A program made the translations under genes and the position numbers. DNA of 64,000 bases, taken from the NCBI GenBank assembly GCA_963722255.1, contig CAVRJO010000001.1:736001-800000 (forward strand), in the 5' to 3' direction. The stretch is from Candidatus Babeliales bacterium. GTDB taxonomy: Bacteria; Babelota; Babeliae; Babelales; JANWKD01. The first letter of the stretch is position 1, and every line of letters starts with the position of its first letter. The notes under the pieces are model-generated. The model was not told the origin of the DNA, ran no database searches, and saw nothing but the letters and a program-made list of their open reading frames with translations. Of this stretch, positions 1-64,000 are shown piece by piece.

Positions 1-1235
1 CAAATAAGATCAACTTTTGCAAGTGCACCAAGAAAGGTTGCCAAACAATAGATAATGTTAATTGCCATAATCCATTTGCCTTGCGTTAAAAATAGCCAAC
101 AACTACGTGCAATATAGGCATACGAAACTAAGACACCAAGACCAAAACTAATTGAAAGAAAGGTAACAATCCAACCCCCGAAAGTGCCAAAAACAGTTTC
201 ATACGCTGAAATCGTAAGATCAAGACTGGTTTGCCCGTTATTCCAAACACCACTTACAATAATCATAAGAGCAACTGAAAAACAAACTAAATTTGCGCTA
301 ATAAATGAACCAAGCATCGACATAATACCATCTTTTGTTGGCTCAGTAGTTGCAGATCCTCCAAAAAGAACTGCGGCAGTTCCAAGACCCGCCTCAGAAG
401 CATTCAAAGTACGCGCAATACCAAAACGTATCGCTTGTTGTATGCTATAACCAACAGCACCGCCAAAAATTGCTTGTGGAGTTAACGCAGATTTAAGGAT
501 CAAAATTAATGCCTGAATAAGCCCAGAAGAATGATATCCTAAAACAATAAACGCTGAAAGAAAAAAGACCCCAACTTTAAGCGGCACAATTTTATCAGAA
601 ACGGCAATAATTCTTTTTGCACCACCAAGCATCACGTACAACATGAACACAAGAAGAATAAGAGCAACAATCAAACTTTCAACACCAAAAATTCGAGAAC
701 ACCCAATACGAATAGTATTTGCCTGCATTGCATTACCGGTCGTTAGAGCTAAGAACAGACAAAATAATGCATAAAGATAGGGTAAAAAAGTACGGCCAGG
801 AATTTGGCTAAGATAGACCATAGGGCCACCAACTACACTATGTCCCCAATGTTTAACACCAAATGCAGTACTTAAAAAAACTTCACAAAATCTGATTGCC
901 ATACCTAATAATCCAAAAACAAAAATCCAAAGCGCAGCACCGGGACCACCAGAAAAAATGGCTGTTGCCATACCCCCAAGACTGCCATTACCCAAACTAG
1001 TACTCAGGGCATTAAGAAATGCTTGAAAAGGAGTCATATCTCCTTTTTTTCCAGCCTTAACCCCATCTGGAAATAACAACAACTTCCAAGCTGTTATAAA
1101 ATAACGAAATTGAATAAACCCAAGAGAAGCTGTAATTATACATGCAATACCAACAAAAAAAATAATGAGAGGCCATCCCCATAAGAAATTATTTATCAAT
1201 AAAATCCAATCATTTATCATTTCATTAATCTGCAT
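1..1235 (-). CDS. Alanine/glycine:cation symporter (AGCS family), 3' end runs off the window
   Basis: Manual translation of minus strand from ATG at 1235: MQINEMINDW...MTPFQAFLNALSTSLGNGSLGGMATAIFSGGPGAALWIFVFGLLGMAIRFCEVFLS, matching AGCS motifs; paralog of 42952..44295. Confidence 0.9.
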   Translation of the reverse strand, partial: MQINEMINDWILLINNFLWGWPLIIFFVGIACIITASLGFIQFRYFITAWKLLLFPDGVKAGKKGDMTPFQAFLNALSTSLGNGSLGGMATAIFSGGPGAALWIFVFGLLGMAIRFCEVFLSTAFGVKHWGHSVVGGPMVYLSQIPGRTFLPYLYALFCLFLALTTGNAMQANTIRIGCSRIFGVESLIVALILLVFMLYVMLGGAKRIIAVSDKIVPLKVGVFFLSAFIVLGYHSSGLIQALILILKSALTPQAIFGGAVGYSIQQAIRFGIARTLNASEAGLGTAAVLFGGSATTEPTKDGIMSMLGSFISANLVCFSVALMIIVSGVWNNGQTSLDLTISAYETVFGTFGGWIVTFLSISFGLGVLVSYAYIARSCWLFLTQGKWIMAINIIYCLATFLGALAKVDLI

Positions 1236-1286
1236 GAATAGTTTCCTTTCAAAAAACTAATACAAAAACTGTGTAATTTGATTCAA

Positions 1287-2126
1287 TTATTTAGAGTATG
1301 CCCCGAGTCTTATAAGCTCTTTTTCAAGGTGCTTAAAATTTAAATCTTTACAATAGATACAGTGAAGATTTGGTATATTTAGACTCTGTAGAACCTTAAT
1401 ATTGTTAATTTCACTGTCAATATAAATAATTAGTTCTCCGGGAGTAATCTTGAAATGCTTCAATGCATAATGAAACAATTCAGGGTCAGGTTTTGCCAAA
1501 TGTGCATCTCCTGAGATGAGGCGATCATCAAAATAAGAAACGACCTCTCGAATCTTACTATGATGCAGCGCACATGCAAAAGACTCTGCATTCCAATTGG
1601 TTAACAGAACTACTTTATTAACTCTTCTACCGAAATTATCCCTACTAGCACAACACTTTTTCAATATCGATTTTGCCTTTTTTTGAACTACCATAGTCCG
1701 AGCATATCGTTCAGGGCTAAAAACAAAATCTGCTATTGCTTGAGAAACTTTTGTATTTTTACCCTGACTTTTTGACAAATCTTTTAATCCATTAAGAACA
1801 AAATTCTTAATTTCGTGGGCAGATTTAGTATTAGTTAACCAATCATTAATTATTTGGGGAAGGATGCTGCCATCGCGAATAATAATTGGACAGCCTGGCC
1901 GATGAGGCATTAACTGATCAAGGGCTTTAAAATAATCTTCCTTTACCGTTATCGGGTTATACCAGCCAATGAAATTAGTTGGGCCAACCTCCCATAATCT
2001 TTTTTTTGGATCTTGGACCATTAAAATATCTTCACTCTCCCAAATTATTGTAATAGGAAGACATTTATGCAACACTAGAAACATCGTAACAAAAAGAACG
2101 CGAATACAAATTCCACTTTTAAACAT
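1287..2126 (-). CDS. HAD-like hydrolase, degenerate motif I, N-terminal hydrophobic segment
   Basis: LLTNWN, LISGDAHLAKPDPELF and IYIDS motifs; motif I reads IIWESEDIL instead of DxD; ATG at 2126 preferred. Confidence 0.65.
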   Translation of the reverse strand: MFKSGICIRVLFVTMFLVLHKCLPITIIWESEDILMVQDPKKRLWEVGPTNFIGWYNPITVKEDYFKALDQLMPHRPGCPIIIRDGSILPQIINDWLTNTKSAHEIKNFVLNGLKDLSKSQGKNTKVSQAIADFVFSPERYARTMVVQKKAKSILKKCCASRDNFGRRVNKVVLLTNWNAESFACALHHSKIREVVSYFDDRLISGDAHLAKPDPELFHYALKHFKITPGELIIYIDSEINNIKVLQSLNIPNLHCIYCKDLNFKHLEKELIRLGAYSK

Positions 2127-2200
2127 TTTTGAATTCCTTACTCTAGAAATCACTAAACCTAAAAAGACAGTATACCAAAAAAGACGAAAAGAAAAAACTT

Positions 2201-2629
2201 ATGAAACTTTTAGCATTAGACCTGGGCGATAAATGGGTTGGAACAGCTCTTTCTGATGCCTTAGGAATGTTGGCTAGACCTTATAAAACAGTAACGCTCG
2301 ATGAATTATTTGAATTTTTAAGAAATCTTTTTACCAAAGAAAAGATTGAAACAATAATCATTGGATACCCAATCACTATGAAAGCAACGGAAAGCCATCA
2401 AACAGAAACTATTGTGCTTATGAAAAATCGACTAGAACATGAGTTTCCTGATCATACATGGCTTTTATGGGACGAGCGCTTAAGTAGCAAACGAGCGCAA
2501 ACATTAAAAAAAGCAAAAACCAAAGAAGAGAAAGTAAAATCTCATTCTATCGCTGCTGCTTTTATACTAGAATCCTATCTTACCTATCTGCATATGCAAA
2601 AGAGCTCTTTAAACACGGAAAGTGATTAA
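2201..2629 (+). CDS. ruvX: Holliday junction resolvase-like / pre-16S rRNA nuclease RuvX (YqgF)
   Basis: LALDLGDKWVGTALSD, IIGYP, WDERLSS, AAAFILESYL. Confidence 0.93.
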   Translation: MKLLALDLGDKWVGTALSDALGMLARPYKTVTLDELFEFLRNLFTKEKIETIIIGYPITMKATESHQTETIVLMKNRLEHEFPDHTWLLWDERLSSKRAQTLKKAKTKEEKVKSHSIAAAFILESYLTYLHMQKSSLNTESD

Positions 2630-2884
2630 AAAAAATGAAATAAAAAGAGCGCCTCTATTAATTTTTTTTTAATTTTTTTTAAAAAAACAATTGCAAAATA
2701 AGCTAATTTTAGTAACAATAAATGTTTTGAGCTTTTTCTTGACATCATTTTCATTCATTGCTTAGATTATAAAAAAGGAAGTAAAAATTATTTTTTGACG
2801 GGCTTAGTATCAGTTTTTTTTAGGAATATTCTTTTGCTTATGGCACCCATAGCCCAACAAAATTTTTTTGTGGAAGGAGGGGTC

Positions 2885-3064
2885 ATGAAGTGTAAAAAAT
2901 GTTCTGGGCTTATGGTACTACAGTCATTTTTTGATCATTTTTTAAATTTTGATGGATGGAAATGCCTCAACTGTGGAAAAGTGATTGCAAAAAAGGAAAA
3001 AACTATTGAATATGATGCATTTAGTATTTTTTATCAACAACAAAAATGTAAAAACAAAAATTAA
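2885..3064 (+). CDS. Small zinc-ribbon protein (59 aa)
   Basis: GGAGG RBS before ATG 2885; CKKC...CLNCG. Confidence 0.75.
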   Translation: MKCKKCSGLMVLQSFFDHFLNFDGWKCLNCGKVIAKKEKTIEYDAFSIFYQQQKCKNKN

Positions 3065-3069
3065 GTATA

Positions 3070-3753
3070 ATGATCATTTTCCTCGTCCTTCAAGCACACA
3101 GCACTCTTTATGAAGTTGGTCTTTTTTCAAGCACACACTGCATAGCTCAACACAGTGAAGATAAAAAATATTCAAGCCGCAATCTAATTCCCAATATACA
3201 TTCTTTATTAGATCAAACTAATTTACACCTTAACGATATAGCCGCTTTAGGCGTTAATCAAGGACCCGCTCCTTTCACAAGCCTGCGTATTGCATTAACT
3301 ATTGCCAACGGATTAAATTTTGCCACGGGAATCCCACTCATCGGACATAACAGCCTAGAAGCATTACTTTTGGAGTTCAAAAATGGGCAGTGGCCAATTA
3401 CCATAGCTCTTCTCAATGCATTTAATAATGATCTTTATTATGGATTGTATACAAAAAATGGTTTGGAGATAGGGTGCCAAAACAACGATCTGCTCATTGC
3501 TTTACTAAAAGATCGTTTTTCTAAAGAAGCTGATGAAACTCAAATCCGATTTTTGGGAAATGGTGCAGCATTGCATAGAAATAAAATTTTAGCAGTTTTT
3601 AAAAATGCATATATCCCCGATCCACTCCCTCAAGAATGCTCTCTTCAACAGCTTGCTTGTATGACAAAGGATTCTTATGAACTTAAAAAAGGCTTACAAG
3701 AAATTCTCTTACCAAACTACTTAAAAGATATTCCCTATACCTCTCAAATCTAG
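3070..3753 (+). CDS. tsaB: tRNA threonylcarbamoyladenosine biosynthesis protein TsaB
   Basis: GVNQGPAPFTSLRIALTIANGL, LLNAFNNDLY, FLGNGA, LPNYLK. Confidence 0.88.
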   Translation: MIIFLVLQAHSTLYEVGLFSSTHCIAQHSEDKKYSSRNLIPNIHSLLDQTNLHLNDIAALGVNQGPAPFTSLRIALTIANGLNFATGIPLIGHNSLEALLLEFKNGQWPITIALLNAFNNDLYYGLYTKNGLEIGCQNNDLLIALLKDRFSKEADETQIRFLGNGAALHRNKILAVFKNAYIPDPLPQECSLQQLACMTKDSYELKKGLQEILLPNYLKDIPYTSQI

Positions 3754-3776
3754 TTGCATTTTTTGATGCAGCTATT

Positions 3777-4109
3777 TTACCTATTATAAAGTCCACCATA
3801 TAAATCTGAGGTACCATACATATGTGAATATCCTGCTATACGCGCTTCTTCTGCTTTTTGTGCTATGCGTTCTTGAGCAGCTTTAATTTCTTCCTCAGTT
3901 AATTGCCGTTGCGCTAATTGCTCTTGAGGCCTCTGCTCTTGAGAAAGCTGAGGGGCATTGGGAACGGGCTTAACAACCACAATTCGTGGCCGAGTAACTC
4001 TTAAGGCACGTGTATAAATAGGAAATGCTTCTCTACTTCCTAGTATATCAGCATGAACTTTATAACTCATAAACAATGTTATTATTCCTACAATTATCCA
4101 TTTTTTCAT
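3777..4109 (-). CDS. Secreted hypothetical protein
   Basis: Signal peptide MKKWIIVGIITLFMSYKVHA; Gln-rich segment. Confidence 0.7.
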   Translation of the reverse strand: MKKWIIVGIITLFMSYKVHADILGSREAFPIYTRALRVTRPRIVVVKPVPNAPQLSQEQRPQEQLAQRQLTEEEIKAAQERIAQKAEEARIAGYSHMYGTSDLYGGLYNR

Positions 4110-4265
4110 AGTAACCCTTTACAGAGACTAAACCTATTTTTCATATTCTTTCCCCTTAAATAAGTATACCATATAGAAAATATAATATTCAATAATATTT
4201 ATATTGATTTCTAGTTGAAAATATTGCTATACTCATAATAAACGAATTATCTAAAGGAGAAAATC

Positions 4266-4529
4266 ATGACAAAGATTAAAAAAAACCATATTGAGCAGGG
4301 TAAAGAGCTGCATAAAAATCAGATAATTGATGAAAAAAATGATAAACACAAGCAACAACAAGAATGGTCAAATCTTATGGATTCTACCCATAAAAAACTT
4401 TCTGAAGGCGCATTAAACATTTCTCTAACAAATCGCATACGAAGTAATAGAGGAACAAAAGAAGCCTCTAGTAAGGGACATCATAAAGAAGGGCATGCAA
4501 TTCATAAAGGGCCTCATAAAAAAAAATAA
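4266..4529 (+). CDS. Small basic hypothetical protein
   Basis: AAGGAG RBS; K/H-rich ORF. Confidence 0.65.
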   Translation: MTKIKKNHIEQGKELHKNQIIDEKNDKHKQQQEWSNLMDSTHKKLSEGALNISLTNRIRSNRGTKEASSKGHHKEGHAIHKGPHKKK

Positions 4530-4681
4530 GTTAGCATTTTAATGAAAAAATTATTTTATAAAGTCCCCTAGAAATGCATAAACATTGCTCTTTTATAAGC
4601 AAAAGTTCTCATTAGGGGATTGCCTTTTTCACGCAATGGAATCTGGAAGAAAAAATAAGGCTTCTGAGCCATTTATACATT

Positions 4682-6644
4682 TCATTCAATAATTGATTGC
4701 ATATATTTTCTTCTATGACCCTTTTTAAAAATGGACCTAAGTGGTTTTTGTTTTTTCTTAATCTTCAAAGATTTACTGCTCCGTATAATTGCCCTAACTT
4801 CTTTTTTAAACTCCTTTTCATAGGCTTCTGCATTAGCAATTCTATTAAAAGCCCACCATCTAGGATTAAATATTTCTGGACGGTCCCAGTGATAAGCATC
4901 ATATTTAAATTCCCAGGCGGTATTGTTTAGTTGAAATCGTATTAGTATAGTCATTTCTATTTCATCTTGTGTTCTAATGATAACATTGCGCAAAATGATA
5001 CGTTCGTCATCGTCTGGCAACTCTTTTTCGATAGGCTTCTGATTCGGGTCACTCTCAACAGCCCTAGAAGATTTTAAGATCAAAGAGATATCATTTGGAC
5101 CTTCTAAAGAGTCAAAATAAAATATTTTTATAGTTGTTCGTTCTGTTAGATTACAAAATGAATCACGCAGTGCCATCAATACACCGCCTGAACCGTTCAA
5201 AGCATCGCCTTCAACAATCATTTTACTGAAATAATGGTTAGCATTGCCATGTATCATTGAAATAATATTGGGATAAAGATATTGATTCTCCTTTAACGTA
5301 TCAATATCGATTTCTTTGCCAAAAAGAGTTTGTTTTTCTTTACCAAAAAATTTTTCATTTGCCGTTACAATATCTGAAAATGTTGGCAAGTTTTTCCATT
5401 TTTTTTGTGCCAATTCTCTTAAGTTAAAACTTGGAGGCAAGTGAGATGATCGTAATATAAGTGGAACCTTAATTATTTGAGGATAAACGAGCAAATTCAA
5501 TTCATAATCAAATTTTGGTTCATCTTGAAGCTTTTTGGGGAACACCAAAATAGGTTTATTTTCAAGTTCTGCTACATGCGCTTTTATAGTACCAAGCACC
5601 ATAACAGAATCACTAGGAGTGAGTGATTGAATTTCAATCCCCCCAGCCCCCAGGCAAAATAATCTGAGGAATACTAGCTTGAGCATGAATATCTTGTGGC
5701 GTTTTATTGTATTCTCCAACTATGCTCAATAAATGTTGCAAACTATGTTGTGCATCATTTCCTAGATTTTGAGTAATATCAAACAATTTAGCAAAAAAGA
5801 ACTTATTCGTTATAAAAAATTTAGTCTGAGTAGCACCATACGTAGGAATATCGCCAACCGAGTTAACGATAGTTATAAAATTAAGTGGCTGTAAAGCTTT
5901 ATCATTGTTTATATCTTTTTTAAATTTTATGTCCTCTAAATTACCTCCCGCATAACATGAAGAGATTATTAAAACACCTACTTGTATAAAGTCGTTAAAG
6001 AAAGTAAGCAGTTCCTGCATTTCAAGCGGCGTTAAACTTGCTATAAGCGTATCCGGCTTTAAATCACCGTGACCTGCAAGATAAATGTCCCAAATTGGCG
6101 CTTGCCAAGCCTCTTTACGATGAATAGCAAGAGAGCGTTCAGCTTTGCTTTGTACTGGAAAAGTTGCAAATATTTTTTTAAGATCAAGAACAATTCCTTT
6201 TACATTTTTCTTGGATTCAGATTTTTCTTTCAGCTTATGCCCTACTTTTGGTTTTAACGACTCAAGCAGCATCGTATAATCATCTTCTTCTTGAGTTGGT
6301 AAGATATCTAATTTTCCAAGAGCAGCAACATTGAATATTTCTGCTGTAAAAAGATTTTTTTGGCTCTTGGGAAGTAGAAGATATAACTGATCTTCATCAG
6401 CAAAATATTTTGTATCTACCGGCACATAAAGATCCCATTCTTCTTTCGATAAAGAAGCACCTTTAAGAGTTTGGTTTTCAAGATGCTTAGAATCATTCCA
6501 ATTGTGTCTTCTATATACATAATTATAAAAAATAGGCTTACTTACTAAAATCGGAGCTGTACGTTCTGCTATACCTATATACAAGTCTTGAGTATCAGAC
6601 CCCAAGCTATGCTTAGACGGCGTTTCATGTCCATTTTTTTCCAT
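4682..6644 (-). pseudogene. Large hypothetical protein split by a frameshift (ORFs 5634..6644 and 4682..5719)
   Basis: Overlapping ORFs join at the C6 run 5639-5644 (ILPGGWG|IEIQ); YLAGHG and SSCYAGG suggest a caspase/CHAT-like His-Cys pair (tentative). Confidence 0.6.
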
Positions 6645-6807
6645 AATAAATGTAACATGTTTGTAGCGTAAAAAATAGTACTTACCAAAAATCCGAATAG
6701 TATTGCAAAATACACATTTGACATTAATCTGAGATATTTTTTATATGCATTCCTACTAAACTATTGTATACTTTTGCAAAAATTATCATAAAAAGAGGAT
6801 ATATCTC

Positions 6808-7632
6808 ATGATAAGAAAAGCCATTTTTTTTGTACTAGCTACATCGCCCTTAATGCATAAAAATCTTTATTGCATGGAAGAACAAAAAAAATCAAACGAT
6901 CAATTAAAGTTGACTCATTATTTTGCTAATGCAGATACAACAGCGCGAAACAACTATTCTTGCATCCAGTCTTTTATAGAAACTATACTTCGCGGATCAA
7001 CTTTTATCACAGTAGATTCGAAAAAAAATGTCATAATTTTTAAAAATATATATGATAAAAATTCTCATTATCAATGCACTCTTAATGAGATAATGACCAT
7101 ACTTAATTGCACTGAATGTCAAGAATGGCCAGATATAGTAGTTGGTGGCACACCAACAGCTGAATCAATAAAAGCACTTCAAAAATTCGTCAGACTCCCT
7201 CAATTCAAGCAACAAATAATTTTTCAATATCGGCGTTGGAAATATTTCCTTCATGATCCTTTAAATGGGATATTTGAAAAAGAAGATTTTATTAAATATG
7301 TAAATGATAAGCAAAACAAAGATTCATTACCATGGCTTGATGGATTTGATGTGAAGCAGATGCATAATGAAGAGTACCTGGATTACTATTGGGTTAAACT
7401 CAAAAATAGAAATGAAAATCGAAAAAAGTTATTTGAAATGATAGATATTCTAATGCGAAAATATACAAATAAGGAATCTATAGAAATAGATGAAGCCATT
7501 CTTGAATTACACAACAGACCTCTCTGTATCAAGTTTGTACCACTTATTCAACATTATACTGCATTCAAGAAACAATTTTGTCCCAAAGAAATAATCCACA
7601 TCCACGAAAATCCTCGGTGTATCATTTCTTGA
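6808..7632 (+). CDS. Secreted hypothetical protein
   Basis: GAGG RBS; signal peptide ending NLYC|MEE. Confidence 0.75.
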   Translation: MIRKAIFFVLATSPLMHKNLYCMEEQKKSNDQLKLTHYFANADTTARNNYSCIQSFIETILRGSTFITVDSKKNVIIFKNIYDKNSHYQCTLNEIMTILNCTECQEWPDIVVGGTPTAESIKALQKFVRLPQFKQQIIFQYRRWKYFLHDPLNGIFEKEDFIKYVNDKQNKDSLPWLDGFDVKQMHNEEYLDYYWVKLKNRNENRKKLFEMIDILMRKYTNKESIEIDEAILELHNRPLCIKFVPLIQHYTAFKKQFCPKEIIHIHENPRCIIS

Positions 7633-7777
7633 GTAAACGATACCAGTATCAATGAAGGCCTATTTTGATTCTTTTAGTTTTTTCTTATGTATAATTCAAT
7701 CTATTTGTAACTGTTTTCAGTTTGACATTTATATAAAGCTATACGATTATTATACAATAGTATAAATAACCCAAAAC

Positions 7778-10156
7778 ATGCATACTACTCACTCACGGTA
7801 TTTAATGAATAACCATAAAAAACTGCTCGTATTGTTATGCTTTTTGCGTATGATAAGCTTCGCATCCTGCATGAACGATAATGCAATTGCTGAGTTTACA
7901 TCTATTAAAACCGAAGAAGGAAATCAAATACAATGCAACAATACTATTGTTGCTCAATCAAAAACGCTTCAATGGTTAATAAGCCATCAAGAAGAATCTA
8001 CTGAAGAAAAAGAGCCTATTCCTATTCCCATTTCAGAAAGTTCATTCAACTTCATAACACAACTAATTGAGCATGTTGCTCACATTGAACAAGAAAATAA
8101 AGCAACACAACTTGCACCATTATTTTTTGAACAAAATGTAACAGTAACTAAAACATTTTTAAATGCGATACGTTATTTGCACATCCCCATTATTGCAGAA
8201 GCATTAGAAATAGCAGGCTATAGATTTTCCGATGAAGCCACGGATGAGCAACTTTTTGCTCAAGTACTTGAATGCTCCTTAGAAGAAAAGGTAAAGGGTA
8301 CAAAAAGAAAACGACAAAGTCCTGAAGAAGATGCTCCTGGCTTTGAACTTATTTCCTTAGATGAAGAATCTATTTTTTTCCCCCTACGTTTAATAAAAAA
8401 AGCAAAAACATTAAAAGATCTTCATGAAGATAATCATATAAATGAAAGTTCAAACACCTCAGTCCCTTGCAATTTTAAAGCTAAAACATTGGTTCTACTC
8501 AAAAAATTTTTAAAAACGTCTTTACGAGATCGCTGCCAACAAGAAAGAGAAGAGCTTTTCAAAGATCTAAGCATGTACGAACTCATTGACCTTCTCAAAG
8601 CAACCCATTATTTTTTGTGTTCTGAAGAAGAAATAAAGAGTGTCAAACAACAAGTCCTAGAATCTTTACTAGAAAAATTAAAACAAGGGCATTTAGATTT
8701 GCCAAAACTGGACATTAATGACCAAATTAAAAGTGAATTAGCTGGACAAATACTAGGAAATATCGCTCCTTCTGTTCAAAATATAACTCCTTTTCCAAAA
8801 CCTCCCACAGGTTATCATATAATACAACCTGAAGCACAAATCGCATTACTTACCAATAAATTCGTTATTTTTAAATATACTCTAACAAATGTGCTTGCAT
8901 TGGTTGATTTGATAACTGGTCAGCATCTATGGCTTGAAATCCCTAATTATACAAATTTTAAAGAAACCTCTTTCCCCTTTTCTTATGTAAATATTAAAGA
9001 AACGCTTTTTTCCTTATCACCTTCTAAAAAAATAGTAACCAGCCTAACTGAACCCCACAAGGAAAATTGTGTTCTTATAATAAGAGACACAAAATCTGGC
9101 AAAATCATACACCAGCAGGTTGTTAAAGAAGGATATGTCAGACTAATACATTATTCATCAGATGAAAAATCACTTATTCTATATTGTTCACCAAAAATAA
9201 CCAAAATCAATTTGCAAGATTTTACTATAGAAAAAGAGACAAATGCACCGCTTACAACTAGATCATCACATGATATACGATTTTCACCGGATAATAACAC
9301 AGTAGCTATAATGAATGATGATATACACCAAAAATGGACCTATTTTGTGCGCAACTTACGAGATAAAAAAGGAGTTTCGGGGGAAAAAAAAGAAACGAAT
9401 AGTTTAATTACTCCTTCAAAAGATCTTACCATTGGATATTTTATAACTACCGATAGGACCAATTTAAGCGTTAATCAAATAGATTTTAAAACAAAAAAAA
9501 CAACCGAAATCTTAAAGTTAGCATCAAACTTAGATCGTTCTTACACTTTTCTTAAGCTAGCAGTTTCTGATGACAAAAAACATCTTGCCATTGTTGGAGA
9601 AAATAAATACTTTCCCGACACCACGAGCCCCTTGCACACTTACTATATAATTGATCTCTACAATCTTGTTACTCAATCACTTGAAAAACAGCTTCGCCTA
9701 AACAAAGCTCAGATAAAAGACCTAGGATATTTTGATATTCAAAAAGTATATTTTAAAGGTGATAGTTTATTATACTTAGAAGCACGTCGGTCGCTAAGAA
9801 AATATTATGGACCAAACGAACAACCAACTTCAGAAATACCTATATTTATTGTGGTTGACACCATTACGGAAAAATTCAAAAATTATCGAGTAACAGAAAC
9901 AGATCGCAATTCTCTCTTGTATGGTAAAGTTAATAATGAAACACAATGCATCCACACAGCATTAGCTATTCCATTAATTCCTCAATATTTGCCTAAGCTC
10001 TCATTACAACAGCTTTTACTTATACGCGCTTTGCAAAGAGGCATTGATAGACCTCTTACAGATCAAGAACATGAACTCCTTGAGAAACTACCTAAAAAAT
10101 TACAATCTTTTTCAAGTCTTCTCTGCTCAAGTTTCTCCATTTTATATACTCCTTAG
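7778..10156 (+). CDS. Secreted protein with two Skp1/BTB-like domains and a C-terminal beta-propeller-like region
   Basis: Signal peptide; IKTEEG...AQSKTLQWLI and LISLDEE...KAKTLKDL...LIDLLKATHYF; repeats FSLSPSKK, YSSDEK, FSPDNN, VSDDKK. Confidence 0.6.
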   Translation: MHTTHSRYLMNNHKKLLVLLCFLRMISFASCMNDNAIAEFTSIKTEEGNQIQCNNTIVAQSKTLQWLISHQEESTEEKEPIPIPISESSFNFITQLIEHVAHIEQENKATQLAPLFFEQNVTVTKTFLNAIRYLHIPIIAEALEIAGYRFSDEATDEQLFAQVLECSLEEKVKGTKRKRQSPEEDAPGFELISLDEESIFFPLRLIKKAKTLKDLHEDNHINESSNTSVPCNFKAKTLVLLKKFLKTSLRDRCQQEREELFKDLSMYELIDLLKATHYFLCSEEEIKSVKQQVLESLLEKLKQGHLDLPKLDINDQIKSELAGQILGNIAPSVQNITPFPKPPTGYHIIQPEAQIALLTNKFVIFKYTLTNVLALVDLITGQHLWLEIPNYTNFKETSFPFSYVNIKETLFSLSPSKKIVTSLTEPHKENCVLIIRDTKSGKIIHQQVVKEGYVRLIHYSSDEKSLILYCSPKITKINLQDFTIEKETNAPLTTRSSHDIRFSPDNNTVAIMNDDIHQKWTYFVRNLRDKKGVSGEKKETNSLITPSKDLTIGYFITTDRTNLSVNQIDFKTKKTTEILKLASNLDRSYTFLKLAVSDDKKHLAIVGENKYFPDTTSPLHTYYIIDLYNLVTQSLEKQLRLNKAQIKDLGYFDIQKVYFKGDSLLYLEARRSLRKYYGPNEQPTSEIPIFIVVDTITEKFKNYRVTETDRNSLLYGKVNNETQCIHTALAIPLIPQYLPKLSLQQLLLIRALQRGIDRPLTDQEHELLEKLPKKLQSFSSLLCSSFSILYTP

Positions 10157-10309
10157 CTCTTCTTCCTTGAGCATCTCGTATACTATTTGGCAAGGTGCAC
10201 AGGTGGCTCCATAACACTCTTGTGCTTTTTTTTGCGCTATTATTAGAGGAGTTTTGCCTTCATTATTTTTTAAAGTAAGATCGCTACCACCATTTGCTAA
10301 GTAGCATAC
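10142..10309 (-). pseudogene. Ankyrin-repeat gene remnant
   Basis: Manual translation VCYLANGGSDLTLKNNEGKTPLIIAQKK...RSI*; no in-frame start. Confidence 0.6.
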
Positions 10310-10508
10310 CTTTTAAAATAGATAAAAATATGTATAAATAGGATTTCACTACTATAAAACTTGTCAGCTTCATTGTCAAAAAATTCTCTTACATTTCCCA
10401 TTCAACAGAATTTTATTGCGCCTCACGCAAAAATATTTCATATTGACAATTTTTTATAAAAAATTATACTTATTACCATAAGTAAAAAATACTAAAAAAT
10501 GAGCTATT

Positions 10509-12944
10509 ATGAGTAAAAAACTCCTAAAAATTCTTGTCTTATTACTGTTTTTAATAAACAACCCTAGTTTTGCAATGAAAAGAGCGAATAGGCCAATTTT
10601 TTCATTAAAAAGTTCTTTATTAGGCTCTAGCATAACTTTTTCTCACTTTTTACCAACATTAAATACCTCAAAAATGATTTATTCACAAAGCACAAGAGCT
10701 CACTTTGCTGAAAGATTTTATTCAAAACTAACAGCTGCTACGCCAGTATTTCAAAAATATCGACAATCTTATGACCAAAATGAATTTATAGGGCCTTTGG
10801 TTGCAGGCATTGCTATGGGTACCATCGCAAGCTCTGCAGTAAATAATTACAAGCATGTTTATGCCGATGAGGATATTAGCAAAGAACAACAAAATATCGA
10901 AAAAGAAATTATTGATGCCAGCAGCTTATTTGAATCATTAGAATGCTTGAAAAATAAGATAAACGAAAATCCATCACTTATTAACAAATACCAAGAAGCT
11001 GCCTTGAAACAATTTGATGTAATTACCTCAAATCCTCATTGGGCACCCTTATTAAAAATCTTATTTGAAGATGAAGCCTTAGCACAAAATCTCTGTAAAC
11101 GAATGAGTAGCAATGATTCTGCAGGAAAACAACTATTATTTTTAATCACAGAAAAATATTCTAGTACATTTACCAATACTGCTGCGCAGTATATGACACT
11201 AAATATTCAAGATCTGAATTTTAGTTCGTTTCATTCTATAAGCCTTATTGAAGAATTACTTGCTTCAAATTTTGAAAATCGAATCAAAATAACTTCAAGC
11301 ATATTTTCATACTGTAATAACATAGAAGATATTTTTAATAATAATGGTTTTTGGTTCTTGCTTGCAACTACAAAACATTCAGAATTACCGGAGCATTACG
11401 CAACATTAGTCGCAGAACAATTTAGTTCTTTAAAGCACCAACAATCTGAAGAATTTTATTTAAACCTTGATTCCTTTTTATCAAGTCAAAAGCCTTTGCC
11501 CTCAAAACTTAGCATTAAATTAGCGATGCAAAATTTACCTCTGGCATGCAATTTACTTATGTTTTCTAGGGTACTTTACAATGCTATTAATCAAAGCATA
11601 ACCACTATCGATAATCCTGAGACTTCTAAAAAACAAAAAATATCTGAAGCTTTGGTAGCGTATAGCTCAAGTATTGAAAATTCTAAATATGGCCCCTTTC
11701 TTTTGAATAGCATACTGAAAAAGAATGATGCTTTAAGTAAAAAATGGCACAAAGAGATTGAGCAAAGAATTAATACTGCTTCACCTTCAGCAATTATTTT
11801 ATTAACTGAACATCGTCCTTGTAATCCCAAAATAAAAAAATCACTTCAATCTTCAGAAAACAGTGGATCATTGGAAGATGAAATTAAGCATAGTATAAAA
11901 TCACATGCCTACCAAACTACATGTCCTCAGGATTGTACTCCTTTAAAAGCAAAATATAATAATCCTACCCATATTCATGTAACGCAGCTATCTAAAAAAT
12001 TAGTTCAACACTATCGTAAATTACTCAAGAGCGAAAACAGTTTATCTTGCATCGTTTATGATCAACAAAATTTCTTTGAACTTTGTAAGTCCTCTAATCA
12101 GCATTTAGAAAATATGATTAGTCAAGTTATTAAAAAAGAAAAAGAATTAAACAATAATGATTATTATACTTTTATTCATGGTCAAAAAAGTGAATATCTC
12201 CTTCATGAACAATTGCATACTTTTTTACAGCAATTAGCTCATAATGAAAAATCTTCAGGAGAACATATAGCATTACATGTTAAACCAGGGATTAAAAATT
12301 CAAATGACTTAAAAGAACAAAAAAAATTAAGAAAGCACTTATTACAACATGGAATAGATACTAGAGAAGATGAACGTAAATTATTATTTGTTAATTGGGC
12401 TTATTTTAGCAATATAACAAGATTAGGAGCATCTTCTGCTTATTACATAAAGCAAAATTGTAATATAGGCAATGTACGGATAACAACTGAGGATGTCTTT
12501 AAAATAAATCATATTGAATGTCTTTATCCAAAATATAAAGATACGTTCGAAGAGCTCCAAAAAGAATTTAAAAGTTTAACCAATTTTGGAACATGTATTT
12601 TAGTTGCAATTCCAAAAAAAACAGTTAATAAACATATTTATTCTTCTCAGGGCTATGGTTTTAAACAAGCTGTCGCTATTAAAAACATAGGCGAAACTGA
12701 TGACATGAGCACAATCATGGAAACCTTACTTAATGAACCTGAAAAAATCGATGATATTGACCAAATGGAATTTTGTATCCCTATGACCTATGACAAAAAG
12801 GGCGCACTTAACCCAGAAAGTGGTATTAAGATCTTTGCTTTCACTGCAGCTGATCAAGAAGAATTAGATGCCTATTATGCTCGCCAAAAAGCTTTATTTG
12901 AAGAAATAAAGAAGGATATTGAAAAGCTTCAAGCTATTTCTTAA
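10509..12944 (+). CDS. Large secreted hypothetical protein
   Basis: Signal peptide SFA|MKR, then a basic Ser-rich stretch and a hydrophobic segment; TTGACA...TATACT promoter upstream. Confidence 0.8.
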   Translation: MSKKLLKILVLLLFLINNPSFAMKRANRPIFSLKSSLLGSSITFSHFLPTLNTSKMIYSQSTRAHFAERFYSKLTAATPVFQKYRQSYDQNEFIGPLVAGIAMGTIASSAVNNYKHVYADEDISKEQQNIEKEIIDASSLFESLECLKNKINENPSLINKYQEAALKQFDVITSNPHWAPLLKILFEDEALAQNLCKRMSSNDSAGKQLLFLITEKYSSTFTNTAAQYMTLNIQDLNFSSFHSISLIEELLASNFENRIKITSSIFSYCNNIEDIFNNNGFWFLLATTKHSELPEHYATLVAEQFSSLKHQQSEEFYLNLDSFLSSQKPLPSKLSIKLAMQNLPLACNLLMFSRVLYNAINQSITTIDNPETSKKQKISEALVAYSSSIENSKYGPFLLNSILKKNDALSKKWHKEIEQRINTASPSAIILLTEHRPCNPKIKKSLQSSENSGSLEDEIKHSIKSHAYQTTCPQDCTPLKAKYNNPTHIHVTQLSKKLVQHYRKLLKSENSLSCIVYDQQNFFELCKSSNQHLENMISQVIKKEKELNNNDYYTFIHGQKSEYLLHEQLHTFLQQLAHNEKSSGEHIALHVKPGIKNSNDLKEQKKLRKHLLQHGIDTREDERKLLFVNWAYFSNITRLGASSAYYIKQNCNIGNVRITTEDVFKINHIECLYPKYKDTFEELQKEFKSLTNFGTCILVAIPKKTVNKHIYSSQGYGFKQAVAIKNIGETDDMSTIMETLLNEPEKIDDIDQMEFCIPMTYDKKGALNPESGIKIFAFTAADQEELDAYYARQKALFEEIKKDIEKLQAIS

Positions 12945-13063
12945 ACAGCCATTCAAATAGTTCAATAAAGCATAAATTGGATTTGGCAATTTCTCAATTT
13001 GATGTTAAACTAGTGGTTAATTGTTGTTATATTTTAATCTCTTAACCCACTCGCGAGCACTGA

Positions 13064-14882
13064 ATGTCCAAAGAAGTCATAAAAAGTAGTCAATTTGCCC
13101 ATGTCCATAAGGACTGGAACGACGAATCCTTAGAACTCAATCAAGAACAATCACAAGAGCTCAATGCCTTGTATGCAGGGATTGTTGACAGATTTAAACC
13201 CGGTAAAATTGTTGTTGGTAAAGTTATTGCCATTGATTCAAATGGCGTATTAGTTGATATCGGTTACAAATCATATGGTCTTATTCCATTTTATGAATTT
13301 TCAGACCATGAACTTAAAAAAGCTAACCGTAGGTTCAGAAATAGAAGTCATTCTTGATGAACTTGAAAATGTCGCCGGAAATCTCAGCCTTTCTTATGAA
13401 AAAGCTAAGGCATTACGAGCTTGGGATCATATTACAAAGCTCTTTGAAGAAAACAAGCCTGTTGATGGTATTGTTACTCATAAAGTACGTGGTGGACTCA
13501 GCGTTGACATCGGTATTCCCGCATTCTTACCCGGCTCGCAAGTTGATGTTCAACGAGTTACCGACTTTGATCAATATGTAGGTCAAACTATAACGGCATA
13601 CATCATAAAAATTAACCAAAAACGTGGCAACGTTATCATTTCTCGTCGTAAATTCTTAAATGACCAGCGTCAAGAATCTCGCAAGAAGGTACTTGAAGGC
13701 TTAAAAGAAAACTCCGTCATCCAAGGTGTCGTAAAAAATATTACCAACTATGGTGTATTTATTGATATTGGTGGCGTTGATGGACTTCTTCATATTACCG
13801 ATATGACCTGGGGCCGTATTACTCACCCAAGTGAGCTTCTTAAGATTGGTGATAAGGTAACCGTTAAAGTGCTTTCCTTTGATAAGGACAATGAGAAGAT
13901 CTCTCTTGGCATGAAACAACTTACCGATAACCCATGGGCAACCGTAAGCGATGATGTTAAAGTAGGCGCTCAAGTTAAGGGCAAAATTTCAAGCATCACC
14001 GATTATGGCCTCTTTGTAGAAATTCAAAAGGGTGTAGAAGGACTTGTGCATATTTCTGAAGTTTCTTGGACCGATAGAATTCATGACCTTCATAAGCATT
14101 TTAAAGTTGGTGATTACATCGACGTTCTTATTGTTTCTCTTGATAAAGAAAATCGTAGAATGTCACTCAGTATAAAGCAACTTCAAAAAAATCCATGGCA
14201 AGCAATCGGCGAACAGTTCAAAGTTGGTCAAAAAATAAAAGGCCAAATTAGCAACATTACCGATTTTGGTATTTTTGTACAATTATTACCTGGTATTGAT
14301 GGACTCGTTCATATTTCTGATCTTTCATGGACAGAGCATATAACACACCCAGCCGATATTTACAAAAAAGGACAAGAAGTTGAGGCTGTTGTTCTGAGCG
14401 TCGATGAAGCAAATAAGCGCATTGCACTTGGCATCAAACAAATTCAACCCAATCCATGGGAACTGATTGAACAAGAGTATCCGGTTGGTAAAATTATTGA
14501 GGGCGAAGTTTCTAAGATTACTAATTTTGGAGCCTTCATAAAACTTCCTATCGGTATTGAAGGACTTGTTCATATTTCTGAATTGGCTAAAAATAATGTT
14601 GATAATGTAAATGATATTCTTAAAGTTGGCCAAAAGTACCAATTCCGTGTCATTAAGGTAAGCAAAGAAGAGCACAAGCTTGGATTGAGCCTTAAATTAA
14701 CTGATGAAGAAGAAGTAAAGGAAAAGAAAGCAGTTAAAAAAGAAGCTCCTTTCCAAGAAAAACCGGCTCGTAAAGAAAAAAGACCTGAACAACAACAGCA
14801 ACCGGCAAGTAAGCAAAAATCAATGCTTCAAATTGAACTTGAAAAACATGCTGCTCGCCAAGGTAGTGAATCAGACGAATAA
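13064..14882 (+). CDS. rpsA: 30S ribosomal protein S1, with a 1-nt frameshift at A-run 13316-13321
   Basis: Repeated S1 domains (VKNITNYGVFIDIGGVDGLLHITDMTW etc.); N-terminal part lies in ORF 13064..13357. Confidence 0.95.
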
Positions 14883-14902
14883 GTATTCACCAGGAGTTAT
14901 CT

Positions 14903-15313
14903 ATGATTGAAAAGACATTTGCAATTATTAAACCACATGCTGTTGCTTCAAAGCATACGGGTGATATTATTTCGTTGATCGAAAAAAATGGTTTTGAAAT
15001 AGTTGGCTTAGAAAAAATACAGCTCAGCAAAAAACAGGCTGAACATTTTTATGCTATTCATAATGAAAAGCCTTTTTTTGGAGCATTAGTGGATAATATT
15101 ATATCAGGACCTGTTCTTGTGATGGTATTACAAAAAGATAACGCTATCAAAGCATGGCGTGATTTTATGGGAGCAACTGATCCTTTAAAAGCAGAATCCG
15201 GAACATTGCGTAAAATCTTTGGTCAATCTATCGATTTTAATGCAACACATGGTTCTGACTCTTCTGAAAATGCACTTTTAGAAATTAGGCAGTTTTTTCC
15301 TAATTTAGCTTAA
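14903..15313 (+). CDS. ndk: Nucleoside diphosphate kinase
   Basis: EKTFAIIKPHAV, GTLR, NATHGSDS. Confidence 0.95.
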   Translation: MIEKTFAIIKPHAVASKHTGDIISLIEKNGFEIVGLEKIQLSKKQAEHFYAIHNEKPFFGALVDNIISGPVLVMVLQKDNAIKAWRDFMGATDPLKAESGTLRKIFGQSIDFNATHGSDSSENALLEIRQFFPNLA

Positions 15314-15322
15314 AAATAGAAG

Positions 15323-15359
15323 ATGGAGAACGATAGTATATCGTTCTCCATGCCTTTTT
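15323..15359 (+). terminator. Intrinsic terminator after rpsA-ndk
   Basis: 13-bp stem ATGGAGAACGATA/TATCGTTCTCCAT followed by a T tract. Confidence 0.65.
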
Positions 15360-15408
15360 CAAAAAAACAAATTTTTTCCTTCATTGTCTCATTATTAAAA
15401 GGAGTTTC

Positions 15409-15921
15409 ATGAAAAGAGTTATTGCAATAATGCTAGCAGTCTTTATCATTTTATTGTCAGTTATTGGCGTTAAAAATCTAGTCAATCTTAAAAATGAAAA
15501 CATTTCTCACCAAGGCATTGAACGGACCTTTGCTTTTATTAAGCCTGATGCTGTTGCTGCGCATAACAGTGGCAAAATTATTGATCTTATTGAGCAGAAT
15601 GGATTTGATATTATTCGTATGCAAAAAATTCAATTGAATAAAAATCAAGCTGAACAATTTTATGCAGTTCATAAAGAACGTCCATTTTTTAAAGAGTTAA
15701 TTACCTATATGACCTCCGGGCCAGCAATTGCTCTTGTTTTACAAAAGGAAAACGCTGTTCAAGCATGGCGCAACCTTATGGGAAGCACCAATCCTGCAAC
15801 GGCAGCTGAAGGAACTATACGAAAATTATATGGCACTGATATAACGCATAATGCTACACACGGTTCTGATTCAAAAGAAAATGCATTACAAGAAATGAGG
15901 CAATTCTTTAATGATCTTTAG
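15409..15921 (+). CDS. ndk: Second nucleoside diphosphate kinase, with N-terminal signal/anchor
   Basis: MKRVIAIMLAVFIILLSVIGV, then ERTFAFIKPDAV...NATHGSDS. Confidence 0.9.
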   Translation: MKRVIAIMLAVFIILLSVIGVKNLVNLKNENISHQGIERTFAFIKPDAVAAHNSGKIIDLIEQNGFDIIRMQKIQLNKNQAEQFYAVHKERPFFKELITYMTSGPAIALVLQKENAVQAWRNLMGSTNPATAAEGTIRKLYGTDITHNATHGSDSKENALQEMRQFFNDL

Positions 15922-16708
15922 AAAGATTGGCATTTTTGATTCTGGAATTGGGGGACTTTCTTTAGTAAAAGAGTTGATTTCAATTCCTGGATTAGAATTT
16001 ATTTATTATGCTGATACTGCGCATGTTCCTTATGGCAATCGCACACAAGAAGATATTCAAAAACTAAGTTACGCTGCAGTTCAGTTTTTATTACAACACC
16101 AAGTTGATGCCATTATTATTGCATGTCATACTGCAGCAACTAATGCACTTGCCTTTTTAAAAGCTCAATTCCCAACCATACATTTTATTGATGTTGTCGA
16201 ACTTATTGTAGATCAAACGGTTCTACATTCTCCAAAAAAAATCGGTATTTTAGGAACACATGCAACTGTTGCAAGCGGTATACATAAAAACTTCTTGGTC
16301 CAAGCCTTACCAGATTGCGAAATTATTGCACAAGAATGTCCACTTCTTGCTTCAGCTATAGAAAATGATTGGAATAATAGCCATTATCTGCTTGAACTTA
16401 TCAAACACTATGGCACTCCACTAATTAATGCACGCATTGATACCTTAGTTCTTGCTTGCACTCATTATTCATTAATTCAGCCGATTATTGCGCAGACATT
16501 TGGTTCATCAGTTAAACTTATTTCAGCTGAACAAAATCTACAAACAAAACTGGAGCCTTTTATAGACTCCAGCATTACAAAGTCGTCTGCCCTACAATGG
16601 TATTCAAGCGGTAATTATAGAGATTTTATTGTAAAGGTAGAAATGCTTCTTCGCCCTTACTGCATTGAGATACAACCTCAGCCTGGGTTGGATCAACATA
16701 TGTCTTGA
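15911..16708 (+). CDS. murI: Glutamate racemase
   Basis: IGIFDSGIGGLS, PYG, IACHTA, LACTHY. Confidence 0.95.
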   Translation: MIFRKIGIFDSGIGGLSLVKELISIPGLEFIYYADTAHVPYGNRTQEDIQKLSYAAVQFLLQHQVDAIIIACHTAATNALAFLKAQFPTIHFIDVVELIVDQTVLHSPKKIGILGTHATVASGIHKNFLVQALPDCEIIAQECPLLASAIENDWNNSHYLLELIKHYGTPLINARIDTLVLACTHYSLIQPIIAQTFGSSVKLISAEQNLQTKLEPFIDSSITKSSALQWYSSGNYRDFIVKVEMLLRPYCIEIQPQPGLDQHMS

Positions 16709-16780
16709 TCATTTCTATCATTTCTGAAGGATCGGAATAAGCTCCTCAAGCTTTCAAAGACCACACAAAGAGGAATGCTG

Positions 16781-16949
16781 GGAAATGTCATCCAGAGGAT
16801 CTTCACGAAAGTGAAGTCCGTGGGATCCAGTTATAAAATTAAAGTCAAAACATCTAATTATTTTATATAAAAATCGTCATATAAACAAAATTTTTAATGA
16901 ATTTTAATTTATCTACTGGATTCCACGCTTCGCTCTGAATGACAATTCC
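16781..16949. repeat. Palindromic MITE/RPE-like element
   Basis: TGTCATCCAGAG...GTGGGATCCAG, an AT-rich spacer, then CTGGATTCCAC...CTCTGAATGACA; nested inverted repeats between convergent genes. Confidence 0.7.
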
Positions 16950-17084
16950 GTTTATATTATTCTTTAGCAGTTCTGCAATATTTGTATCATATAATACATA
17001 TACAATTAACGATTTATCGTATCGAATTCCTGTCTAAGTAAAAGAATTTAACGTCAATTATTTTTTTCATACGTATAAATCATA

Positions 17085-17780
17085 TTAAACTTTTATCTCT
17101 TGTAACTCTTTGTGCATCCATTGAGAACCAACTTCAATTTCTTGATAGCCTTTTTTTTCATAAAACTGTTCTTTGCCTTTTTCGGCATAAAAGAATATTT
17201 TTGAGCAGTTAGATAGACGCATTTCTTTCTCTAAATCTTCAAGCAATAAGCCAGCATACCCACGATTTCTAAACTTTTTTTTAGTTTTTAGTAAATCAAT
17301 TCTGCATTCACAGCCTTGACCATGAGCACCTTCAAATACTCTAAATTTTAATAATGCAACTTCTTTTAAATCATTAAGATCAGCGTCAGCAACTTCATTC
17401 TTTTTATCATCACTCTGTAACTGTAGCTTTTTTATTCCTGAAAAGTTATATTCTATGGGTCCAAGAACAATAGCCTCTATCCGTTTTTTTGAAACACGAG
17501 ACATAATTCTATGTACATCAGTAGCAAGAGTTATTTTAGCGTCAGATTTTAATTCTTTATATCTAAAACTATCATTAATAGTCGTGGGTTTTTCTTTATC
17601 CAAAAACTCTTCATACGAAGCATATGATTTTTTTTCTATATATTGATTAGCTAAATAACTTAAGCCAAACAATGAAAATGCATGTCGTAATCCTAAGGAC
17701 CTAAAGGATTGCATAGCATATAATGATGAACTACCAAAAAAAATGAGAATCATTACTACTTTTTGAACACAATGTTTCAT
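17085..17780 (-). CDS. Secreted GNAT acetyltransferase
   Basis: FRNRGYAGLLL and FYEKKGY motifs; signal peptide LYA|MQ. Confidence 0.85.
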   Translation of the reverse strand: MKHCVQKVVMILIFFGSSSLYAMQSFRSLGLRHAFSLFGLSYLANQYIEKKSYASYEEFLDKEKPTTINDSFRYKELKSDAKITLATDVHRIMSRVSKKRIEAIVLGPIEYNFSGIKKLQLQSDDKKNEVADADLNDLKEVALLKFRVFEGAHGQGCECRIDLLKTKKKFRNRGYAGLLLEDLEKEMRLSNCSKIFFYAEKGKEQFYEKKGYQEIEVGSQWMHKELQEIKV

Positions 17781-17808
17781 ACAACTTCCTTTTACTTAAA
17801 TAAAATAG

Positions 17809-18507
17809 TTATTTAAGCCTCTTAAGTTTTTTTTCCATAAAACCGGTATCTGGATCAACTTCTTTAAATCCTCGATCTTTATAAAACTTTTCTTTTCCAA
17901 TTATTGCATTCAATGTTATAGCTTCACAACCACCACGGCGTGCATCATCTTCTACAGAACGCAGCAATAAAGATCCAAACCCTTTACCACGCTGCTTACG
18001 TTTTGTTTTTATAAAGGCAACATCGCATTCACATGCTTGCCCAGGCAATTCCTGCACCTGATATTTTACAAAAGATAATGAAGAATTAGAATCCATTTGT
18101 GCTTCATAATTTTGTTGGTCATCGTCTTGTGATAATGATTTTACTCCTTCATAGAGCACTGGAATATGTTCCACAGTAACAATATCTTCTCCTGTTAAAG
18201 CCGGTTCAAAATATTTTTTTGTTACCTTTACATCAGTTTTAAGAACTAATGTTGTGTTATTATCATTGCCTTGAAATTCATAACGCTGAAACGCTGAGCC
18301 ATCATTATTTGGTTTCATCTCTTTATGCAAAAACTCATTATATGAACCATATCTCTTATTATCTTCCAAATACTGTTGTGCCATATAGCCAATCCCCAAA
18401 AACGAGGCAACATACGGTAATTTCGATTTTTTCATGGTTTGCATAGTATATAAAGAAAAGTTACCAAAAAATAAGAATAGCACTGCTATTTTTGAACTAT
18501 TATTCAT
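17809..18507 (-). CDS. Secreted GNAT acetyltransferase (tandem paralog)
   Basis: QRGKGFGSLLL and FYKDRGF motifs; signal peptide LYT|MQ. Confidence 0.85.
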   Translation of the reverse strand: MNNSSKIAVLFLFFGNFSLYTMQTMKKSKLPYVASFLGIGYMAQQYLEDNKRYGSYNEFLHKEMKPNNDGSAFQRYEFQGNDNNTTLVLKTDVKVTKKYFEPALTGEDIVTVEHIPVLYEGVKSLSQDDDQQNYEAQMDSNSSLSFVKYQVQELPGQACECDVAFIKTKRKQRGKGFGSLLLRSVEDDARRGGCEAITLNAIIGKEKFYKDRGFKEVDPDTGFMEKKLKRLK

Positions 18508-18580
18508 AAAAACACCCTAAAATTCAATGAATTTTTACTATTACACTATTTATTGTAATGCAAATTGAAAAAAAATCAAG

Positions 18581-18602
18581 AAAAAAGCCCCTTGCGGGGC
18601 TT
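18581..18602 (-). terminator. Intrinsic terminator downstream of the fasciclin gene
   Basis: AAAAAAGCCCCTTGCGGGGCTT; hairpin plus U tract on the minus strand. Confidence 0.7.
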
Positions 18603-18659
18603 AAATTAAATTTTCTTTAAGGAAAAAAAGGCTACAGAATCACCTCTGTTGTAATGGTA

Positions 18660-19211
18660 TTACATTATAACGGCATTAATAGCATGCACAACACCATTAG
18701 TACCGATTATATCCATACCTATAGCAGAAGCTGAATCATTTATTTTGATTTTACCATTTTTAACACCAATACCAAGCTTTCTGCCCGCAAAGGGTAGTAC
18801 ATATTCCATATGCATTAACTCAGTTGCTAATACACGGCCCGGGATTATATGTAAGTTTAAAACATTTCTAAGCCTCTGTACGCCCTTATCAGTTGCTATA
18901 TCATTAAAAATAGCATCATAGGTTTCAGCACCTAACATTTCATCGCTTTTTAAAAAACGAAATGCTTCATCCGTTGGAGCAAAAATAGTAATTTCTTTAG
19001 CGGCTTCTATAGGCGCAGCATATCCTGCCTTTTTTATATTTTCATAAAAGATTGGAAAAGCTCTCTTTATGATTTCAATAACATTAAGATCTGTTTTGTA
19101 TTGTAGATTCCCTTGATGTGCCGGATTACGTGACGTACCTTGGCTACCTATGCCATTAAATGGGATCAAAAATAGGCTATAGAACATGACTAATTTAATA
19201 ATCTTTATCAT
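18660..19211 (-). CDS. Fasciclin (FAS1) domain protein
   Basis: TIFAPTDEAF, LHIIPG, DIIGTNGVVHAINAVI. Confidence 0.9.
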   Translation of the reverse strand: MIKIIKLVMFYSLFLIPFNGIGSQGTSRNPAHQGNLQYKTDLNVIEIIKRAFPIFYENIKKAGYAAPIEAAKEITIFAPTDEAFRFLKSDEMLGAETYDAIFNDIATDKGVQRLRNVLNLHIIPGRVLATELMHMEYVLPFAGRKLGIGVKNGKIKINDSASAIGMDIIGTNGVVHAINAVIM

Positions 19212-19306
19212 TATAACTCTCCTTTGCTAATCTTACAGTATAATAAGCTTAGCATAAATTTAATCTGTAAATCAATATTTGTAATTTTTTATAAATAAGC
19301 GGCTTT

Positions 19307-19768
19307 ATGAACAATTTTTTTGATTTTTTAAAAATTACACTTTTTGTACTCATTCTTTTATCAATTGCATTGAAGAAAACTATTGCAATGGAAGATGATG
19401 CACTGCCAACAGAAGGCGATGCACTCTATCAAGAAGCTATTAACAAGTTAATACAAGAACTTAAAGGAGAGACGCTTCCTTGCACAGATAATTCTGAATA
19501 TAGTATCGATACAAATCTATGCACAAATCAAAACCAGCATGAAGCACAAAAATGTGCACCGACAAAATTCAGTAAACTACAATGCGATATTTGCTATAAA
19601 AATTACAAAACCGAACAGTTATTAGAGCTCCATCGCAACGTAAGACACCTTAAGTTATTTTATGTGTGTGCAAACTGTAAAGAATCATTTAACCATATAG
19701 CATTATTGGAAGCTCATCAGGCTCAAAACATATGTGACCAAAAAACTATTCTTGCTGAAATGAATTAA
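19307..19768 (+). CDS. Secreted C2H2 zinc-finger protein
   Basis: CDIC-x12-HRNVRH and CANC-x12-H-x5-C; signal peptide TIA|ME. Confidence 0.8.
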   Translation: MNNFFDFLKITLFVLILLSIALKKTIAMEDDALPTEGDALYQEAINKLIQELKGETLPCTDNSEYSIDTNLCTNQNQHEAQKCAPTKFSKLQCDICYKNYKTEQLLELHRNVRHLKLFYVCANCKESFNHIALLEAHQAQNICDQKTILAEMN

Positions 19769-22733
19769 GGTTTGTATAAGTTCTTATTTTAATTTTAATA
19801 TTTTTTTCAACTAACCATGATGCCATAAAAAAATATTTTTGAAATATCAACACTAAAATTCAAAAAATCCCTGTAATGCGCTAAAAAAAGTGATGATTCC
19901 CGTTTATTAATAAAAAAAATCTCACTCAAGTAATTTTTCATCGTCATACTGTTCTCTTAAAAACTATGAAAGAATTTAGGAAAAAAGACTTTCTAGTGCA
20001 GAGGTATGATTAAGCATTTTTTTACATAAACATTCATTTACTCTCTAAGAAGGTTATTTCATGAATAAAAGCATTCATATATTTTTTTTGGCATTCATTG
20101 TTACAATACACGGCTCAATAACATTAAGCATGGAAAGATGGAATGGCGAAACATATAATGGAAAGCCGCTCATCACGGTTAACTGGGGAGAAAAAAAAGA
20201 TCAATCCAATAAACCGCATCATGACTCTCATGATCATGCTATGAAACAAGCGCATGATAGCGCTATAAAAGAACACTTACATAAAGGAATAGGACCAAAA
20301 TCTTCATCTTCAAAAGAATACGATTATTCTACTGATGATAACGATGATGGTAACGATTACGACGACGATGATGATTATGACGATTATTATGAAGAACATT
20401 TAGCATATGAGGCAAGAAGACAAAGGGAAATTGAAGCAACGGAAAAATATTATGAAGAAAATAATATACCATACCTAGAAAATTCAGATGGAACAAAGAC
20501 TTATTTTCCCCCACTCCTCAACACCTATGGTAATGATGGTTCTATGCATACTACAGTTCAATCTAATGAATCACAAAAACCCGTCCAACAAAAAATTGAA
20601 AGCACTGCTTTTTCACCATCTCTTACCAATATTTATAGTACCCATTTACAAGGTAATCAAACTGCAACAACCAATACCTCTTCATCAGATTCAATAGATA
20701 ATTCATCATCGCAACAAATAGAGATTGATGAAAGCGAATTTGAAAGCTACAGTTCGCCTGCGGCAACAAACATACCAAAATCAATTTCAAACAGTCCAAA
20801 AGTATCTAACCCTACAAGACAAATAAACAGAAAATCATTGCCCGCACGATCAAGAAAAAATAATGATACTCCAGAATCATCTTTTGGACTTGATAATAAT
20901 CCTTGGCCAGATCATCTTCTTGAGGAGCAAAGAGCTCAAAGAAAAGCCGCTCGAGATGAAAAAAAACGCTCACGTAGAATGATAGACTTACTTGTAAACG
21001 ATCAATCAATTCCTTCTCATGTAAGGGATGCGTTACATGATATTGTTAAGGCAGATGGTTATTGGGGATGGATTACACCTGACGAAATGCAAAGACGAAT
21101 TCAGCCTATTCGCCAAGATTATAAAAATATTTTGCATCATTTGCGAATACAAGAAAACCTAACTGCTGAACAAATAGAGCAACGAAGAGCATTAGAAGAT
21201 GAACTATTTACCCAAGAAGAGCGAACATTAGTCTATGAAGGTGCATTGAAACAGATTGATAGAAAACGGCAACGTGATATTGATGAAAATATAAATATTT
21301 TGCATATTTTTACTAGTAAATTGCAACAATTAAACAATAAATATGATGCCAGAAAATCAGAATATAAAAGAAATGCATTAGATGCTCTTAGTGAAGGTTA
21401 CAAAAAAGAATATCAAGATAAACAAAGGCAAAAAGAAGAGGAACTCAAAAAATTTCAAGACGAGGCTCTTCAACGACAAAATCAATTGGAGCATCAAAGG
21501 CATGTTCAAAAAATAAACAAAGCTCGCAAAGAAATTGACAGAATATTTAGAGAACAAAAACCAAAACCTTTAGAGGAGCATCCTTCAAATTCATCTGATG
21601 CATTTTTAACCTTTGCAGACATAGAGATCATTATTGAACCTGAACAACGTGATCCTACAATAAATTTAGATGGAATTGATCTTTCTTCAGTTGATTTTGT
21701 TGTCACAACACAAAGCAACGAATTCCTAAAACAGATCGGCATTGATCCTAATGAGTTTAATAATTTTAAAGGAAATGCTAAGCAAAATAAACTTCATAAA
21801 AAACTTTCTAAAGCTATCAAAAATGCTTCTGATCTTGGTATCGAAGTTGCTCCTCATGTTCGCGAAATGCAGCAAGAACTTTTCAAAGCAGCCTATGATT
21901 TAAACACACAAAGTTATACAGAAATTGCACAGGATTTATTAGAATTATGCAACCCATGTACATTAGGATTAGCACTTGGCAAAGAAGTTGCTGATACAGT
22001 TTTATATCCTCTAGAATATATCAAAAGGCGCCTCAATGAAATGCCGGGCATTGCAAAATCACATTTGCCACTCATTGAAAGATATGAAAGGATGCAGGCT
22101 GCAGCAAAAGACATTGCCCAAACAACACAAGAATTAAATGCACAAAATTCCTTTGCATCACAAGCGAAAAATATTGAAAAAAATAATAAACAATTATCAA
22201 TACAAGAACGCCAGCAAATGCTTGCTCAAAACACCATTGATTTCTTTGTAGATTTTTTATTGATAGCGGGAGCAGGCAAAACTTTTGAAGTATCCGGACT
22301 CAATAAAGCGCACAACAATTATAGAATGCGGAATTATTATAGAAAAAAATATCCTTATTATGATATAACCATTGAAGCATTTGACAATCCTAGACCTTCT
22401 CCTGTAAGCCCTACTACTCTTATTGAAGGTGCTGCTGATGGCCAATTACCTGCTGTTGTAGAAAATGCTGTTAATCAAGTGATTAAAGCAATCGAACAAA
22501 AATCAATGCCAATAAGAAGCTCTGAGCCTATTGTTGTTCATCCTGAAGCTCCCACACATACACTGCCAGAAGCTGCTGTTACTGAAAAAGGTTTAGCAGA
22601 AGTATTAGCGGATGTTGGAGAGAAAGAAGCAAGCAATAATATTATTCATTACATGGAGCCTGAAAGTAGAACATTAAAAGTAGTCGATAATGAAGTTTTG
22701 CGTAATACTCGTTCAGGAAGTGCATTAAAACCT

Positions 22734-24183
22734 TGTCAACGCAACGTGAAAAGTTCCGGTATTTAGCAAAGTAAAAAGTTCCTAACATTAAAGCGCCTCC
22801 ACGGCCGGCGCGACCGGCTTCAACCTACTCTCACTAGGGGGCAACCCGCCTGCCCAACGTTGGCTATTTTTTGAAGGCTTTCTTGGTATACAGTCAGATA
22901 TTTTTTTCTCCTGAATTTGGGGGGTTGGTCGTTGGTAGATTTCGCTAAAAGAAAGTTCTGTTTTTCGAATCCACAGTTTTATGGTTCCATTTAAATGTAC
23001 TTTAACAACAATGGTATTTTTTGGAAAAATGATTGTTTTTTGCTGATCGCTTAATTGAAAAATCTGTTTTTGGTAGGTAATAGTAAAATCATTCGTAAGA
23101 ATACGAGTCTCTTGTGTGCTAAATATATCGTTTAAATCAAATGATTGAGCACTAGCATGGGCATCGCCTTCTTGGGCAGCAGGAACTTGAAATGCAGCAT
23201 TATGCTTTGCAATATAATTGCTTGTTCGCAGATAATTATTTGCTTGATCTATTGATGATATCCCAGCAAGTCTCATTTCCTTAATAAGGCGATCTTGAAG
23301 GGTTTGATTGCAACGTTCAACGCGGCCCTTTGCCTGAGGACTATTGGCATGTATAACATCAATTCCCAAATCTTTACAAGCGCGCTCCCATTGGGTCTTT
23401 TTAATATTTTCTTGATTACTCAAATTAACATGGAAAACAGAACCGTGGTCAGTATAAAAAGTTTGAGGAATCCCATATTTTTCAACGTAATTTTTAGTTG
23501 CGGTCATTAAAGCATGCATCGATTCAGAAGGGGCAAACTCAAGCCAAAGGATTTGGCCAGTAGCATCGTCAATAAAAACAAGTAAGGTACATACCCCAGC
23601 ACGCCCTTCAAACCAGTCATGTGGAGAGCCATCAAGCTGAATCATTATGCCAAACATACGCCTTCTTTCTCGTCGCTTGCGATGCTTGCTGCGCTGTTTT
23701 TTAGGTTGCCATATTCCTGCCTTAATCATGACCTTTCTAACAGCTTCTCGACTTATCTTTATTCCATGCAACTCTTTAAGTTTTTCAGCCGCAAAGGTTG
23801 GCCCAAAGCCTTGCCAATCGCTTTCTAACAATGAGATTAACAATCGTTCTTCTCCTTGATCCCATCTATTTGGGCTTTCTTTTCCCCTATTGCCATGTAC
23901 AAGGCCAAAGTCGTCAGATTCACAATATCTTCCATATTTTTCTCTGACCCACCGCTCTGTAAATCTCAGACGGGCTGCAGCCTCTGCCTGTGTCATTTTT
24001 CCTTCTTTAACCTGAACAAACACTTTTGCCTGTTCTCGTTCTTTGCGATTCATGGTAATATATTCCATATAAGTTCCGTTGCATTTTTAGAGTTTTTCTT
24101 TTTGTTTACAAGATTAAGTTTACCCTAAAAACCGGAACTTTTTACTTTGCGCTATAATAGGAACTTATCACTTTGCGCTAACA
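22734..24183 (-). mobile_element. IS1202-type (ISNCY) insertion sequence, 1450 bp, 17-bp target duplication
   Basis: TGT...ACA ends; two GCAAAGTnAnAAGTTCC-like subterminal repeats at each end; GAAGTGCATTAAAACCT at 22717-22733 and 24184-24200. Confidence 0.9.
22788..24068 (-). CDS. ISNCY/IS1202-family DDE transposase
   Basis: QLDGSPHDWFEGR, FIDDATG, YTDHGSVF, SPQAKGRVERCNQTLQDRL. Confidence 0.93.
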   Translation of the reverse strand: MEYITMNRKEREQAKVFVQVKEGKMTQAEAAARLRFTERWVREKYGRYCESDDFGLVHGNRGKESPNRWDQGEERLLISLLESDWQGFGPTFAAEKLKELHGIKISREAVRKVMIKAGIWQPKKQRSKHRKRRERRRMFGIMIQLDGSPHDWFEGRAGVCTLLVFIDDATGQILWLEFAPSESMHALMTATKNYVEKYGIPQTFYTDHGSVFHVNLSNQENIKKTQWERACKDLGIDVIHANSPQAKGRVERCNQTLQDRLIKEMRLAGISSIDQANNYLRTSNYIAKHNAAFQVPAAQEGDAHASAQSFDLNDIFSTQETRILTNDFTITYQKQIFQLSDQQKTIIFPKNTIVVKVHLNGTIKLWIRKTELSFSEIYQRPTPQIQEKKISDCIPRKPSKNSQRWAGGLPPSESRLKPVAPAVEAL

Positions 24184-24438
24184 GAAGTGCATTAAAACCT
24201 GATGCACATCATGCTTTTTCTGATATAATAGATCACTATGTTGAACACGCTGAAAAATTTAATTTATTCGATACTGAAAGAATAAAAAAAACTTTATATC
24301 AAATAGAAGGATCATTGAATGGCGTTGATGGGGTTTTTGAATGGATAGTTCATCCAGATCCATCAAAGGGTGTGACACATCGATTGTTTATTAAAAACGG
24401 AAAAATAACAGGAAAACCAAATATTTGGCCAACGAAAA

Positions 24439-24972
24439 ATGATTAAATTAACTTTTTTTGAAAAATATAATATTCCCATCTCATGGGGCACTATTATTGT
24501 GGGTAGAAAATTAAAACTTGTAAACAATGCATTCATTGAAGATTTTGCAACGAAATGCTTAATTCAAAACGATAAACTTAATAATCCTAACATTATTGAA
24601 TTAGCATATGGTATCAAGGATGATTATCTAATTAATCAGTTATTAGAAAAAATTGTTCATGATCTAAAAATATCTTTAGAAGAAAATGATGAAATTTGGA
24701 ATATAGAAAAAAGAAAATGGCGATTCATGGTATCACATGAAATACTTAATAAAAATTATTCCAATAAAAAAATTTTAGAAGCGATCGAAAGTGTTTATTG
24801 GGATTTCGATCATCCTAAAGAAATGAATGAATTTTTAATTTTTATGTCTCATGATCCTATTGAGGGATATGATTTTCAAAAGCATTCTGCCGAAGAAAAT
24901 TTTGCCTTCATGGTACAACGTTTTAAAAAGTTTCTTCTACAAGAGCAACAAGTATTATCTACACATAATTAA
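24439..24972 (+). CDS. Putative immunity protein (DUF2247-like)
   Basis: Overlaps the toxin stop; ISWGTI, IIELA, KRKWRF and IESVYWDFDHPKEMNEFL resemble DUF2247. Confidence 0.7.
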   Translation: MIKLTFFEKYNIPISWGTIIVGRKLKLVNNAFIEDFATKCLIQNDKLNNPNIIELAYGIKDDYLINQLLEKIVHDLKISLEENDEIWNIEKRKWRFMVSHEILNKNYSNKKILEAIESVYWDFDHPKEMNEFLIFMSHDPIEGYDFQKHSAEENFAFMVQRFKKFLLQEQQVLSTHN

Positions 24973-25027
24973 AATATAAAGAAACCATCTACAATGAGCA
25001 AATTAAAAAAGTGGTTACCACAATAAA

Positions 25028-25646
25028 TTTCACCCGCAGCAAGCAGCGGGGTATTGAATTTTTTTAAGGATTTCTATCTACATGAAGAACATCTGACCCA
25101 GATCTCTTGGCGTACGAGTAGGGTCTTTTTTGTGCAACATCATGTAATCCCTTCCCTGGTTTTTTACGTATTCTGCCACTCGTTTTTCGCTTCCATGCTT
25201 ACTTACCGTGTTTACGAAATATCCATCAGACCAAAATTCTCCACCCCATAGCTGCCTCTTTACTTCGGGAACTCGTTTGAAAATTTCCCGCGCCGTTATA
25301 CTTTTTATTTTTCTAATGATATTCGTAGGACTATACGTCGGTACGGACTGCACAAGAAAATGAACGTGATCCCCATCTGTTCCTATTTCTAGAAACTCTA
25401 TCTGATAACGTTTTTCTATCTCAAGACACACCAACCTCAATACTTTGTCTACTTCCTCTGTAAAAACCGCTCGCCTATATTTTGCTGGACAAACTATATG
25501 ATACATCAGAACCGATACATTGTGACTTTTGTGTATAAACCTACTTAATTTACTCATTCTCCCAATTTATCAGGACTTTTTATTTATTCCATTTTTTTAT
25601 CTGACTACGCGGCAAGCCGCGGGGAATTGCACCCGTAGAGATTAAA
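25028..25646 (-). mobile_element. IS200-type element (tnpA only)
   Basis: Subterminal hairpins CCCGCAGCAAGCAGCGGG and CGCGGCAAGCCGCG; TAAA at both junctions. Confidence 0.85.
25078..25557 (-). CDS. tnpA: IS200/IS605 Y1 (HUH) transposase
   Basis: YHIVCPAKYRR, DHVHFLV, LWGGEFWSDGYF, YVKNQ. Confidence 0.95.
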   Translation of the reverse strand: MSKLSRFIHKSHNVSVLMYHIVCPAKYRRAVFTEEVDKVLRLVCLEIEKRYQIEFLEIGTDGDHVHFLVQSVPTYSPTNIIRKIKSITAREIFKRVPEVKRQLWGGEFWSDGYFVNTVSKHGSEKRVAEYVKNQGRDYMMLHKKDPTRTPRDLGQMFFM

Positions 25647-25701
25647 GATAGAGCAGATAGTAGAAGATATTCTTCTTAATGATCCAAATATCACTACCTT
25701 T

Positions 25702-27384
25702 TTGCGAGAACAACGTATTATTCTGTATGATGAAATTATTTTTAATAATATCAACAATAAAACAGAACTCAACTCGAGACTCATTACATTTCTTGATGGT
25801 CTAAACGCTGATGTCTTTATTCCAATCTATCGTAATAATACACTTATATCTTTTATAATTATTGAGCGTAATGCTCGTCAAAACCTTTTATTTAGTGACA
25901 TTGAATGCGATGAGATGATTCTTTATGCTGCTAGCTTAGAAAATGTGATTAATATTTTTCAAAATCACAGCCTTGCAACTGTCGCTGAACGTGAAAAAAA
26001 ATTACAAGAAGAGCTTTTCTTAAAACATCAAGAAATCAATCAATTTAAAGAAGCCTTAGAAACGTTTCATCAATCAGAAAAACAGCACAAAATTGGAATT
26101 TTTTCCTATACCTCATATAATCAATTTGTCTACATAAATCAAGACATAAAAGACATTATAACCATCGACCTTAATGCCTATAAAGGACATCGATTAACCA
26201 AAGAATTTCAAGAAATTGCAAGCGAAGTTCTTCGCTATAAAACAACTAAAACAAAACAGACCTGGGATGAACGAGGAGCAAAAATTATTGTCCGAGCTGT
26301 TCCCTTTCTTGAAAAAAACAATGTCTTGCTAATAGTCTATTATCCACATGTATTTGATTTTATTAAACAAGTGCAAGCATGCTTAGGCAAACCAACAGAG
26401 CTTGATTATTTACTTTATTTAGAAACAACACAAGCGGGACAGCTTATACATAAACTCATGCCAAGTGCCAGTCCAAGTTTAATAAACTTTAAAATACAGC
26501 TGCTTAAACTTGCTTTAAGTAAACGCGCATTGCTCATTGATGTTCCTGATGATGATCTTGAGACGATGGTGCATATTTTACATAAAATCAGCATGCGAGA
26601 TTCCTTAAAATCTTTAAAACTCACCTCAGAGTCCGATATGTATATGGTTGCTAAAAGTTTATTTGGTGTTAACACATTGTATGAATCAACCAATGAAATT
26701 AATCGAGAAAAACCTTTACTTGAAACATTGCATAATAATGGAACACTTTTTATACAAAATATTCATATAGCGAGTTTAGAAATCCAAGAAATGTTAGCTG
26801 AGTATATAAAATATGGTTATTACCGTATCTATAAAAGTGATCAACGGGTCGCAAGCTCTGTACGAATTCTTTGTTCAAGCCACCAAAATTTAGCACAACT
26901 TGTTCAAGAAAATAAGTTTTCAAAAGCATTATTTCACGAATTAAATCAAGCCCATTTAACTATGCCTTCTCTTGCTGAATTAACTTCTGAAGAATATCGC
27001 ACTCTTATTGAATCATTTTCTGAACAGACCTTAGCAACATCCTGCATTAAAGACCTTCTTAAGTTTACCGATTCTGAAATTAATAATCTCAATGCCGATA
27101 AACCGCTGAGCTTAAAGGAGTTGCGATCTAAAATAGAACTTATGCTCAAGAAAAAATCTGAACATAAAGATTTACCACTAAAAAATATGCACTTTGATAC
27201 AACGCTTACCTTTGAAGAGCCTGAATTTATGCATGCGGCACAACTTGGCAAAAAAGCACTCAAGGATCCCAAATTATTGGGAATGCTCCTAAAAAGATTC
27301 AAATCTCAAACAAAAGTTGCAGAGTTTTTGGGCGTTGATCGATCGGCTGTTTATAAACGGCTCAAACGTTTTGACCTTTTATAA
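25702..27384 (+). CDS. Degenerate sigma54-interaction-domain regulator with Fis-type HTH; 5' end disrupted by IS200
   Basis: NGTLFIQNI, VRILCSSHQNL...FSKALF, QTKVAEFLGVDRSAVYKRLK; no Walker A or GAFTGA. Confidence 0.75.
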   Translation: MREQRIILYDEIIFNNINNKTELNSRLITFLDGLNADVFIPIYRNNTLISFIIIERNARQNLLFSDIECDEMILYAASLENVINIFQNHSLATVAEREKKLQEELFLKHQEINQFKEALETFHQSEKQHKIGIFSYTSYNQFVYINQDIKDIITIDLNAYKGHRLTKEFQEIASEVLRYKTTKTKQTWDERGAKIIVRAVPFLEKNNVLLIVYYPHVFDFIKQVQACLGKPTELDYLLYLETTQAGQLIHKLMPSASPSLINFKIQLLKLALSKRALLIDVPDDDLETMVHILHKISMRDSLKSLKLTSESDMYMVAKSLFGVNTLYESTNEINREKPLLETLHNNGTLFIQNIHIASLEIQEMLAEYIKYGYYRIYKSDQRVASSVRILCSSHQNLAQLVQENKFSKALFHELNQAHLTMPSLAELTSEEYRTLIESFSEQTLATSCIKDLLKFTDSEINNLNADKPLSLKELRSKIELMLKKKSEHKDLPLKNMHFDTTLTFEEPEFMHAAQLGKKALKDPKLLGMLLKRFKSQTKVAEFLGVDRSAVYKRLKRFDLL

Positions 27385-27398
27385 AAGCATAATACCAA

Positions 27399-28199
27399 CT
27401 ATTCAAAATAAGTTGCAAAGAGATCTGCATGTTTTTTTACAAACTCTATGCGCTTTTCTATGATATCCCAATCTAATGCTTGCCAAAAAACATCTAAATA
27501 AGGGACTCTTTTGATACCAAAATCGATCATATACGCATGCTCATACACATCCAATACAACTAGGGGAATTACTAACATAGGGACCATTTGATTATGTGTA
27601 TCAAGAACAAAATTATACACTCTGCCATCATCAAGAGCATACCCGGTAATTGCCCAACCTCGTGCCGATTGTGCTGCTGCAAAAAGGTCAGCTTTATATG
27701 CTTCAAGCGAACCAAAGTTTTCTTTTATAAGTTGCGCAGTATTTTCACCAATAGTTGTTGATTTGGGAGTCAAATTCTGAAAATAAAGTCTATGCAAAAT
27801 ATCGCCATTCATTGCAAATGTTTCTGCTAATTTTAACCCACGATAGGGAGAATTAGTTACATTGTTTGCTTTTGATCGATCTGCACTTGCTAACTGCTGA
27901 GCAATTTCATTCCGTTTTGTCACATAGCCTCGATAGAGTTGCTCATGTTCTTCAATCTGCTTAGTGCTTAGTCCCTTAAGTTTGCCGCTCAGATCAAATG
28001 AAAGGGGTTTATGCTCAAAAAATGGCAATGCATCTGAGCTATTTGGAACACTGTCTTGCGAAACTACTTTATGCGTATTAGCTTCGATTTTTACCACAGA
28101 TACCGGTTCTCTTTTTTGTATAAAGAAATGCTGATAAATTCTAAAAAACCCATAGATAGCTATAAGTATAAAAAGCGCACTATATATATTTTTGTTCAT
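27399..28199 (-). CDS. Fe/Mn superoxide dismutase with N-terminal membrane anchor
   Basis: EHEQLYRGYV, ILHRLYF, FGS, GWA, LDVYEHAYMIDFG. Confidence 0.9.
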   Translation of the reverse strand: MNKNIYSALFILIAIYGFFRIYQHFFIQKREPVSVVKIEANTHKVVSQDSVPNSSDALPFFEHKPLSFDLSGKLKGLSTKQIEEHEQLYRGYVTKRNEIAQQLASADRSKANNVTNSPYRGLKLAETFAMNGDILHRLYFQNLTPKSTTIGENTAQLIKENFGSLEAYKADLFAAAQSARGWAITGYALDDGRVYNFVLDTHNQMVPMLVIPLVVLDVYEHAYMIDFGIKRVPYLDVFWQALDWDIIEKRIEFVKKHADLFATYFE

Positions 28200-28471
28200 T
28201 GAAAAGTTCCTTTTTTTATGAATAGTATTAACCAAAAATGAGTAGATCAATTCTTAAGAGAGCACCAATTAAAAAAGAAAGTGCAATAATTATACCGGTA
28301 ATAACAACCAGTTTTTTATTCATCATTGATTAATCCTTTAGGCATGAAAACTTACTAAACCGTACCATACATCATAACTCTTGAGCTAGAGTTTGTAATC
28401 TCGAATTTTTGTAAATAGTTATTTCTCTGCTATAATTGTTGCAGATATTAAATTATTTATTGAAAACACAG

Positions 28472-29038
28472 ATGAGCCTTGTGAAGAAATATATCATTGC
28501 CCTATTATTTATAACTATTTATATACCTGCATGTTTTTCAATGGAATCATTGAAAGCATCATTAAAAATTGCTGCCTTGCCTGTCCTTGCTTCAATGACA
28601 CCACACATAGTCGGAACATTTTTGCAAAATTCAGCTACACAATCAACAGCTTCTCTATCTTCAATTTTATTTCACTCACTCAAAATGAACATAATCCCAG
28701 CTTTTGTGTCGGGGCTTCTCGTTGCAGGAGCATCTCGCATTGGAACTTGGCCACAACTCAACTTTACTGATATATCTAACCCTTTAAAAAAAATGTTAGG
28801 CACTACAATATTCATTTCTGCATTAATTGGAATTGCTCAATATAATCAAGAATACAATGAAAAAGAGTTTCAAAAAGCACTGAGCATAGAACATAAACTA
28901 TATCATTTATCTGAAAAGCAAAAATGCGCACTCTTAGGAACTTTAGCATCACTTTGTTTACAATCACAAATTATTGTCCCCTTAGGTAGCGCGGCACTAT
29001 CGCTTTATATACTTGGCACACGATATTCTATGTGCTAA
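28472..29038 (+). CDS. Secreted/membrane hypothetical protein
   Basis: Signal peptide CFS|ME and several hydrophobic segments. Confidence 0.7.
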   Translation: MSLVKKYIIALLFITIYIPACFSMESLKASLKIAALPVLASMTPHIVGTFLQNSATQSTASLSSILFHSLKMNIIPAFVSGLLVAGASRIGTWPQLNFTDISNPLKKMLGTTIFISALIGIAQYNQEYNEKEFQKALSIEHKLYHLSEKQKCALLGTLASLCLQSQIIVPLGSAALSLYILGTRYSMC

Positions 29039-29166
29039 ATCTTTTGTCCACATAGCAAGAATGCTTACGATTTTCAGAATTCTTATAAATTTATATGTTC
29101 AATGATTGTAAAAAAACCAACTTCCTTGTAAAATTTAAATTAAATTCAAGATTTTCAAGGAGTTTT

Positions 29167-30339
29167 ATGAAAAGATCTCGTTATTTGGATGAAATTACTA
29201 CTCAATTTCGCGTACATTCAGTGTGCGCTATTCTGGGGCCTCGTCAGGTTGGTAAAACAACACTCGCAAAGATGTTTGTTGCAGAATTTTTTCCCGAAGA
29301 AGCTTATTTCTTTGATCTTGAAAATCCTTTGGATTTAGCTCGATTAGAAAATCCGATGCTAACCTTTGAAAATATAACAAAAAAAATTATTGTTATTGAT
29401 GAAATTCAAAGGCGACCTGAACTTTTTCCTATTTTACGAGTTCTTGTTGATAGAGAAGATAAAAAATATAAATTCTTAATTCTAGGAAGCGCCTCAAGAG
29501 AACTCATTCAACAATCATCTGAAACATTAGCCGGACGAATTGGCTATATTGAACTCCCTCCATTTTCATTATTTGAAACAAAAAACAGCAAACAATTGTG
29601 GTCACGAGGAGGATTTCCTCGATCATACTTAGCTGAGACTGAAACTGATAGTTATATCTGGCGACAAAGTTACATAACAACATTTTTGGAACGCGATATT
29701 CCAACATTCGGTTTTAATGTTCCAGCATTACAAATGAGACGTTTTTGGTTAATGCTTGCTCACTATCATGGCCAAATTTTTAATGCAAATGAACTTGCGC
29801 GATCACTTGCCATTTCAGATCATATAGTCCGCAAATATCTTGATATATTAGCCGGTACTTTTATGGTACGCATAGTTCCTGCTTGGTTTGAAAATTTACA
29901 AAAAAGACAGGTAAAATCTCCAAAAATCTATTTTCGAGACAGCGGCATTTTAAATGCTCTCTTGGGCATCACCGATGAAATGCAGTTACAAGCATATCCA
30001 AAATTAGGTGCATTCTGGGAAGGGTTCGCATTAGAAGAGATAATCAGAATTTTTGAAGCTGCTCCCGGAGAAGCATATTTCTGGTCAACGCAAAGTGATG
30101 CAGAGCTTGATTTATTGATACTTAAAAATGGCAAGCGTTTGGGCTTTGAATTTAAATATATGGATGCACCTAAAATAACCAAATCTATGCGGATTGCGCT
30201 TGAAGATCTTTCTCTTGATCATCTTATTGTTATGTATCCCGGAACTGAGATTTTTCCTATGGATAAAAAGATAACAGCCTTTGGATTAGAAACCATTGCA
30301 AACAATAGTTTTCTTAAAAATATAGATACTTTATCCTAA
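29167..30339 (+). CDS. AAA+ ATPase (AAA_14) with DUF4143 domain
   Basis: GPRQVGKTT, IDEIQ, LGSAS, LAGR, KSPKIYFRDSG, ELDL...EFK; AAGGAG RBS before 29167. Confidence 0.9.
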   Translation: MKRSRYLDEITTQFRVHSVCAILGPRQVGKTTLAKMFVAEFFPEEAYFFDLENPLDLARLENPMLTFENITKKIIVIDEIQRRPELFPILRVLVDREDKKYKFLILGSASRELIQQSSETLAGRIGYIELPPFSLFETKNSKQLWSRGGFPRSYLAETETDSYIWRQSYITTFLERDIPTFGFNVPALQMRRFWLMLAHYHGQIFNANELARSLAISDHIVRKYLDILAGTFMVRIVPAWFENLQKRQVKSPKIYFRDSGILNALLGITDEMQLQAYPKLGAFWEGFALEEIIRIFEAAPGEAYFWSTQSDAELDLLILKNGKRLGFEFKYMDAPKITKSMRIALEDLSLDHLIVMYPGTEIFPMDKKITAFGLETIANNSFLKNIDTLS

Positions 30340-30349
30340 TTTTGTAAAA

Positions 30350-30414
30350 TCTACCATTTGGTGGTAGAATATTTACCACCAAATGGTAGAAATTCTACCA
30401 CAAAATGGTATAAT
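30350..30414 (+). promoter_or_regulatory. Three phased TACCA-N5-TGGTA palindromes overlapping a TATAAT -10 box
   Basis: Units at 30352, 30374 and 30396 (22-bp period); TATAAT at 30409-30414. Confidence 0.7.
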
Positions 30415-30458
30415 CTTAAATAAAAGATATAAATTTAATTAAATTAGAGGGAAAAAGT

Positions 30459-31697
30459 ATGTTTTTTACAAGAAATATAACCAAAAAATTAGAAAAGGCC
30501 GTTTCTCGTAGTCCGGTTGTTTTACTTACCGGGGCCCGGCAAACAGGGAAAACAACTCTCGTAAAACACCTTGGCACAATAAAAAACTATTCCTATGTTA
30601 CTTTTGATGATCTACGTTTTTTAGCTGCTGCAAAAAATGACCCAATTGGGTTCATACAAGGAGTTGAAAAACCTGTTATCCTTGATGAAGTTCAACGCGT
30701 ACCTGAAATTTTTTTAGCAATTAAGCACGATGTAGACGAAAGCCGCATCCCCGGTCGTTTTATTTTAACCGGATCTGCCAACCCCTTACTTATTCCTCGA
30801 TTAGGTGACTCTCTAGCCGGACGTATTGAAATTCTTGAACTACTTCCTCTTTCGCAAGGTGAACTTTTGGGAATACAAGAGAAGTTCCTTGATTGCGCAT
30901 TTAATAAAAATTGTTCATTTGCAGTAAGCCAAAAAGAGTTCTCGAAAGCAGAATTATATCAAACAATTATTCGAGGTGGTTACCCTCTTGTACAAAATTA
31001 TGATGATGAAGGTCGCGAAGAATGGTTTAACTCATACATCACAATGATCTTACAAAGAGACGTACAAGATCTTGCTGCTATATCAGCCATATCAGAGATG
31101 CCACATCTCTTACGGTTACTTGCGAGTCGAGTTGGCAATTTACTCAATGTCGCTGAACTTGGCAGAACAACTGGCATTGCATCAACAACGCTTCACCGAT
31201 ATATGACTCTTTTGGAAACTGTATTTTTGGTTGTTTTTCAACCGGCGTGGCATTCAAACTTAGGAAAAAGGCTTACAAAATCACCCAAAACATATTTAGT
31301 CGATACCGGACTTCTTTCATTTCTTTTAGATATACGAATTGAAAAAGCATTATCAGACTACCGTTTTATTGGAAGCGTTCTTGAAAATTTTGTGTTTAAT
31401 GAACTACAAAAACAAGCAACATGGAATAGCACACGAATAAAATTATATCATTATAGAACTATCACCGGTATAGAAGTTGGTATTGTTTTAGAAAATCAAG
31501 CAGGCAACATTGTCGGCATAGAAGTTAAAAATAGCGAAACGGTAAATTCGCAAGATTTTAAAGGATTGTCCTTCTTAAAAGAAGAATCGGGAGAATCATT
31601 TATCAAAGGAATTCTTCTTTATAATGGCTCTCAAATTATTCCTTTTGGAAAAGATCTTTATGCTGTACCAATACATGCACTGTGGACATCGCAATAA
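30459..31697 (+). CDS. AAA+ ATPase (AAA_14) with DUF4143 domain
   Basis: GARQTGKTT, LDEVQ, LTGSA, KSPKTYLVDTG, IEVK. Confidence 0.9.
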   Translation: MFFTRNITKKLEKAVSRSPVVLLTGARQTGKTTLVKHLGTIKNYSYVTFDDLRFLAAAKNDPIGFIQGVEKPVILDEVQRVPEIFLAIKHDVDESRIPGRFILTGSANPLLIPRLGDSLAGRIEILELLPLSQGELLGIQEKFLDCAFNKNCSFAVSQKEFSKAELYQTIIRGGYPLVQNYDDEGREEWFNSYITMILQRDVQDLAAISAISEMPHLLRLLASRVGNLLNVAELGRTTGIASTTLHRYMTLLETVFLVVFQPAWHSNLGKRLTKSPKTYLVDTGLLSFLLDIRIEKALSDYRFIGSVLENFVFNELQKQATWNSTRIKLYHYRTITGIEVGIVLENQAGNIVGIEVKNSETVNSQDFKGLSFLKEESGESFIKGILLYNGSQIIPFGKDLYAVPIHALWTSQ

Positions 31698-31715
31698 AAA
31701 AATTAATCCTACATT

Positions 31716-33317
31716 TTACTTAGAATACGGTGATATTGCAGTTTGACAGGCTTTAAGCAATGCATGATATATCTTTTTAAGCTGTAGATCTTGCTGATAT
31801 TTTTCATTGCCATATTCACGGGCAAGAATTATAGGATCAGTGAAACTAAGCCAAACCTTGCCTTCATTATCTTGAGTTGCCATAACTCTCAATGGTAGGT
31901 CCAATGCCATTTCAGGTGTTTGTTGCATTAAAGCAGTCCCTTGTGCAGGGTTGCCCAAAACGAGCACCTGCGTTGGTAGTAATTTTTGATTAACCTTTGC
32001 AGCTTCAGCACTATGATTGATGCGTGCAAATATCGTTCCTCCGTGAGATTTTACGGTTTGTTCAACTCTGTCGATACTCTTTTCAACTGAGTAAGGGCTT
32101 TGCATCGTTACAGACCATGCTGATCCACGAGGCACTGCAAGATGTGATTCAAAGGCTGCAGCAATTTTGCGCGCTAAAATATCTAAATCAGGCAGATTAT
32201 CCTTATTTGCAAGTAACGTAACACATAAGAGATCTTTTGGGTCAGTAAATCTACTTAAAAATGATGAAAATCCGGGCAAGAAACCTTTTATTTCCATTAA
32301 GCCTTTATGTCCTGGAAAAAACCATCCAGCATTTGCCGGAACAAGATTTCCATTTTTTAAACGAACAGCATTATATAAAAATGCGCGATCATTAGGATCT
32401 TTAACTAAAATATCACCGGCAAGGGCAATATCCCATTGACTAATATTTTGGCTTGAAGCAATAATACCGCTATCGGCAAACGTTGCAGACCAACTACTTT
32501 TTTTGCTTGGTTTAATTTGTCCTTCATCCTCAGAATAGCCTGCTGCTCGTTCGATTGGATTAATCAAAATTGGTTTATGTAAAAATTCGCTATGCTTAAA
32601 AGGAACCGTGCCATTTGCAACTTCATTAGGCAAAGAATCTTGATCAGAGATAAAAAATGTTTGTTGTAGGCCAACTCGTGCAATCTGATTTTGAGTTACA
32701 TAGTCCCGATAGGACATGCCGCTTACTTTTTCAATAATAAGACCAAGAAGATAATAGTCCGTTGCACTTGCAAATGCATTAGTTCCCGGCTCAAATAATA
32801 AATCTCGATCTTTAACCAATGCTACAATCTCTTCTGCTTTATACTCTTTAGCATAATCAAATCCTTGAACATCAGTATAACTTGGCAATCCTGAACTATG
32901 CGTAATTAGATCTCGAATAGTAATGGCTTCCCATTTTTTTGGAACTTCTACATAATTTGCAACTGAATCTTCTAATCTCAATTTAGCTTCTTCTTTTAAT
33001 TGCATAATTGCTACCGCAGTAAATGCTTGCGTTATTTGACCAATAGGAAAAACCGTATGCGTTGATGCTAGCCTTTTAGTTTGCTTATCAGCAATACCAT
33101 AGCTCACAACACGCGGAATATAGGGCGCCTGTACAATAGCCAAGGTCATACCGGGAATATTATTTTGTTGCATATAGTTTATAACTAAATCATCTACCGC
33201 CTTGCCATAATAAAGGCTTGCAATATCTCCACGTACAGTTTTTTTACCTTCAACTATTTGCATAGATACTCCGGTTACCAACATACTAACGACAACTATT
33301 TTTTTAGTGTAAGACAT
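31716..33317 (-). CDS. Secreted beta-lactamase-fold (serine hydrolase) protein fused to DUF302
   Basis: IPGMTLAI, TIRDLITHSSGLP, LFEPGT; C-terminal INHS...LGNPAQGTALMQ...LDLPLRV. Confidence 0.85.
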   Translation of the reverse strand: MSYTKKIVVVSMLVTGVSMQIVEGKKTVRGDIASLYYGKAVDDLVINYMQQNNIPGMTLAIVQAPYIPRVVSYGIADKQTKRLASTHTVFPIGQITQAFTAVAIMQLKEEAKLRLEDSVANYVEVPKKWEAITIRDLITHSSGLPSYTDVQGFDYAKEYKAEEIVALVKDRDLLFEPGTNAFASATDYYLLGLIIEKVSGMSYRDYVTQNQIARVGLQQTFFISDQDSLPNEVANGTVPFKHSEFLHKPILINPIERAAGYSEDEGQIKPSKKSSWSATFADSGIIASSQNISQWDIALAGDILVKDPNDRAFLYNAVRLKNGNLVPANAGWFFPGHKGLMEIKGFLPGFSSFLSRFTDPKDLLCVTLLANKDNLPDLDILARKIAAAFESHLAVPRGSAWSVTMQSPYSVEKSIDRVEQTVKSHGGTIFARINHSAEAAKVNQKLLPTQVLVLGNPAQGTALMQQTPEMALDLPLRVMATQDNEGKVWLSFTDPIILAREYGNEKYQQDLQLKKIYHALLKACQTAISPYSK

Positions 33318-33499
33318 ATCAAACCATCCGTTTTTTTAACCATCATGAACTATTCATCATGCATGCATAGTAATCATTTTTGATAAGTTATAGCAAGAAT
33401 TTTATAGTAAAAAAATAGCGCACATCTTTATTATCTTTTATTGCAAATCATACTGCTTTTTACTATTCTTTACTTGATAATCTAAACGAAGGGGTCTTT

Positions 33500-33916
33500 A
33501 TGAAACTGCATCCTTTAACAAAAAATATTTTAAAGATATTTATAATAGTTGTATTTATTATGACCAGCAAAACAAGTTTAAGTATGCATTTAAATAAAAA
33601 AGATTTAAAAATGCTTCTTGCTCCCTGGAAGGGGAAAACAGAAACAGTTGATATTATGCTCGAAATAGCCGAATCATCAACCAATAAATTTAGATTCAAG
33701 CTTAATCCTATGGTAATCGATGGTATACATTATATCGATACTCATGCTCTATTTGATGTAGATGCTGGTGTTGTTCTACTTTCAACCAATCATCTAAAAG
33801 AAGAAAAAATAGACATTAAATTTTTTTTAGAATCTATTAAGCCCGTAGCGTCTGATCTTTCACCACAAGAATTACAGCAAAGAAAAGTTCTTAAAAAAAA
33901 ATGCTCCATTCAATAA
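33500..33916 (+). CDS. Secreted hypothetical protein ending in CSIQ
   Basis: Signal peptide SLS|MH; C-terminus KKKCSIQ. Confidence 0.7.
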   Translation: MKLHPLTKNILKIFIIVVFIMTSKTSLSMHLNKKDLKMLLAPWKGKTETVDIMLEIAESSTNKFRFKLNPMVIDGIHYIDTHALFDVDAGVVLLSTNHLKEEKIDIKFFLESIKPVASDLSPQELQQRKVLKKKCSIQ

Positions 33917-33942
33917 TTTCAGAAAATTCATAACAAAAAAAT

Positions 33943-34569
33943 TTATACAATATTTTCAATTAAAATAGCTCGTGCAGGTGCAGCATCGGCCCCGGGAAGC
34001 AACAGTGGCATGCAGCAAAAGAAGTAGGCTCCCTGCTTCACTTGCATTAAACGCAACCCTTCAATAATAGGAATATTTGCAAACATAAAAGCTTTATGGC
34101 TTGGATGATCAGGCTGATTGCGCTCAATGCCCAAATAATCAAAACCGAAGGCCTTAATTTTTTTTGCTACTAAAAATTGAGCAGCATCGTGAGTAAGATA
34201 TACAAATGCAGGGTTAAAACGATCTAAAGGATTAATAAAACTGTTAGTTGTTTTAAAGAGAATAATTTCATCTTCTTTAATAACAAACTGTTCTAAATCT
34301 TTATAAGTGATTTTTTCTTGAACATGCGTTACATCAAAAACAGTGCATGCGCCCAAAAGTTTTTCCAACGAAATTTGATCAATAGTCTTTCCATCAGCAA
34401 TAAAATGAGCAGGAGCATCAACATGTGTACCGGTGTGAGAACATAAAGCAATATGTGTTTCCATCGCTCCACTTTGAGGAGTTGTAATATGTGTCGCAGA
34501 AAAAAGTTCTACATCTTTATATTGCGTCATATTTTCAGTCAGAGGCCAACTTATATCAATAATCTTCAT
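33943..34569 (-). CDS. Cyclase-family (KynB-like) metal-dependent hydrolase
   Basis: IIDIS, HTGTHVDAPAHF, IIEGL, DAAPARA. Confidence 0.9.
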   Translation of the reverse strand: MKIIDISWPLTENMTQYKDVELFSATHITTPQSGAMETHIALCSHTGTHVDAPAHFIADGKTIDQISLEKLLGACTVFDVTHVQEKITYKDLEQFVIKEDEIILFKTTNSFINPLDRFNPAFVYLTHDAAQFLVAKKIKAFGFDYLGIERNQPDHPSHKAFMFANIPIIEGLRLMQVKQGAYFFCCMPLLLPGADAAPARAILIENIV

Positions 34570-35501
34570 CGAGTTCTCTTTTTTGTCTTTGATTTTATTA
34601 AATTTTTATTTGATTTTGTTATAGAATGACCACCAAATTCATGCCGCAATAATGCTACAAGCTTTGTTGCATAATTACCACCAGATTGACGAGACCACGC
34701 ACGAATTTCAAGCGCATCTTCAATTAATAGCGCAGGAATTTTTTGTGCATACGCTTCTTGAATCGTCCAAGCACCCATACCACTTTCTTGAATAGCACCA
34801 TCAACATTGTCAAAATTTTGATCTCGCTTAAACACTGCATGAGCAAGATCTAGAATCCATGAACGAATAATAGAACCATGAGACCAAACTCGTGTAATGG
34901 TTTCAAGATCAAGATTTTTGTAAGAACCAGAATGCAAAAGATGAAAGCCTTCAGCATATGCTTCTAATAATGCATATTCAATGCCATTGTGCACCATCTT
35001 AACATAATGGCCTGCCCCAGCAGGACCCATATATGCATATCCTTTTGATGTTGCAAGAGCTTTAAAAAGTGGCTCAATGCTTGCAATAATTTTTTTATCA
35101 CCACCAAGCATAAGCGAAAAGCCTTTTCTTTTGCCTGCAAGGCCACCTGACGTTCCGCAATCAATAAAATGTATACCATGCGATTTTAATCTTTTAGCGC
35201 GTCGCACCGAATCAGAAAAATGGCTATTGCCCCCATCAATGATGATGCTCTCTTTTTGTAGATATGGTTTTAACTGCTCAAGAACATTATCAACCAATTC
35301 ACCCGCAGGAATCATAAGCCAAATCACCGTAGCTTGTTGTGCGCAATGTTCCAAAGAATCAGTTACATGTGCGCCATACACAGCAGCTTTTCGTCGTGCT
35401 TTAACATCGGGATCAAATCCAATAACTTGAAATCCGGCATTCGTTAGACGATACACAAGTGCATTTCCCATCTTTCCTAAACCGACAACTGCAATTTTCA
35501 T
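34566..35501 (-). CDS. gnd: 6-phosphogluconate dehydrogenase, decarboxylating (short type)
   Basis: GLGKMG, IDGGNS, DCGTSGG, GHYVKMVHNGIEY, LRHEFGGH. Confidence 0.95.
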   Translation of the reverse strand: MKIAVVGLGKMGNALVYRLTNAGFQVIGFDPDVKARRKAAVYGAHVTDSLEHCAQQATVIWLMIPAGELVDNVLEQLKPYLQKESIIIDGGNSHFSDSVRRAKRLKSHGIHFIDCGTSGGLAGKRKGFSLMLGGDKKIIASIEPLFKALATSKGYAYMGPAGAGHYVKMVHNGIEYALLEAYAEGFHLLHSGSYKNLDLETITRVWSHGSIIRSWILDLAHAVFKRDQNFDNVDGAIQESGMGAWTIQEAYAQKIPALLIEDALEIRAWSRQSGGNYATKLVALLRHEFGGHSITKSNKNLIKSKTKKRTR

Positions 35502-35506
35502 ATCTT

Positions 35507-35911
35507 TTACCATTCCTCTTCATCATCAGTGATAATAAGTTCATAATTTTCATACTCAGGAAATTTTGACTTAAAATATGAAATAATTTCATCTCTTGTT
35601 GGCATTGATTTGTCCAGAGGATTATAAAACTGCGCAACAACATAGGGAATAGCTCCTGCATCAGATGGTATAAAAGGATTAGCGTTTCGCTCATTTACCA
35701 ACTTTTCGATTTTTTCAAAATCTCCATTTTCAATAGCTTTCACTAATTTGGCTGATAAAATCTTTTGATATTCAACAGTTTGAGATGATCCGCTTACAGA
35801 TGTATTACTTTGAAGTGTATATATTACAACAGAAGTTTTTCCTTGCTCCATGCAATGGATTAAGTTAGATGCACAGATAACAAATAATGCAATAGTTTTC
35901 CATAACTTCAT
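35507..35911 (-). CDS. Secreted ankyrin-like protein
   Basis: Signal peptide IHC|ME; LVKAIENGDFEKIEKLVNERNANP. Confidence 0.65.
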   Translation of the reverse strand: MKLWKTIALFVICASNLIHCMEQGKTSVVIYTLQSNTSVSGSSQTVEYQKILSAKLVKAIENGDFEKIEKLVNERNANPFIPSDAGAIPYVVAQFYNPLDKSMPTRDEIISYFKSKFPEYENYELIITDDEEEW

Positions 35912-35938
35912 GCTCTATCCTTTATATTTATTTTAAAA

Positions 35939-37372
35939 TTATACTCTCCAATGCATTCTATGTTTACGAGCAAATTCTTGCAACTCTTGAGGCCCCAAAG
36001 ATCCTTTTTGATAAGGAAACAAAGGTAATGATAATTCCTTTATATGGTCAATAACTTTCCATGCATATTCAATCTCATCAAAGCGAACGGATATCGATTG
36101 TTCACCATTCAGCACTTCTTGTACAACAAACTCATATACATTTTCAATAATGGTACCAAATTTGCATTCATAACAAAAATCCATAGCAACCGGCATAACT
36201 TCAATGCGAGGACCTGGTTTTTTAACATTAAGCGTAATTGCAAATCCCGGTTCCGGCATAACACGAATAGTCAAACTATTCGATTCACTGGGACAACTGG
36301 TTGTTAACAAACAAACAACAGATTTAAATTTAACGGTAATAATGGTCTCTTTTTTTGCAAGGCTCTTTCCTGTTTTAATATACCATGGTACCTCTCTCCA
36401 GCGATCAGTATCAATAAAAAGTTGCAATGCTGCAAATGTTTCAGTTGTCGAATTAGGTTGCACATCTTTTTCGTTTTTATAACCGACGTATTGCCCCAAT
36501 AATCCATCGGAGCACCGAATTTTTTGTAATATTTCAGCTTTCTTATCTCTCATAAAATCACCCGATAGTGATTGCGGTGCTTCCATAGCAAGAAGTGCGA
36601 CAATTTGCAAAATATGGTTTTGCACAACATCTTTGAGTGCGCCATAGGCATCATAATAGTAGCCTCGACTACCTATATCAGATGTTTCACTCAGCACTAT
36701 TTCGATCCAATCAATATTATCTGCATTCCACAATGGCTCAAAAATTCTATTGGTAAAACGCAATAATGCTAAAGTTCCCACGATATCTTTTGCCAAATAA
36801 TGATCGACGCGAAATATCTGAAACTCGGCAAGATAGTTCGATATTTTTTTATTTATTAAACATGCAGATGCATAATCTGATCCAAAAGGCTTTTCGTATA
36901 CAATACGATGCCATGGAAAAACTGATGCGTCGGTCATTTTAGTAACAATTCCCGCTTGTGCACAATGTTCTGTAACGGTAACAAAAAACTGAGGAGGAAG
37001 CGCTAGATAAAGTAAACGATTATCTATTCTTTGATTTTTTTGTTCAAGAGCTACAACAAATTCAGAAAGCTTTTGAAAATCAGAAGGTACCGTAACATCA
37101 ACTTTTTGATAATAAAAGTTAGAACAAAAAAGATTCCATAATGCATCATTATAATACTCAATATATGGTTTGCTCGCATTCAAAACATCATCTTTTGTTA
37201 CATCTTCTCGTGCAACACCAATACATTGAAAATTTCCAATTTTTTTATCACGATACTGTGCATAGAGCGCGGGTATAATACGTCGTTTTGACAAATCACC
37301 CGTCGCCCCAAAAAAGAATACACGTGCCTTCTATCACAAGATTAATCTTTCCAATTTTTTTGCTTCACTCAT
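35939..37372 (-). CDS. zwf: Glucose-6-phosphate 1-dehydrogenase; 5' end has apparent homopolymer indels
   Basis: FGATGDLSKRRI upstream of the called ORF start; EKPFG, RVDHYL, DVVQNH, TETF. Confidence 0.93.
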
Positions 37373-37425
37373 AAATTTCTGTTTACAATAAACACAAATT
37401 AGTTATTTTTGCAACAGTTAGATGA

Positions 37426-38819
37426 TTAATAATTTACTAACCTGTACTGAATTTTCCTGGTCGTTGCTTTTCTTACCATTGTAATAATTTTTTCAACTAT
37501 CTGTGTTTGCTGTTCTTCAGGCAAAGCGTTCACAAGCTCAGAATCGGAGAGCTTTAACACATTGTAATCAAAATGTCGCCTATATTTTGAAAGTGCAATG
37601 TACACAAGAATTAGTTCAAGTGATGGATGCAATTCTAATTCAATAGAATCATCACCTTTACATCGACTCATAATACGATCAGTAGCTAAATCATAACATA
37701 CTGTTTTGTACTTAGAAAAGCCTTCTTTAATATTTCTTCTTATCATAAGCATACCGTCTTCAAAAGATGCTATAGAAACTTGATCAACAACTGATTTAGC
37801 TGGATTAGGATTTTGTATTTCCTTTACATAATCCCATAATTCATTTCCAGTATCATGTAAAATATGTATAGTGTTGTTCCTTACTATTAATGCGCAAGAT
37901 CGGCCATCTTTTGATGGGACAAGTGCGAAATTATCCTCACGAGAAATCTGTTTTATTAGATCAAAAGTCCAGATATCTTTATTTTTTCTACACGCATAGA
38001 TTTGTCCCTGATACGTCGTTATAAAAAAACAGTTTTCATCAACACAACAAACATCTTTTATAAGAGATTCAAATTTTTTTGTTACTATTTCATCATCTCC
38101 TGGCAAACAATTTACAACTGTTATAGTCTTGTTATAACAAGATACACATGTTTTATCACCTATGAAATGAACTCTATGAAGGAGATTATCATACATTTCT
38201 TCACATAGATTTTTTTCTTCTTTAATTGGAACCCATTCATCATTCCTGTTTTCCAAAATTACAATAGTTTTATTATGTAAACCAACTGCAAAAAAATGAC
38301 CATTTGGTGAAAAATTAGATTTATCTACTTGAACTATTGTAGTTTCACTTTTTTCTTCAGACCTTTTTCGTATTGTAAGCATATTGCTGGGTATGTACCA
38401 AACGTGAAAAGTTCCTCGCCCTCAGATTCAAATAGATCAACTGAATAGGGATGGCTTTTATCTGATTTTCTTTTTCTACAATCAACCTTCCAACGATGCA
38501 TAAAACAATTATAAAAAAATTGTTGTGTCACAAATGCCCTTAGCTCTTCGGGGAAAATAGAAAGGCAACTTTGGACTTCTTTTAATTTAGCATCGACAGT
38601 GGTTGCTTGTGCTTTTTCACAAATAGGGACAATCCGTGTTTCAACAAAAACGTTACTCGCTATTTCCTTTAAAGAAGGAGCTCCAAAACTATTAGTCACT
38701 CTATTAAATTTTAATTGTAATGCTTCTTCATCTTTTGCAATCGGCTCTTGTTGCTTTTCCATTGCGGTACTTGAACAGAAAAATAAAAAAATCGAAAAAA
38801 AATAAGTAGAGTTTTTCAT
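37426..38819 (-). pseudogene. Secreted beta-propeller-like protein split into two overlapping ORFs (38334..38819 and 37426..38382)
   Basis: Signal peptide STA|ME; FSPNGHFFAVG and PSKDGRSCA WD-like motifs; 49-bp out-of-frame overlap. Confidence 0.55.
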
Positions 38820-38917
38820 GAAGCTAGAATCCTTGAGTTATAAATAAAATTTTATACTAGAAAAAGTTTAAACAATTTATGTGAATTGTAAAATGAATTA
38901 ATTAGAGAAAAAATTGC

Positions 38918-40084
38918 TTAAAAAATATCTTCTATATTTTGCCAACTAACAATAGTACCTTGTGAACGTTCTTGGTTTTTTGAACCCGCATAAACAATGT
39001 ACCCGTTTGGTTTCTCTTCGATTAGCTCAGCCCAATAAGTTAATCCCTTAAAGAAATCGGGAACTATCGTTTTTGCTGCTTTAATTTCAATAGGTACTAA
39101 TAGATTGTTTTTTTGAATAATACAATCAATTTCATTACCGGTAATATCGCGCCAGAAATATACATTATGCGGCCGATCGCCCTTATTATAATAATGTTTA
39201 AAAATCTCTGAAATTATTAATGACTCAATAAGATGTCCTCTCATATAATTTAAATCAAGCTGTGATGATGAATGTATATCAAGAAGAGCACAGGCCAAGC
39301 CGGTATCATAAAAATATAATTTTGGTGATTTTATTAACCGTTTATTAAAATTTTGGTGATGGGGTTGTAAAAGAAAAATAACATAGCTTGCTTCTAAAAT
39401 CGAAAGCCAAGATTTTGCTGTCCTTTGGTCAATTCCACAATCGATTGCCAATGATGCAATATTTAGTAATTGCCCAACGCGCCCGGCACATAAACGAATA
39501 AACCGTCGAAACGTACTTAAATCTACAATGTTAGCAATTTGTCGAACATCTCGTTCAACATAGGTCTCAATATAATCTAAATACCAAGAAGTAGGTTCAA
39601 GATCAAAAGCAAAAATACGTGGATACCCACCTTTAACGGTAACTTGTTCAATTGAATCAGAGAGTAAAGCATTTGTCGAAAGTTCTTTAATGCTTAAAGG
39701 AAGTAAGGTAAAAATAGCTATTCTGCCCGCAAGAGTTTGTGAAATAGCTTGATTTACCAAAATATTCTGCGAACCGGTTAGAATAAAATATCCCGGCATA
39801 TGTTCTTCATCCACAATCGTTTGAATCAACGATAAGAGCTTTGGAACATGCTGTATCTCATCTAGAATTATCCCAAATGGATTCTTATTTATTTCTAAAA
39901 ACCTTTGTGGATCTGTAGAAGCAAGTTCGCGTTCTTCATAACTTTCTAAAGAAACATACCTGTGGTTTTTAAAGACAGCTCTTGAAAGCGTCGTTTTTCC
40001 TGATTGACGGGGACCAAGAATCGCTATAACCGGCATTTTTTGAGCACGTTCTAAAATTTTAGGCTCTATAGTTCTTTTAAACAT
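38918..40084 (-). CDS. AAA+ ATPase (AAA_14) with DUF4143 domain
   Basis: GPRQSGKTT, LDEIQ, KSPKLYFYDTG, EIDC...IEIK. Confidence 0.9.
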   Translation of the reverse strand: MFKRTIEPKILERAQKMPVIAILGPRQSGKTTLSRAVFKNHRYVSLESYEERELASTDPQRFLEINKNPFGIILDEIQHVPKLLSLIQTIVDEEHMPGYFILTGSQNILVNQAISQTLAGRIAIFTLLPLSIKELSTNALLSDSIEQVTVKGGYPRIFAFDLEPTSWYLDYIETYVERDVRQIANIVDLSTFRRFIRLCAGRVGQLLNIASLAIDCGIDQRTAKSWLSILEASYVIFLLQPHHQNFNKRLIKSPKLYFYDTGLACALLDIHSSSQLDLNYMRGHLIESLIISEIFKHYYNKGDRPHNVYFWRDITGNEIDCIIQKNNLLVPIEIKAAKTIVPDFFKGLTYWAELIEEKPNGYIVYAGSKNQERSQGTIVSWQNIEDIF

Positions 40085-40114
40085 TGGTTGGATCCTCCTT
40101 ATTGATGGTATACT

Positions 40115-40144
40115 ACTAATATGACATAGCTACGTCATATTAGT
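40115..40144. promoter_or_regulatory. Palindrome upstream of the ATPase gene
   Basis: ACTAATATGAC-ATAGCTAC-GTCATATTAGT. Confidence 0.6.
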
Positions 40145-40180
40145 CAAGAATTTATCTAAAATATGATCCAATCAGCTAAT

Positions 40181-41500
40181 TCAATGCAATGATAAAATTT
40201 TACGCGTTTCTTGCTTATATGATTCCACATTAGGTTGATCAAACGGATTAACACCTAATAGATAACCCAAATATACTATTTCAACCATTTTGTATTGTAA
40301 TAATTGCCCAATATAATATTCCGTGCATTCAGGCAATTCTACTGCAACAAAGGGCCGCTTATTTTTTACGTATGCCGCCTGCACACCTTGCAAAACAGCT
40401 TGCATTATTGACGCCATAGATTTGCCTTGGATTTTTTCAACCGCCGGTTCAAACTGTTGCATCTCTGGAACAACTAGTTTTTGGCTTTGATCTTTCACTG
40501 AAATAAATGTTGTCGATTTATCACGAGGCCCACCCAAATAAAGTTGTCCTACAGAATGAAGATCGATCGTTCCGATAGATACCGTTGGGGTTATACCAAT
40601 TTCAACTTTAGCACCTTGAATATTAAACTCCTTGCCTAGGCTTTCTCCCACAAGTTGGCGATACCATTTACCAATGCCTTCAAGCTGCATCGAAAATAAA
40701 AACAGATCTTGAATATGTATACTTTGTTTATATTGTGCATACATGATACATGCAGATTGGGCGGCATAATTTTCATCTAAAAGCAATGAGCTGCATATTT
40801 TAAGCATATCTGTAGCACCACGAAGTAAGGAAAATATATCACATCCCAATAAACCCAAAGGAAATAAACCTACTGCTGAAAAAACCGAGTAGCGACCGCC
40901 AACATTTTTAGGAATCTCCAGAAGAGAAAATTTTTCTTCGTGTGCTATGTTCCAAAGCACAGAATCGCGATCAGTTGTCACCACGACATACTGAGCATAC
41001 TCATCAGGATAGTAGCGCATAAGAAGCTGTAAAAAAATCTCAAAATTAGCAATTGTTTCAGTGGTTGTTCCTGATTTAGTTACCACATTAAGAATGATTC
41101 TATTTCCATTTTTTAACTCTTGTGTTACAAGCTTCAGGATTTCTGAAATATAGGCTGAATCAACCGTATCGGCATAATAGATTTTTAAATCTGGATTTTT
41201 TTCATTATAAAGTTTTCCAAACAAGGCTTCTTGTACTGCAAAAGTTCCTAAGTTAGAACCACCAATACCTATAACAACCAAAACTGTTGGTTTTAAATTT
41301 TTTTTATCATCAACAAGAGTTTTAATTTTTTGAATAGAGGAATCATCAAAAGGTAAATTCAATGAAGCATACAATGAATTATACGTATGGTCCTCTAAAG
41401 CTTGATTCACTCGTATAATTTCAGATTTTAACGTATCAAAATGCTGGATATTCTCTTTCAAAGAAACACCTGCATTATCAAAACGAATGGCAATATTCAT
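40181..41500 (-). CDS. pgi: Glucose-6-phosphate isomerase
   Basis: IGIGGSNLG, TKSGTTTET, VGGRYSVFS, QLVGESLGKE, DLHS, NPFDQPNVESYK. Confidence 0.95.
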   Translation of the reverse strand: MNIAIRFDNAGVSLKENIQHFDTLKSEIIRVNQALEDHTYNSLYASLNLPFDDSSIQKIKTLVDDKKNLKPTVLVVIGIGGSNLGTFAVQEALFGKLYNEKNPDLKIYYADTVDSAYISEILKLVTQELKNGNRIILNVVTKSGTTTETIANFEIFLQLLMRYYPDEYAQYVVVTTDRDSVLWNIAHEEKFSLLEIPKNVGGRYSVFSAVGLFPLGLLGCDIFSLLRGATDMLKICSSLLLDENYAAQSACIMYAQYKQSIHIQDLFLFSMQLEGIGKWYRQLVGESLGKEFNIQGAKVEIGITPTVSIGTIDLHSVGQLYLGGPRDKSTTFISVKDQSQKLVVPEMQQFEPAVEKIQGKSMASIMQAVLQGVQAAYVKNKRPFVAVELPECTEYYIGQLLQYKMVEIVYLGYLLGVNPFDQPNVESYKQETRKILSLH

Positions 41501-41752
41501 CCTTATTTCCTTTAATAATTCTTTAAATTCATGCTATATTGTTGATAACATCCTCAAAATTAAAAAGCAAATTAAGCAAGATAATAACTACAACAACGCT
41601 ACATTTTCTTGATTATTTAAATAAAATTTTCTAGCTAAACAAAGCGGCGCCCGAAGCAATTTCTGCAATTTTTTTCAAAATGATTTACAGCGCATTTTTT
41701 CATTCCTATGCTCATACAAGAGTTTACAAAACTTCATAGGAAGGAAAAAATT

Positions 41753-42190
41753 ATGAACAGTGTTTATAAAAAATTTATAGTTTTCTTTTCTCTTACTGCA
41801 GTATCTACATCATTCGGTATGACTAGTGACAAAACCTTTGATATTGAATCAGGAAGCGATACAACAATTTCATACCAATCTTTACCGCAAGCATTAGAAT
41901 CCACCAATCCTATAAACAGAAAACGATCGCCTTGGACAAATTTTTATACAGTTGCTGGAGGCCTCATGGGAACCGGAATTACTGCAACAGTCACATGGCA
42001 TTTGGCAACAAGCCATACGCCAGATCAAATTGATGATGCAAGTCCCTGGGTATATGGGGCTGGTACCGTAGTTGCAACTTTTGGAGTCTGTTGTTATTTT
42101 GCAACCTATGGAGCGAATATTTTTCATACAACCTATAAAAAAATGGCTAAAAAATTACAATCTATTGGAAACTCTCAAGGAGACCTATGA
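41753..42190 (+). CDS. Small secreted protein with two hydrophobic helices
   Basis: Signal peptide SFG|MT; paired hydrophobic segments. Confidence 0.7.
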   Translation: MNSVYKKFIVFFSLTAVSTSFGMTSDKTFDIESGSDTTISYQSLPQALESTNPINRKRSPWTNFYTVAGGLMGTGITATVTWHLATSHTPDQIDDASPWVYGAGTVVATFGVCCYFATYGANIFHTTYKKMAKKLQSIGNSQGDL

Positions 42191-42615
42191 AAAAAAAATT
42201 ATTACTTTTTTTAGGAACCATTTCTTTTTTTCTTTCAAATTATACTATGAATAGAAATGAAAAATTCGAAGTTGCAATTACCGTAAACAGTGTTGGAGGA
42301 ACCGCACACTATTACACACCACTACCACCACTTAACAATGATGCACCATTATCATCCTGTGGAAAAATTATTGCAGGAATCTACACAACCGGATGCGGTG
42401 TTGCAACAACAGCTAGTATAGCTGCCGTAGACTATTTTGTTATAAATTTTGCAGCTACTGAAGGATTGGAACCATCAGGCGCTATAGCTCTTGGAATTTG
42501 CTCAGGACTTGCAACTGCGATCGGTGGATTAATAGTATGGTATGGCGGATATCGTTATGTGCGTTCTTGCTTACCGCGTGCAACAAATATCAATAACATC
42601 ATTGTTGAAGAATGA
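42187..42615 (+). CDS. Small secreted protein with two hydrophobic helices
   Basis: ATGA overlap; signal peptide NYT|MN; paired hydrophobic segments. Confidence 0.7.
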   Translation: MKKKLLLFLGTISFFLSNYTMNRNEKFEVAITVNSVGGTAHYYTPLPPLNNDAPLSSCGKIIAGIYTTGCGVATTASIAAVDYFVINFAATEGLEPSGAIALGICSGLATAIGGLIVWYGGYRYVRSCLPRATNINNIIVEE

Positions 42616-42646
42616 TACGCAAATAAAATTCTATACAAGAAGCTTT

Positions 42647-43000
42647 ATGAAACAGTTGTTGATTTTCTTGCTTTTGCTTACAAGCACCATTGCTTTGCCG
42701 ATGAATATCCTTGAAGATATTGAGTCGGGCATTCAACCATATCCGTGTCATCTTGCATTAACCATGAAAAAAGGCTTTTATGCTTTTAGCTCATGGTTTG
42801 GAACTGCCGCAGGAGCATTTGTAGTAGAAATTCTTGCACTCAATGCAATAAATAAAGCATTCCAAGAGGTTATTGATCCTTTACCGGAATCATGCTATGT
42901 CGTTGCAGCATGCACATCATCATTAGTAGGTTGTTTACTTGGCCCAAGAGTCTATAGAGTTTTACAAGCACCTTCCCAAGAAGAAGATTCAGACTTATAA
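42647..43000 (+). CDS. Small secreted protein with two hydrophobic helices
   Basis: Signal peptide MKQLLIFLLLLTSTIALP|MN; overlaps the 3' end of the convergent symporter. Confidence 0.6.
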   Translation: MKQLLIFLLLLTSTIALPMNILEDIESGIQPYPCHLALTMKKGFYAFSSWFGTAAGAFVVEILALNAINKAFQEVIDPLPESCYVVAACTSSLVGCLLGPRVYRVLQAPSQEEDSDL

Positions 43001-44295
43001 CACAAAACATTTGGATTTCGTAGCGTTAAGATAATGAGCCCGATAAGATTTGGTAATGCAACCAGCGGTAATACCAGATCCATAATTGCCCATACAAGAG
43101 GCACTTCAACTAATGAACTAATAAAAATAATCAATGCTGCAAAAGCATAGTAAGTGCGAATCCAGCGATATTGAGTAAATGTTGCAAAGCTTTGGCCACC
43201 ATTAAAACTATTGCCAAGAGCCGTTGTAGAAATAAAAAGAACAACACTGGTTATAAAAAAGAAGGGCCCAATAACCGGCAACTTATTTTCAAAAACTTGA
43301 AGAATGAGCGTATTACTAAAAATACCTTGTTTCCAAACACCGCTTGTTAAAACAAGCAGACCCGACAACAAACAAAGAAAGCCATCAGCAGCAACAGAAT
43401 ACATTGCTAAAATACCCTGATCAATTGGATTCTTAACATCCGACATTGAATGTGCTATTGATGCTGTTCCCATGCCCGATTCAGTTATAAATACTGCTTT
43501 AAAGGTTCCTTCTTTAATAGCGGCATAGACGGTGGCTCCTAAAAATCCACCAACGGCTGCCGCTGGAGAAAAGATCGAATTAAATACAAGTTTAAAAGCT
43601 TGCATAACTGCCGAGGGATCACCGGATAAAATTATAAGACTAAAGGTAACATACATGCCAAACATTAAGGGCACTAATTTACTTGCAAAAGCGCTAACGC
43701 GCTGTGCTCCACCAAGTAATACAAAAAAAATTGCCGATGCAAGAAGAAGTCCGACAATCCATTCAGGAACACCACGCTGAGCACCAATCTCTGCAAGAGC
43801 TTTTGACTGAATTCCCGACCAACCGGCAAATAAAAAAAGCGTCGTTAAGCCATACCAATAGGCCAAAAAGGGATGTACCGCTTTTAAATATTCAGCGGGA
43901 CCACCTAAAATTCTTCCATCGCTTGTTTTCTTTCTATAAGCAAGAGCAAAGGTAACTTCTACTAATTTTGTAACTGAACCAAAAAATGCATAGGCAAGCA
44001 ACCAAAAAAGTGCCCCCGGTCCTCCTGCAACAATTGCAAGCGATGGACCAACGATTGTTCCAATACCAATTGATGTCGCCATTGATGTAAATAATGCATG
44101 AAAGGCATTGATCGTTTTTGTTGTATCAATTTGCCGCTTTAAGCCTGAGGTAACAAACGTAATAAATCTTTTAAAAGCAAAGATCTGCGGAATACGCAGC
44201 TTCAGTGTTAAAAAAATACTGACTCCAAGAAATAAAAATGCAAAAGGAATACCGATGAGAATATTCAACTGGTTCAAAAACAGCAAAAGATTCAT
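42952..44295 (-). CDS. Alanine/glycine:cation symporter (AGCS family)
   Basis: ATSIGIGTIVG...GGPGALFW, GGPAEY, TESGMGTASIAH, LPNLIGL. Confidence 0.92.
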   Translation of the reverse strand: MNLLLFLNQLNILIGIPFAFLFLGVSIFLTLKLRIPQIFAFKRFITFVTSGLKRQIDTTKTINAFHALFTSMATSIGIGTIVGPSLAIVAGGPGALFWLLAYAFFGSVTKLVEVTFALAYRKKTSDGRILGGPAEYLKAVHPFLAYWYGLTTLFLFAGWSGIQSKALAEIGAQRGVPEWIVGLLLASAIFFVLLGGAQRVSAFASKLVPLMFGMYVTFSLIILSGDPSAVMQAFKLVFNSIFSPAAAVGGFLGATVYAAIKEGTFKAVFITESGMGTASIAHSMSDVKNPIDQGILAMYSVAADGFLCLLSGLLVLTSGVWKQGIFSNTLILQVFENKLPVIGPFFFITSVVLFISTTALGNSFNGGQSFATFTQYRWIRTYYAFAALIIFISSLVEVPLVWAIMDLVLPLVALPNLIGLIILTLRNPNVLCYKSESSSWEGACKTL

Positions 44296-44340
44296 TAATA
44301 AAACCTATACTAATGTGTAAATAATTTTTCTAGACTTACC

Positions 44341-44934
44341 TTATACTCTTTTTGATAAATAAGAAAGCGCCTTACGCATCATGAGATCAAAAGGAGCATT
44401 TGGTTCAACCGATTCTTTTACATGCTGCAATGCCTGCGAAATTTCAGTACGAGAATAGCTTAGAGAAGTAAGCACCTCGGAAATATTTTTAAAATCATGA
44501 AATTCTGTATCATCAACGGAACTAATACCCGATTCAATAAGCTTTGTCGCTTTATGGCGCAATTGCACAATCATTTGTTCTGCTTTTTTTGCACCAATGC
44601 CATTGATTGAACTCAATGCCTTTTCATCACTTGTTTGGATAACTTTTAAAAACGTAGCAGGTTTCATGCCTGATAAAATTGCTAATGCAATCTTGGGCCC
44701 AATACCCGAACAACTAATAATCATCAAAAAAATCGATTTTTCAAGCTCCGTTTGAAAACCATATAAAACAGGACCATTTTCTTGATGCCACTGTAAGTAG
44801 ATATGAAGTTCTACTTTTTGTCCTAAGGTAAAAGATGACTCGGCAACAAATAGTTGAAATCCAATGCTACCCACCCCCAATGTCATAATCTGATCTTTAT
44901 AAGCTATTACGCTTCCTTGTAAAAAATTTATCAT
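44341..44934 (-). CDS. ruvA: Holliday junction branch migration protein RuvA
   Basis: MINFLQG, LYGF, SGIGPKIAL, GIGAKKAEQMIVQL. Confidence 0.95.
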   Translation of the reverse strand: MINFLQGSVIAYKDQIMTLGVGSIGFQLFVAESSFTLGQKVELHIYLQWHQENGPVLYGFQTELEKSIFLMIISCSGIGPKIALAILSGMKPATFLKVIQTSDEKALSSINGIGAKKAEQMIVQLRHKATKLIESGISSVDDTEFHDFKNISEVLTSLSYSRTEISQALQHVKESVEPNAPFDLMMRKALSYLSKRV

Positions 44935-45131
44935 ACAATATCCCTATTTTTTGATAGTGGTACTATCTATCTGTAGTGTACTTTAGCAAGAGTCATAAAA
45001 ATAAGCAAAAACCATTGATTTTCTTAGAGTTTTTTTGCCATAATGTAATTATATATACATTAAATTTAACATTAATAACAAATTATATTAGCTGTTTATT
45101 TTCAAATATAAAACATACAAAGGGGTTTGCA

Positions 45132-45833
45132 ATGAACTATTATGCTCTAACTTTACTATTTTTTGCTTTTTTTGGAACTATTCATGGTAAAACAGTTACT
45201 CTAAAAGAAGCTAATCCAACAATAGCCACAAGGCTTTTTGGCCATCAAGAACAGCAAGACAGTGAATTAAAAGGGCGTACTAATTATGTATGGCCCATTT
45301 TTGTTTCACCCCTTTCCTTAGCAACAAAAGATGAGTTTTTTACGCTTGTAAAAAAAACTGAATCCACTGACAATCCTGGCCACTTTATCCTTAACCCTGT
45401 ATTTGAAGTTTCTGATGCCATATTGTCAAATAAAAAAGAAGTAGAAAACTATTTTTCCCAGTTAATTCCTGAGGCTAATCCAGAAACATTAAAAGTTGCA
45501 TTAAATGGATTAAAACGAATTGAAATAGAAGGTTCTACAAGTAATCACTACATAGTTCCTATAATCAAACTAGATGATTTACGAAAGCTCACAAATCACA
45601 CCATAATTCTTTTTAAGATACCCGAATCTGAGGCCGAACTCACTCTTGCTCAAGAAAAATTGGAGTATGAACAGACCACAATGAGCGATCCACTCTATGA
45701 ATTAGTTAACGAATTATCAGGATACTCTGATTTTTTAAACTTTGTCCGCGTTGAAGAGGTTAAAGATTATATAAGAAAATTTGAAAAAATTGGTAATCCT
45801 TGGGCTGGTGAATTTTATAGCATTACTGAATAA
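45132..45833 (+). CDS. Secreted hypothetical protein
   Basis: Signal peptide from ATG 45132 after AAGGGG. Confidence 0.7.
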   Translation: MNYYALTLLFFAFFGTIHGKTVTLKEANPTIATRLFGHQEQQDSELKGRTNYVWPIFVSPLSLATKDEFFTLVKKTESTDNPGHFILNPVFEVSDAILSNKKEVENYFSQLIPEANPETLKVALNGLKRIEIEGSTSNHYIVPIIKLDDLRKLTNHTIILFKIPESEAELTLAQEKLEYEQTTMSDPLYELVNELSGYSDFLNFVRVEEVKDYIRKFEKIGNPWAGEFYSITE

Positions 45834-45886
45834 CACCAAAAAAATTATTGAATCAACAAATTTTTAAATGGCATAAAAACTAAAAA

Positions 45887-45978
45887 ATGTCATTGCGAGC
45901 TTGCGCGGCAACCCAGTATTAAAGACTTTTCATTTTATCCACTGGGTCACCACGTCGTAAAACTCCTCGTGATGACAT
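45887..45978. repeat. Palindromic REP/RPE-like element
   Basis: ATGTCATTGCGAG...GGCAACCCAGT, then ACTGGGTCACC...CTCGTGATGACAT. Confidence 0.7.
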
Positions 45979-46069
45979 GGTGTTTAAATTGTAATTTTGA
46001 TTTCATAAATTAATATTGATTAGCCAAATGCATGCTTACTAACGTCAAAAAAACCAAGGAGACTCTCTT

Positions 46070-46423
46070 ATGAAAAAGATAACTCTCGCTTTTCTCATAA
46101 TTTTTTATGCTATCATGCCCTACGTTCTGCAAAGTGCAAATAATAAATACATTGTTAATATTCAAGCTAATTCTTATGGTATAGACCCCAATTACTATGA
46201 AGCATCATATGATAGTAATAATCAACAAGTTGTAATAACTCCTATAAACAAAGATGATCGAGACAAAAAGATCATTCCCCGCGTATATGCACGCCAATTA
46301 CAATCAGATCCCCCAGGACATAATTTTATAGGTACCGTTCCCAATCCTCGTTTTAATCCCGGATTCATTGTAGAATACACCAGTTATCGGCCAATTTTTG
46401 AGCTCTATGCAACTAAATATTAA
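46070..46423 (+). CDS. Secreted hypothetical protein
   Basis: AAGGAG RBS; signal peptide. Confidence 0.7.
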   Translation: MKKITLAFLIIFYAIMPYVLQSANNKYIVNIQANSYGIDPNYYEASYDSNNQQVVITPINKDDRDKKIIPRVYARQLQSDPPGHNFIGTVPNPRFNPGFIVEYTSYRPIFELYATKY

Positions 46424-46482
46424 GAATGTATCAAATCATTGACAATACTCATTGATTTGATACATTCTTAATATCTTATTCT

Positions 46483-46557
46483 GCGGGAATAGCTCAGTGG
46501 TAGAGCGTTGCCTTGCCAAGGCAAAGGTCGCGGGTTCGACCCCCGTTTCCCGCTCCA
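46483..46557 (+). tRNA. tRNA-Gly (GCC)
   Basis: GCGGGAA/TTCCCGC acceptor stem, TTGCC-TTGCCAA-GGCAA anticodon arm, GGTTCGA T-loop, encoded CCA. Confidence 0.97.
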
Positions 46558-46741
46558 TCTTTATCTAGTTCCTACTATCTGAATTTTGATTTCTAGAAAG
46601 CATTACCCCAAATCTATAAAAAAACATGCAAAGCAGACAAAAAGATTAAAATTTGATATCATAGAGGTTGTTCTATGGTGATAGTGCCATACAATGATAT
46701 TTTCCACATAAGTTACATAATTTTTTTTAAAGGACCACTTC

Positions 46742-47377
46742 ATGAAATCAATCATGCAAGAAGCCTCTTCTGTTATTAAGGCTATTGAAAAAGGCTGGGA
46801 AACCGCCGGCAAGCCTAAACAGTTTTCAATTACCGTCTTTGAAGAACCAAAAAAGAATTTTATTGGAATGACCGTACAATCTGCAAAAGTCGGCATCTTT
46901 TTTGATGAAGCTAAAGCCGTAGAAAGAGAGCTACCAAAAACCACGCACATAAAGAAAAAAGAGCCTTTTGTAAAACCTCAGCCCAAAAAAGAGTTTGTCC
47001 AGCAACAAGAAAAAGAAGAAAAACCGGAAGTGGTTGAAAAGAGTAGTGTAAAAGCTCAGGCAAGACCAGTGCAAAAAGCTCAACCACGTGAACTCCCAAC
47101 TGCCCAACCAAAGCTAGTTTGGACTCCTGAAATGATTAGTTTTGTTCAGCAATGGTTAACACAAACACTTGCTGCCTTAAATCTTTCTCATATCAGCTTT
47201 ACGACCGAGCCATCGAACTATCAATTAGTTATTAATTTTAATAAGCCTTTACTTGCTCAAGCAGGTAAGGAACAACAGCTTATGAAAAGCTTTTCACTCT
47301 TATTAATACAAACCTTGCGCCATACGTTTAAGAGACCATTGCGCGGATTTAAAATTATGATGACGCATACTTCATGA
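46742..47377 (+). CDS. jag: Jag/EloR N-terminal domain protein (no obvious R3H domain)
   Basis: SVIKAIEKGW...EEPKKNFIG; directly upstream of mnmE. Confidence 0.7.
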   Translation: MKSIMQEASSVIKAIEKGWETAGKPKQFSITVFEEPKKNFIGMTVQSAKVGIFFDEAKAVERELPKTTHIKKKEPFVKPQPKKEFVQQQEKEEKPEVVEKSSVKAQARPVQKAQPRELPTAQPKLVWTPEMISFVQQWLTQTLAALNLSHISFTTEPSNYQLVINFNKPLLAQAGKEQQLMKSFSLLLIQTLRHTFKRPLRGFKIMMTHTS

Positions 47378-48753
47378 TGTCGACAACGAGTGAATCAACG
47401 ATTATTGCACAATGCACTCCCCGTGGAAATGGGGCAATTGCTCTCGTGCGCATGTCAGGCGCATCAGCGCTTTCTATAGCTGATGCTATTGCACGGCTTG
47501 CTTCAAAGCAACGTGTAAGCGACGTGGCCAGCCATACCGTCCATTATGGATCAATTGTAAGCCAAGAAGGTTCTATTATTGATCAGGTTATGCTTATAAT
47601 AATGCATGCTCCCAAAACCTTTACAGGCGAAAATGTTGTCGAAATAACCTGCCACAATAATCCCTTCTTAATTGATGCAATTATAGAACGTGCATTAGAA
47701 TGCGGCGCACGCTTAGCACAAGAAGGCGAATTCTCTAAGCGTGCTTTTATGAATAACAAGATTGACTTAATTCAAGCAGAGTCGATTAATGAACTTATTC
47801 ATGCTTCAACGCAAATGGCACTTAAACAGTCGCTTTCGCAAGTCACCGGAAGCTTGTCTGCGTGGCTTACCTCTCTTGAAAAAGAAGTTGTTACCATGAG
47901 TGCCTTATCAGAGGCAAGCTTTGAATTTATTGACGAAGAAATGTCATTTGGCACTCAAATACAGGAAAGACTCACTGCTCTCTTGCAAAAAATAGGAACT
48001 ATTAAAAAGACATTTAATCAGCAGCAACATATTCGCCAAGGTATTCGTATTGCTCTTATTGGCTCAGTGAATGCCGGAAAATCATCCTTGTTTAATGCTT
48101 TGCTTAATAAAAATAGATCTATTGTCACTGATATTGCAGGGACAACGCGCGATGTTGTTGAAGCGGGTGTCTATAAAAATAGTAGTTATTGGACCTTACT
48201 TGATACTGCAGGATTACGCCAAACGGCCGATTTTGTAGAACAAGAAGGAATTACTCGATCATATCAAGAAGCTGAGCAGGCTGACTGCATTGTGCTGGTC
48301 TTTGATGGTTCACGAGCGCTTACACATCAAGAGAAAATTATTTATGATGATCTTAAAGCACGGTATAGCCACAAGATGCTTATTGTCTATACCAAATCAG
48401 ATTTGCCTCAGTATCATTATGAGACTATAAAAGAGGTTCCTTTTACTCAAGTTTCTGTACACAATAAAGATTCAGTCGCTCATCTTGAACAGATGCTTGA
48501 AGAGAAAATTCAACAAGATTTCTTTAATCACATAGAATCTCCCTTTTTACTTAACCAACGCCATTATACGTTATTGCTTTCTTTGGAAAAAGATCTCAAA
48601 GCCATTCAACCACTCTTGGTTGAACCAATAGCGTATGAACTTGTTTCATATCATCTTAAGGAAGCGCTTGAAAAGGTCTCTGAACTTTCAGGAAAAACCA
48701 TTACAGAACAATCTATGAATGCTGTTTTTAGAGAGTTTTGCGTAGGTAAATAA
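47374..48753 (+). CDS. mnmE: tRNA modification GTPase MnmE
   Basis: APKTFTGENVVEITCH, GEFSKRAF, GSVNAGKSSL, GTTRD, DTAGLR, FCVGK. Confidence 0.96.
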   Translation: MMSTTSESTIIAQCTPRGNGAIALVRMSGASALSIADAIARLASKQRVSDVASHTVHYGSIVSQEGSIIDQVMLIIMHAPKTFTGENVVEITCHNNPFLIDAIIERALECGARLAQEGEFSKRAFMNNKIDLIQAESINELIHASTQMALKQSLSQVTGSLSAWLTSLEKEVVTMSALSEASFEFIDEEMSFGTQIQERLTALLQKIGTIKKTFNQQQHIRQGIRIALIGSVNAGKSSLFNALLNKNRSIVTDIAGTTRDVVEAGVYKNSSYWTLLDTAGLRQTADFVEQEGITRSYQEAEQADCIVLVFDGSRALTHQEKIIYDDLKARYSHKMLIVYTKSDLPQYHYETIKEVPFTQVSVHNKDSVAHLEQMLEEKIQQDFFNHIESPFLLNQRHYTLLLSLEKDLKAIQPLLVEPIAYELVSYHLKEALEKVSELSGKTITEQSMNAVFREFCVGK

Positions 48754-48790
48754 AAAAGGGCAGATCAGATTGAAGATCTACCCTTTTTTA
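48752..48790. terminator. Bidirectional intrinsic terminator
   Basis: AAAAAAGGGCAGATC...GATCTACCCTTTTTT between convergent genes. Confidence 0.7.
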
Positions 48791-48832
48791 TTTTATTTGC
48801 AATTCAATGCTCGTTATTTATTGATAATTAAA

Positions 48833-49453
48833 TTATCCAACTTTTTCCAAAATCCTCTGCCCCACATACTCAACAATGTCTTCTTCAAGTTCTTTTACAA
48901 TGTTTGGATTTAGATCACTTATAATAAACTCTTTGAATTGAGAATCCGTAGCATAAACTTTTTTATCAATGAAATTTTTAAATTCTCTATCCCTTAAATA
49001 AATTCCATTTGCTGAAGCAAGGGGATAAGTAGTATGCTTATCATCTTGCTTAAAATAACTCATTAAAAGGTCCACAAACTGTTTATAAACCTCAAAAGGC
49101 TTCTCCGCCTTCATAACGCCCCCATTTTTTATTCGTAAAGCATCAAATGCATCCATTTGATTCATGCCTCGAAAAATGGGACTCAAGCCTTGCTTTAATA
49201 AAAATTGAGTAAATTCATAATCACCCTTATATACAGCTGAAATAAGGGGATTATGGTAATGGTGCTGCTTCCCTTCAACTACTGGAATAGCCCTCATCAT
49301 ATTTGCCTTATACGACTCATAGTCAAGATTACCTTGATCATAGGCTGGACCACTTTCCCAATACAGATCTCCAGCCTCTTCTTTAGTAAACTCCATTGCA
49401 TAGTGAATATGTGGTATAAGTGCAAGCGCTGCTACTATACATAATCTTTTCAT
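48833..49453 (-). CDS. Secreted ankyrin-repeat protein
   Basis: HNPLISAVYKGDYEFTQFLLKQGLSP; signal peptide HYA|ME. Confidence 0.75.
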   Translation of the reverse strand: MKRLCIVAALALIPHIHYAMEFTKEEAGDLYWESGPAYDQGNLDYESYKANMMRAIPVVEGKQHHYHNPLISAVYKGDYEFTQFLLKQGLSPIFRGMNQMDAFDALRIKNGGVMKAEKPFEVYKQFVDLLMSYFKQDDKHTTYPLASANGIYLRDREFKNFIDKKVYATDSQFKEFIISDLNPNIVKELEEDIVEYVGQRILEKVG

Positions 49454-49557
49454 ACAAAACTCCTTTTCATGTAATAAAATAACATTGTTTAACTACTAAA
49501 ACCTACTGCCTAAGATAGTTGTTCACATTTTTCTGTGCCATCTCACGATTAATCCTC

Positions 49558-50154
49558 TCATGTACTATGTAATCTAAACCATTCTTGAATATTAATTTTT
49601 TCTTTATACCAAGGATTAATGCTTTTCGCAGGAAAAGGTGTATACACTTCACCAGCAGGTATATACTTCTTTAAAAGCAAAAAAATCTCAGAAAGCGAAG
49701 CCGTCTTTTGCACTGAACTGAAATCTTCACTAGTGCATATATTAGCTGCATCAAAGGCATTAACAAAATCAGTTCCCCGAAAAAGAGGATTAGCCCCGTG
49801 CTTTAAAAGAAATTCTATAAATTCAACATCCTGTGCTTGAACGGCTCTGATGAGTGGATTATGTTGTTGATTTTGCGTATATCTCAATTCTGGAACAATC
49901 TTTTGTAAAATTTTTTTGAAATCACTATAGGGTTGATCTTTGCAATCAAAAAAATGCTGCACGGGATTGTCATTATCATTAAGAGAAGTCTTTTTTATAC
50001 TATCTTCAAGATTGCCTTCATAAGCCTTAAGAAGGGCCAATTTGTTCTCATCCATAGAATCGCGTGCAGTCGAATCCCACTGTTCTTCTTGCATAGCGCA
50101 TACATTCAAGAAAATAGCTAATGCCATAAATAAATATCGTGCTTCATTCCTCAT
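49558..50154 (-). CDS. Secreted ankyrin-repeat protein (tandem paralog)
   Basis: HNPLIRAVQAQDVEFIEFLLKHGANP; signal peptide VCA|MQ. Confidence 0.75.
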   Translation of the reverse strand: MRNEARYLFMALAIFLNVCAMQEEQWDSTARDSMDENKLALLKAYEGNLEDSIKKTSLNDNDNPVQHFFDCKDQPYSDFKKILQKIVPELRYTQNQQHNPLIRAVQAQDVEFIEFLLKHGANPLFRGTDFVNAFDAANICTSEDFSSVQKTASLSEIFLLLKKYIPAGEVYTPFPAKSINPWYKEKINIQEWFRLHST

Positions 50155-50179
50155 AACGCTCCTTTAATTAAATCTTATA

Positions 50180-50851
50180 TTATGCAGCTAATGCATACAC
50201 TTCAACACGACGATTTGGTGCTTGTCCTTCGATGCTATCTTCAAAAGCAACCGGTTCTTCAGTACCAACCCCAAATATCTTAATTTTATCTCTAGGAATG
50301 CCTGCTTCTTTTTCTAAATAATGTGCGATAGTATTAGCGCGGTTGTTTGAAAGCGCTAAATTATATGCTCGTGTACCATATTTACCAACCCATAGACATG
50401 AGTGGCCTTTACAGCAGATTGTTTTACCTTCTTTTACAAGCTCTTTGGCTTTTTTTGCTGTTAGCTTTAACAGCGCCTGCTGATTGGCTGCCGGCTCCTT
50501 TGAATCATAGGGAAAATAAACAACATGAACTTCGTCTTTTGTATCAAGCTGCTCTAAACTATAGTCTTGTATCGATGGTTCATCGTGATTATAAGCAAGA
50601 TGCGCTCCATCAAATGGGGTCGTAAATTGCTCTTCCTCAAGCACAAATGCCTCAACATCTTCATTAAAACAGAAGGAGGAGCCATCCTGAGGGTCTAAAG
50701 GCATATCTAAATAGTCATTATTATTATGATAGGTAGCAGGGGTTAAACTATTTTTTTGATCTTTTCTACAACCGGCTAAGCTCATGGCTATAAGCAAAAC
50801 AAGTATGAATTTTTGAGTTAAAAATTGATTTTTCACCATTGATTTCTCCAA
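50180..50851 (-). CDS. OmpA/Pal-family lipoprotein
   Basis: Lipobox LAGC; VYFPYDS, YNLALSNNRA, NRRVE. Confidence 0.88.
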   Translation of the reverse strand: MEKSMVKNQFLTQKFILVLLIAMSLAGCRKDQKNSLTPATYHNNNDYLDMPLDPQDGSSFCFNEDVEAFVLEEEQFTTPFDGAHLAYNHDEPSIQDYSLEQLDTKDEVHVVYFPYDSKEPAANQQALLKLTAKKAKELVKEGKTICCKGHSCLWVGKYGTRAYNLALSNNRANTIAHYLEKEAGIPRDKIKIFGVGTEEPVAFEDSIEGQAPNRRVEVYALAA

Positions 50852-51055
50852 GAGATATATTTTTCAATGAGTATACATAGTGAGAGCAAACTAGCATATT
50901 TTTTATCAATTTTCCACCAAACTCTTTTAAATTAATACTATTTTCTACTCTTTAATGATTGGATCAGGTATACTAGTAGTATATAAAAAATTATACAAAA
51001 AAGGTCATTGTCAAAAAATATATACAATGCACTAATAAAAAATTAATGGAACTCT

Positions 51056-52570
51056 ATGAAAAAAATCTTAATTAGCGCCAACCCATGGCAAACAAAAATT
51101 GCCGTAACACGCGATGGGAACCTTCAAAACATCTATTTTGCTTCGCATGCAAAACAGTCGCTTGAGCGTTCATTTTTTAAAGGCTCCATCATAAAGGTAT
51201 TACCTGGCATTCAAACTGCTTTCGTTGATATTGGTCAAGAAAAGGCTGGATTTTTGCATATTTCCGAAATTGATCGGGAACTTGCACTTGATCGTATGAG
51301 CTCAACGGTGGAAATCGAAGAAAGCGGCTCATCAGCAAAAGACTCACCTGCCTCTTATGTTCCCCATCAACCTCCTGATATTAGTAAAATCTTAAAAGAG
51401 GGCGAATCAATTCTTGTCCAGGTCAGCAAAGAACCCGTTTACGAAAAGGGCGCAAAGCTTACAACCTGTTTTACCCTTCCTGGCCGTTTTATTGTTTTAA
51501 TGCCTAATATTCCTCGAATCGCTATTTCAAAGAAAATTGAAAATAGAGAAGAACGTATCAGGCTCAAAGAGATCGTTTCAAAGAATCTTCCTGAAGGAAT
51601 GGGTGCAATTATTAGAACCACTTCTGAAGATCGTCAAGAAAAGGAGATCGCACAGGATATTCAGTTTTTAGTAACAACATGGGATCTTATCATAAAACGC
51701 TACAACGAAGCAGAAGTCCAAGAAAAAATTTATGAAGATTTGCCACTTTCCTTACAAATTGTTCGCGACCATTTAGATAATGATGTTGAGTCGGTTATTA
51801 GCGATAACCAACAAAACCAACAAGATATTTATAAATTTGTAAAAAAGATTGCGCCTGAGTATTCCCATAAAATTCATTATTATACCGGCCAGCAAGATCT
51901 TTTTGAAAAATACGATATTGAAAGCCAAGTGCAACAAGCGCTTTCAGAAAAGGTACACCTCAAATCGGGCGGTTCAATAATTATTGAAACAACCCAAGCA
52001 ATGACCGTTATTGACGTTAACACGGGAAGATATACGGGTAAATCTGACCTTGAAGAGACCATTTTAAAAACAAATCTCGAGGCTGCTGAAGAAGTAACGA
52101 GACAACTGCGCTTACGTAACATCGGTGGACTTATTGTTATCGACTTTATCGATATGGCCTCACCGGCAAACCGTCAAAAGCTTTTTAAATTCTTTGAACG
52201 CATGCTCAAAGAGCGGGATAAGTTCCAATCGGTTGTTTTAAAAATTACTGAATTTGGCCTTGTACAAATGACTCGTAAACGTTCAGGCAAGACGCTCTTA
52301 CAAGAGTTGACGCAAGCATGCCCAACCTGCAAAGGACTCGGGTATATAAAAACAACGCAAACTATTGCGTATACGCTTCTGCCTAAAATCAAACAAGAAT
52401 TACATCATTATAAGAATAAAAATATTACCATTGCCTGCAATATGCACGTTTTTGATTATATTGCGCATACCGAATACAATACGATTTTACAATTTGAACG
52501 TGATTTTAAATGTAAAATTATTTTAGAAGGTAAAGATGATCTTCCGCTTACTGAATATGTAATTAGCTAA
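51056..52570 (+). CDS. Rne/Rng family ribonuclease
   Basis: AFVDIGQEKAGFLH, VQVSKEP, IDVNTG, LRLRNIGGLIVIDFIDM, CPTC. Confidence 0.95.
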   Translation: MKKILISANPWQTKIAVTRDGNLQNIYFASHAKQSLERSFFKGSIIKVLPGIQTAFVDIGQEKAGFLHISEIDRELALDRMSSTVEIEESGSSAKDSPASYVPHQPPDISKILKEGESILVQVSKEPVYEKGAKLTTCFTLPGRFIVLMPNIPRIAISKKIENREERIRLKEIVSKNLPEGMGAIIRTTSEDRQEKEIAQDIQFLVTTWDLIIKRYNEAEVQEKIYEDLPLSLQIVRDHLDNDVESVISDNQQNQQDIYKFVKKIAPEYSHKIHYYTGQQDLFEKYDIESQVQQALSEKVHLKSGGSIIIETTQAMTVIDVNTGRYTGKSDLEETILKTNLEAAEEVTRQLRLRNIGGLIVIDFIDMASPANRQKLFKFFERMLKERDKFQSVVLKITEFGLVQMTRKRSGKTLLQELTQACPTCKGLGYIKTTQTIAYTLLPKIKQELHHYKNKNITIACNMHVFDYIAHTEYNTILQFERDFKCKIILEGKDDLPLTEYVIS

Positions 52571-52606
52571 AAAAAGAGGAGTCCCAAAGGACTCCCTTTA
52601 TTTTTT
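52569..52606. terminator. Probable bidirectional terminator
   Basis: A tract, GGAGTCC/GGACTCC hairpin, T tract. Confidence 0.6.
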
Positions 52607-52625
52607 AATCAATGGTTCTAAAGTG

Positions 52626-53237
52626 TTAGCTTCCTTTTGCAGCAAAAGGTATCTTTGAAGCAGCTAACGTTACGAGTGGCATTAAGCGTGCATTAAAAAG
52701 AGATGCTACTTCATTGCGGAAGAAGTATGATGCTATACTGGCAGCACTAAGTCCTAATCCGATAGCACCGAAAATTCTTTTGTAATCGTAGATAGTATAA
52801 TGATATCCTCTAATATCTTTATAAGAAAGATCACTATCATTAAGATAAATGTTTTTCCATACAGTATTACCTTCTGTTCTCCAAATAAGCTTAGTGAAAA
52901 AGCCGTTTCTTCTCACGGACAAATCATCATAATAGTATGTACCTTGTCTCTTCGCCTTGTTCAATAGCATTATTTTTTCTGAAATTCTATCACAACAATC
53001 CTTTCTTGTTGAATTAGATGGATTTTCAGCCAAAACTTTATTTACTTGCTCTTGAGAAGATATCCATGGTTTAACAGACATAGCTATACAATCTTGTGTA
53101 TATTGTTTGAATAATTCTTTAGAATCATGATAGCTATATCCTTCTTTAGTTAGCTTTTTCATTGCAAATGATTGCTGCACTGTAGTTCCCACGAGAATTA
53201 TAGTTGCAGCAATATATAATTTTAATACTATTTTCAT
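52626..53237 (-). CDS. Secreted protein with C-terminal membrane segment (paralog of 54404..54949)
   Basis: Near-identical signal peptide and C-terminus YDYKRIFGAIGLGLSAASIASYFFRNEVASLFNARLMPL. Confidence 0.75.
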   Translation of the reverse strand: MKIVLKLYIAATIILVGTTVQQSFAMKKLTKEGYSYHDSKELFKQYTQDCIAMSVKPWISSQEQVNKVLAENPSNSTRKDCCDRISEKIMLLNKAKRQGTYYYDDLSVRRNGFFTKLIWRTEGNTVWKNIYLNDSDLSYKDIRGYHYTIYDYKRIFGAIGLGLSAASIASYFFRNEVASLFNARLMPLVTLAASKIPFAAKGS

Positions 53238-53242
53238 AAATA

Positions 53243-54381
53243 CAGGACTTCCGCAGAGTATTTAAAGATTTGATCTAGACGTATTTTTAAAAAATAATAG
53301 ACTCTCCCAAAAAGCCTAATTCAAGGGAGAGCCTAAAATGATCATCGTTAATACTATAGCAACTTATCCATTTCTTACAATTCTTACAAATATTGGCAAA
53401 CGAAGTTTTGAGAATATGGGTAGGGTAATCAAAAAAAGCGGAGATACCATTAGCCGAATGTTACGGCCAGGTCATGAAAGCCTTGAACAATCAAAAAAAA
53501 TTGCACAACAAATTTTCGCTGATAAAAAAGAATTATTAGCAGTTATAGATGAAACGGCTATCAAAAAAATTCATTCTCAAATGATGGAAGGTACGGGATG
53601 GCTTTTTGATACTAAGATAGGCAGGTCGATTAATGCATACAAATTGATTATTGGTGCTATTTCTGATCGTAAGTTTGTTGTGCCTATAAATGCTGCTTTT
53701 ACTTTTGGTAAGGAATTTTATACAAATCCAAGCGAAGCTTTAAGAATTACTGTACAACATTTCATTAATACCGCTCAAAAACTTTTCCCTAATACACGAA
53801 TTATTGCTGTTTTAGATGGTGCATATGCTACTGTAAAGTATCTACAATGGGCTATTGAAAATAACATTGAAACTGAAGTGCGCATGCATAGTAATCGTGT
53901 TGTTGAGTACAAAGGAAAAAAGAAAAAGCTGCGTGAAATTAAAGAAATACGTCCAAAAGGCCGCCAAATGGCTCGAACTGTACAAGTTATTTGGCGCGGC
54001 CTTTCTTTATATATTACCGCTGTAAGGCGCATTGATAAGCATGGCAATGAAACAATTGTTTACCAAGCAGCAACCTATAAAGCTACTCCAAAACAACATG
54101 CTATGAATTATAAAAAGCGATGGGGCATAGAGAAATTAAATAGAACTACTAAGCAAAGTTTAGGTTTACAGGAATGTTTTTCTCGAAAAATAGTTACACA
54201 ATATGACCATATTTGTGCCGTGCTTTTAGCATATTCTCTCGTTCAATTGGAAATGAAAAAAAATGGTTATAAAAACGCAGAAACCGCTATCAGAGCTCTT
54301 AAGAAAAAAAATCCTGCTTTTTTAAATCGATGCATTACGGCTCTAGATCAAAACAATGCTAGTGTTTATGCGTAATTCCTG
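53243..54381 (+). mobile_element. IS701-like/IS4-superfamily insertion sequence
   Basis: TIR CAGGACTTCCGCA / TGCGTAATTCCTG; TAAATA repeated on both flanks (TSD 4-6 bp depending on where the ends are drawn). Confidence 0.8.
53338..54375 (+). CDS. DDE transposase
   Basis: VIDET, VLDGAY, YKKRWGIEKLNRTTKQSLGL. Confidence 0.88.
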   Translation: MIIVNTIATYPFLTILTNIGKRSFENMGRVIKKSGDTISRMLRPGHESLEQSKKIAQQIFADKKELLAVIDETAIKKIHSQMMEGTGWLFDTKIGRSINAYKLIIGAISDRKFVVPINAAFTFGKEFYTNPSEALRITVQHFINTAQKLFPNTRIIAVLDGAYATVKYLQWAIENNIETEVRMHSNRVVEYKGKKKKLREIKEIRPKGRQMARTVQVIWRGLSLYITAVRRIDKHGNETIVYQAATYKATPKQHAMNYKKRWGIEKLNRTTKQSLGLQECFSRKIVTQYDHICAVLLAYSLVQLEMKKNGYKNAETAIRALKKKNPAFLNRCITALDQNNASVYA

Positions 54382-54403
54382 TAAATACCTCATATTTTTA
54401 GTG

Positions 54404-54949
54404 TTAGCTTCTTTGAGCTAAAAATGGAACTTTCGAAATAGCTGAAGTTAGCAACGGCATTAAGCGTGCATTAAAAAGCGATGCTACTTCATTGCGGAAG
54501 AAATATGACGCTATACCGGCGGCACTAAGTCCTAATCCGATGGCACCATAGATTCGTTTGTAATCATAGGTATCAATATACATTGTATTAAAACAATGCG
54601 AAACGTTGTGCTCTTCTATACCTACTTGCTGCGTAAACCAACCAGTTCGAACACATGAAATACGCTTTGTTTTGTATACTTTAAATTCTTGTGCCCTTGT
54701 TCTCTTTCCTGAAACATAATCTAAATACTTTTTAGCTCCAGTTAAAAGCTCAAGCGCTGTAGCATCATTTTCGAACTTAGCTTTTTTTGCTTCAAATGCT
54801 TTCAAGATCTCTTGATCTGTTGCTCCTTGTCTTGCACCAAGTTGTTTACATGCAAGTGGATATGTCCACATATTCATTGCAAATGATTGTTGTACCATTC
54901 CAACAAGAATGATAGTTGCAGCAATATATAATTTTGTACTTATTTTCAT
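54404..54949 (-). CDS. Secreted J-like-domain protein (no HPD) with C-terminal membrane segment
   Basis: ACKQLGARQGATDQEILKAF. Confidence 0.7.
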   Translation of the reverse strand: MKISTKLYIAATIILVGMVQQSFAMNMWTYPLACKQLGARQGATDQEILKAFEAKKAKFENDATALELLTGAKKYLDYVSGKRTRAQEFKVYKTKRISCVRTGWFTQQVGIEEHNVSHCFNTMYIDTYDYKRIYGAIGLGLSAAGIASYFFRNEVASLFNARLMPLLTSAISKVPFLAQRS

Positions 54950-54987
54950 AAATTTTCCTTTTGTTTAAAAAATTAATTTTTTCGTTT

Positions 54988-55680
54988 CTAAGCTGCAACA
55001 GCAGCTTTTCTATAGTTATACCATACTACCGCTAATCCTAGCCCAATCGTGGCAACAATACCGATTCCTAAAGCCCATTTAAAACGTTGATTTCGAGGTG
55101 CCTCATGCGTCTCTCCATCTTCACGTTCTTGAATCTGTGAGAGTGCTTCCACAAGGTCTAGATCTTCCATTGAAGTAACAACTTTCTTGGCTGTCTCAAA
55201 TTCTTTCTCTCTATTATCTTGCTTTTTAATATGATTGGCAGCTTTAATACGATTTTTACGGCGCGCATTTCTTCGCTCAAGTCGCCTCGCACATCTTTCT
55301 TCAAAAAGCTTTTTTGCTGTGTATAAACTTTCACACTCTTCAGACATCAACAAAAGCTTTGAAAATTCCATTTTATTATCGTATGTTTTCAATGTATAAC
55401 ACAAATTCAATTGATCTTTATCGCCATTAGGCAAATATATCCAATATTTACCATCGATCCTAAAACCATTTTCTTTGATAAATTCATCATCAAAACTGAA
55501 TTCATTTTCATTGTCAAAGCACTGACCTTTTGAACTAGGGACTAAACCATTGGCAATACCATCTTCATCAATTTCTACTTCAGGAGTAGGTTGTTCCATG
55601 CTTATTACTTGGCCCATGCCAAACAAAAACATAAGGCCTAAAAAGATAATTGTTTTATTCATTTTCATATATAACCCCAT
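54988..55680 (-). CDS. Secreted protein with C-terminal membrane anchor
   Basis: Signal peptide VIS|ME; FKWALGIGIVATIGLGLAVVWYNYRK. Confidence 0.75.
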   Translation of the reverse strand: MGLYMKMNKTIIFLGLMFLFGMGQVISMEQPTPEVEIDEDGIANGLVPSSKGQCFDNENEFSFDDEFIKENGFRIDGKYWIYLPNGDKDQLNLCYTLKTYDNKMEFSKLLLMSEECESLYTAKKLFEERCARRLERRNARRKNRIKAANHIKKQDNREKEFETAKKVVTSMEDLDLVEALSQIQEREDGETHEAPRNQRFKWALGIGIVATIGLGLAVVWYNYRKAAVAA

Positions 55681-55707
55681 TTTTTTCTTTTAATTATTTT
55701 AGGGAGC

Positions 55708-56361
55708 TTAAACTGTAATAAAAAGTTTAAATTTCTTGCCAGTCAACAAATAATAAGCATTATTTATTTCAATTAATTGCCCAGGAGTTCTTGCTAAATC
55801 ATAATCCCATATACGCTGTGCCGTCTCTTCAATCTCTTGCACTGTTGCATCTGGACCAACGCCCAATATTCTACGTGCTTCTTTATCAGTCATTATCGTT
55901 TTGAGCTTTGGAACTTCGAATCTAAATTTTTTACCAGTCAATAGCTCAAATGCATTATTAATTTTTTTTATCTGCTTTTTAACAGCAATTTCAATCTCTT
56001 GCTCAGTTGCTCCATATCGAACTCCTAGTACTTTAAAAGCTTGTTCAGTTCCAGTAGTCTCGAGCTCTAAATCAAACGTTATACCTGCTGCATCATTAAT
56101 TCCAAAAAGCTTAAATTTCTCGCCCGTTAAGGCCTCATATGCCTTGACCACTCTGTTCCAAAAGCCAGGCAGCCTGATTACTTTTTGTGAGCGCAAAAGG
56201 TTAATTCTTGCTTCAATCTCTTCTTGTGTTGCATTTTCATTAACCTCTAAAAATTCACACGCATATGCTTTAGACATAATAACTTTTGCTGAAACAGTAG
56301 TGCCCATAACCATAAAAGTTAAAACCATAAGAACAACTATTTTATTTATTTTCATTTTCAT
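55708..56361 (-). CDS. Secreted protein with three tandem J-like repeats (no HPD)
   Basis: LEV/LGV-x3-AT-x-xEIE ... AY/AF-xxLTGxKF, three times. Confidence 0.7.
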   Translation of the reverse strand: MKMKINKIVVLMVLTFMVMGTTVSAKVIMSKAYACEFLEVNENATQEEIEARINLLRSQKVIRLPGFWNRVVKAYEALTGEKFKLFGINDAAGITFDLELETTGTEQAFKVLGVRYGATEQEIEIAVKKQIKKINNAFELLTGKKFRFEVPKLKTIMTDKEARRILGVGPDATVQEIEETAQRIWDYDLARTPGQLIEINNAYYLLTGKKFKLFITV

Positions 56362-56391
56362 AAAAACTCCATTAAGTTTGAAGCATAAAAA

Positions 56392-57132
56392 TTATGCTTT
56401 TTTTGTATACAAATTTTTTACAAAGTTAGATATTTTAACCAATCCGGGAACCACAAAAGAATCTTTCAATGCAATAACTTTAGCCGGGTGGTAAATCCAC
56501 ATACATGTTCCAAAACCTATACCTACAAAACCAAGACCAACTGACCATTTAAAAATAGTATTTTTTAACTGAACTCTCTTCTTTTCATTATAAATTTTTC
56601 TTACATTTTCCTCATCAGCTTTTGGAACTTTAACAAAACCATCTGTAGTTTTTATCGTAACTAATTCTTCTTCACCGTTTTGGTCAGTTCCAAAAAAATT
56701 GTCAAATAATTTCTGGGTAGATGCGCCAGCAAAAAATTGATGCATAGGGCTATCTTGAGGAAACATTTCTTGAATTTGTTTATTTAAGTTTTGATCATTC
56801 TTAAAGATTTCACAAAAAAATTGATTTGCAGCTTCTAGGCTTGGCTGATATGCCTTTTCTTTGCCAGTTATAATCGCATAGGCGCGTACGACTCTTTTAA
56901 AATTTTCCTCAGCATCGTTATCAGGATTTTTATCTGGGTGATATAGTAAAGCTAATTTTTTGAATGCAGCCTTAATTTCATCAGCATTAGCACCTTCATC
57001 AACACCAAGCAACGCATATGCTTCACTTCTGGCCATTTCTTCTAAAGGCTTTGTAAATTCCATACCTCTTGAATGACCAATACCACCTAAAAGCATAAGG
57101 CCTACAAGGGCAACTATTCTATTAATTTTCAT
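56392..57132 (-). CDS. Secreted J-domain protein with C-terminal membrane segment
   Basis: YALLGVDEGANADEIKAAFKKLALLYHPDKN; signal peptide SRG|ME. Confidence 0.88.
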   Translation of the reverse strand: MKINRIVALVGLMLLGGIGHSRGMEFTKPLEEMARSEAYALLGVDEGANADEIKAAFKKLALLYHPDKNPDNDAEENFKRVVRAYAIITGKEKAYQPSLEAANQFFCEIFKNDQNLNKQIQEMFPQDSPMHQFFAGASTQKLFDNFFGTDQNGEEELVTIKTTDGFVKVPKADEENVRKIYNEKKRVQLKNTIFKWSVGLGFVGIGFGTCMWIYHPAKVIALKDSFVVPGLVKISNFVKNLYTKKA

Positions 57133-57270
57133 AAAAACTCCATTATTTACAGGGTAAAATTACTAATTACTATGATTATAGTTTATCGTATAGGGTAAAA
57201 ATGTCAACAAATTATTCTATTTGAATATTTTTATTTAGAATTATGCTATGAAAACAGTAAAAAATCAAAA

Positions 57271-57336
57271 AAAAGACGCCCTTTTTTGGCGTCTTTAGTA
57301 AAAAAGGGGGAGAAGCTTTTGGCCTATTCCCCCTTT
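57271..57336 (-). terminator. Two tandem hairpins (probable terminators)
   Basis: AAAGACGCC/GGCGTCTTT and AAAGGGGG/CCCCCTTT stems with A tracts. Confidence 0.6.
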
Positions 57337-57363
57337 ACCTATAATGCAAATTTTTAGATCTGA

Positions 57364-57741
57364 TTATTTTCCGCTAATGTTCGCACTTGTCACTGAAGGC
57401 TCAATAACATTAGAACTCAAAGCTGAACCATTTGTTTTAGTAACAGCAGCAGATTCTGCACCTACTGATGGCTCTATAACCGCTGGATTTTCAGCAACTA
57501 CCGGTGCTTTTTCAACAACGGGCGCTTCTGTTATAACTTCTTCCTCGGTATATACTCTTTCAGGATATGTTCTTGCAGTTCCTGTTACATCACGAACGAC
57601 ATTAGTCGCTCCTTGAACAGCACTAGTTGCAACGTCTACAGCACCGCCTACAATATCACGCGCTGCATCAAATAAGGCATATGCTTGAGTTGATAACAAG
57701 AAAATTGCGATATATATACTAGTTTTTAAATTTATCTTCAT
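57364..57741 (-). CDS. Secreted low-complexity protein
   Basis: AGGAGG RBS before ATG 57741; signal peptide AYA; APVV/PSV repeats. Confidence 0.7.
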   Translation of the reverse strand: MKINLKTSIYIAIFLLSTQAYALFDAARDIVGGAVDVATSAVQGATNVVRDVTGTARTYPERVYTEEEVITEAPVVEKAPVVAENPAVIEPSVGAESAAVTKTNGSALSSNVIEPSVTSANISGK

Positions 57742-57842
57742 AAAAAAGCCTCCTTTTAATGGTTTTTTTAATATTATTACTAATTGTAACAAAATATAGG
57801 CCTTGAATGCAATAAATCTATTAAAACCTAGCTTTTTCGTGA

Positions 57843-57885
57843 TTTTTTGTATAATCTGCAATTGAATTGCAGATTATACAAAAAA
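57843..57885. promoter_or_regulatory. Perfect 21-bp-arm palindrome upstream of the ATPase gene
   Basis: TTTTTTGTATAATCTGCAATT-G-AATTGCAGATTATACAAAAAA. Confidence 0.7.
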
Positions 57886-57894
57886 GGTAAAAAA

Positions 57895-59073
57895 ATGATC
57901 ATACAAAGAGAAATCACTCCTCATCTTATTGAAATGGCTAATCAATTTCCAGTCGTTGCACTTATGGGGCCTCGTCAATCGGGAAAAACAACACTTGTTA
58001 AAGAAACATTTCCAGGATATGCCTATGTTACCCTAGAAGATCTTGATACTCGAAGTGGTGCTAGCGAAGATCCAAGAAAGTTCTTTGCGTCCTACGCCAA
58101 TCAAAAAGGCCTTATAATTGATGAGATTCAAGAAGTTCCCGAGCTTTTTTCCTACATGCAAGGAATCGTCGATCAATTAAATAAGCCCGGTTTTTTTATC
58201 ATAACGGGTTCGCAAAATTTTTTAATGTACGAAAAAATTACGCAAACTTTAGCAGGACGCATTGCTCTTTTGACCTTATTACCTTTGTCAATTGATGAAC
58301 TACAACAAGCGAAGAAACTTCCTGCAACGCTTGAGCAAACATTGCTTAAAGGATTTTATCCTCGGCTTTATATGCATGCAATAAATCCATCTGTTTGGTA
58401 TTCAAATTATATTGCAACATATGTAGAACGTGATGTGCGGCAAATATTAGCAATTGGCAATCTTATATCATTTCAAAAATTTTTAAAACTGTGCGCAGCA
58501 CGTATTGGAAATGTTGTTAACTTTGCAGAATTAGCACGAGATGCTGATATTAGCCCAAATACTGCAAAATCTTGGCTTTCTGTTTTAGAAACAAGTTATA
58601 TCATTAAACTGCTTCACCCTTATTATCAAAACTTTAGTAAACGAATTATTAAAAGTCCTAAATTATATTTTTATGACACAGGTCTTGCCTGCTTTCTTTT
58701 AGGTATTCAAAATTCAGACGATCTTTTTAATCATCCATTACGTGGCGCTTTATTCGAATCATTCGTTATTAGCGAACTTTTTAAATATCAATATAATCAA
58801 ATTAAAACACCCAATATTTACTTTTGGCGCGATATTCAAGGACATGAAGTTGATTGCATTATCGAAAAGAGTTATAAAGATTTGATTCCTGTTGAAATTA
58901 AAGCAGGCATGACAGTAATTCCAAGTTTTTTTAAGGGCATTCTTCAATGGCAAGAGATCCTCAACCGCAAAGACCTCAGTGGGTTTATTGTTTATGCAGG
59001 ACCTGATGATTTCCAAAGATCTCACGGAACTATCATTTCTTGGAAAAATATAAAGAAACTTATGAAAGCATAA
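57895..59073 (+). CDS. AAA+ ATPase (AAA_14) with DUF4143 domain
   Basis: GPRQSGKTT, IDEIQ, KSPKLYFYDTG, EVDC...VEIK. Confidence 0.9.
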   Translation: MIIQREITPHLIEMANQFPVVALMGPRQSGKTTLVKETFPGYAYVTLEDLDTRSGASEDPRKFFASYANQKGLIIDEIQEVPELFSYMQGIVDQLNKPGFFIITGSQNFLMYEKITQTLAGRIALLTLLPLSIDELQQAKKLPATLEQTLLKGFYPRLYMHAINPSVWYSNYIATYVERDVRQILAIGNLISFQKFLKLCAARIGNVVNFAELARDADISPNTAKSWLSVLETSYIIKLLHPYYQNFSKRIIKSPKLYFYDTGLACFLLGIQNSDDLFNHPLRGALFESFVISELFKYQYNQIKTPNIYFWRDIQGHEVDCIIEKSYKDLIPVEIKAGMTVIPSFFKGILQWQEILNRKDLSGFIVYAGPDDFQRSHGTIISWKNIKKLMKA

Positions 59074-59087
59074 ATAGCTATAAGAAC

Positions 59088-59231
59088 CGCGAAGCCTGGC
59101 GAAGCCAGACGTAGTTTGCCGAGCCGGAAGGCCCCTCCGTCGCTCAAGGAGCTATGGCGGGCTTTCGCCGGATAATGTAGGGCGAAGCCAGTCGAAGCTT
59201 GCCAAGCAGGAAGGCGTGGATAAGCGTAGAC
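59088..59231. repeat. GC-rich REP-like repeats in the 3' trailer of tmRNA-1
   Basis: GGCGAAGCCAGACGTAGTTTGCCGAGCCGGAAGGCCC also occurs at 61332-61368; 59197-59231 occurs inverted near 61118-61153. Confidence 0.75.
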
Positions 59232-59599
59232 TGGTGGAGGCGATGGGAATCGAACCCATGTCCGCATTATGTTAAGCCCAAAGCAGCTACATGTTTAGTT
59301 TTTGAATATACCTTCGTTCAACCTCAAAAACACAGATTCCGAACAAAGGTTAGTTTGGTGCTTTTTTCAGGCTACTCAACTAAAAAACCTTGCCTAAAAG
59401 TCTTATCTTGTATTATACGAGTCAGTAAAGCTGATAAGCACGCTGCACTGACAAGAACTTCTGCAATTAACTTAAAGCTAATGCAGGAGCTGCTAAACCG
59501 AAGTTTGCATTTATGTTTTGACTGCTTTTTCCAAGTTCTCAGCCGAAACTCGACATGCTCTTTGCGCTCTCTATAACGCGTCGAAGCCTGTACGCCCCC
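59232..59599 (-). ncRNA. ssrA: tmRNA copy 1 (368 nt); tag ANFGLAAPALALS* at 59508-59467
   Basis: 5' GGGGGCGTACAGGCTTCGAC; 3' GGACATGGGTTCGATTCCCATCGCCTCCACCA; G3.U acceptor pair; ATAAAT-GCA resume context. Confidence 0.93.
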
Positions 59600-59629
59600 A
59601 GAAATTTCAAAGAATATATAACTATTCTA

Positions 59630-59659
59630 ATTGTATTTTTTATTGTATAAATAAGTCAA
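59630..59659 (-). promoter_or_regulatory. Sigma70-like promoter of tmRNA-1
   Basis: TTGACT-N18-TACAAT on the minus strand. Confidence 0.6.
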
Positions 59660-59707
59660 TAATTGAATATTTTTTTAAAGAGATTTATTGTTTGATAATA
59701 AAAAAAG

Positions 59708-60280
59708 TTATTTGGAACTAGCACGTAAATTAAGTTTGTAAAAGCCCCACAAGCTCGCTACGCATATTCCTATCAAGAGACCGGCTATGGCTTTTTGAGC
59801 ATGATAATAGATGGGCAAATATTCTGTTCTATAACTTTCCCGTGCCATTTGGTATGAATCTACATTTTCATAGATACTAACTTTATATGCTTTTGCGTAA
59901 GGAATTCCAATAAATAAGAACGTATCGAGCTCCTCTTTTATCGAACCCGATTGCCCATTAAATTTTATCTCAAATTGTTTTAAAAAATTTGATACATACG
60001 ATTGAGGATGCTTATTCAATAAAATTTCAACAGCAGATTTTAATGATTCAAATTTTTGCCTAGCCTCATGAGGCGTTAATTTATTATATTGCGCACGATC
60101 TGGATGAAATCTTAAAGCTAACAGCTTAAATTGATTCTTTATATTTTCGTCAGTCAAGCTATCTTGACTAAGCTCTAATATTTCACAAGCCTCTTTCCAG
60201 GTTAATTTTGAATTCATTGCCTGCATAGAACTAATGCTGAAAACAAGTATTAATATGGCAAATAGATTTGTTTTTTTCAT
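59708..60280 (-). CDS. Secreted J-domain protein with C-terminal membrane segment
   Basis: EACEILEL...FKLLALRFHPDR; signal peptide MQA|MN. Confidence 0.85.
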   Translation of the reverse strand: MKKTNLFAILILVFSISSMQAMNSKLTWKEACEILELSQDSLTDENIKNQFKLLALRFHPDRAQYNKLTPHEARQKFESLKSAVEILLNKHPQSYVSNFLKQFEIKFNGQSGSIKEELDTFLFIGIPYAKAYKVSIYENVDSYQMARESYRTEYLPIYYHAQKAIAGLLIGICVASLWGFYKLNLRASSK

Positions 60281-60432
60281 ATATTTTTCCCTTTTTATAT
60301 ATTTCTTTTTCATAACTATAGATTATCAAATTAACCAAAAAAGTCAATATTCAATTTGTAATTAACTATAATCAATTGAGAAAATCAGAACTATTGCAGA
60401 AAAATAATTTGACTGTTCTTTTTTTTTGAAAA

Positions 60433-61029
60433 TTATCTGCTCCAGAGTGAACTGAAACAGGTAGGGCAATGATAATGCCATAAGGCACCAAAGCCTATAA
60501 TGAAAGGAATTGAAAAGAGAAACTTTGCTTTAAGGCAATATACAGATTTTGTTTTAATATAAACATTCCAGCCTTCTTCTGTTTTGGCGAGCGCTTCAAG
60601 AAGCGATTGGTCTTCGTCCTCAGGACTGTCTTCAACTACACCAATTACTTTTTTACAGGCAAAAAGATTTGCTTTTAAATTGTGTATCCCATAAACAAAT
60701 TCAAACGTATTAACATTCTTTGATAACCAATAACCCAAAAAACTATATCGTTTAGTCTCTTGTAAAAAAACTCTTTTCTCAGAATTATATTCAATTATAG
60801 AAATATTATTTCTTTTTCGCTCTGCTGCAAGAGATCGTAAAGCCTCCTTGTTTTCAGAAGATTGCGGAAAATAACCACTCAGCTGATGTGTTTTTTGAGC
60901 GTTCTCAAATAATTCACTCAAAAACATCCATTGTCGCTCTTGACGCTTTTTCTCTTCCATAGCCTCTAACAATGAATAAGACAAAATAAAAAATAAGGCA
61001 CAAATAAAGGATAGAATGTATTTTTTCAT
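60433..61029 (-). CDS. Secreted protein with C-terminal membrane segment
   Basis: Signal peptide LEA|ME; FLFSIPFIIGFGALWHY. Confidence 0.72.
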   Translation of the reverse strand: MKKYILSFICALFFILSYSLLEAMEEKKRQERQWMFLSELFENAQKTHQLSGYFPQSSENKEALRSLAAERKRNNISIIEYNSEKRVFLQETKRYSFLGYWLSKNVNTFEFVYGIHNLKANLFACKKVIGVVEDSPEDEDQSLLEALAKTEEGWNVYIKTKSVYCLKAKFLFSIPFIIGFGALWHYHCPTCFSSLWSR

Positions 61030-61109
61030 GGTATTTAAAATTTTTGAATTTTTGTTAATGCGCGAATAGTCGATCCTTCGCTTTTAGGGTAAAACCTCGA
61101 AGTATTATA

Positions 61110-61382
61110 AAGCTTCCGCCTACGCTTATCCATGCTTTCCAGCTTGGCAAGCTACGTCGGACAAGTCTTTGGACAATCTTCGCCTCATCTTGCTGGCGGC
61201 AGCCAATCGTAGCCGTAGGTCAACTTCGTAGTAGTCCAGTCTTCGCTTGCAGTGGAATAACTTCGAAGTAAAATTGAGCTTCGACGGACAGACTTCGTTT
61301 ATATAACCAAATTACAGCTCATTAAAAGATTGGCGAAGCCAGACGTAGTTTGCCGAGCCGGAAGGCCCGGATAAACGAAGTC
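61110..61382. repeat. GC-rich REP-like repeats in the 3' trailer of tmRNA-2
   Basis: Shares blocks with 59088-59231; multiple CTTCG/CGAAG hairpin motifs. Confidence 0.7.
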
Positions 61383-61822
61383 TGGTGGAGGCGATGGGAA
61401 TCGAACCCATGTCCGCAACATATCAAGCTCAAAGCACGCTACATGTTTAGTTTTCGAATATACTGTGCCAAACCTCGAAAACAGAATATTTAAGCACAGC
61501 CCAGTTCAGTATTTTTTCTAGTTACACTCCTGGAAGAATTCTTACTAGAAAGTCTTATCTTGTATTATACGTGTCAGCGCAACTGATAAGCACGCCTTGC
61601 TGACAAGTTTTCAAATAGCTTTAAGCTTATTACGCTGCAGCTGCGGCACTCCAAGTGCCGAATGCATTTGCGCTAACATAGCCTAAATGTGCTAATGAAG
61701 AATCGCCTTTTACAGCGTTTGCATTTTTTGCATTTATAGTTTGACCGCTTTTTCCAAGTTCTCAGCCGAAACTCGACATGCTCTTTGACCCATCAATACC
61801 ACGTCGAAGCCTGTACGCCCCC
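61383..61822 (-). ncRNA. ssrA: tmRNA copy 2 (440 nt); tag AKNANAVKGDSSLAHLGYVSANAFGTWSAAAAA** at 61731-61630
   Basis: Same tRNA-like ends as copy 1; ATAAAT-GCA resume context; open frame to tandem TAA TAA. Confidence 0.93.
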
Positions 61823-61851
61823 AAAATTTCAAAGAAATATACTTTATTTTT

Positions 61852-61880
61852 AGAATAACAATGCATTGACAAAATGTCAA
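61852..61880 (-). promoter_or_regulatory. Sigma70-like promoter of tmRNA-2
   Basis: TTGACA-N17-TATTCT with extended -10 TG on the minus strand. Confidence 0.65.
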
Positions 61881-61897
61881 AAATACCTGTTATTTTC

Positions 61898-63081
61898 CTT
61901 AACACCTGACAAAATTTAACACTCATCAAAGACTCTGTTTTGCAAAAAGTGTATACTTTGTGAAAAACAAAGGAGTAAATAAGGTGAGAATGATGGGTGG
62001 ATCAATAATACACTTGGCAAAAGTTATCGAAGAAGATTTAGCAGAGAGAGATATACGTTTAAGCAAGCCACAAAGGATAGGTTTGGCAGATTTGCATCAG
62101 CAGCATCAGTAATAACATGTCGCAATGTTAACACATCAGAATTAGCAACAGTGCTGCCAAGAAAAGTCAAAAGTGATGAGGAGCGTTATCGCTATATTAA
62201 TCGTTGGCTTGCCAATGATAAAATTGATTGTGATACGTTACTAGAAGGCTTTATCCCTGAATTAATAGAACTTATACATGCAAATGGCCAGATCATTGTT
62301 TTATCAATGGATCAAAGTCAAATCAATAAAGAATTTGAATGTCTTATGGTTTCATTGCGAATTGGAGAACGTGCTATTCCTGTTGCATGGCGAGTAATTA
62401 AAACGCAAGGAGAAATTGGCTTTACCATTCAAAAACAACTGCTTGAGGCGGTGTTTGCTAACATACCAAGCTATGCAAAAATTATTTTAATGGCGGATAG
62501 ATTCTATGGGAATCCTGCGCTTATCCAATTATGTCAAAGTTTCAAATGGCGATACCGCATTCGCTTGAAAGGTAATCTTATTCTTTTTCATCATGGTGGG
62601 GAATTGAGTTCTGGCGAGCTTATCAGATTAAAACAAACATCGTTGTGCAATGTTCAGTTGACATTATAATTCTGGCGTTACAACTAACATTGGTGCACTA
62701 CAAGATGAAGGCAAAGATGAACCTTGGATCATTGCTATGGATTGTGTTCCTACCGAATATAAAGTTCTTGATTATGGCATGCGATGGTCTATTGAGCCTA
62801 TGTTCTCAGACTTTAAATCAAGAGGCTTTGATATCACTACTACTCAGTTACGCCATGCAGAACGAATAGAACGTCTTATTCTTGTTTTAAGTGTTGCTTA
62901 TTATTGGGCTGTTTCCACCGGCATGCAGCCAGATCTTGAGCGTGCAAAACGTTCTAAAAAAAAACTGCGCGCAGTTTAACTTCCTTTTTCAAAAAAGGTA
63001 TTCGCTTTCTTCTGAAAGCCGCACTGTCATTGCTGGAAATTCCCCCTTTATGGCTTACTTTTAAAATTGTCAGGTGTTAAG
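61898..63081 (+). mobile_element. IS4-family insertion sequence with fragmented transposase
   Basis: TIR CTTAACACCTGACAA / TTGTCAGGTGTTAAG; GTTATTTTC duplicated at 61889-61897 and 63082-63090. Confidence 0.85.
61990..63080 (+). pseudogene. IS4-family transposase in several frames
   Basis: LSMDQS, LMADRFY and YGMRWSIEPMFSDFKSRGF in different frames; C-terminal SFFKKGIRFL frame starts after an A9 run. Confidence 0.8.
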
Positions 63082-63342
63082 GTTATTTTCCTCTAGATCT
63101 GCGTATGGCTGCATACTATAATATCTTAAATAACTCCATTTATCTTGATTTGCTGTGAAGCAATTTTGCAGGCCAGGTCAATCGATCGTCCTGCTTCTCT
63201 TATACTTTTGTTAGGAGCCCATTCCTTTTAAGTATTTAAATTTCAATTAGAAATAAAGATTGACTTTTAATATAATTCGTATATTCTTAAAATTAAAGTA
63301 AAAAAGATGTGTAAGAAATCATAAGGGCTTATGGAGGATTTT

Positions 63343-64000
63343 ATGGAAAGAAAAATGAATTTATTAAAACTATTTTTTACCGTTCAATTATTTACTCTTC
63401 CTTTCTATCTTCTATGCATGAAAGAGTCCGATATTAACGAAATTCTTTTTCCTGAAGGTAAAAACTTTAATTTTTATATCACTCATGATGATCAAAATCT
63501 TCAGTCAGAAAAAGTAGAGCTTTCACAAAATGAAGTAAAACTTCTGATAAAAGCTACATCAATAAGAAATCTAGTCTTAGATACTTATGATTGTACAAAT
63601 TTTAGTGAACAATCTGATTATTATTTCGTAATACAATCCATTGTCGATCTGAATCAATTGAAAAAATTTTTAGAGCAAGTTTCATCAAGCTTATGTAGTG
63701 ATGAAATTATGCTTGATCAGTATGATCAAATATCATTAAACAATATACTAAATAGTTTAAATTTAGAGCCTCATGATGTCGCCAGTTGGGCACAGATTTA
63801 TCAAATTTTAGGTTTTGAAAATGAATATTTAAAATCAATAATTAATCATCATGCTCTTCAAATAGATTTGTATAACCTCGAGAATAATTTACCACAGTTG
63901 CAAGACTTTATAGGGGTAACAAAATTACAAAATCAAAGAGAATTTGATCTATTTCAATTTTTGATTAAGAATCATCCACAAACTTGCATTCGACAACAAA
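63343..64000 (+). CDS. Secreted hypothetical protein, runs off the window
   Basis: GGAGG RBS; open frame MERKMNLLKLFFTVQLFTLPFYLLC|MKESDINE... to the window end. Confidence 0.75.
   Translation, partial: MERKMNLLKLFFTVQLFTLPFYLLCMKESDINEILFPEGKNFNFYITHDDQNLQSEKVELSQNEVKLLIKATSIRNLVLDTYDCTNFSEQSDYYFVIQSIVDLNQLKKFLEQVSSSLCSDEIMLDQYDQISLNNILNSLNLEPHDVASWAQIYQILGFENEYLKSIINHHALQIDLYNLENNLPQLQDFIGVTKLQNQREFDLFQFLIKNHPQTCIRQQ

Follow-up and report, generated by a model that had tools for sequence, protein, structure and literature searches.

A conserved methionine directly after the predicted signal peptide cut in fast-evolving secreted proteins of a Babeliales bacterium

The bacterium studied here, a parasite of protists that belongs to the Babeliales (phylum Dependentiae), encodes several hundred fast-evolving secreted proteins that have ordinary export signals and a conserved methionine directly after the predicted cut, usually followed by glutamate. 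The genome sequence shows the leader anatomy, the enrichment of Met and its conservation, the SD-like words ahead of the upstream ATG and the division into carrier and non-carrier protein classes, and we consider both the leader anatomy and the selection for Met very probably real. The whole statement, in which SPase I-type leaders and a selected Met-first rule are joined to a host-cytosol N-terminus as their purpose, has in our estimate an even chance of being correct. The Met-first rule is lineage-specific and seems not to have been described before, as no account of it was found in the literature.

Results

Occurrence of the Met junction in the window and in the genome

A sequence-only reading of the window, by which we mean the whole 64,000-nucleotide stretch of DNA that was analysed, had listed 23 genes in which Met follows a putative signal peptide, 18 of them with E, N or Q as the next residue. 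All 23 of the listed tripeptide/Met-X junctions were found in the corresponding ORFs (Table 1), and the 18/23 count was reproduced. The junctions lie 18 to 28 residues past the upstream ATG (n = 23). A basic n-region comes first, then a hydrophobic core, and the −1 residue is small in every case except gene 42647, where it is P. Given a background Met frequency of 1.7%, the chance of 23 junction Mets among approximately 33 leader-bearing ORFs of the window is p ~1e-33, or p = 3e-11 when the Met may stand at any of 10 positions, which rules out a chance occurrence. The description of the pattern as window-wide is correct as to its presence in the window and understates its extent, because the pattern is genome-wide and is also found across a clade.

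Gene calling with a cut-off of at least 70 aa gave 1658 ORFs, and a leader heuristic (net positive charge; an uncharged 10-residue window with a mean hydropathy of at least 1.9) selected 718 ORFs, membrane anchors among them; both procedures are crude, and therefore the denominators are approximate. In signal-peptide-like ORFs, the per-position frequency of Met peaked at 6 to 7.5% at residues 21 to 24, compared to the 1.7% background. The motif [AGSCT]M[EDNQ] was present at residues 15 to 40 in 211/717 signal-peptide-like ORFs, whereas the value at residues 45 to 71 was 14/706 (p 1e-52); in leaderless ORFs it was 41/940. When cleavage was predicted by a crude method blind to the +1 residue, Met was the commonest +1 residue (119/623), in agreement with the enrichment proposed in the sequence-only reading. 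It was found that about 275 ORFs, called class M and including a small number of false members (one type IV pilin and several membrane proteins among them), follow the rule genome-wide and fall into 202 unrelated clusters, of which 171 are singletons. Met is at +1 in about 38% of the leader-bearing ORFs, versus the background of 1.7%.

Leader and cleavage-site anatomy

By their predicted anatomy, the class-M leaders resemble cleavable Sec signal peptides, and nothing in their length, charge or Leu content sets them apart from the remaining leaders. The mean net n-region charge is +1.9, equal to that of the other leaders (positive charge was a selection criterion), the mean hydropathy from the core to the cut is 1.8, and the lengths are mostly 18 to 23 residues. 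The cleavage calls are predicted sites, made with a hand-made −3/−1 rule. The −1 residue is A in 95, S in 65, G in 52, C in 32 and T in 31 cases, −2 is typically F, Y or L, and −3 is most often L (80), I (42), S (36), A (23) or V (23). M[EDNQ] falls within residues 15 to 40 in 242 leader-bearing ORFs, and in 211 of these the residue directly before the Met is small.

Class M shares with classical Sec/SPase I substrates the charge of the n-region, the hydrophobic core, a length near 22 and the small −1 residue, and SPase I genes are present (two Peptidase_S26 genes in G000, at C2:137986-138699 and C2:701964-702665). The differences are the high frequency of Met at +1, a −1 position divided among A, S, G, C and T, and the frequent L or I at −3: class M has L or I at −3 in 44% and Ala at −1 in only 35%, whereas classical Gram-negative or E. 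coli sites are tighter, with less L/I at −3 and more Ala at −1, a looseness that counts against the explanation favoured below. Cleavage-site predictors trained on standard bacteria may misplace sites in these genomes.

The preference for E, N, Q or D at +2 extended to 188/275 class-M ORFs. Codon use at −1 and +2 matches genome-wide synonymous usage, and therefore the constraint acts on the protein. Lys makes up 12 to 14% of the first mature residues of class M, compared to 7.7% in bulk, and so is not avoided.

A twin-arginine-like motif was found in 2/275 leaders. The SPase II lipobox (Cys) and type IV prepilins (Phe or Met) likewise have an invariant +1 residue in a specialised leader. However, the class-M junctions have Met and not Cys at +1, with a lipobox-like word inside 7/275 leaders, and prepilins have a short basic leader ending at G/F-T-L-I-E or G/M-T-L-I-E with the hydrophobic segment after the cut, whereas in class M it precedes the Met; the one prepilin among the 275 is a real pilin mis-flagged by the rule.

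The junction Met and the start codon

Each class-M gene confronts gene finders with two plausible ATGs. SD-like words were found ahead of 60% of the upstream ATGs, compared with 8% of random internal and 2% of junction ATGs (in the window, 14/23 upstream and 0/23 junction ATGs), and the junction Met is therefore not an SD-led internal start. For example, an SD-like GAGG stands before position 6808, and none stands before the junction Met at 6874. Public gene calls gave the long form in 5/5 tested genes and the short form in 0/5. The residue at +2 of the junctions is E in 43%, N in 11% and Q in 10%, whereas the second residue at real starts is K in 20%, N in 15%, A in 11% and E in 7%.

These data make it highly improbable that the junction ATG also initiates translation and yields a leaderless cytoplasmic isoform beside the exported form. 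Such dual use would be in keeping with an in-frame ATG conserved at a fixed place, and leaderless or re-initiation mechanisms work without an SD. However, junction ATGs have SD-like words even less often than random internal ATGs, their +2 codon is mostly GAA, whereas real starts typically have AAA or AAT, and there is no apparent need of a cytoplasmic form for hundreds of host-directed proteins.

We give practically no credence to an artefact in which the leaders are untranslated AT-rich open sequence and the Met is the sole true start. AT-rich DNA yields Phe/Ile/Leu-rich peptides on translation, but the basic n-region, defined length and −3/−1 pattern of the leaders, the SD before the upstream ATG, the public gene calls and the absence of a signal from sister genomes of similar GC (29-42%) in the same pipeline all contradict it.

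Carrier proteins, non-carrier proteins and the export machinery

The Met junction is carried by effector-like or orphan proteins, and classical envelope proteins are without it; the sequence-only reading had noted effector-like carriers and envelope-type non-carriers in the window. The carriers are ankyrin, WD40, J-domain, GNAT, zinc-finger and orphan proteins; the non-carriers include BamA, SurA, Skp, OmpA and PBP. In C2:1-400 kb, the 62 class-M proteins comprise 10 ankyrin and 3 WD40/propeller proteins and 46 without a Pfam family. Among the 108 other leader-bearing proteins are BamA, SurA, Skp, PBP, Ctp, M23, FKBP, SecD/F, GH1, S8 and S9, and only 2 ankyrin proteins. Class M holds 22/33 ankyrin genes, plus 3 identified by eye. 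The claimed exclusion of envelope proteins of the window held for fasciclin, OmpA and SOD, and the serine hydrolase (31716-33317) is ambiguous because its VTGVS/MQIVEGKK satisfies a loose form of the rule. Signal peptides are reported on 44% of Dependentiae CDS (PMC6561590) and on 79/126 ankyrin proteins of Babela (PMC4378268).

The sharp division between carriers, which are effector-like, and envelope proteins without the Met could reflect a bacterium-side sorting signal, in which the exposed Met-(Glu) would be read in the periplasm, whether by a chaperone, by vesicle loading or by a type II/secretin pathway, and would separate host-bound from resident envelope proteins. Two secretin genes are present in this genome. 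A type II system is reported to be the sole secretion system found in Babela (PMC4378268), and no type III, IV or VI system is reported for Dependentiae in the parts of the literature covered. We nevertheless consider this sorting role unlikely: no co-varying machine was found, as the copy numbers of SPase I (1-3) and secretin (2-3) do not track the signature and are similar whether or not a genome has it; the exported hydrolases (three GH1, S8, S9), which are classical type II cargo, lack the Met; one or two residues hold little information; and related families export ankyrin proteins without the Met. The suggestion of an uncharacterised export route likewise found no pointer, in view of the ordinary leaders, the rarity of Tat-like motifs and the unlinked SPase I and secretin copies.

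Conservation, turnover and distribution

In same-genus orthologues, the [small]/Met junction was kept in 12/18 pairs compared to 8/98 controls (p 2e-7), a small test in which 6 of the 18 pairs lacked the junction. The 8 + 8 residues flanking the junction were 17% identical (19/112). Only 13 of 37,675 leader pairs were at least 60% identical, and 13/13 of these had homologous mature parts.

Class-M proteins turn over quickly, with reciprocal best hits for 18/180 in 960 kb of a same-genus genome, whereas the other classes had 29-32%. Such turnover would suit a historical scar, in which a leader added upstream of an old start codon leaves the initiator Met at +1, a state that would be common because the genes are young and would have no function. 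One secreted J-domain protein resembles DnaJ with a leader grafted before its own start Met, the alignment to DnaJ beginning 2 residues after the junction Met, and therefore some junction Mets may start as historical scars. In the orthologue pair g0827, the leaderless partner begins at the aligned Met. As a general account of class M, however, a scar is quite improbable, given the retention of the Met despite the low flank identity, the +2 spectrum unlike that of real starts, the small residue exactly before the Met in 211/242 ORFs, and the sister families that have similar effector repertoires without the Met.

Some Babeliales families show the signature strongly, and in others it is weak or missing. 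In related families that lack it, the predicted +1 residue of ankyrin proteins is S, A or T, and thus Met is not generally required for such proteins.

Discussion

Comparison with known systems

The closest likeness is to the Q-rule of the Bacteroidetes, in which signal peptidase I substrates have Gln at +1 that glutaminyl cyclase converts to pyroglutamate (PMC5837995, PMC10653852). In each case a lineage favours one residue right after the SPase I cut across its proteome, the leaders are otherwise ordinary Sec signal peptides, and the rule is confined to a portion of a wider clade. The residue is Met here and Gln there, and the Q-rule covers most SPI substrates, whereas the Met rule covers effector-like and orphan proteins and spares the envelope. 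With the +1-blind predictor, Gln was at +1 in 32 of 623 ORFs versus 119 for Met, and no match to Glu_cyclase_2 (PF05096) was found in G000, which is 93% complete. We know of no modifying enzyme for the Met-first rule.

The rule may also be likened to N-end-rule toxins such as anthrax lethal factor, in which the residue exposed by signal peptidase sets stability and potency in the host cytosol, with Met among the most stabilising residues and Gly also stabilising (PMC2518864). Those toxins are single mutagenised proteins, whereas here, judging from sequence, the tuning seems to extend over an entire class of the secretome. Listeriolysin O and diphtheria toxin have reportedly also been studied for N-end-rule control.

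Proposed explanation and its significance

In the explanation that we favour, translation would begin at the upstream ATG, a Sec-type, SPase I-type leader of about 19-25 residues would be cut off exactly before the Met at the predicted site, and the mature protein would start with Met, mostly as Met-Glu, Met-Asn or Met-Gln. The Met-first rule, very probably maintained by selection, is confined to fast-evolving, putatively host-directed proteins, with export presumably via a secretin-dependent pathway or vesicles and putative delivery to the host cytosol, where Met plus an acidic or amide residue would mimic a retained eukaryotic initiator Met and could be stabilising. Methionine aminopeptidase does not act on a Met-acidic/amide N-terminus, which is of the NatB class and is stabilising in the N-degron sense.

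A host-compatible Met-Glu N-terminus as the purpose of the rule is our leading guess, and a tentative one. Counted against it are the early mature residues, in which Lys is not avoided, and the related ankyrins with S, A or T at +1. N-degron logic also fails to single out Met, because Ala, Ser, Thr and Gly N-termini are likewise stabilising. A host-like N-terminus fits the protein classes and, by analogy, the published N-end-rule effects on toxins processed by signal peptidase (PMC2518864). Host delivery is assumed for this organism from the literature.

It is possible, and we think doubtful, that the cut site of the whole effector secretome is tuned so as to counterfeit a eukaryotic initiator N-terminus (Met-Glu/Asp/Asn/Gln, NatB class) in the host cytosol. 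If true, N-degron surveillance and methionine aminopeptidase would be evaded and host N-terminal acetylation perhaps attracted; this would be the first case in which eukaryotic N-terminal proteostasis has shaped a bacterial secretion signal across a proteome, and it would provide a sequence tag for host-cytosol effectors in Dependentiae genomes.

Nearly half of the genes of Dependentiae are for exported proteins, and the sorting of host-directed from envelope proteins is to be explained. The one-residue rule offers a cheap classifier of candidate effectors (~275 proteins in 202 unrelated families) that spares BamA, SurA, Skp and OmpA. It adds to the Bacteroidetes Q-rule a second case in which a lineage imposes a +1 residue on its Sec substrates, would tie bacterial signal-peptide evolution to eukaryotic N-terminal biology, and may influence the fate of the carrier proteins inside the host cell.

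Window genes carrying the junction

Table 1. Class-M genes of the window; the slash marks the predicted cut.
Gene	Strand	Met codon	Junction	Remarks
6808..7632	+	6874-6876	LYC/ME	Orphan, no Pfam family; leader 6808-6873
7778..10156	+	7871-7873	ASC/MN	792 aa orphan; likely start 7805 (MNNHKK...); missed by leader heuristic (Arg in core)
10509..12944	+	10575-10577	SFA/MK	Orphan
17085..17780	-	17712-17714	LYA/MQ	GNAT acetyltransferase domain
17809..18507	-	18442-18444	LYT/MQ	GNAT paralogue
19307..19768	+	19388-19390	TIA/ME	C2H2 zinc finger; missed by leader heuristic
20061..22766	+	20130-20132	TLS/ME	901 aa orphan
28472..29038	+	28541-28543	CFS/ME	
33500..33916	+	33584-33586	SLS/MH	
35507..35911	-	35849-35851	IHC/ME	Public call is long form
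38334..38819	-	38760-38762	STA/ME	Public call is long form
41753..42190	+	41819-41821	SFG/MT	
42187..42615	+	42247-42249	NYT/MN	Public call is long form
42647..43000	+	42701-42703	ALP/MN	Pro at −1 atypical
48833..49453	-	49394-49396	HYA/ME	
49558..50154	-	50092-50094	VCA/MQ	
52626..53237	-	53160-53162	SFA/MK	
54404..54949	-	54875-54877	SFA/MN	
54988..55680	-	55597-55599	VIS/ME	
56392..57132	-	57061-57063	SRG/ME	J domain
59708..60313	-	60215-60217	MQA/MN	J domain; likely start 60280
60433..61029	-	60958-60960	LEA/ME	Public call is long form
63343..64000	+	63418-63420	LLC/MK	Continues past window end

For the product of 10509..12944, a search of 5.8 billion clustered proteins found no match other than itself. 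The matches of 56392..57132 in relatives end with the J domain, with one same-genus exception that extends a little past it (G066, 37% over residues 35-153). The same-genus orthologue of 48833..49453 is 33% identical and has the junction SLA/MK. The leaders of 54404..54949 and 52626..53237 are almost identical.

Junctions in the window

Each of the 23 junctions that the sequence-only reading had claimed for the window was confirmed in its ORF, a junction being a small residue followed by Met at the predicted signal-peptide cut (Met at +1, the residue before it at -1, the residue after it at +2). All 23 ORFs share the same anatomy, which consists of an upstream ATG, 1 to 3 basic residues, a hydrophobic stretch, the small residue and the Met, with leaders of 18 to 28 residues. 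The +2 residues were E in 10, N in 5, Q in 3, K in 3, H in 1 and T in 1, so the earlier count of 18 of 23 for E, N or Q was correct. The window is a segment of bacterial chromosome with 34% G+C, in which the housekeeping genes S1, NDK, RuvA/X, MnmE, RNase G, G6PD and PGI are intermingled with the junction-bearing genes.

Genome-wide enrichment of Met at +1

The source genome (1.62 Mb in two contigs, C1 and C2), in which the window occupies C1:736001-800000, was evaluated using a crude gene call of 1658 non-overlapping ORFs of at least 70 aa and a leader rule requiring a net positive charge and, after it, an uncharged window of 10 residues with mean hydropathy at least 1.9. By this simple rule 718 of the 1658 ORFs (43%) were signal-peptide-like, in agreement with the 44% given for another Dependentiae genome in the available text of PMC6561590. 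The frequency of Met per position in these ORFs was 6 to 7.5% at residues 21 to 24, compared to 1.7% in bulk, and the motif [AGSCT]M[EDNQ] was present at residues 15 to 40 in 211 of 717 leader ORFs, compared to 14 of 706 at residues 45 to 71 (Fisher p 1e-52); leaderless ORFs had it in 41 of 940. Even with a cleavage predictor blind to +1, its scoring limited to -3 and -1, Met was the residue most often placed at +1 (119 of 623). The enrichment at +1 proposed earlier is thus borne out.

A looser definition (small residue, Met, polar stretch) gave 275 ORFs, here called class M, with a few false members (one type IV pilin and some membrane proteins); a narrower subset of 180 is called strict class M. 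Upstream of the cut, the class-M profile was L/I/S/A/V at -3, F/Y/L at -2 and A (95), S (65), G (52), C (32) or T (31) at -1, and the +2 residues were led by E (119), N (30), Q (27), K (14) and D (12), followed by a stretch rich in E, K, S, N and Q. Codons at -1 and +2 matched genome-wide synonymous usage; therefore, the constraint lies at the protein level, and a DNA-level motif at the junction was rejected.

Single-linkage clustering of the 275 ORFs gave 202 groups, of which 171 hold a single ORF. Only 13 of 37,675 leader pairs were at least 60% identical, and all 13 were paralogues with homologous mature parts, which rejects the shuffling of a mobile leader cassette among unrelated genes. 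Several of these leaders were far better conserved than the mature parts, and the near-identical leaders of diverged tandem paralogues (listed with the other features in the second table) point to 5′ gene conversion or to diversifying selection on the mature proteins.

Tests of the junction Met as a start codon

If the junction ATG were an alternative start, it should resemble the other starts of this genome. Shine-Dalgarno-like (SD) tetramers were found 4 to 18 nt upstream of 60% of upstream ATGs, 2% of junction ATGs and 8% of random internal ATGs, and a strong SD pentamer preceded 33% of upstream ATGs; in the window, SD-like words preceded 14 of 23 upstream ATGs and 0 of 23 junction ATGs. 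At +2 the junctions were led by E (43%), N (11%) and Q (10%), a spectrum that differed both from the second residues of SD-supported starts (K 20%, N 15%, A 11%, I 9%, E 7%) and from those at the first starts of the class-M genes themselves (K 42%, N 13%). Of 5 window genes compared with public gene calls, every one was annotated in the long form and none in the short. The junction Met is therefore not merely a start codon; had it been one, the sequence-only reading would have been refuted. An alternative start at this position is unlikely, as is an artefact in which the upstream leaders would be untranslated.

Leader type and export machinery

In length (22.7 vs 21.5 residues), net charge of the n-region (+1.9 vs +2.0) and Leu content, the class-M leaders resembled the remaining leaders for which a good site was predicted. 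Among the 275 class-M leaders, Tat-like motifs were found in 2, lipobox-like words in 7 and a pilin motif in 1, and class-M leaders do not seem to form a type of their own.

The source genome has two genes for signal peptidase I (SPase I). Across the genomes sampled there were 1 to 3 SPase I matches per genome, without correlation to the signature: G001, with a strong signature, has one gene and G007, with none, has two, and the three matches in G045 include one gene in two pieces. Genomes with the signature and those without it alike have two or three secretin genes in tandem. On copy number, therefore, a dedicated second signal peptidase or an extra secretin was rejected. The search for an exported methionine aminopeptidase (M24) gave one intact and one stop-riddled match.

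Carriers and non-carriers

Pfam classification covered the window and C2:1-400 kb. Among the window carriers, Pfam matches identify two GNATs, one C2H2 zinc finger and two J-domain proteins, and all the others are orphans; the junction is absent from fasciclin, OmpA, an anchored SOD, an anchored NDK and one J-domain protein, so that the reported lack of the pattern in fasciclin, OmpA and SOD holds for the window proteins checked.

In C2:1-400 kb, 170 leader-bearing ORFs lay within single fetched loci, 62 of class M and 108 others. The 62 comprised 10 ankyrin and 3 WD40/propeller proteins, 46 without a Pfam family, one TPR protein in a Bat operon (with I-T-T following), one weak synaptobrevin match and one M48 protein whose leader is probably a membrane anchor. 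The 108 others include BamA, SurA, Skp, PBP2, Ctp (S41), two M23, FKBP, SecD/F, BatD, VWA, three GH1, S8 and S9 proteins, as well as two ankyrin proteins and one J-domain protein, with L4, Ku and an epimerase as false positives of the leader heuristic. Genome-wide, 22 of 33 ankyrin genes were class M by rule, and 3 more have a visible ...A|ME.

Retention and turnover

Orthologues were identified as reciprocal best hits against 960 kb (about 63%) of G066, a genome of the same genus; these replaced BLAST HSPs across the junction, as spanning HSPs were too few and repeat proteins misalign. Strict class-M ORFs had such a hit in 18 of 180 cases, other leader-bearing ORFs in 157 of 538 and leaderless ORFs in 299 of 940; class-M genes are short-lived. 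The protein at 10509-12944 matched itself alone among 5.8 billion clustered proteins, and the J-domain protein at 56392-57132 had matches across 101 genomes of the order little beyond the J domain, mostly to housekeeping DnaJ.

By a rule that ignores the residues after Met, the junction was kept in 12 of the 18 orthologues, compared to 8 of 98 in the control set, the orthologues of leader ORFs that lack such a Met (p 2e-7), a small sample in which two or three of the 6 without a junction are our own false positives. One of these 6 (the g0827 pair) is leaderless, its start coinciding with the aligned Met. Among the 7 pairs strict on both sides, the 8 + 8 residues flanking the Met were 17% identical (19 of 112), as in ...FQLFA|MEKELGND vs ...FPLFT|MQNKPDKD.

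Spread in the order Babeliales

The named relatives of the window's RNase G gene were MAGs of 'Candidatus Babeliales', 'Candidatus Dependentiae', 'candidate division TM6' and 'Vermiphilus pyriformis'. The phylum sample supplied 60 other genomes, all of the same order, and the same pipeline was applied to 20 to 100 kb samples, with low-signal genomes of similar G+C as negative controls. The signature was unevenly spread among families, in a sorting into 'with' and 'without' that is post hoc and descriptive, the samples of f7, f8 and f12 being too small to call. Ankyrin-type proteins of G040 have leaders ending ...NC|SQQ, ...RA|SEE and ...YA|AET. Pooling of 25 named Babeliales loci gave 30 vs 4 (162 leader-bearing ORFs), and three Planctomycetota loci gave 0 vs 0 in 8 leader-bearing ORFs.

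Counts of [small]M[EDNQ] in leader-bearing ORFs of other Babeliales genomes
Genome	Family	Residues 15-40 vs 45-71	Remark
G066	same as source	109 vs 16	960 kb
G074	same as source	11 vs 1
G084	same as source	10 vs 2
G001	f2	12 vs 2
G002	f2	4 vs 0
G005	f3	9 vs 0
G048	f9	2 vs 0	any [small]M, 12 vs 1
G052	f9	2 vs 0	any [small]M, 6 vs 1
G007	f4	2 vs 2	little or nothing
G008	f5	0 vs 1	little or nothing
G040	f6	3 vs 1	little or nothing
G009	f6	1 vs 0	little or nothing
G028	f10	0 vs 1	little or nothing
G041	f11	3 vs 1	little or nothing
G045	f13	1 vs 0	little or nothing

Interpretation

As read from sequence, class-M proteins have ordinary Sec/SPase I leader anatomy with a selected Met at +1, and the mature proteins therefore most likely begin with Met-Glu, Met-Asn or Met-Gln. 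A bulky hydrophobic residue after Met creates a degron, while a Met that precedes E, D, N or Q escapes methionine aminopeptidase and places the protein in the NatB substrate class. We favour a putative host-side role for such an N-terminus because the carriers belong to protein classes expected to act in the host cytosol, envelope proteins and exported hydrolases are without the Met, and neither SPase I nor secretin copy number reveals a co-varying bacterial machine. It is also favoured by analogy, because the cytosolic stability of a toxin can depend on the residue that signal peptidase leaves, Met being stabilising (PMC2518864, in the text available). Against a host-side role, A, S, T and G would be equally good in N-degron terms, sister families manage without the Met, and Lys is not avoided near the N-terminus.

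Two alternatives to the host-side role are live. One is a sorting signal on the bacterial side. The other is that the Met is a historical scar of leader grafting, for which there is a supporting case: the secreted J-domain protein g0687 aligns to the housekeeping DnaJ (g0377) from two residues past the junction Met, just as the J domain of DnaJ follows its initiator Met, and it looks like a signal peptide grafted ahead of a DnaJ-type start.

The closest precedent is the Bacteroidetes Q-rule, in which, according to the available text of PMC5837995, Gln follows the cut in most SPase I substrates and is cyclised. The present pattern differs in that the residue is Met, only putatively host-directed proteins have it and there is no sign of a modifying enzyme; PF05096 had no matches in the source genome. 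In the openly searchable literature on Dependentiae/TM6, signal peptidase and N-degrons, we found no description of a Met +1 rule, and the word 'methionine' does not occur in the available text of PMC6561590, PMC4378268, PMC5837995 or PMC11495043.

Other features of the window

Two divergent tmRNA genes, an unusual number for a 1.6-Mb genome, lie 1.8 kb apart with two class-M genes between them; the mean column identity of the tmRNAs is 82%, and the tag peptides predicted by ARAGORN differ (13 vs 30 residues). In the tandem pair of nucleoside diphosphate kinase genes, the second product begins with a hydrophobic leader or anchor and may thus be exported or tethered to the membrane. The Fe/Mn superoxide dismutase, whose long N-terminal extension contains a hydrophobic anchor, is probably extracytoplasmic. 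Four AAA_14 + DUF4143 ATPase paralogues occur within 30 kb, and the mobile-element genes (rve integrase, IS200-type Y1 transposase, DDE transposase and a split DDE fragment) lie amid effector-like genes.

Features of the window and tandem class-M paralogues elsewhere in the genome
Feature	Coordinates	Strand	Remark
Nucleoside diphosphate kinase, first	14903-15313	+
Nucleoside diphosphate kinase, second	15409-15921	+
Mobile-element gene	22788-24068	-
Mobile-element gene	25078-25557	-
Fe/Mn superoxide dismutase	27399-28250	-
AAA_14 + DUF4143 ATPases	29095-30339, 30459-31697	+
AAA_14 + DUF4143 ATPase	38918-40084	-
Mobile-element gene	53338-54375	+
AAA_14 + DUF4143 ATPase	57847-59073	+
tmRNA	59232-59599	-	Rfam 155 bits
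tmRNA	61383-61822	-	Rfam 148 bits
Mobile-element gene	62151-62979	+
Class-M paralogues	C1:503535/505879		signal peptides 94-100% and mature parts 27-50% identical across the three pairs
Class-M paralogues	C2:666227/667956
Class-M paralogues	C2:194640/195221

What the first reader, a model, noticed from the sequence alone, without database searches (positions are those of the whole stretch)
59232..61822. Two complete, diverged tmRNA genes encoding different tags: a possible dual trans-translation system
Seen: two full-length ssrA genes on the minus strand (368 and 440 nt) have identical tRNA-like ends (G3.U pair, CCA) and identical sequence just before the resume region. Each has its own sigma70-like promoter. 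Diverged stems keep pairing through compensatory changes: CGCGTTAT/ATAATGCG vs CGTGGTAT/ATGTTGCG, GTCAGT/ACTGAC vs GTCAGC/GCTGAC, and CCTTCGTTC/GAACAAAGG vs CTGTGC/GCACAG. The tag frames are unrelated: ANFGLAAPALALS (13 aa) vs AKNANAVKGDSSLAHLGYVSANAFGTWSAAAAA (33 aa). Known: bacteria normally have one ssrA, integration at ssrA regenerates only a terminal fragment, and ClpX reads a C-terminal Ala-Ala. No integrase lies between the copies. Inference: both are under selection and send rescued proteins to different fates, for example different proteases, degradation vs release, or different life stages.
Basis: partly seen in the sequence, partly recalled or inferred. Interest (0 to 1): 0.93.

Follow-up and report, generated by a model that had tools for sequence, protein, structure and literature searches.

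The report
Paired long-tag and short-tag tmRNA genes
This amoeba-associated bacterium (order Babeliales) keeps two intact ribosome-rescue RNA genes side by side, one adding a long peptide tag and one a cut-down version of it; related bacteria keep similar pairs, so both copies appear to be in use.

Summary
Both tmRNA genes are real, full length and at the stated coordinates. The long copy (61383-61822) is the ortholog of the single ssrA of relatives. The short copy (59232-59599) is an old in-lineage duplicate, not an island scar, a foreign gene or an assembly error.

- **Same pair elsewhere:** an independent metagenome contig carries it in the same order.
- **Selection on the short copy:** between those orthologs, 21 changed stem positions leave only 3 non-canonical pairs, against 13.1 expected; 0 of 20,000 simulations did as well. 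The short copy keeps order-wide conserved positions as well as the long one, with no rate acceleration.
- **Tags are related:** the short tag is the long tag minus its first two thirds.
- **One SmpB** serves both.
- **ClpX premise fails:** ClpP is found in only 3 of 261 Babeliales genomes. Lon and FtsH remain, as in mycoplasmas.
- **Recurrence:** long-plus-short pairs also occur in six genomes of another Babeliales family.

Different fates for the tagged proteins remain untested. The scan's earlier notes hold only partial ssrA-end duplicates, no full-length pair.

The parts
61383..61822 (-). ssrA-long: one-piece tmRNA, 440 nt, ortholog of the single ssrA of relatives
   Evidence: ARAGORN and RF00023 at 147.8 bits. 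Its tag is homologous to that of same-genus G001. 85 of 85 modelled pairs are canonical.
61627..61731 (-). Tag frame of ssrA-long: AKNANAVKGDSSLAHLGYVSANAFGTWSAAAAA followed by TAA TAA (resume at gene position 92; ARAGORN prefers position 101, giving 30 aa)
   Evidence: The L113 ortholog resumes at position 92 with AKNAVDHVNGRINAFNGSFLGTNASCVAAA.
61852..61880 (-). Promoter of ssrA-long: TTGACA, 17 nt, TG-TATTCT
   Evidence: Consensus scan, 10 of 12. The -35 box and an extended -10 box are conserved in L113 and G001.
61823..61841 (-). Conserved 5' leader (TTCTTTGAAATTTT) up to the mature 5' end; presumed RNase P substrate context
   Evidence: Shared by both copies, both L113 copies and G001. 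The processing role is inferred.
59232..59599 (-). ssrA-short: one-piece tmRNA, 368 nt, the extra paralog
   Evidence: ARAGORN and RF00023 at 155.4 bits. 86 of 86 modelled pairs are canonical. Its ortholog is at L113:565-929.
59467..59508 (-). Tag frame of ssrA-short: ANFGLAAPALALS followed by TAA
   Evidence: The ortholog reads ANFGLAAA followed by TAA TAA. Here the double stop was lost and helix 5 was rebuilt.
59630..59659 (-). Promoter of ssrA-short: TTGACT, 18 nt, TACAAT
   Evidence: Consensus scan, 10 of 12. Both hexamers are identical in L113 while the spacer differs.
59600..59620 (-). Conserved 5' leader of ssrA-short
61326..61385 (-). 3' trailer hairpin that pairs with the CCA end (CCAGAC...GUCUGG); member of a dispersed repeat family
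   Evidence: Fold of -24 kcal/mol, z -4.36. Genome-wide copies. Conserved in G003 and L113.
59175..59234 (-). Diverged copy of the same 3' trailer hairpin behind ssrA-short
   Evidence: Fold of -17.6 kcal/mol, z -4.07. Repeat family D4.
59097..59134 (-). Partial further copy of the trailer element, 38 of 38 identical to the one behind ssrA-long
59708..60313 (-). ORF between the copies: N-terminal hydrophobic stretch, J domain and C-terminal hydrophobic stretch (201 aa); a later insertion
   Evidence: Pfam DnaJ, E 5e-10. Absent from the 401-nt spacer of L113.
60433..61029 (-). ORF between the copies: 198 aa, N-terminal and C-terminal hydrophobic stretches, no Pfam family; a later insertion

Best explanation
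An old tandem duplication of ssrA in this Babeliales lineage left two separately transcribed, fully functional tmRNAs. They share the alanine identity elements, the single SmpB and the same four-pseudoknot build.

The upstream copy keeps the lineage's long tag (33 aa). The downstream copy lost about 72 nt from inside the tag frame, so it adds only a short tag: ANFGLAAA in the ancestor and ANFGLAAPALALS here, after the double stop was lost. Both rescue stalled ribosomes, and the rescued protein receives either the full tag or only its C-terminal core.

Because the order lacks ClpXP, the tags are most likely read by Lon and/or FtsH, as in mycoplasmas. The roughly 20-residue N-terminal extension of the long tag is the part that could change how fast, or by which protease or adaptor, a tagged protein is removed.

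Shown: gene integrity, age, selection, own promoters, one SmpB, protease repertoire. Inferred: expression, charging, tagging and any difference in fate.
For: **Both genes are complete.**. Modelled pairs are canonical at 86 of 86 (short) and 85 of 85 (long).

**The pair exists independently.** Metagenome contig L113 carries it in the same order and strand: long 428 nt, a 401-nt spacer, short 365 nt. The upstream photolyase-like gene is syntenic.

**The duplication is old.** Orthologs are 88% (short) and 91% (long) identical; the closest paralog match is 75%.

**Stems are kept.**
- Short orthologs: 71 of 86 pairs unchanged, 8 changed on one side and kept, 4 changed on both sides and kept, 3 non-canonical.
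- Null model: 13.1 +/- 2.2 broken pairs expected; 0 of 20,000 simulations gave 3 or fewer.

**Conserved positions are kept.**
- The short copy departs from columns at least 90% conserved across the order at 3 of 110. The long copy also departs at 3 of 110.
- The two copies differ at 2 of 109 conserved, 20 of 129 intermediate and 68 of 120 variable columns.
- Relative-rate tests are not significant, for example 31 vs 34 unique changes with G002 as outgroup.

**Promoters and partners.** Promoter hexamers are conserved between orthologs while the spacers diverge. There is one smpB.

**Origin within the family.** The tree puts both copies inside their own family at 95/97 support.

**The locus is ancestral.** RNase G lies downstream as in G003 and G004. 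The upstream gene is the one found upstream in G001.

**Proteases.** No ClpX, ClpP or HslV hit. One intact Lon and two FtsH-family genes. ClpP is found in 3 of 261 genomes of the order.

**Precedent.** M. pneumoniae lacks ClpXP, and its 27-aa tag is degraded mainly by Lon (PMC8403727, passages read).

**Recurrence.** Six further long-plus-short pairs on single contigs in family f19, each with one smpB where checked (5 of 5).
Against: - There is no evidence of expression. No RNA run holds the locus.
- The same-genus genome G001 (99% complete) has only the long type, so the short copy is dispensable in at least one close lineage.
- The short tag here ends in ALS. By contrast, 25 of the 27 tags that ARAGORN called among 29 relatives' loci end in A, and the ortholog ends in AAA. 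The G000 change could therefore be a first step of decay of the tagging function.
- Only one other organism with this exact pair was found.
- Most Babeliales manage with one tmRNA: 0 of 41 in f3 and 0 of 35 in f12 have two. This holds whether their tag is short or long.
- The helices tested were defined by me on the G000 sequences, not taken from an independent model.
Confidence: 0.75

Rival explanations
1. Plain redundancy or dosage. Both tmRNAs work, but the tag difference has no consequence. The pair is kept only because more tmRNA is useful, or has simply not yet been lost.
For: The tRNA-like domains are identical and there is one SmpB. G001 does without the short copy. In genus g102, 4 of 8 species have only the long type. 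In M. pneumoniae tag-directed degradation is reported as not essential for growth (section heading seen in PMC8403727).
Against: In all 7 same-strand pairs the retained second copy is the short-tag one and lies downstream of the long one, across at least two independent duplications. The ANFGLAA core is conserved at the nucleotide level. The long frames of 28-40 codons are kept open in all 6 family members. Together these argue that tag length matters.
Confidence: 0.3
2. The short copy in this genome is decaying. Loss of its double stop and the non-canonical ALS end mark the start of pseudogenisation, even though the RNA still looks intact.
For: The ortholog keeps AAA plus a double stop, whereas G000 reads on to PALALS. 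The short orthologs are somewhat more diverged (path 0.17) than the long ones (0.12).
Against: Helix 5 was rebuilt around the new stop as a strong hairpin. All 86 modelled pairs are canonical. Conserved columns are kept (3 of 110 off) and there is no rate excess. The promoter is intact. Without ClpXP a C-terminal Ala-Ala is not obviously required.
Confidence: 0.1
3. The second gene came with a mobile element or from another organism, as a phage-, plasmid- or island-borne ssrA.
For: IS4-type transposase genes and paralogous genes with hydrophobic N-terminal stretches surround the locus. A dispersed repeat lies behind both genes. Second ssrA alleles on plasmids and ssrA in phages are on record (PMC4131195, sections 8 and 10 read).
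Against: The short copy sits inside its own family in both trees (99/96, 95/97). The best foreign full-length match is only 72%. There is no integrase. In L113 the two copies are separated by 401 nt with no ORF. The flanks on both sides are syntenic with relatives.
Confidence: 0.03
4. Assembly artefact: two strains or species joined in one contig.
For: The genome is a metagenome-type assembly in 2 contigs with 2.55% contamination. No reads spanning the locus could be laid. Another genome, G040, does show two near-identical ssrA at contig ends, which look like strain mixing.
Against: The same tandem pair was assembled independently in L113. The copies are only 75-79% alike, far beyond strain level. 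The DNA between them is unique. Six f19 genomes, one of them a single-contig genome (G186), show analogous pairs on one contig.
Confidence: 0.01

Closest known systems
Canonical one-piece tmRNA-SmpB trans-translation (E. coli SsrA; Rfam RF00023)
   Same: Both genes have every modelled part: acceptor stem with G3.U, T arm, CCA, PK1, a resume GCA codon after AUAAAU, a tag frame with its stop in or next to helix 5, and PK2-PK4. SmpB is present.
   Different: There are two diverged genes instead of one. The tags are 33 and 13 aa, against a most frequent length of 10 aa (PMC11915505, passage read). The usual reader, ClpXP, was not found.
Mycoplasma/Mesoplasma tmRNA with a long Lon-directed tag (Gur and Sauer 2008, as cited in PMC8403727)
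   Same: A reduced, host-dependent bacterium without ClpXP, with Lon and FtsH as the ATP-dependent proteases and an unusually long tag rich in hydrophobic and aromatic residues.
   Different: Mycoplasmas are described there with one tmRNA. Here a truncated-tag paralog is kept beside the long-tag gene. Lon recognition of these tags is not tested.
Second or third ssrA alleles and phage-borne ssrA noted in the tmRNA Website survey (Hudson, Lau and Williams 2014, PMC4131195)
   Same: [quoted passage not shown]
   Different: That survey gives no list or analysis of such pairs in the sections I read. Here the pair is chromosomal, tandem, vertically inherited, conserved across species and differs systematically in tag length.
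Genomic islands and prophages integrated in ssrA (Williams, 'Traffic at the tmRNA gene'; Islander, PMC4383910, abstract seen)
   Same: The locus is a hot spot with foreign-looking genes, IS elements and repeats behind the gene.
   Different: Integration duplicates only the 3' fragment and brings an integrase. Here both genes are full length and no integrase is present.
Circularly permuted two-piece tmRNA genes (Rfam RF04321)
   Same: In L113 the 3' part of the long gene plus the 5' part of the short gene scores 73.5 bits as 'tmRNA_permuted'. A tandem pair is the intermediate that the duplication model of gene permutation needs; that this model was proposed for tmRNA is recalled, and the source could not be opened.
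   Different: Both genes here are complete one-piece genes. The permuted hit is an artefact of their adjacency.

Membership tests
tmRNA (RF00023), short copy 59232-59599 | Full-length match to the covariance model above the gathering score | tested here: met
   155.4 bits against a cut-off of 47, model positions 1-374 of 374.
tmRNA (RF00023), short copy 59232-59599 | tRNA-Ala-like domain: 7-bp acceptor stem with G3.U, T arm, 3' CCA | tested here: met
   H1 7 of 7 pairs including G3-U, T arm 5 of 5, CCA encoded.
tmRNA (RF00023), short copy 59232-59599 | Resume codon with conserved upstream context, open tag frame and stop | tested here: met
   AUAAAU|GCA at position 92, 13 codons, then UAA. The first 7 codons are conserved in the L113 ortholog.
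tmRNA (RF00023), short copy 59232-59599 | Pseudoknot PK1 and PK2-PK4 helices kept by covariation | tested here: met
   86 of 86 pairs canonical. 12 of the 15 pairs that changed in the ortholog stay paired. 0 of 20,000 simulations did as well.
tmRNA (RF00023), short copy 59232-59599 | Tag ends in a canonical non-polar C-terminus (..AA, ..FA, ..VA) | tested here: not met
   It ends in ALS. The ortholog ends in AAA. This bears on the degron, not on membership of the RNA family.
tmRNA (RF00023), long copy 61383-61822 | Full-length model match, tRNA-like domain, tag frame, helices | tested here: met
   147.8 bits. 85 of 85 pairs canonical. The tag frame ends in AAAAA plus two stops.
Functional trans-translation system | SmpB partner encoded | tested here: met
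   One smpB, 171 bits, 158-aa open frame at C2:357004-357438.
Functional trans-translation system | Both RNAs transcribed, processed, charged with alanine and used on ribosomes | not testable with these tools
   No RNA run holds the locus. Only conserved promoters and leaders speak for transcription.
ssrA-integrated genomic island or prophage | Duplicate is a 3' fragment of ssrA bounding an element that carries an integrase | tested here: not met
   Both copies are full length. No integrase among the 13 ORFs scanned. The spacer in L113 is 401 nt with no convincing ORF.
Two-piece (permuted) tmRNA (RF04321) | Acceptor 3' half encoded upstream of the 5' half, with no intact one-piece gene | tested here: not met
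   RF04321 reaches only 20.1 bits in the window. The 73.5-bit hit in L113 spans two intact one-piece genes.
ClpXP-directed ssrA degron | ClpX and ClpP encoded by the organism | tested here: not met
   ClpX best hit 30.8 bits against a cut-off of 370.75. No ClpP hit. ClpP found in 3 of 261 genomes of the order. G000 is 93% complete.

The most novel reading that the evidence does not exclude
ClpXP-less, protist-infecting Babeliales have evolved a two-tmRNA rescue system at least twice. A full-length Lon-type tag and a minimal tag derived from its C-terminal core are made from separate, separately regulated genes that share one SmpB. The cell can therefore choose between two fates or two degradation speeds for rescued proteins, for instance between Lon and one of the two FtsH paralogs, or between stages of the infection cycle. 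The tandem pair is also a living example of the intermediate needed to make permuted two-piece tmRNA genes.
Probability: 0.35. Interest if true: 0.85.

Novelty: new variant of a known kind. Interest (0 to 1): 0.72.

Why it matters
What the tmRNA tag is for, beyond freeing the ribosome, is still debated. Almost every bacterium offers only one tag to study. A naturally occurring, selection-maintained pair that differs mainly in the tag is a ready-made experiment on what tag length and content do, particularly in a lineage that lacks the textbook reader ClpXP. The pair has the same tRNA-like domain and the same SmpB, and one tag is a truncated form of the other.

The finding also has two practical consequences:
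- Two ssrA calls in a genome should not be dismissed automatically as contamination or island scars.
- Tandem ssrA genes can be mis-called as permuted tmRNA.

Tried and rejected
- **Sequencing runs.** Only two soil-metagenome contig sets hold small shares (0.08 and 0.05 of words), and no RNA holder is listed. One 246-nt contig matches 59410-59655 with 0 differences, but nothing bridges the two genes. There was therefore no read-level check of the assembly and no evidence on expression.
- **First metagenome scan.** An exact 28-nt PK1 string found nothing. The degenerate pattern found 4 loci.
- **RNAalifold on the six family sequences.** It gave a non-canonical fold without a T arm, so I did not use it. 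I defined the helices by hand from sub-domain folds instead. My first helix table had H4 off by one base (2 of 5 pairs); this was corrected.
- **Multi-sequence pair counts for long against short copies.** These are unreliable in PK3 and PK4 because MAFFT misaligns those parts. Only the ortholog comparisons are used.
- **Timing relative to G001.** The tree cannot say whether the duplication precedes the split from G001. The AU test gives p = 0.29 for a short-plus-long clade, and long+G001 has only 64/75 support.
- **Second ssrA hits set aside.** Those in G183 and G223 start GGGGATG, have very long branches and an odd base make-up, and G183 is a 2.4-Mb bin, so they look foreign. The two G040 copies are near-identical and sit at contig ends, which suggests strain mixing.
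- **HGT from family f11.** This was considered because G125 is the best full-length BLAST match at 72%. It was rejected by the trees.
- **Literature.** Searches for 'two tmRNA genes', 'second tmRNA', 'tmRNA gene duplication', 'two ssrA genes' and 'second ssrA' gave 1 paper, on a suspected mixed Hydrogenivirga assembly. 'tmRNA' plus 'Dependentiae' gave 4 papers, seen as listings only. PMC16621 could not be opened.
- **Earlier notes of this scan.** No full-length tmRNA pair is recorded.
Full report
**What is there**

ARAGORN and Infernal agree on two complete one-piece tmRNA genes on the minus strand.
- ssrA-short lies at 59232-59599 (368 nt, 155.4 bits).
- ssrA-long lies at 61383-61822 (440 nt, 147.8 bits).
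- Both cover the whole RF00023 model, and they are the only hits over the cut-off in the 1.62-Mb, two-contig genome.

The two genes are 81% alike by mean alignment column, and 79% outside the tag. Similarity runs from about 20 nt before the mature 5' end to about 50 nt past the CCA, and stops there.

Between them lie two ORFs. One encodes a protein with an N-terminal hydrophobic stretch and a J domain; the other has no Pfam match. No integrase is present.

By the record titles of relatives, the organism belongs to the order Babeliales (phylum Dependentiae, formerly TM6).

**Which copy is the original**

In an RF00023 scan of 41 genomes of the order, 37 show exactly one ssrA over the cut-off, 2 show none, and 2 show two (G000 and G040).
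- The same-genus genome G001 has one ssrA of 425 nt. Its tag, ANTVKSDVPAALFGSIQNSVFGAQAAACA, is plainly homologous to the long tag here.
- All family members carry long tags of 28-40 residues.
- ssrA-long is therefore the ortholog and ssrA-short is the extra copy.

The locus itself is ancestral.
- In G003 and G004 the RNase G gene lies tail to tail with ssrA. In G000 it is the same gene, with 6.7 kb of IS elements and paralogous genes with hydrophobic N-terminal stretches inserted between them.
- The gene upstream of the G001 ssrA is the one upstream of ssrA-long here.

**The tags are related**

The alignment shows a gap of about 72 nt inside the tag frame of the short copy.
- The long tag ends ...S-A-N-A-F-G-T-W-S-A-A-A-A-A.
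- The short tag begins A-N-F-G-L-A-A.
- The short tag is thus the first residues joined to the C-terminal core of the long one.

**An independent second instance**

A degenerate PK1 pattern found a 5.6-kb metagenome contig, L113, with two tmRNA genes on one strand.
- The long one is 428 nt (153.1 bits) with tag AKNAVDHVNGRINAFNGSFLGTNASCVAAA.
- A 401-nt spacer without a convincing ORF follows.
- The short one is 365 nt (160.4 bits) with tag ANFGLAAA and two stops.
- The next gene upstream is the same photolyase-like gene as in G000.

Signature positions, the alignment and the tree pair short with short (support 83/83) and long with long (97/98).

This has three consequences.
- The duplication predates the split of these two organisms. 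Orthologs are 88% and 91% identical; the closest paralog match is 75%.
- A chimeric assembly is excluded.
- The ancestral short tag was ANFGLAAA with a canonical end.

In G000 the GCG-TAA-TAA end was lost. The frame now runs on to PALALS, and helix 5 was rebuilt as a new strong hairpin around the new stop.

**Is the short copy under selection?**

I defined 86 base pairs on the G000 short copy, covering H1, H2a-d, both stems of PK1-PK4 and the T arm. All 86 are canonical.
- In the L113 ortholog, 71 pairs are unchanged.
- 8 changed on one side and stay paired.
- 4 changed on both sides and stay paired.
- 3, all at helix ends, are non-canonical.

I placed the same 21 changes at random paired positions, using the observed substitution spectrum. 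This breaks 13.1 +/- 2.2 pairs, and 0 of 20,000 trials gave 3 or fewer. The long copy behaves alike: of 85 pairs, 76 are unchanged, 2 and 3 are kept through change, and 4 are broken. The simulated fraction at or below the observed value is 0.015.

Against a 58-row alignment of Babeliales tmRNAs:
- The short copy departs from columns conserved in at least 90% of rows at 3 of 110, exactly as the long copy does. Both sit mid-field among single-copy genes.
- The two copies differ at 2 of 109 conserved columns, 20 of 129 intermediate columns and 68 of 120 variable columns.
- Relative-rate tests with six outgroups show no acceleration of either copy (31 vs 34 unique changes with G002, p = 0.8; the largest contrast is 42 vs 31 with G001, p = 0.24).

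Each copy has its own promoter whose hexamers are conserved between orthologs while the spacer drifts. The short copy has TTGACT-18-TACAAT in both organisms. The long copy has TTGACA-17-TG-TATTCT in G000 and TAGAAT in L113. All share a leader, TTCTTTGAAATTTYT, up to the mature 5' end.

**Origin**

In a 60-row tree and in a 15-row family tree, both copies fall inside their own family (99/96 and 95/97 support).
- The order of G001, G002, the short pair and the long pair is unresolved.
- The H2 region of G001 shares derived states with the long copies. This hints that G001 lost the short copy, but the AU test does not decide (p = 0.29).
- Horizontal origin is not supported.

**The same theme elsewhere in the order**

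RF00023 scans covered 191 of the 261 genomes. Ten of them have two hits over the cut-off. Three of these are set aside.
- In G183 and G223 the second copy has a foreign-looking acceptor stem, a very long branch and an odd base make-up.
- In G040 the two copies are near-identical and lie at contig ends.

Besides G000, that leaves six pairs, each on a single contig, all in family f19.
- G185, G186, G191 and G192 belong to genus g102, where 4 of 8 species have a pair.
- G193 and G195 belong to other genera.
- Each pair has one long gene (425-468 nt) and one short gene (357-369 nt).

| Genome | Long tag | Short tag |
|---|---|---|
| G186 | AEDAKVEANYSSIPTSLFSFNDFAQSGPVFA | ATPVVAAQA |
| G192 | AEDAYVAVPNVGASVSALNLAVAQAPVALAFA | ATNVAFA |
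| G185 | 34 aa | AADAVVAQA |
| G193 | 46 aa | ATVNSAAFTA |

Tags are read from the conserved resume position.

Further features of these pairs:
- All eight g102 species have the long type. The long genes form one clade (100/99) and the short genes another (95/94, together with one long-branch outsider). That duplication is therefore separate from the one in G000 and has survived speciation.
- In all 7 same-strand pairs (G000, L113, G185, G186, G191, G192, G195) the long gene is upstream of the short one.
- Families f3 (0 of 41) and f12 (0 of 35) have no pairs.

**Who reads the tags**

G000 has one smpB, and so has each of the five f19 pair genomes checked.

| Protease | Result in G000 |
|---|---|
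| ClpX | no hit (best 30.8 bits, cut-off 370.75) |
| ClpP | no hit |
| HslV | no hit |
| Lon | one intact gene plus one broken copy |
| FtsH family | two genes |

ClpP is found in only 3 of 261 Babeliales genomes, one of them the suspect bin G183.

The nearest documented parallel is Mycoplasma pneumoniae.
- It lacks ClpXP.
- It has a 27-residue tag rich in hydrophobic and aromatic residues.
- It degrades tagged proteins mainly through Lon (PMC8403727, passages read).

By analogy, the long Babeliales tags are probably Lon-type degrons. The short tag keeps only the C-terminal core. This step is inference.

**What is known**

[quoted passage not shown] It lists phages with ssrA (PMC4131195, sections 8 and 10 read).
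- My phrase searches for two or second tmRNA/ssrA genes returned one paper, on a suspected mixed assembly.
- The 2025 database paper has no occurrence of the terms I tried for multiple copies.
- 'tmRNA' with 'Dependentiae' returned 4 papers, which I saw only as listings.

Within these searches I found no description of a conserved long-tag/short-tag tmRNA pair. I could not see supplements or subscription-only papers.

**Verdict**

The reading 'both are under selection' is well supported, while 'unrelated tags' and the ClpX argument are not. 'Different fates' remains an open and testable idea. I file the finding as a new variant of a known kind.

Noticed in passing
window 61326-61385, 59175-59234, 59097-59134, 61120-61156 (inverted); G000 genome-wide: A GC-rich element of about 55 nt (core TATCCNNGCCTTCNGGCTNGGCAA) starts at the CCA of both ssrA genes. 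It folds into a three-tier hairpin that pairs with the CCA end (-24 kcal/mol, z -4.4). The genome holds 18 core copies, and 7 of them sit exactly 10 nt after the 3' end of a tRNA or tmRNA gene. The element is nearly identical in another genus (G003) and in L113. It resembles the small structured inserts behind tRNA and tmRNA genes that this scan noted in Patescibacteria.
   Followed up: partly
L113:812-1394 (minus strand): Rfam calls a 'tmRNA_permuted' gene (RF04321, 73.5 bits, cut-off 47) across the junction of the two tandem one-piece genes. This is an annotation trap. It also shows how a tandem pair could give rise to a permuted two-piece gene.
   Followed up: partly
whole order (261 genomes); G000 C1:249653-251941, C2:421164-423040, C1:209023-211215, C1:229108-231648: ClpP is found in only 3 of 261 Babeliales genomes. 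G000 also shows no ClpX or HslV hit. It has one intact Lon, a second Lon broken by stop codons, and two FtsH-family genes, one in a 918-aa frame with two matching stretches.
   Followed up: partly
window 52626-57132 and 59708-61029: A cluster of paralogous small proteins with an N-terminal hydrophobic stretch and a shared C-terminal hydrophobic tail (YGAIGLGLSAA.IASYFFRNEVASLFNARLMPL). Three of them have J domains (55708-56361, 56392-57132, 59708-60313). IS4-type transposase genes are interleaved (53338-54375; fragments at 62151-62979). These could be host-directed J-domain effectors.
   Followed up: no
window 61720-61737 (gene positions 86-103 of ssrA-long): A 9-nt tandem repeat, AAATGCAAA twice, spans the resume codon of the long copy. 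It offers two in-frame GCA resume candidates: the first gives a 33-aa tag and the second a 30-aa tag. ARAGORN picks the second. Homology with the short copy and with L113 favours the first.
   Followed up: partly
L037:27-441 (G002, same family): At the position homologous to the resume codon, the single tmRNA of G002 reads GTA (Val) instead of GCA. ARAGORN gives the tag VESNDSLFAGFMPQQPILAEAGLVLGLA.
   Followed up: no
G040 C34:7074-7459 and C78:22-408: Two nearly identical ssrA genes (tags ADQMNVGRGSAGFVAAA and ADQMNVGLGSTGFVAVA) sit at the ends of two contigs in a bin with 5% contamination. This is probably two strains in one bin, not a true pair.
   Followed up: partly
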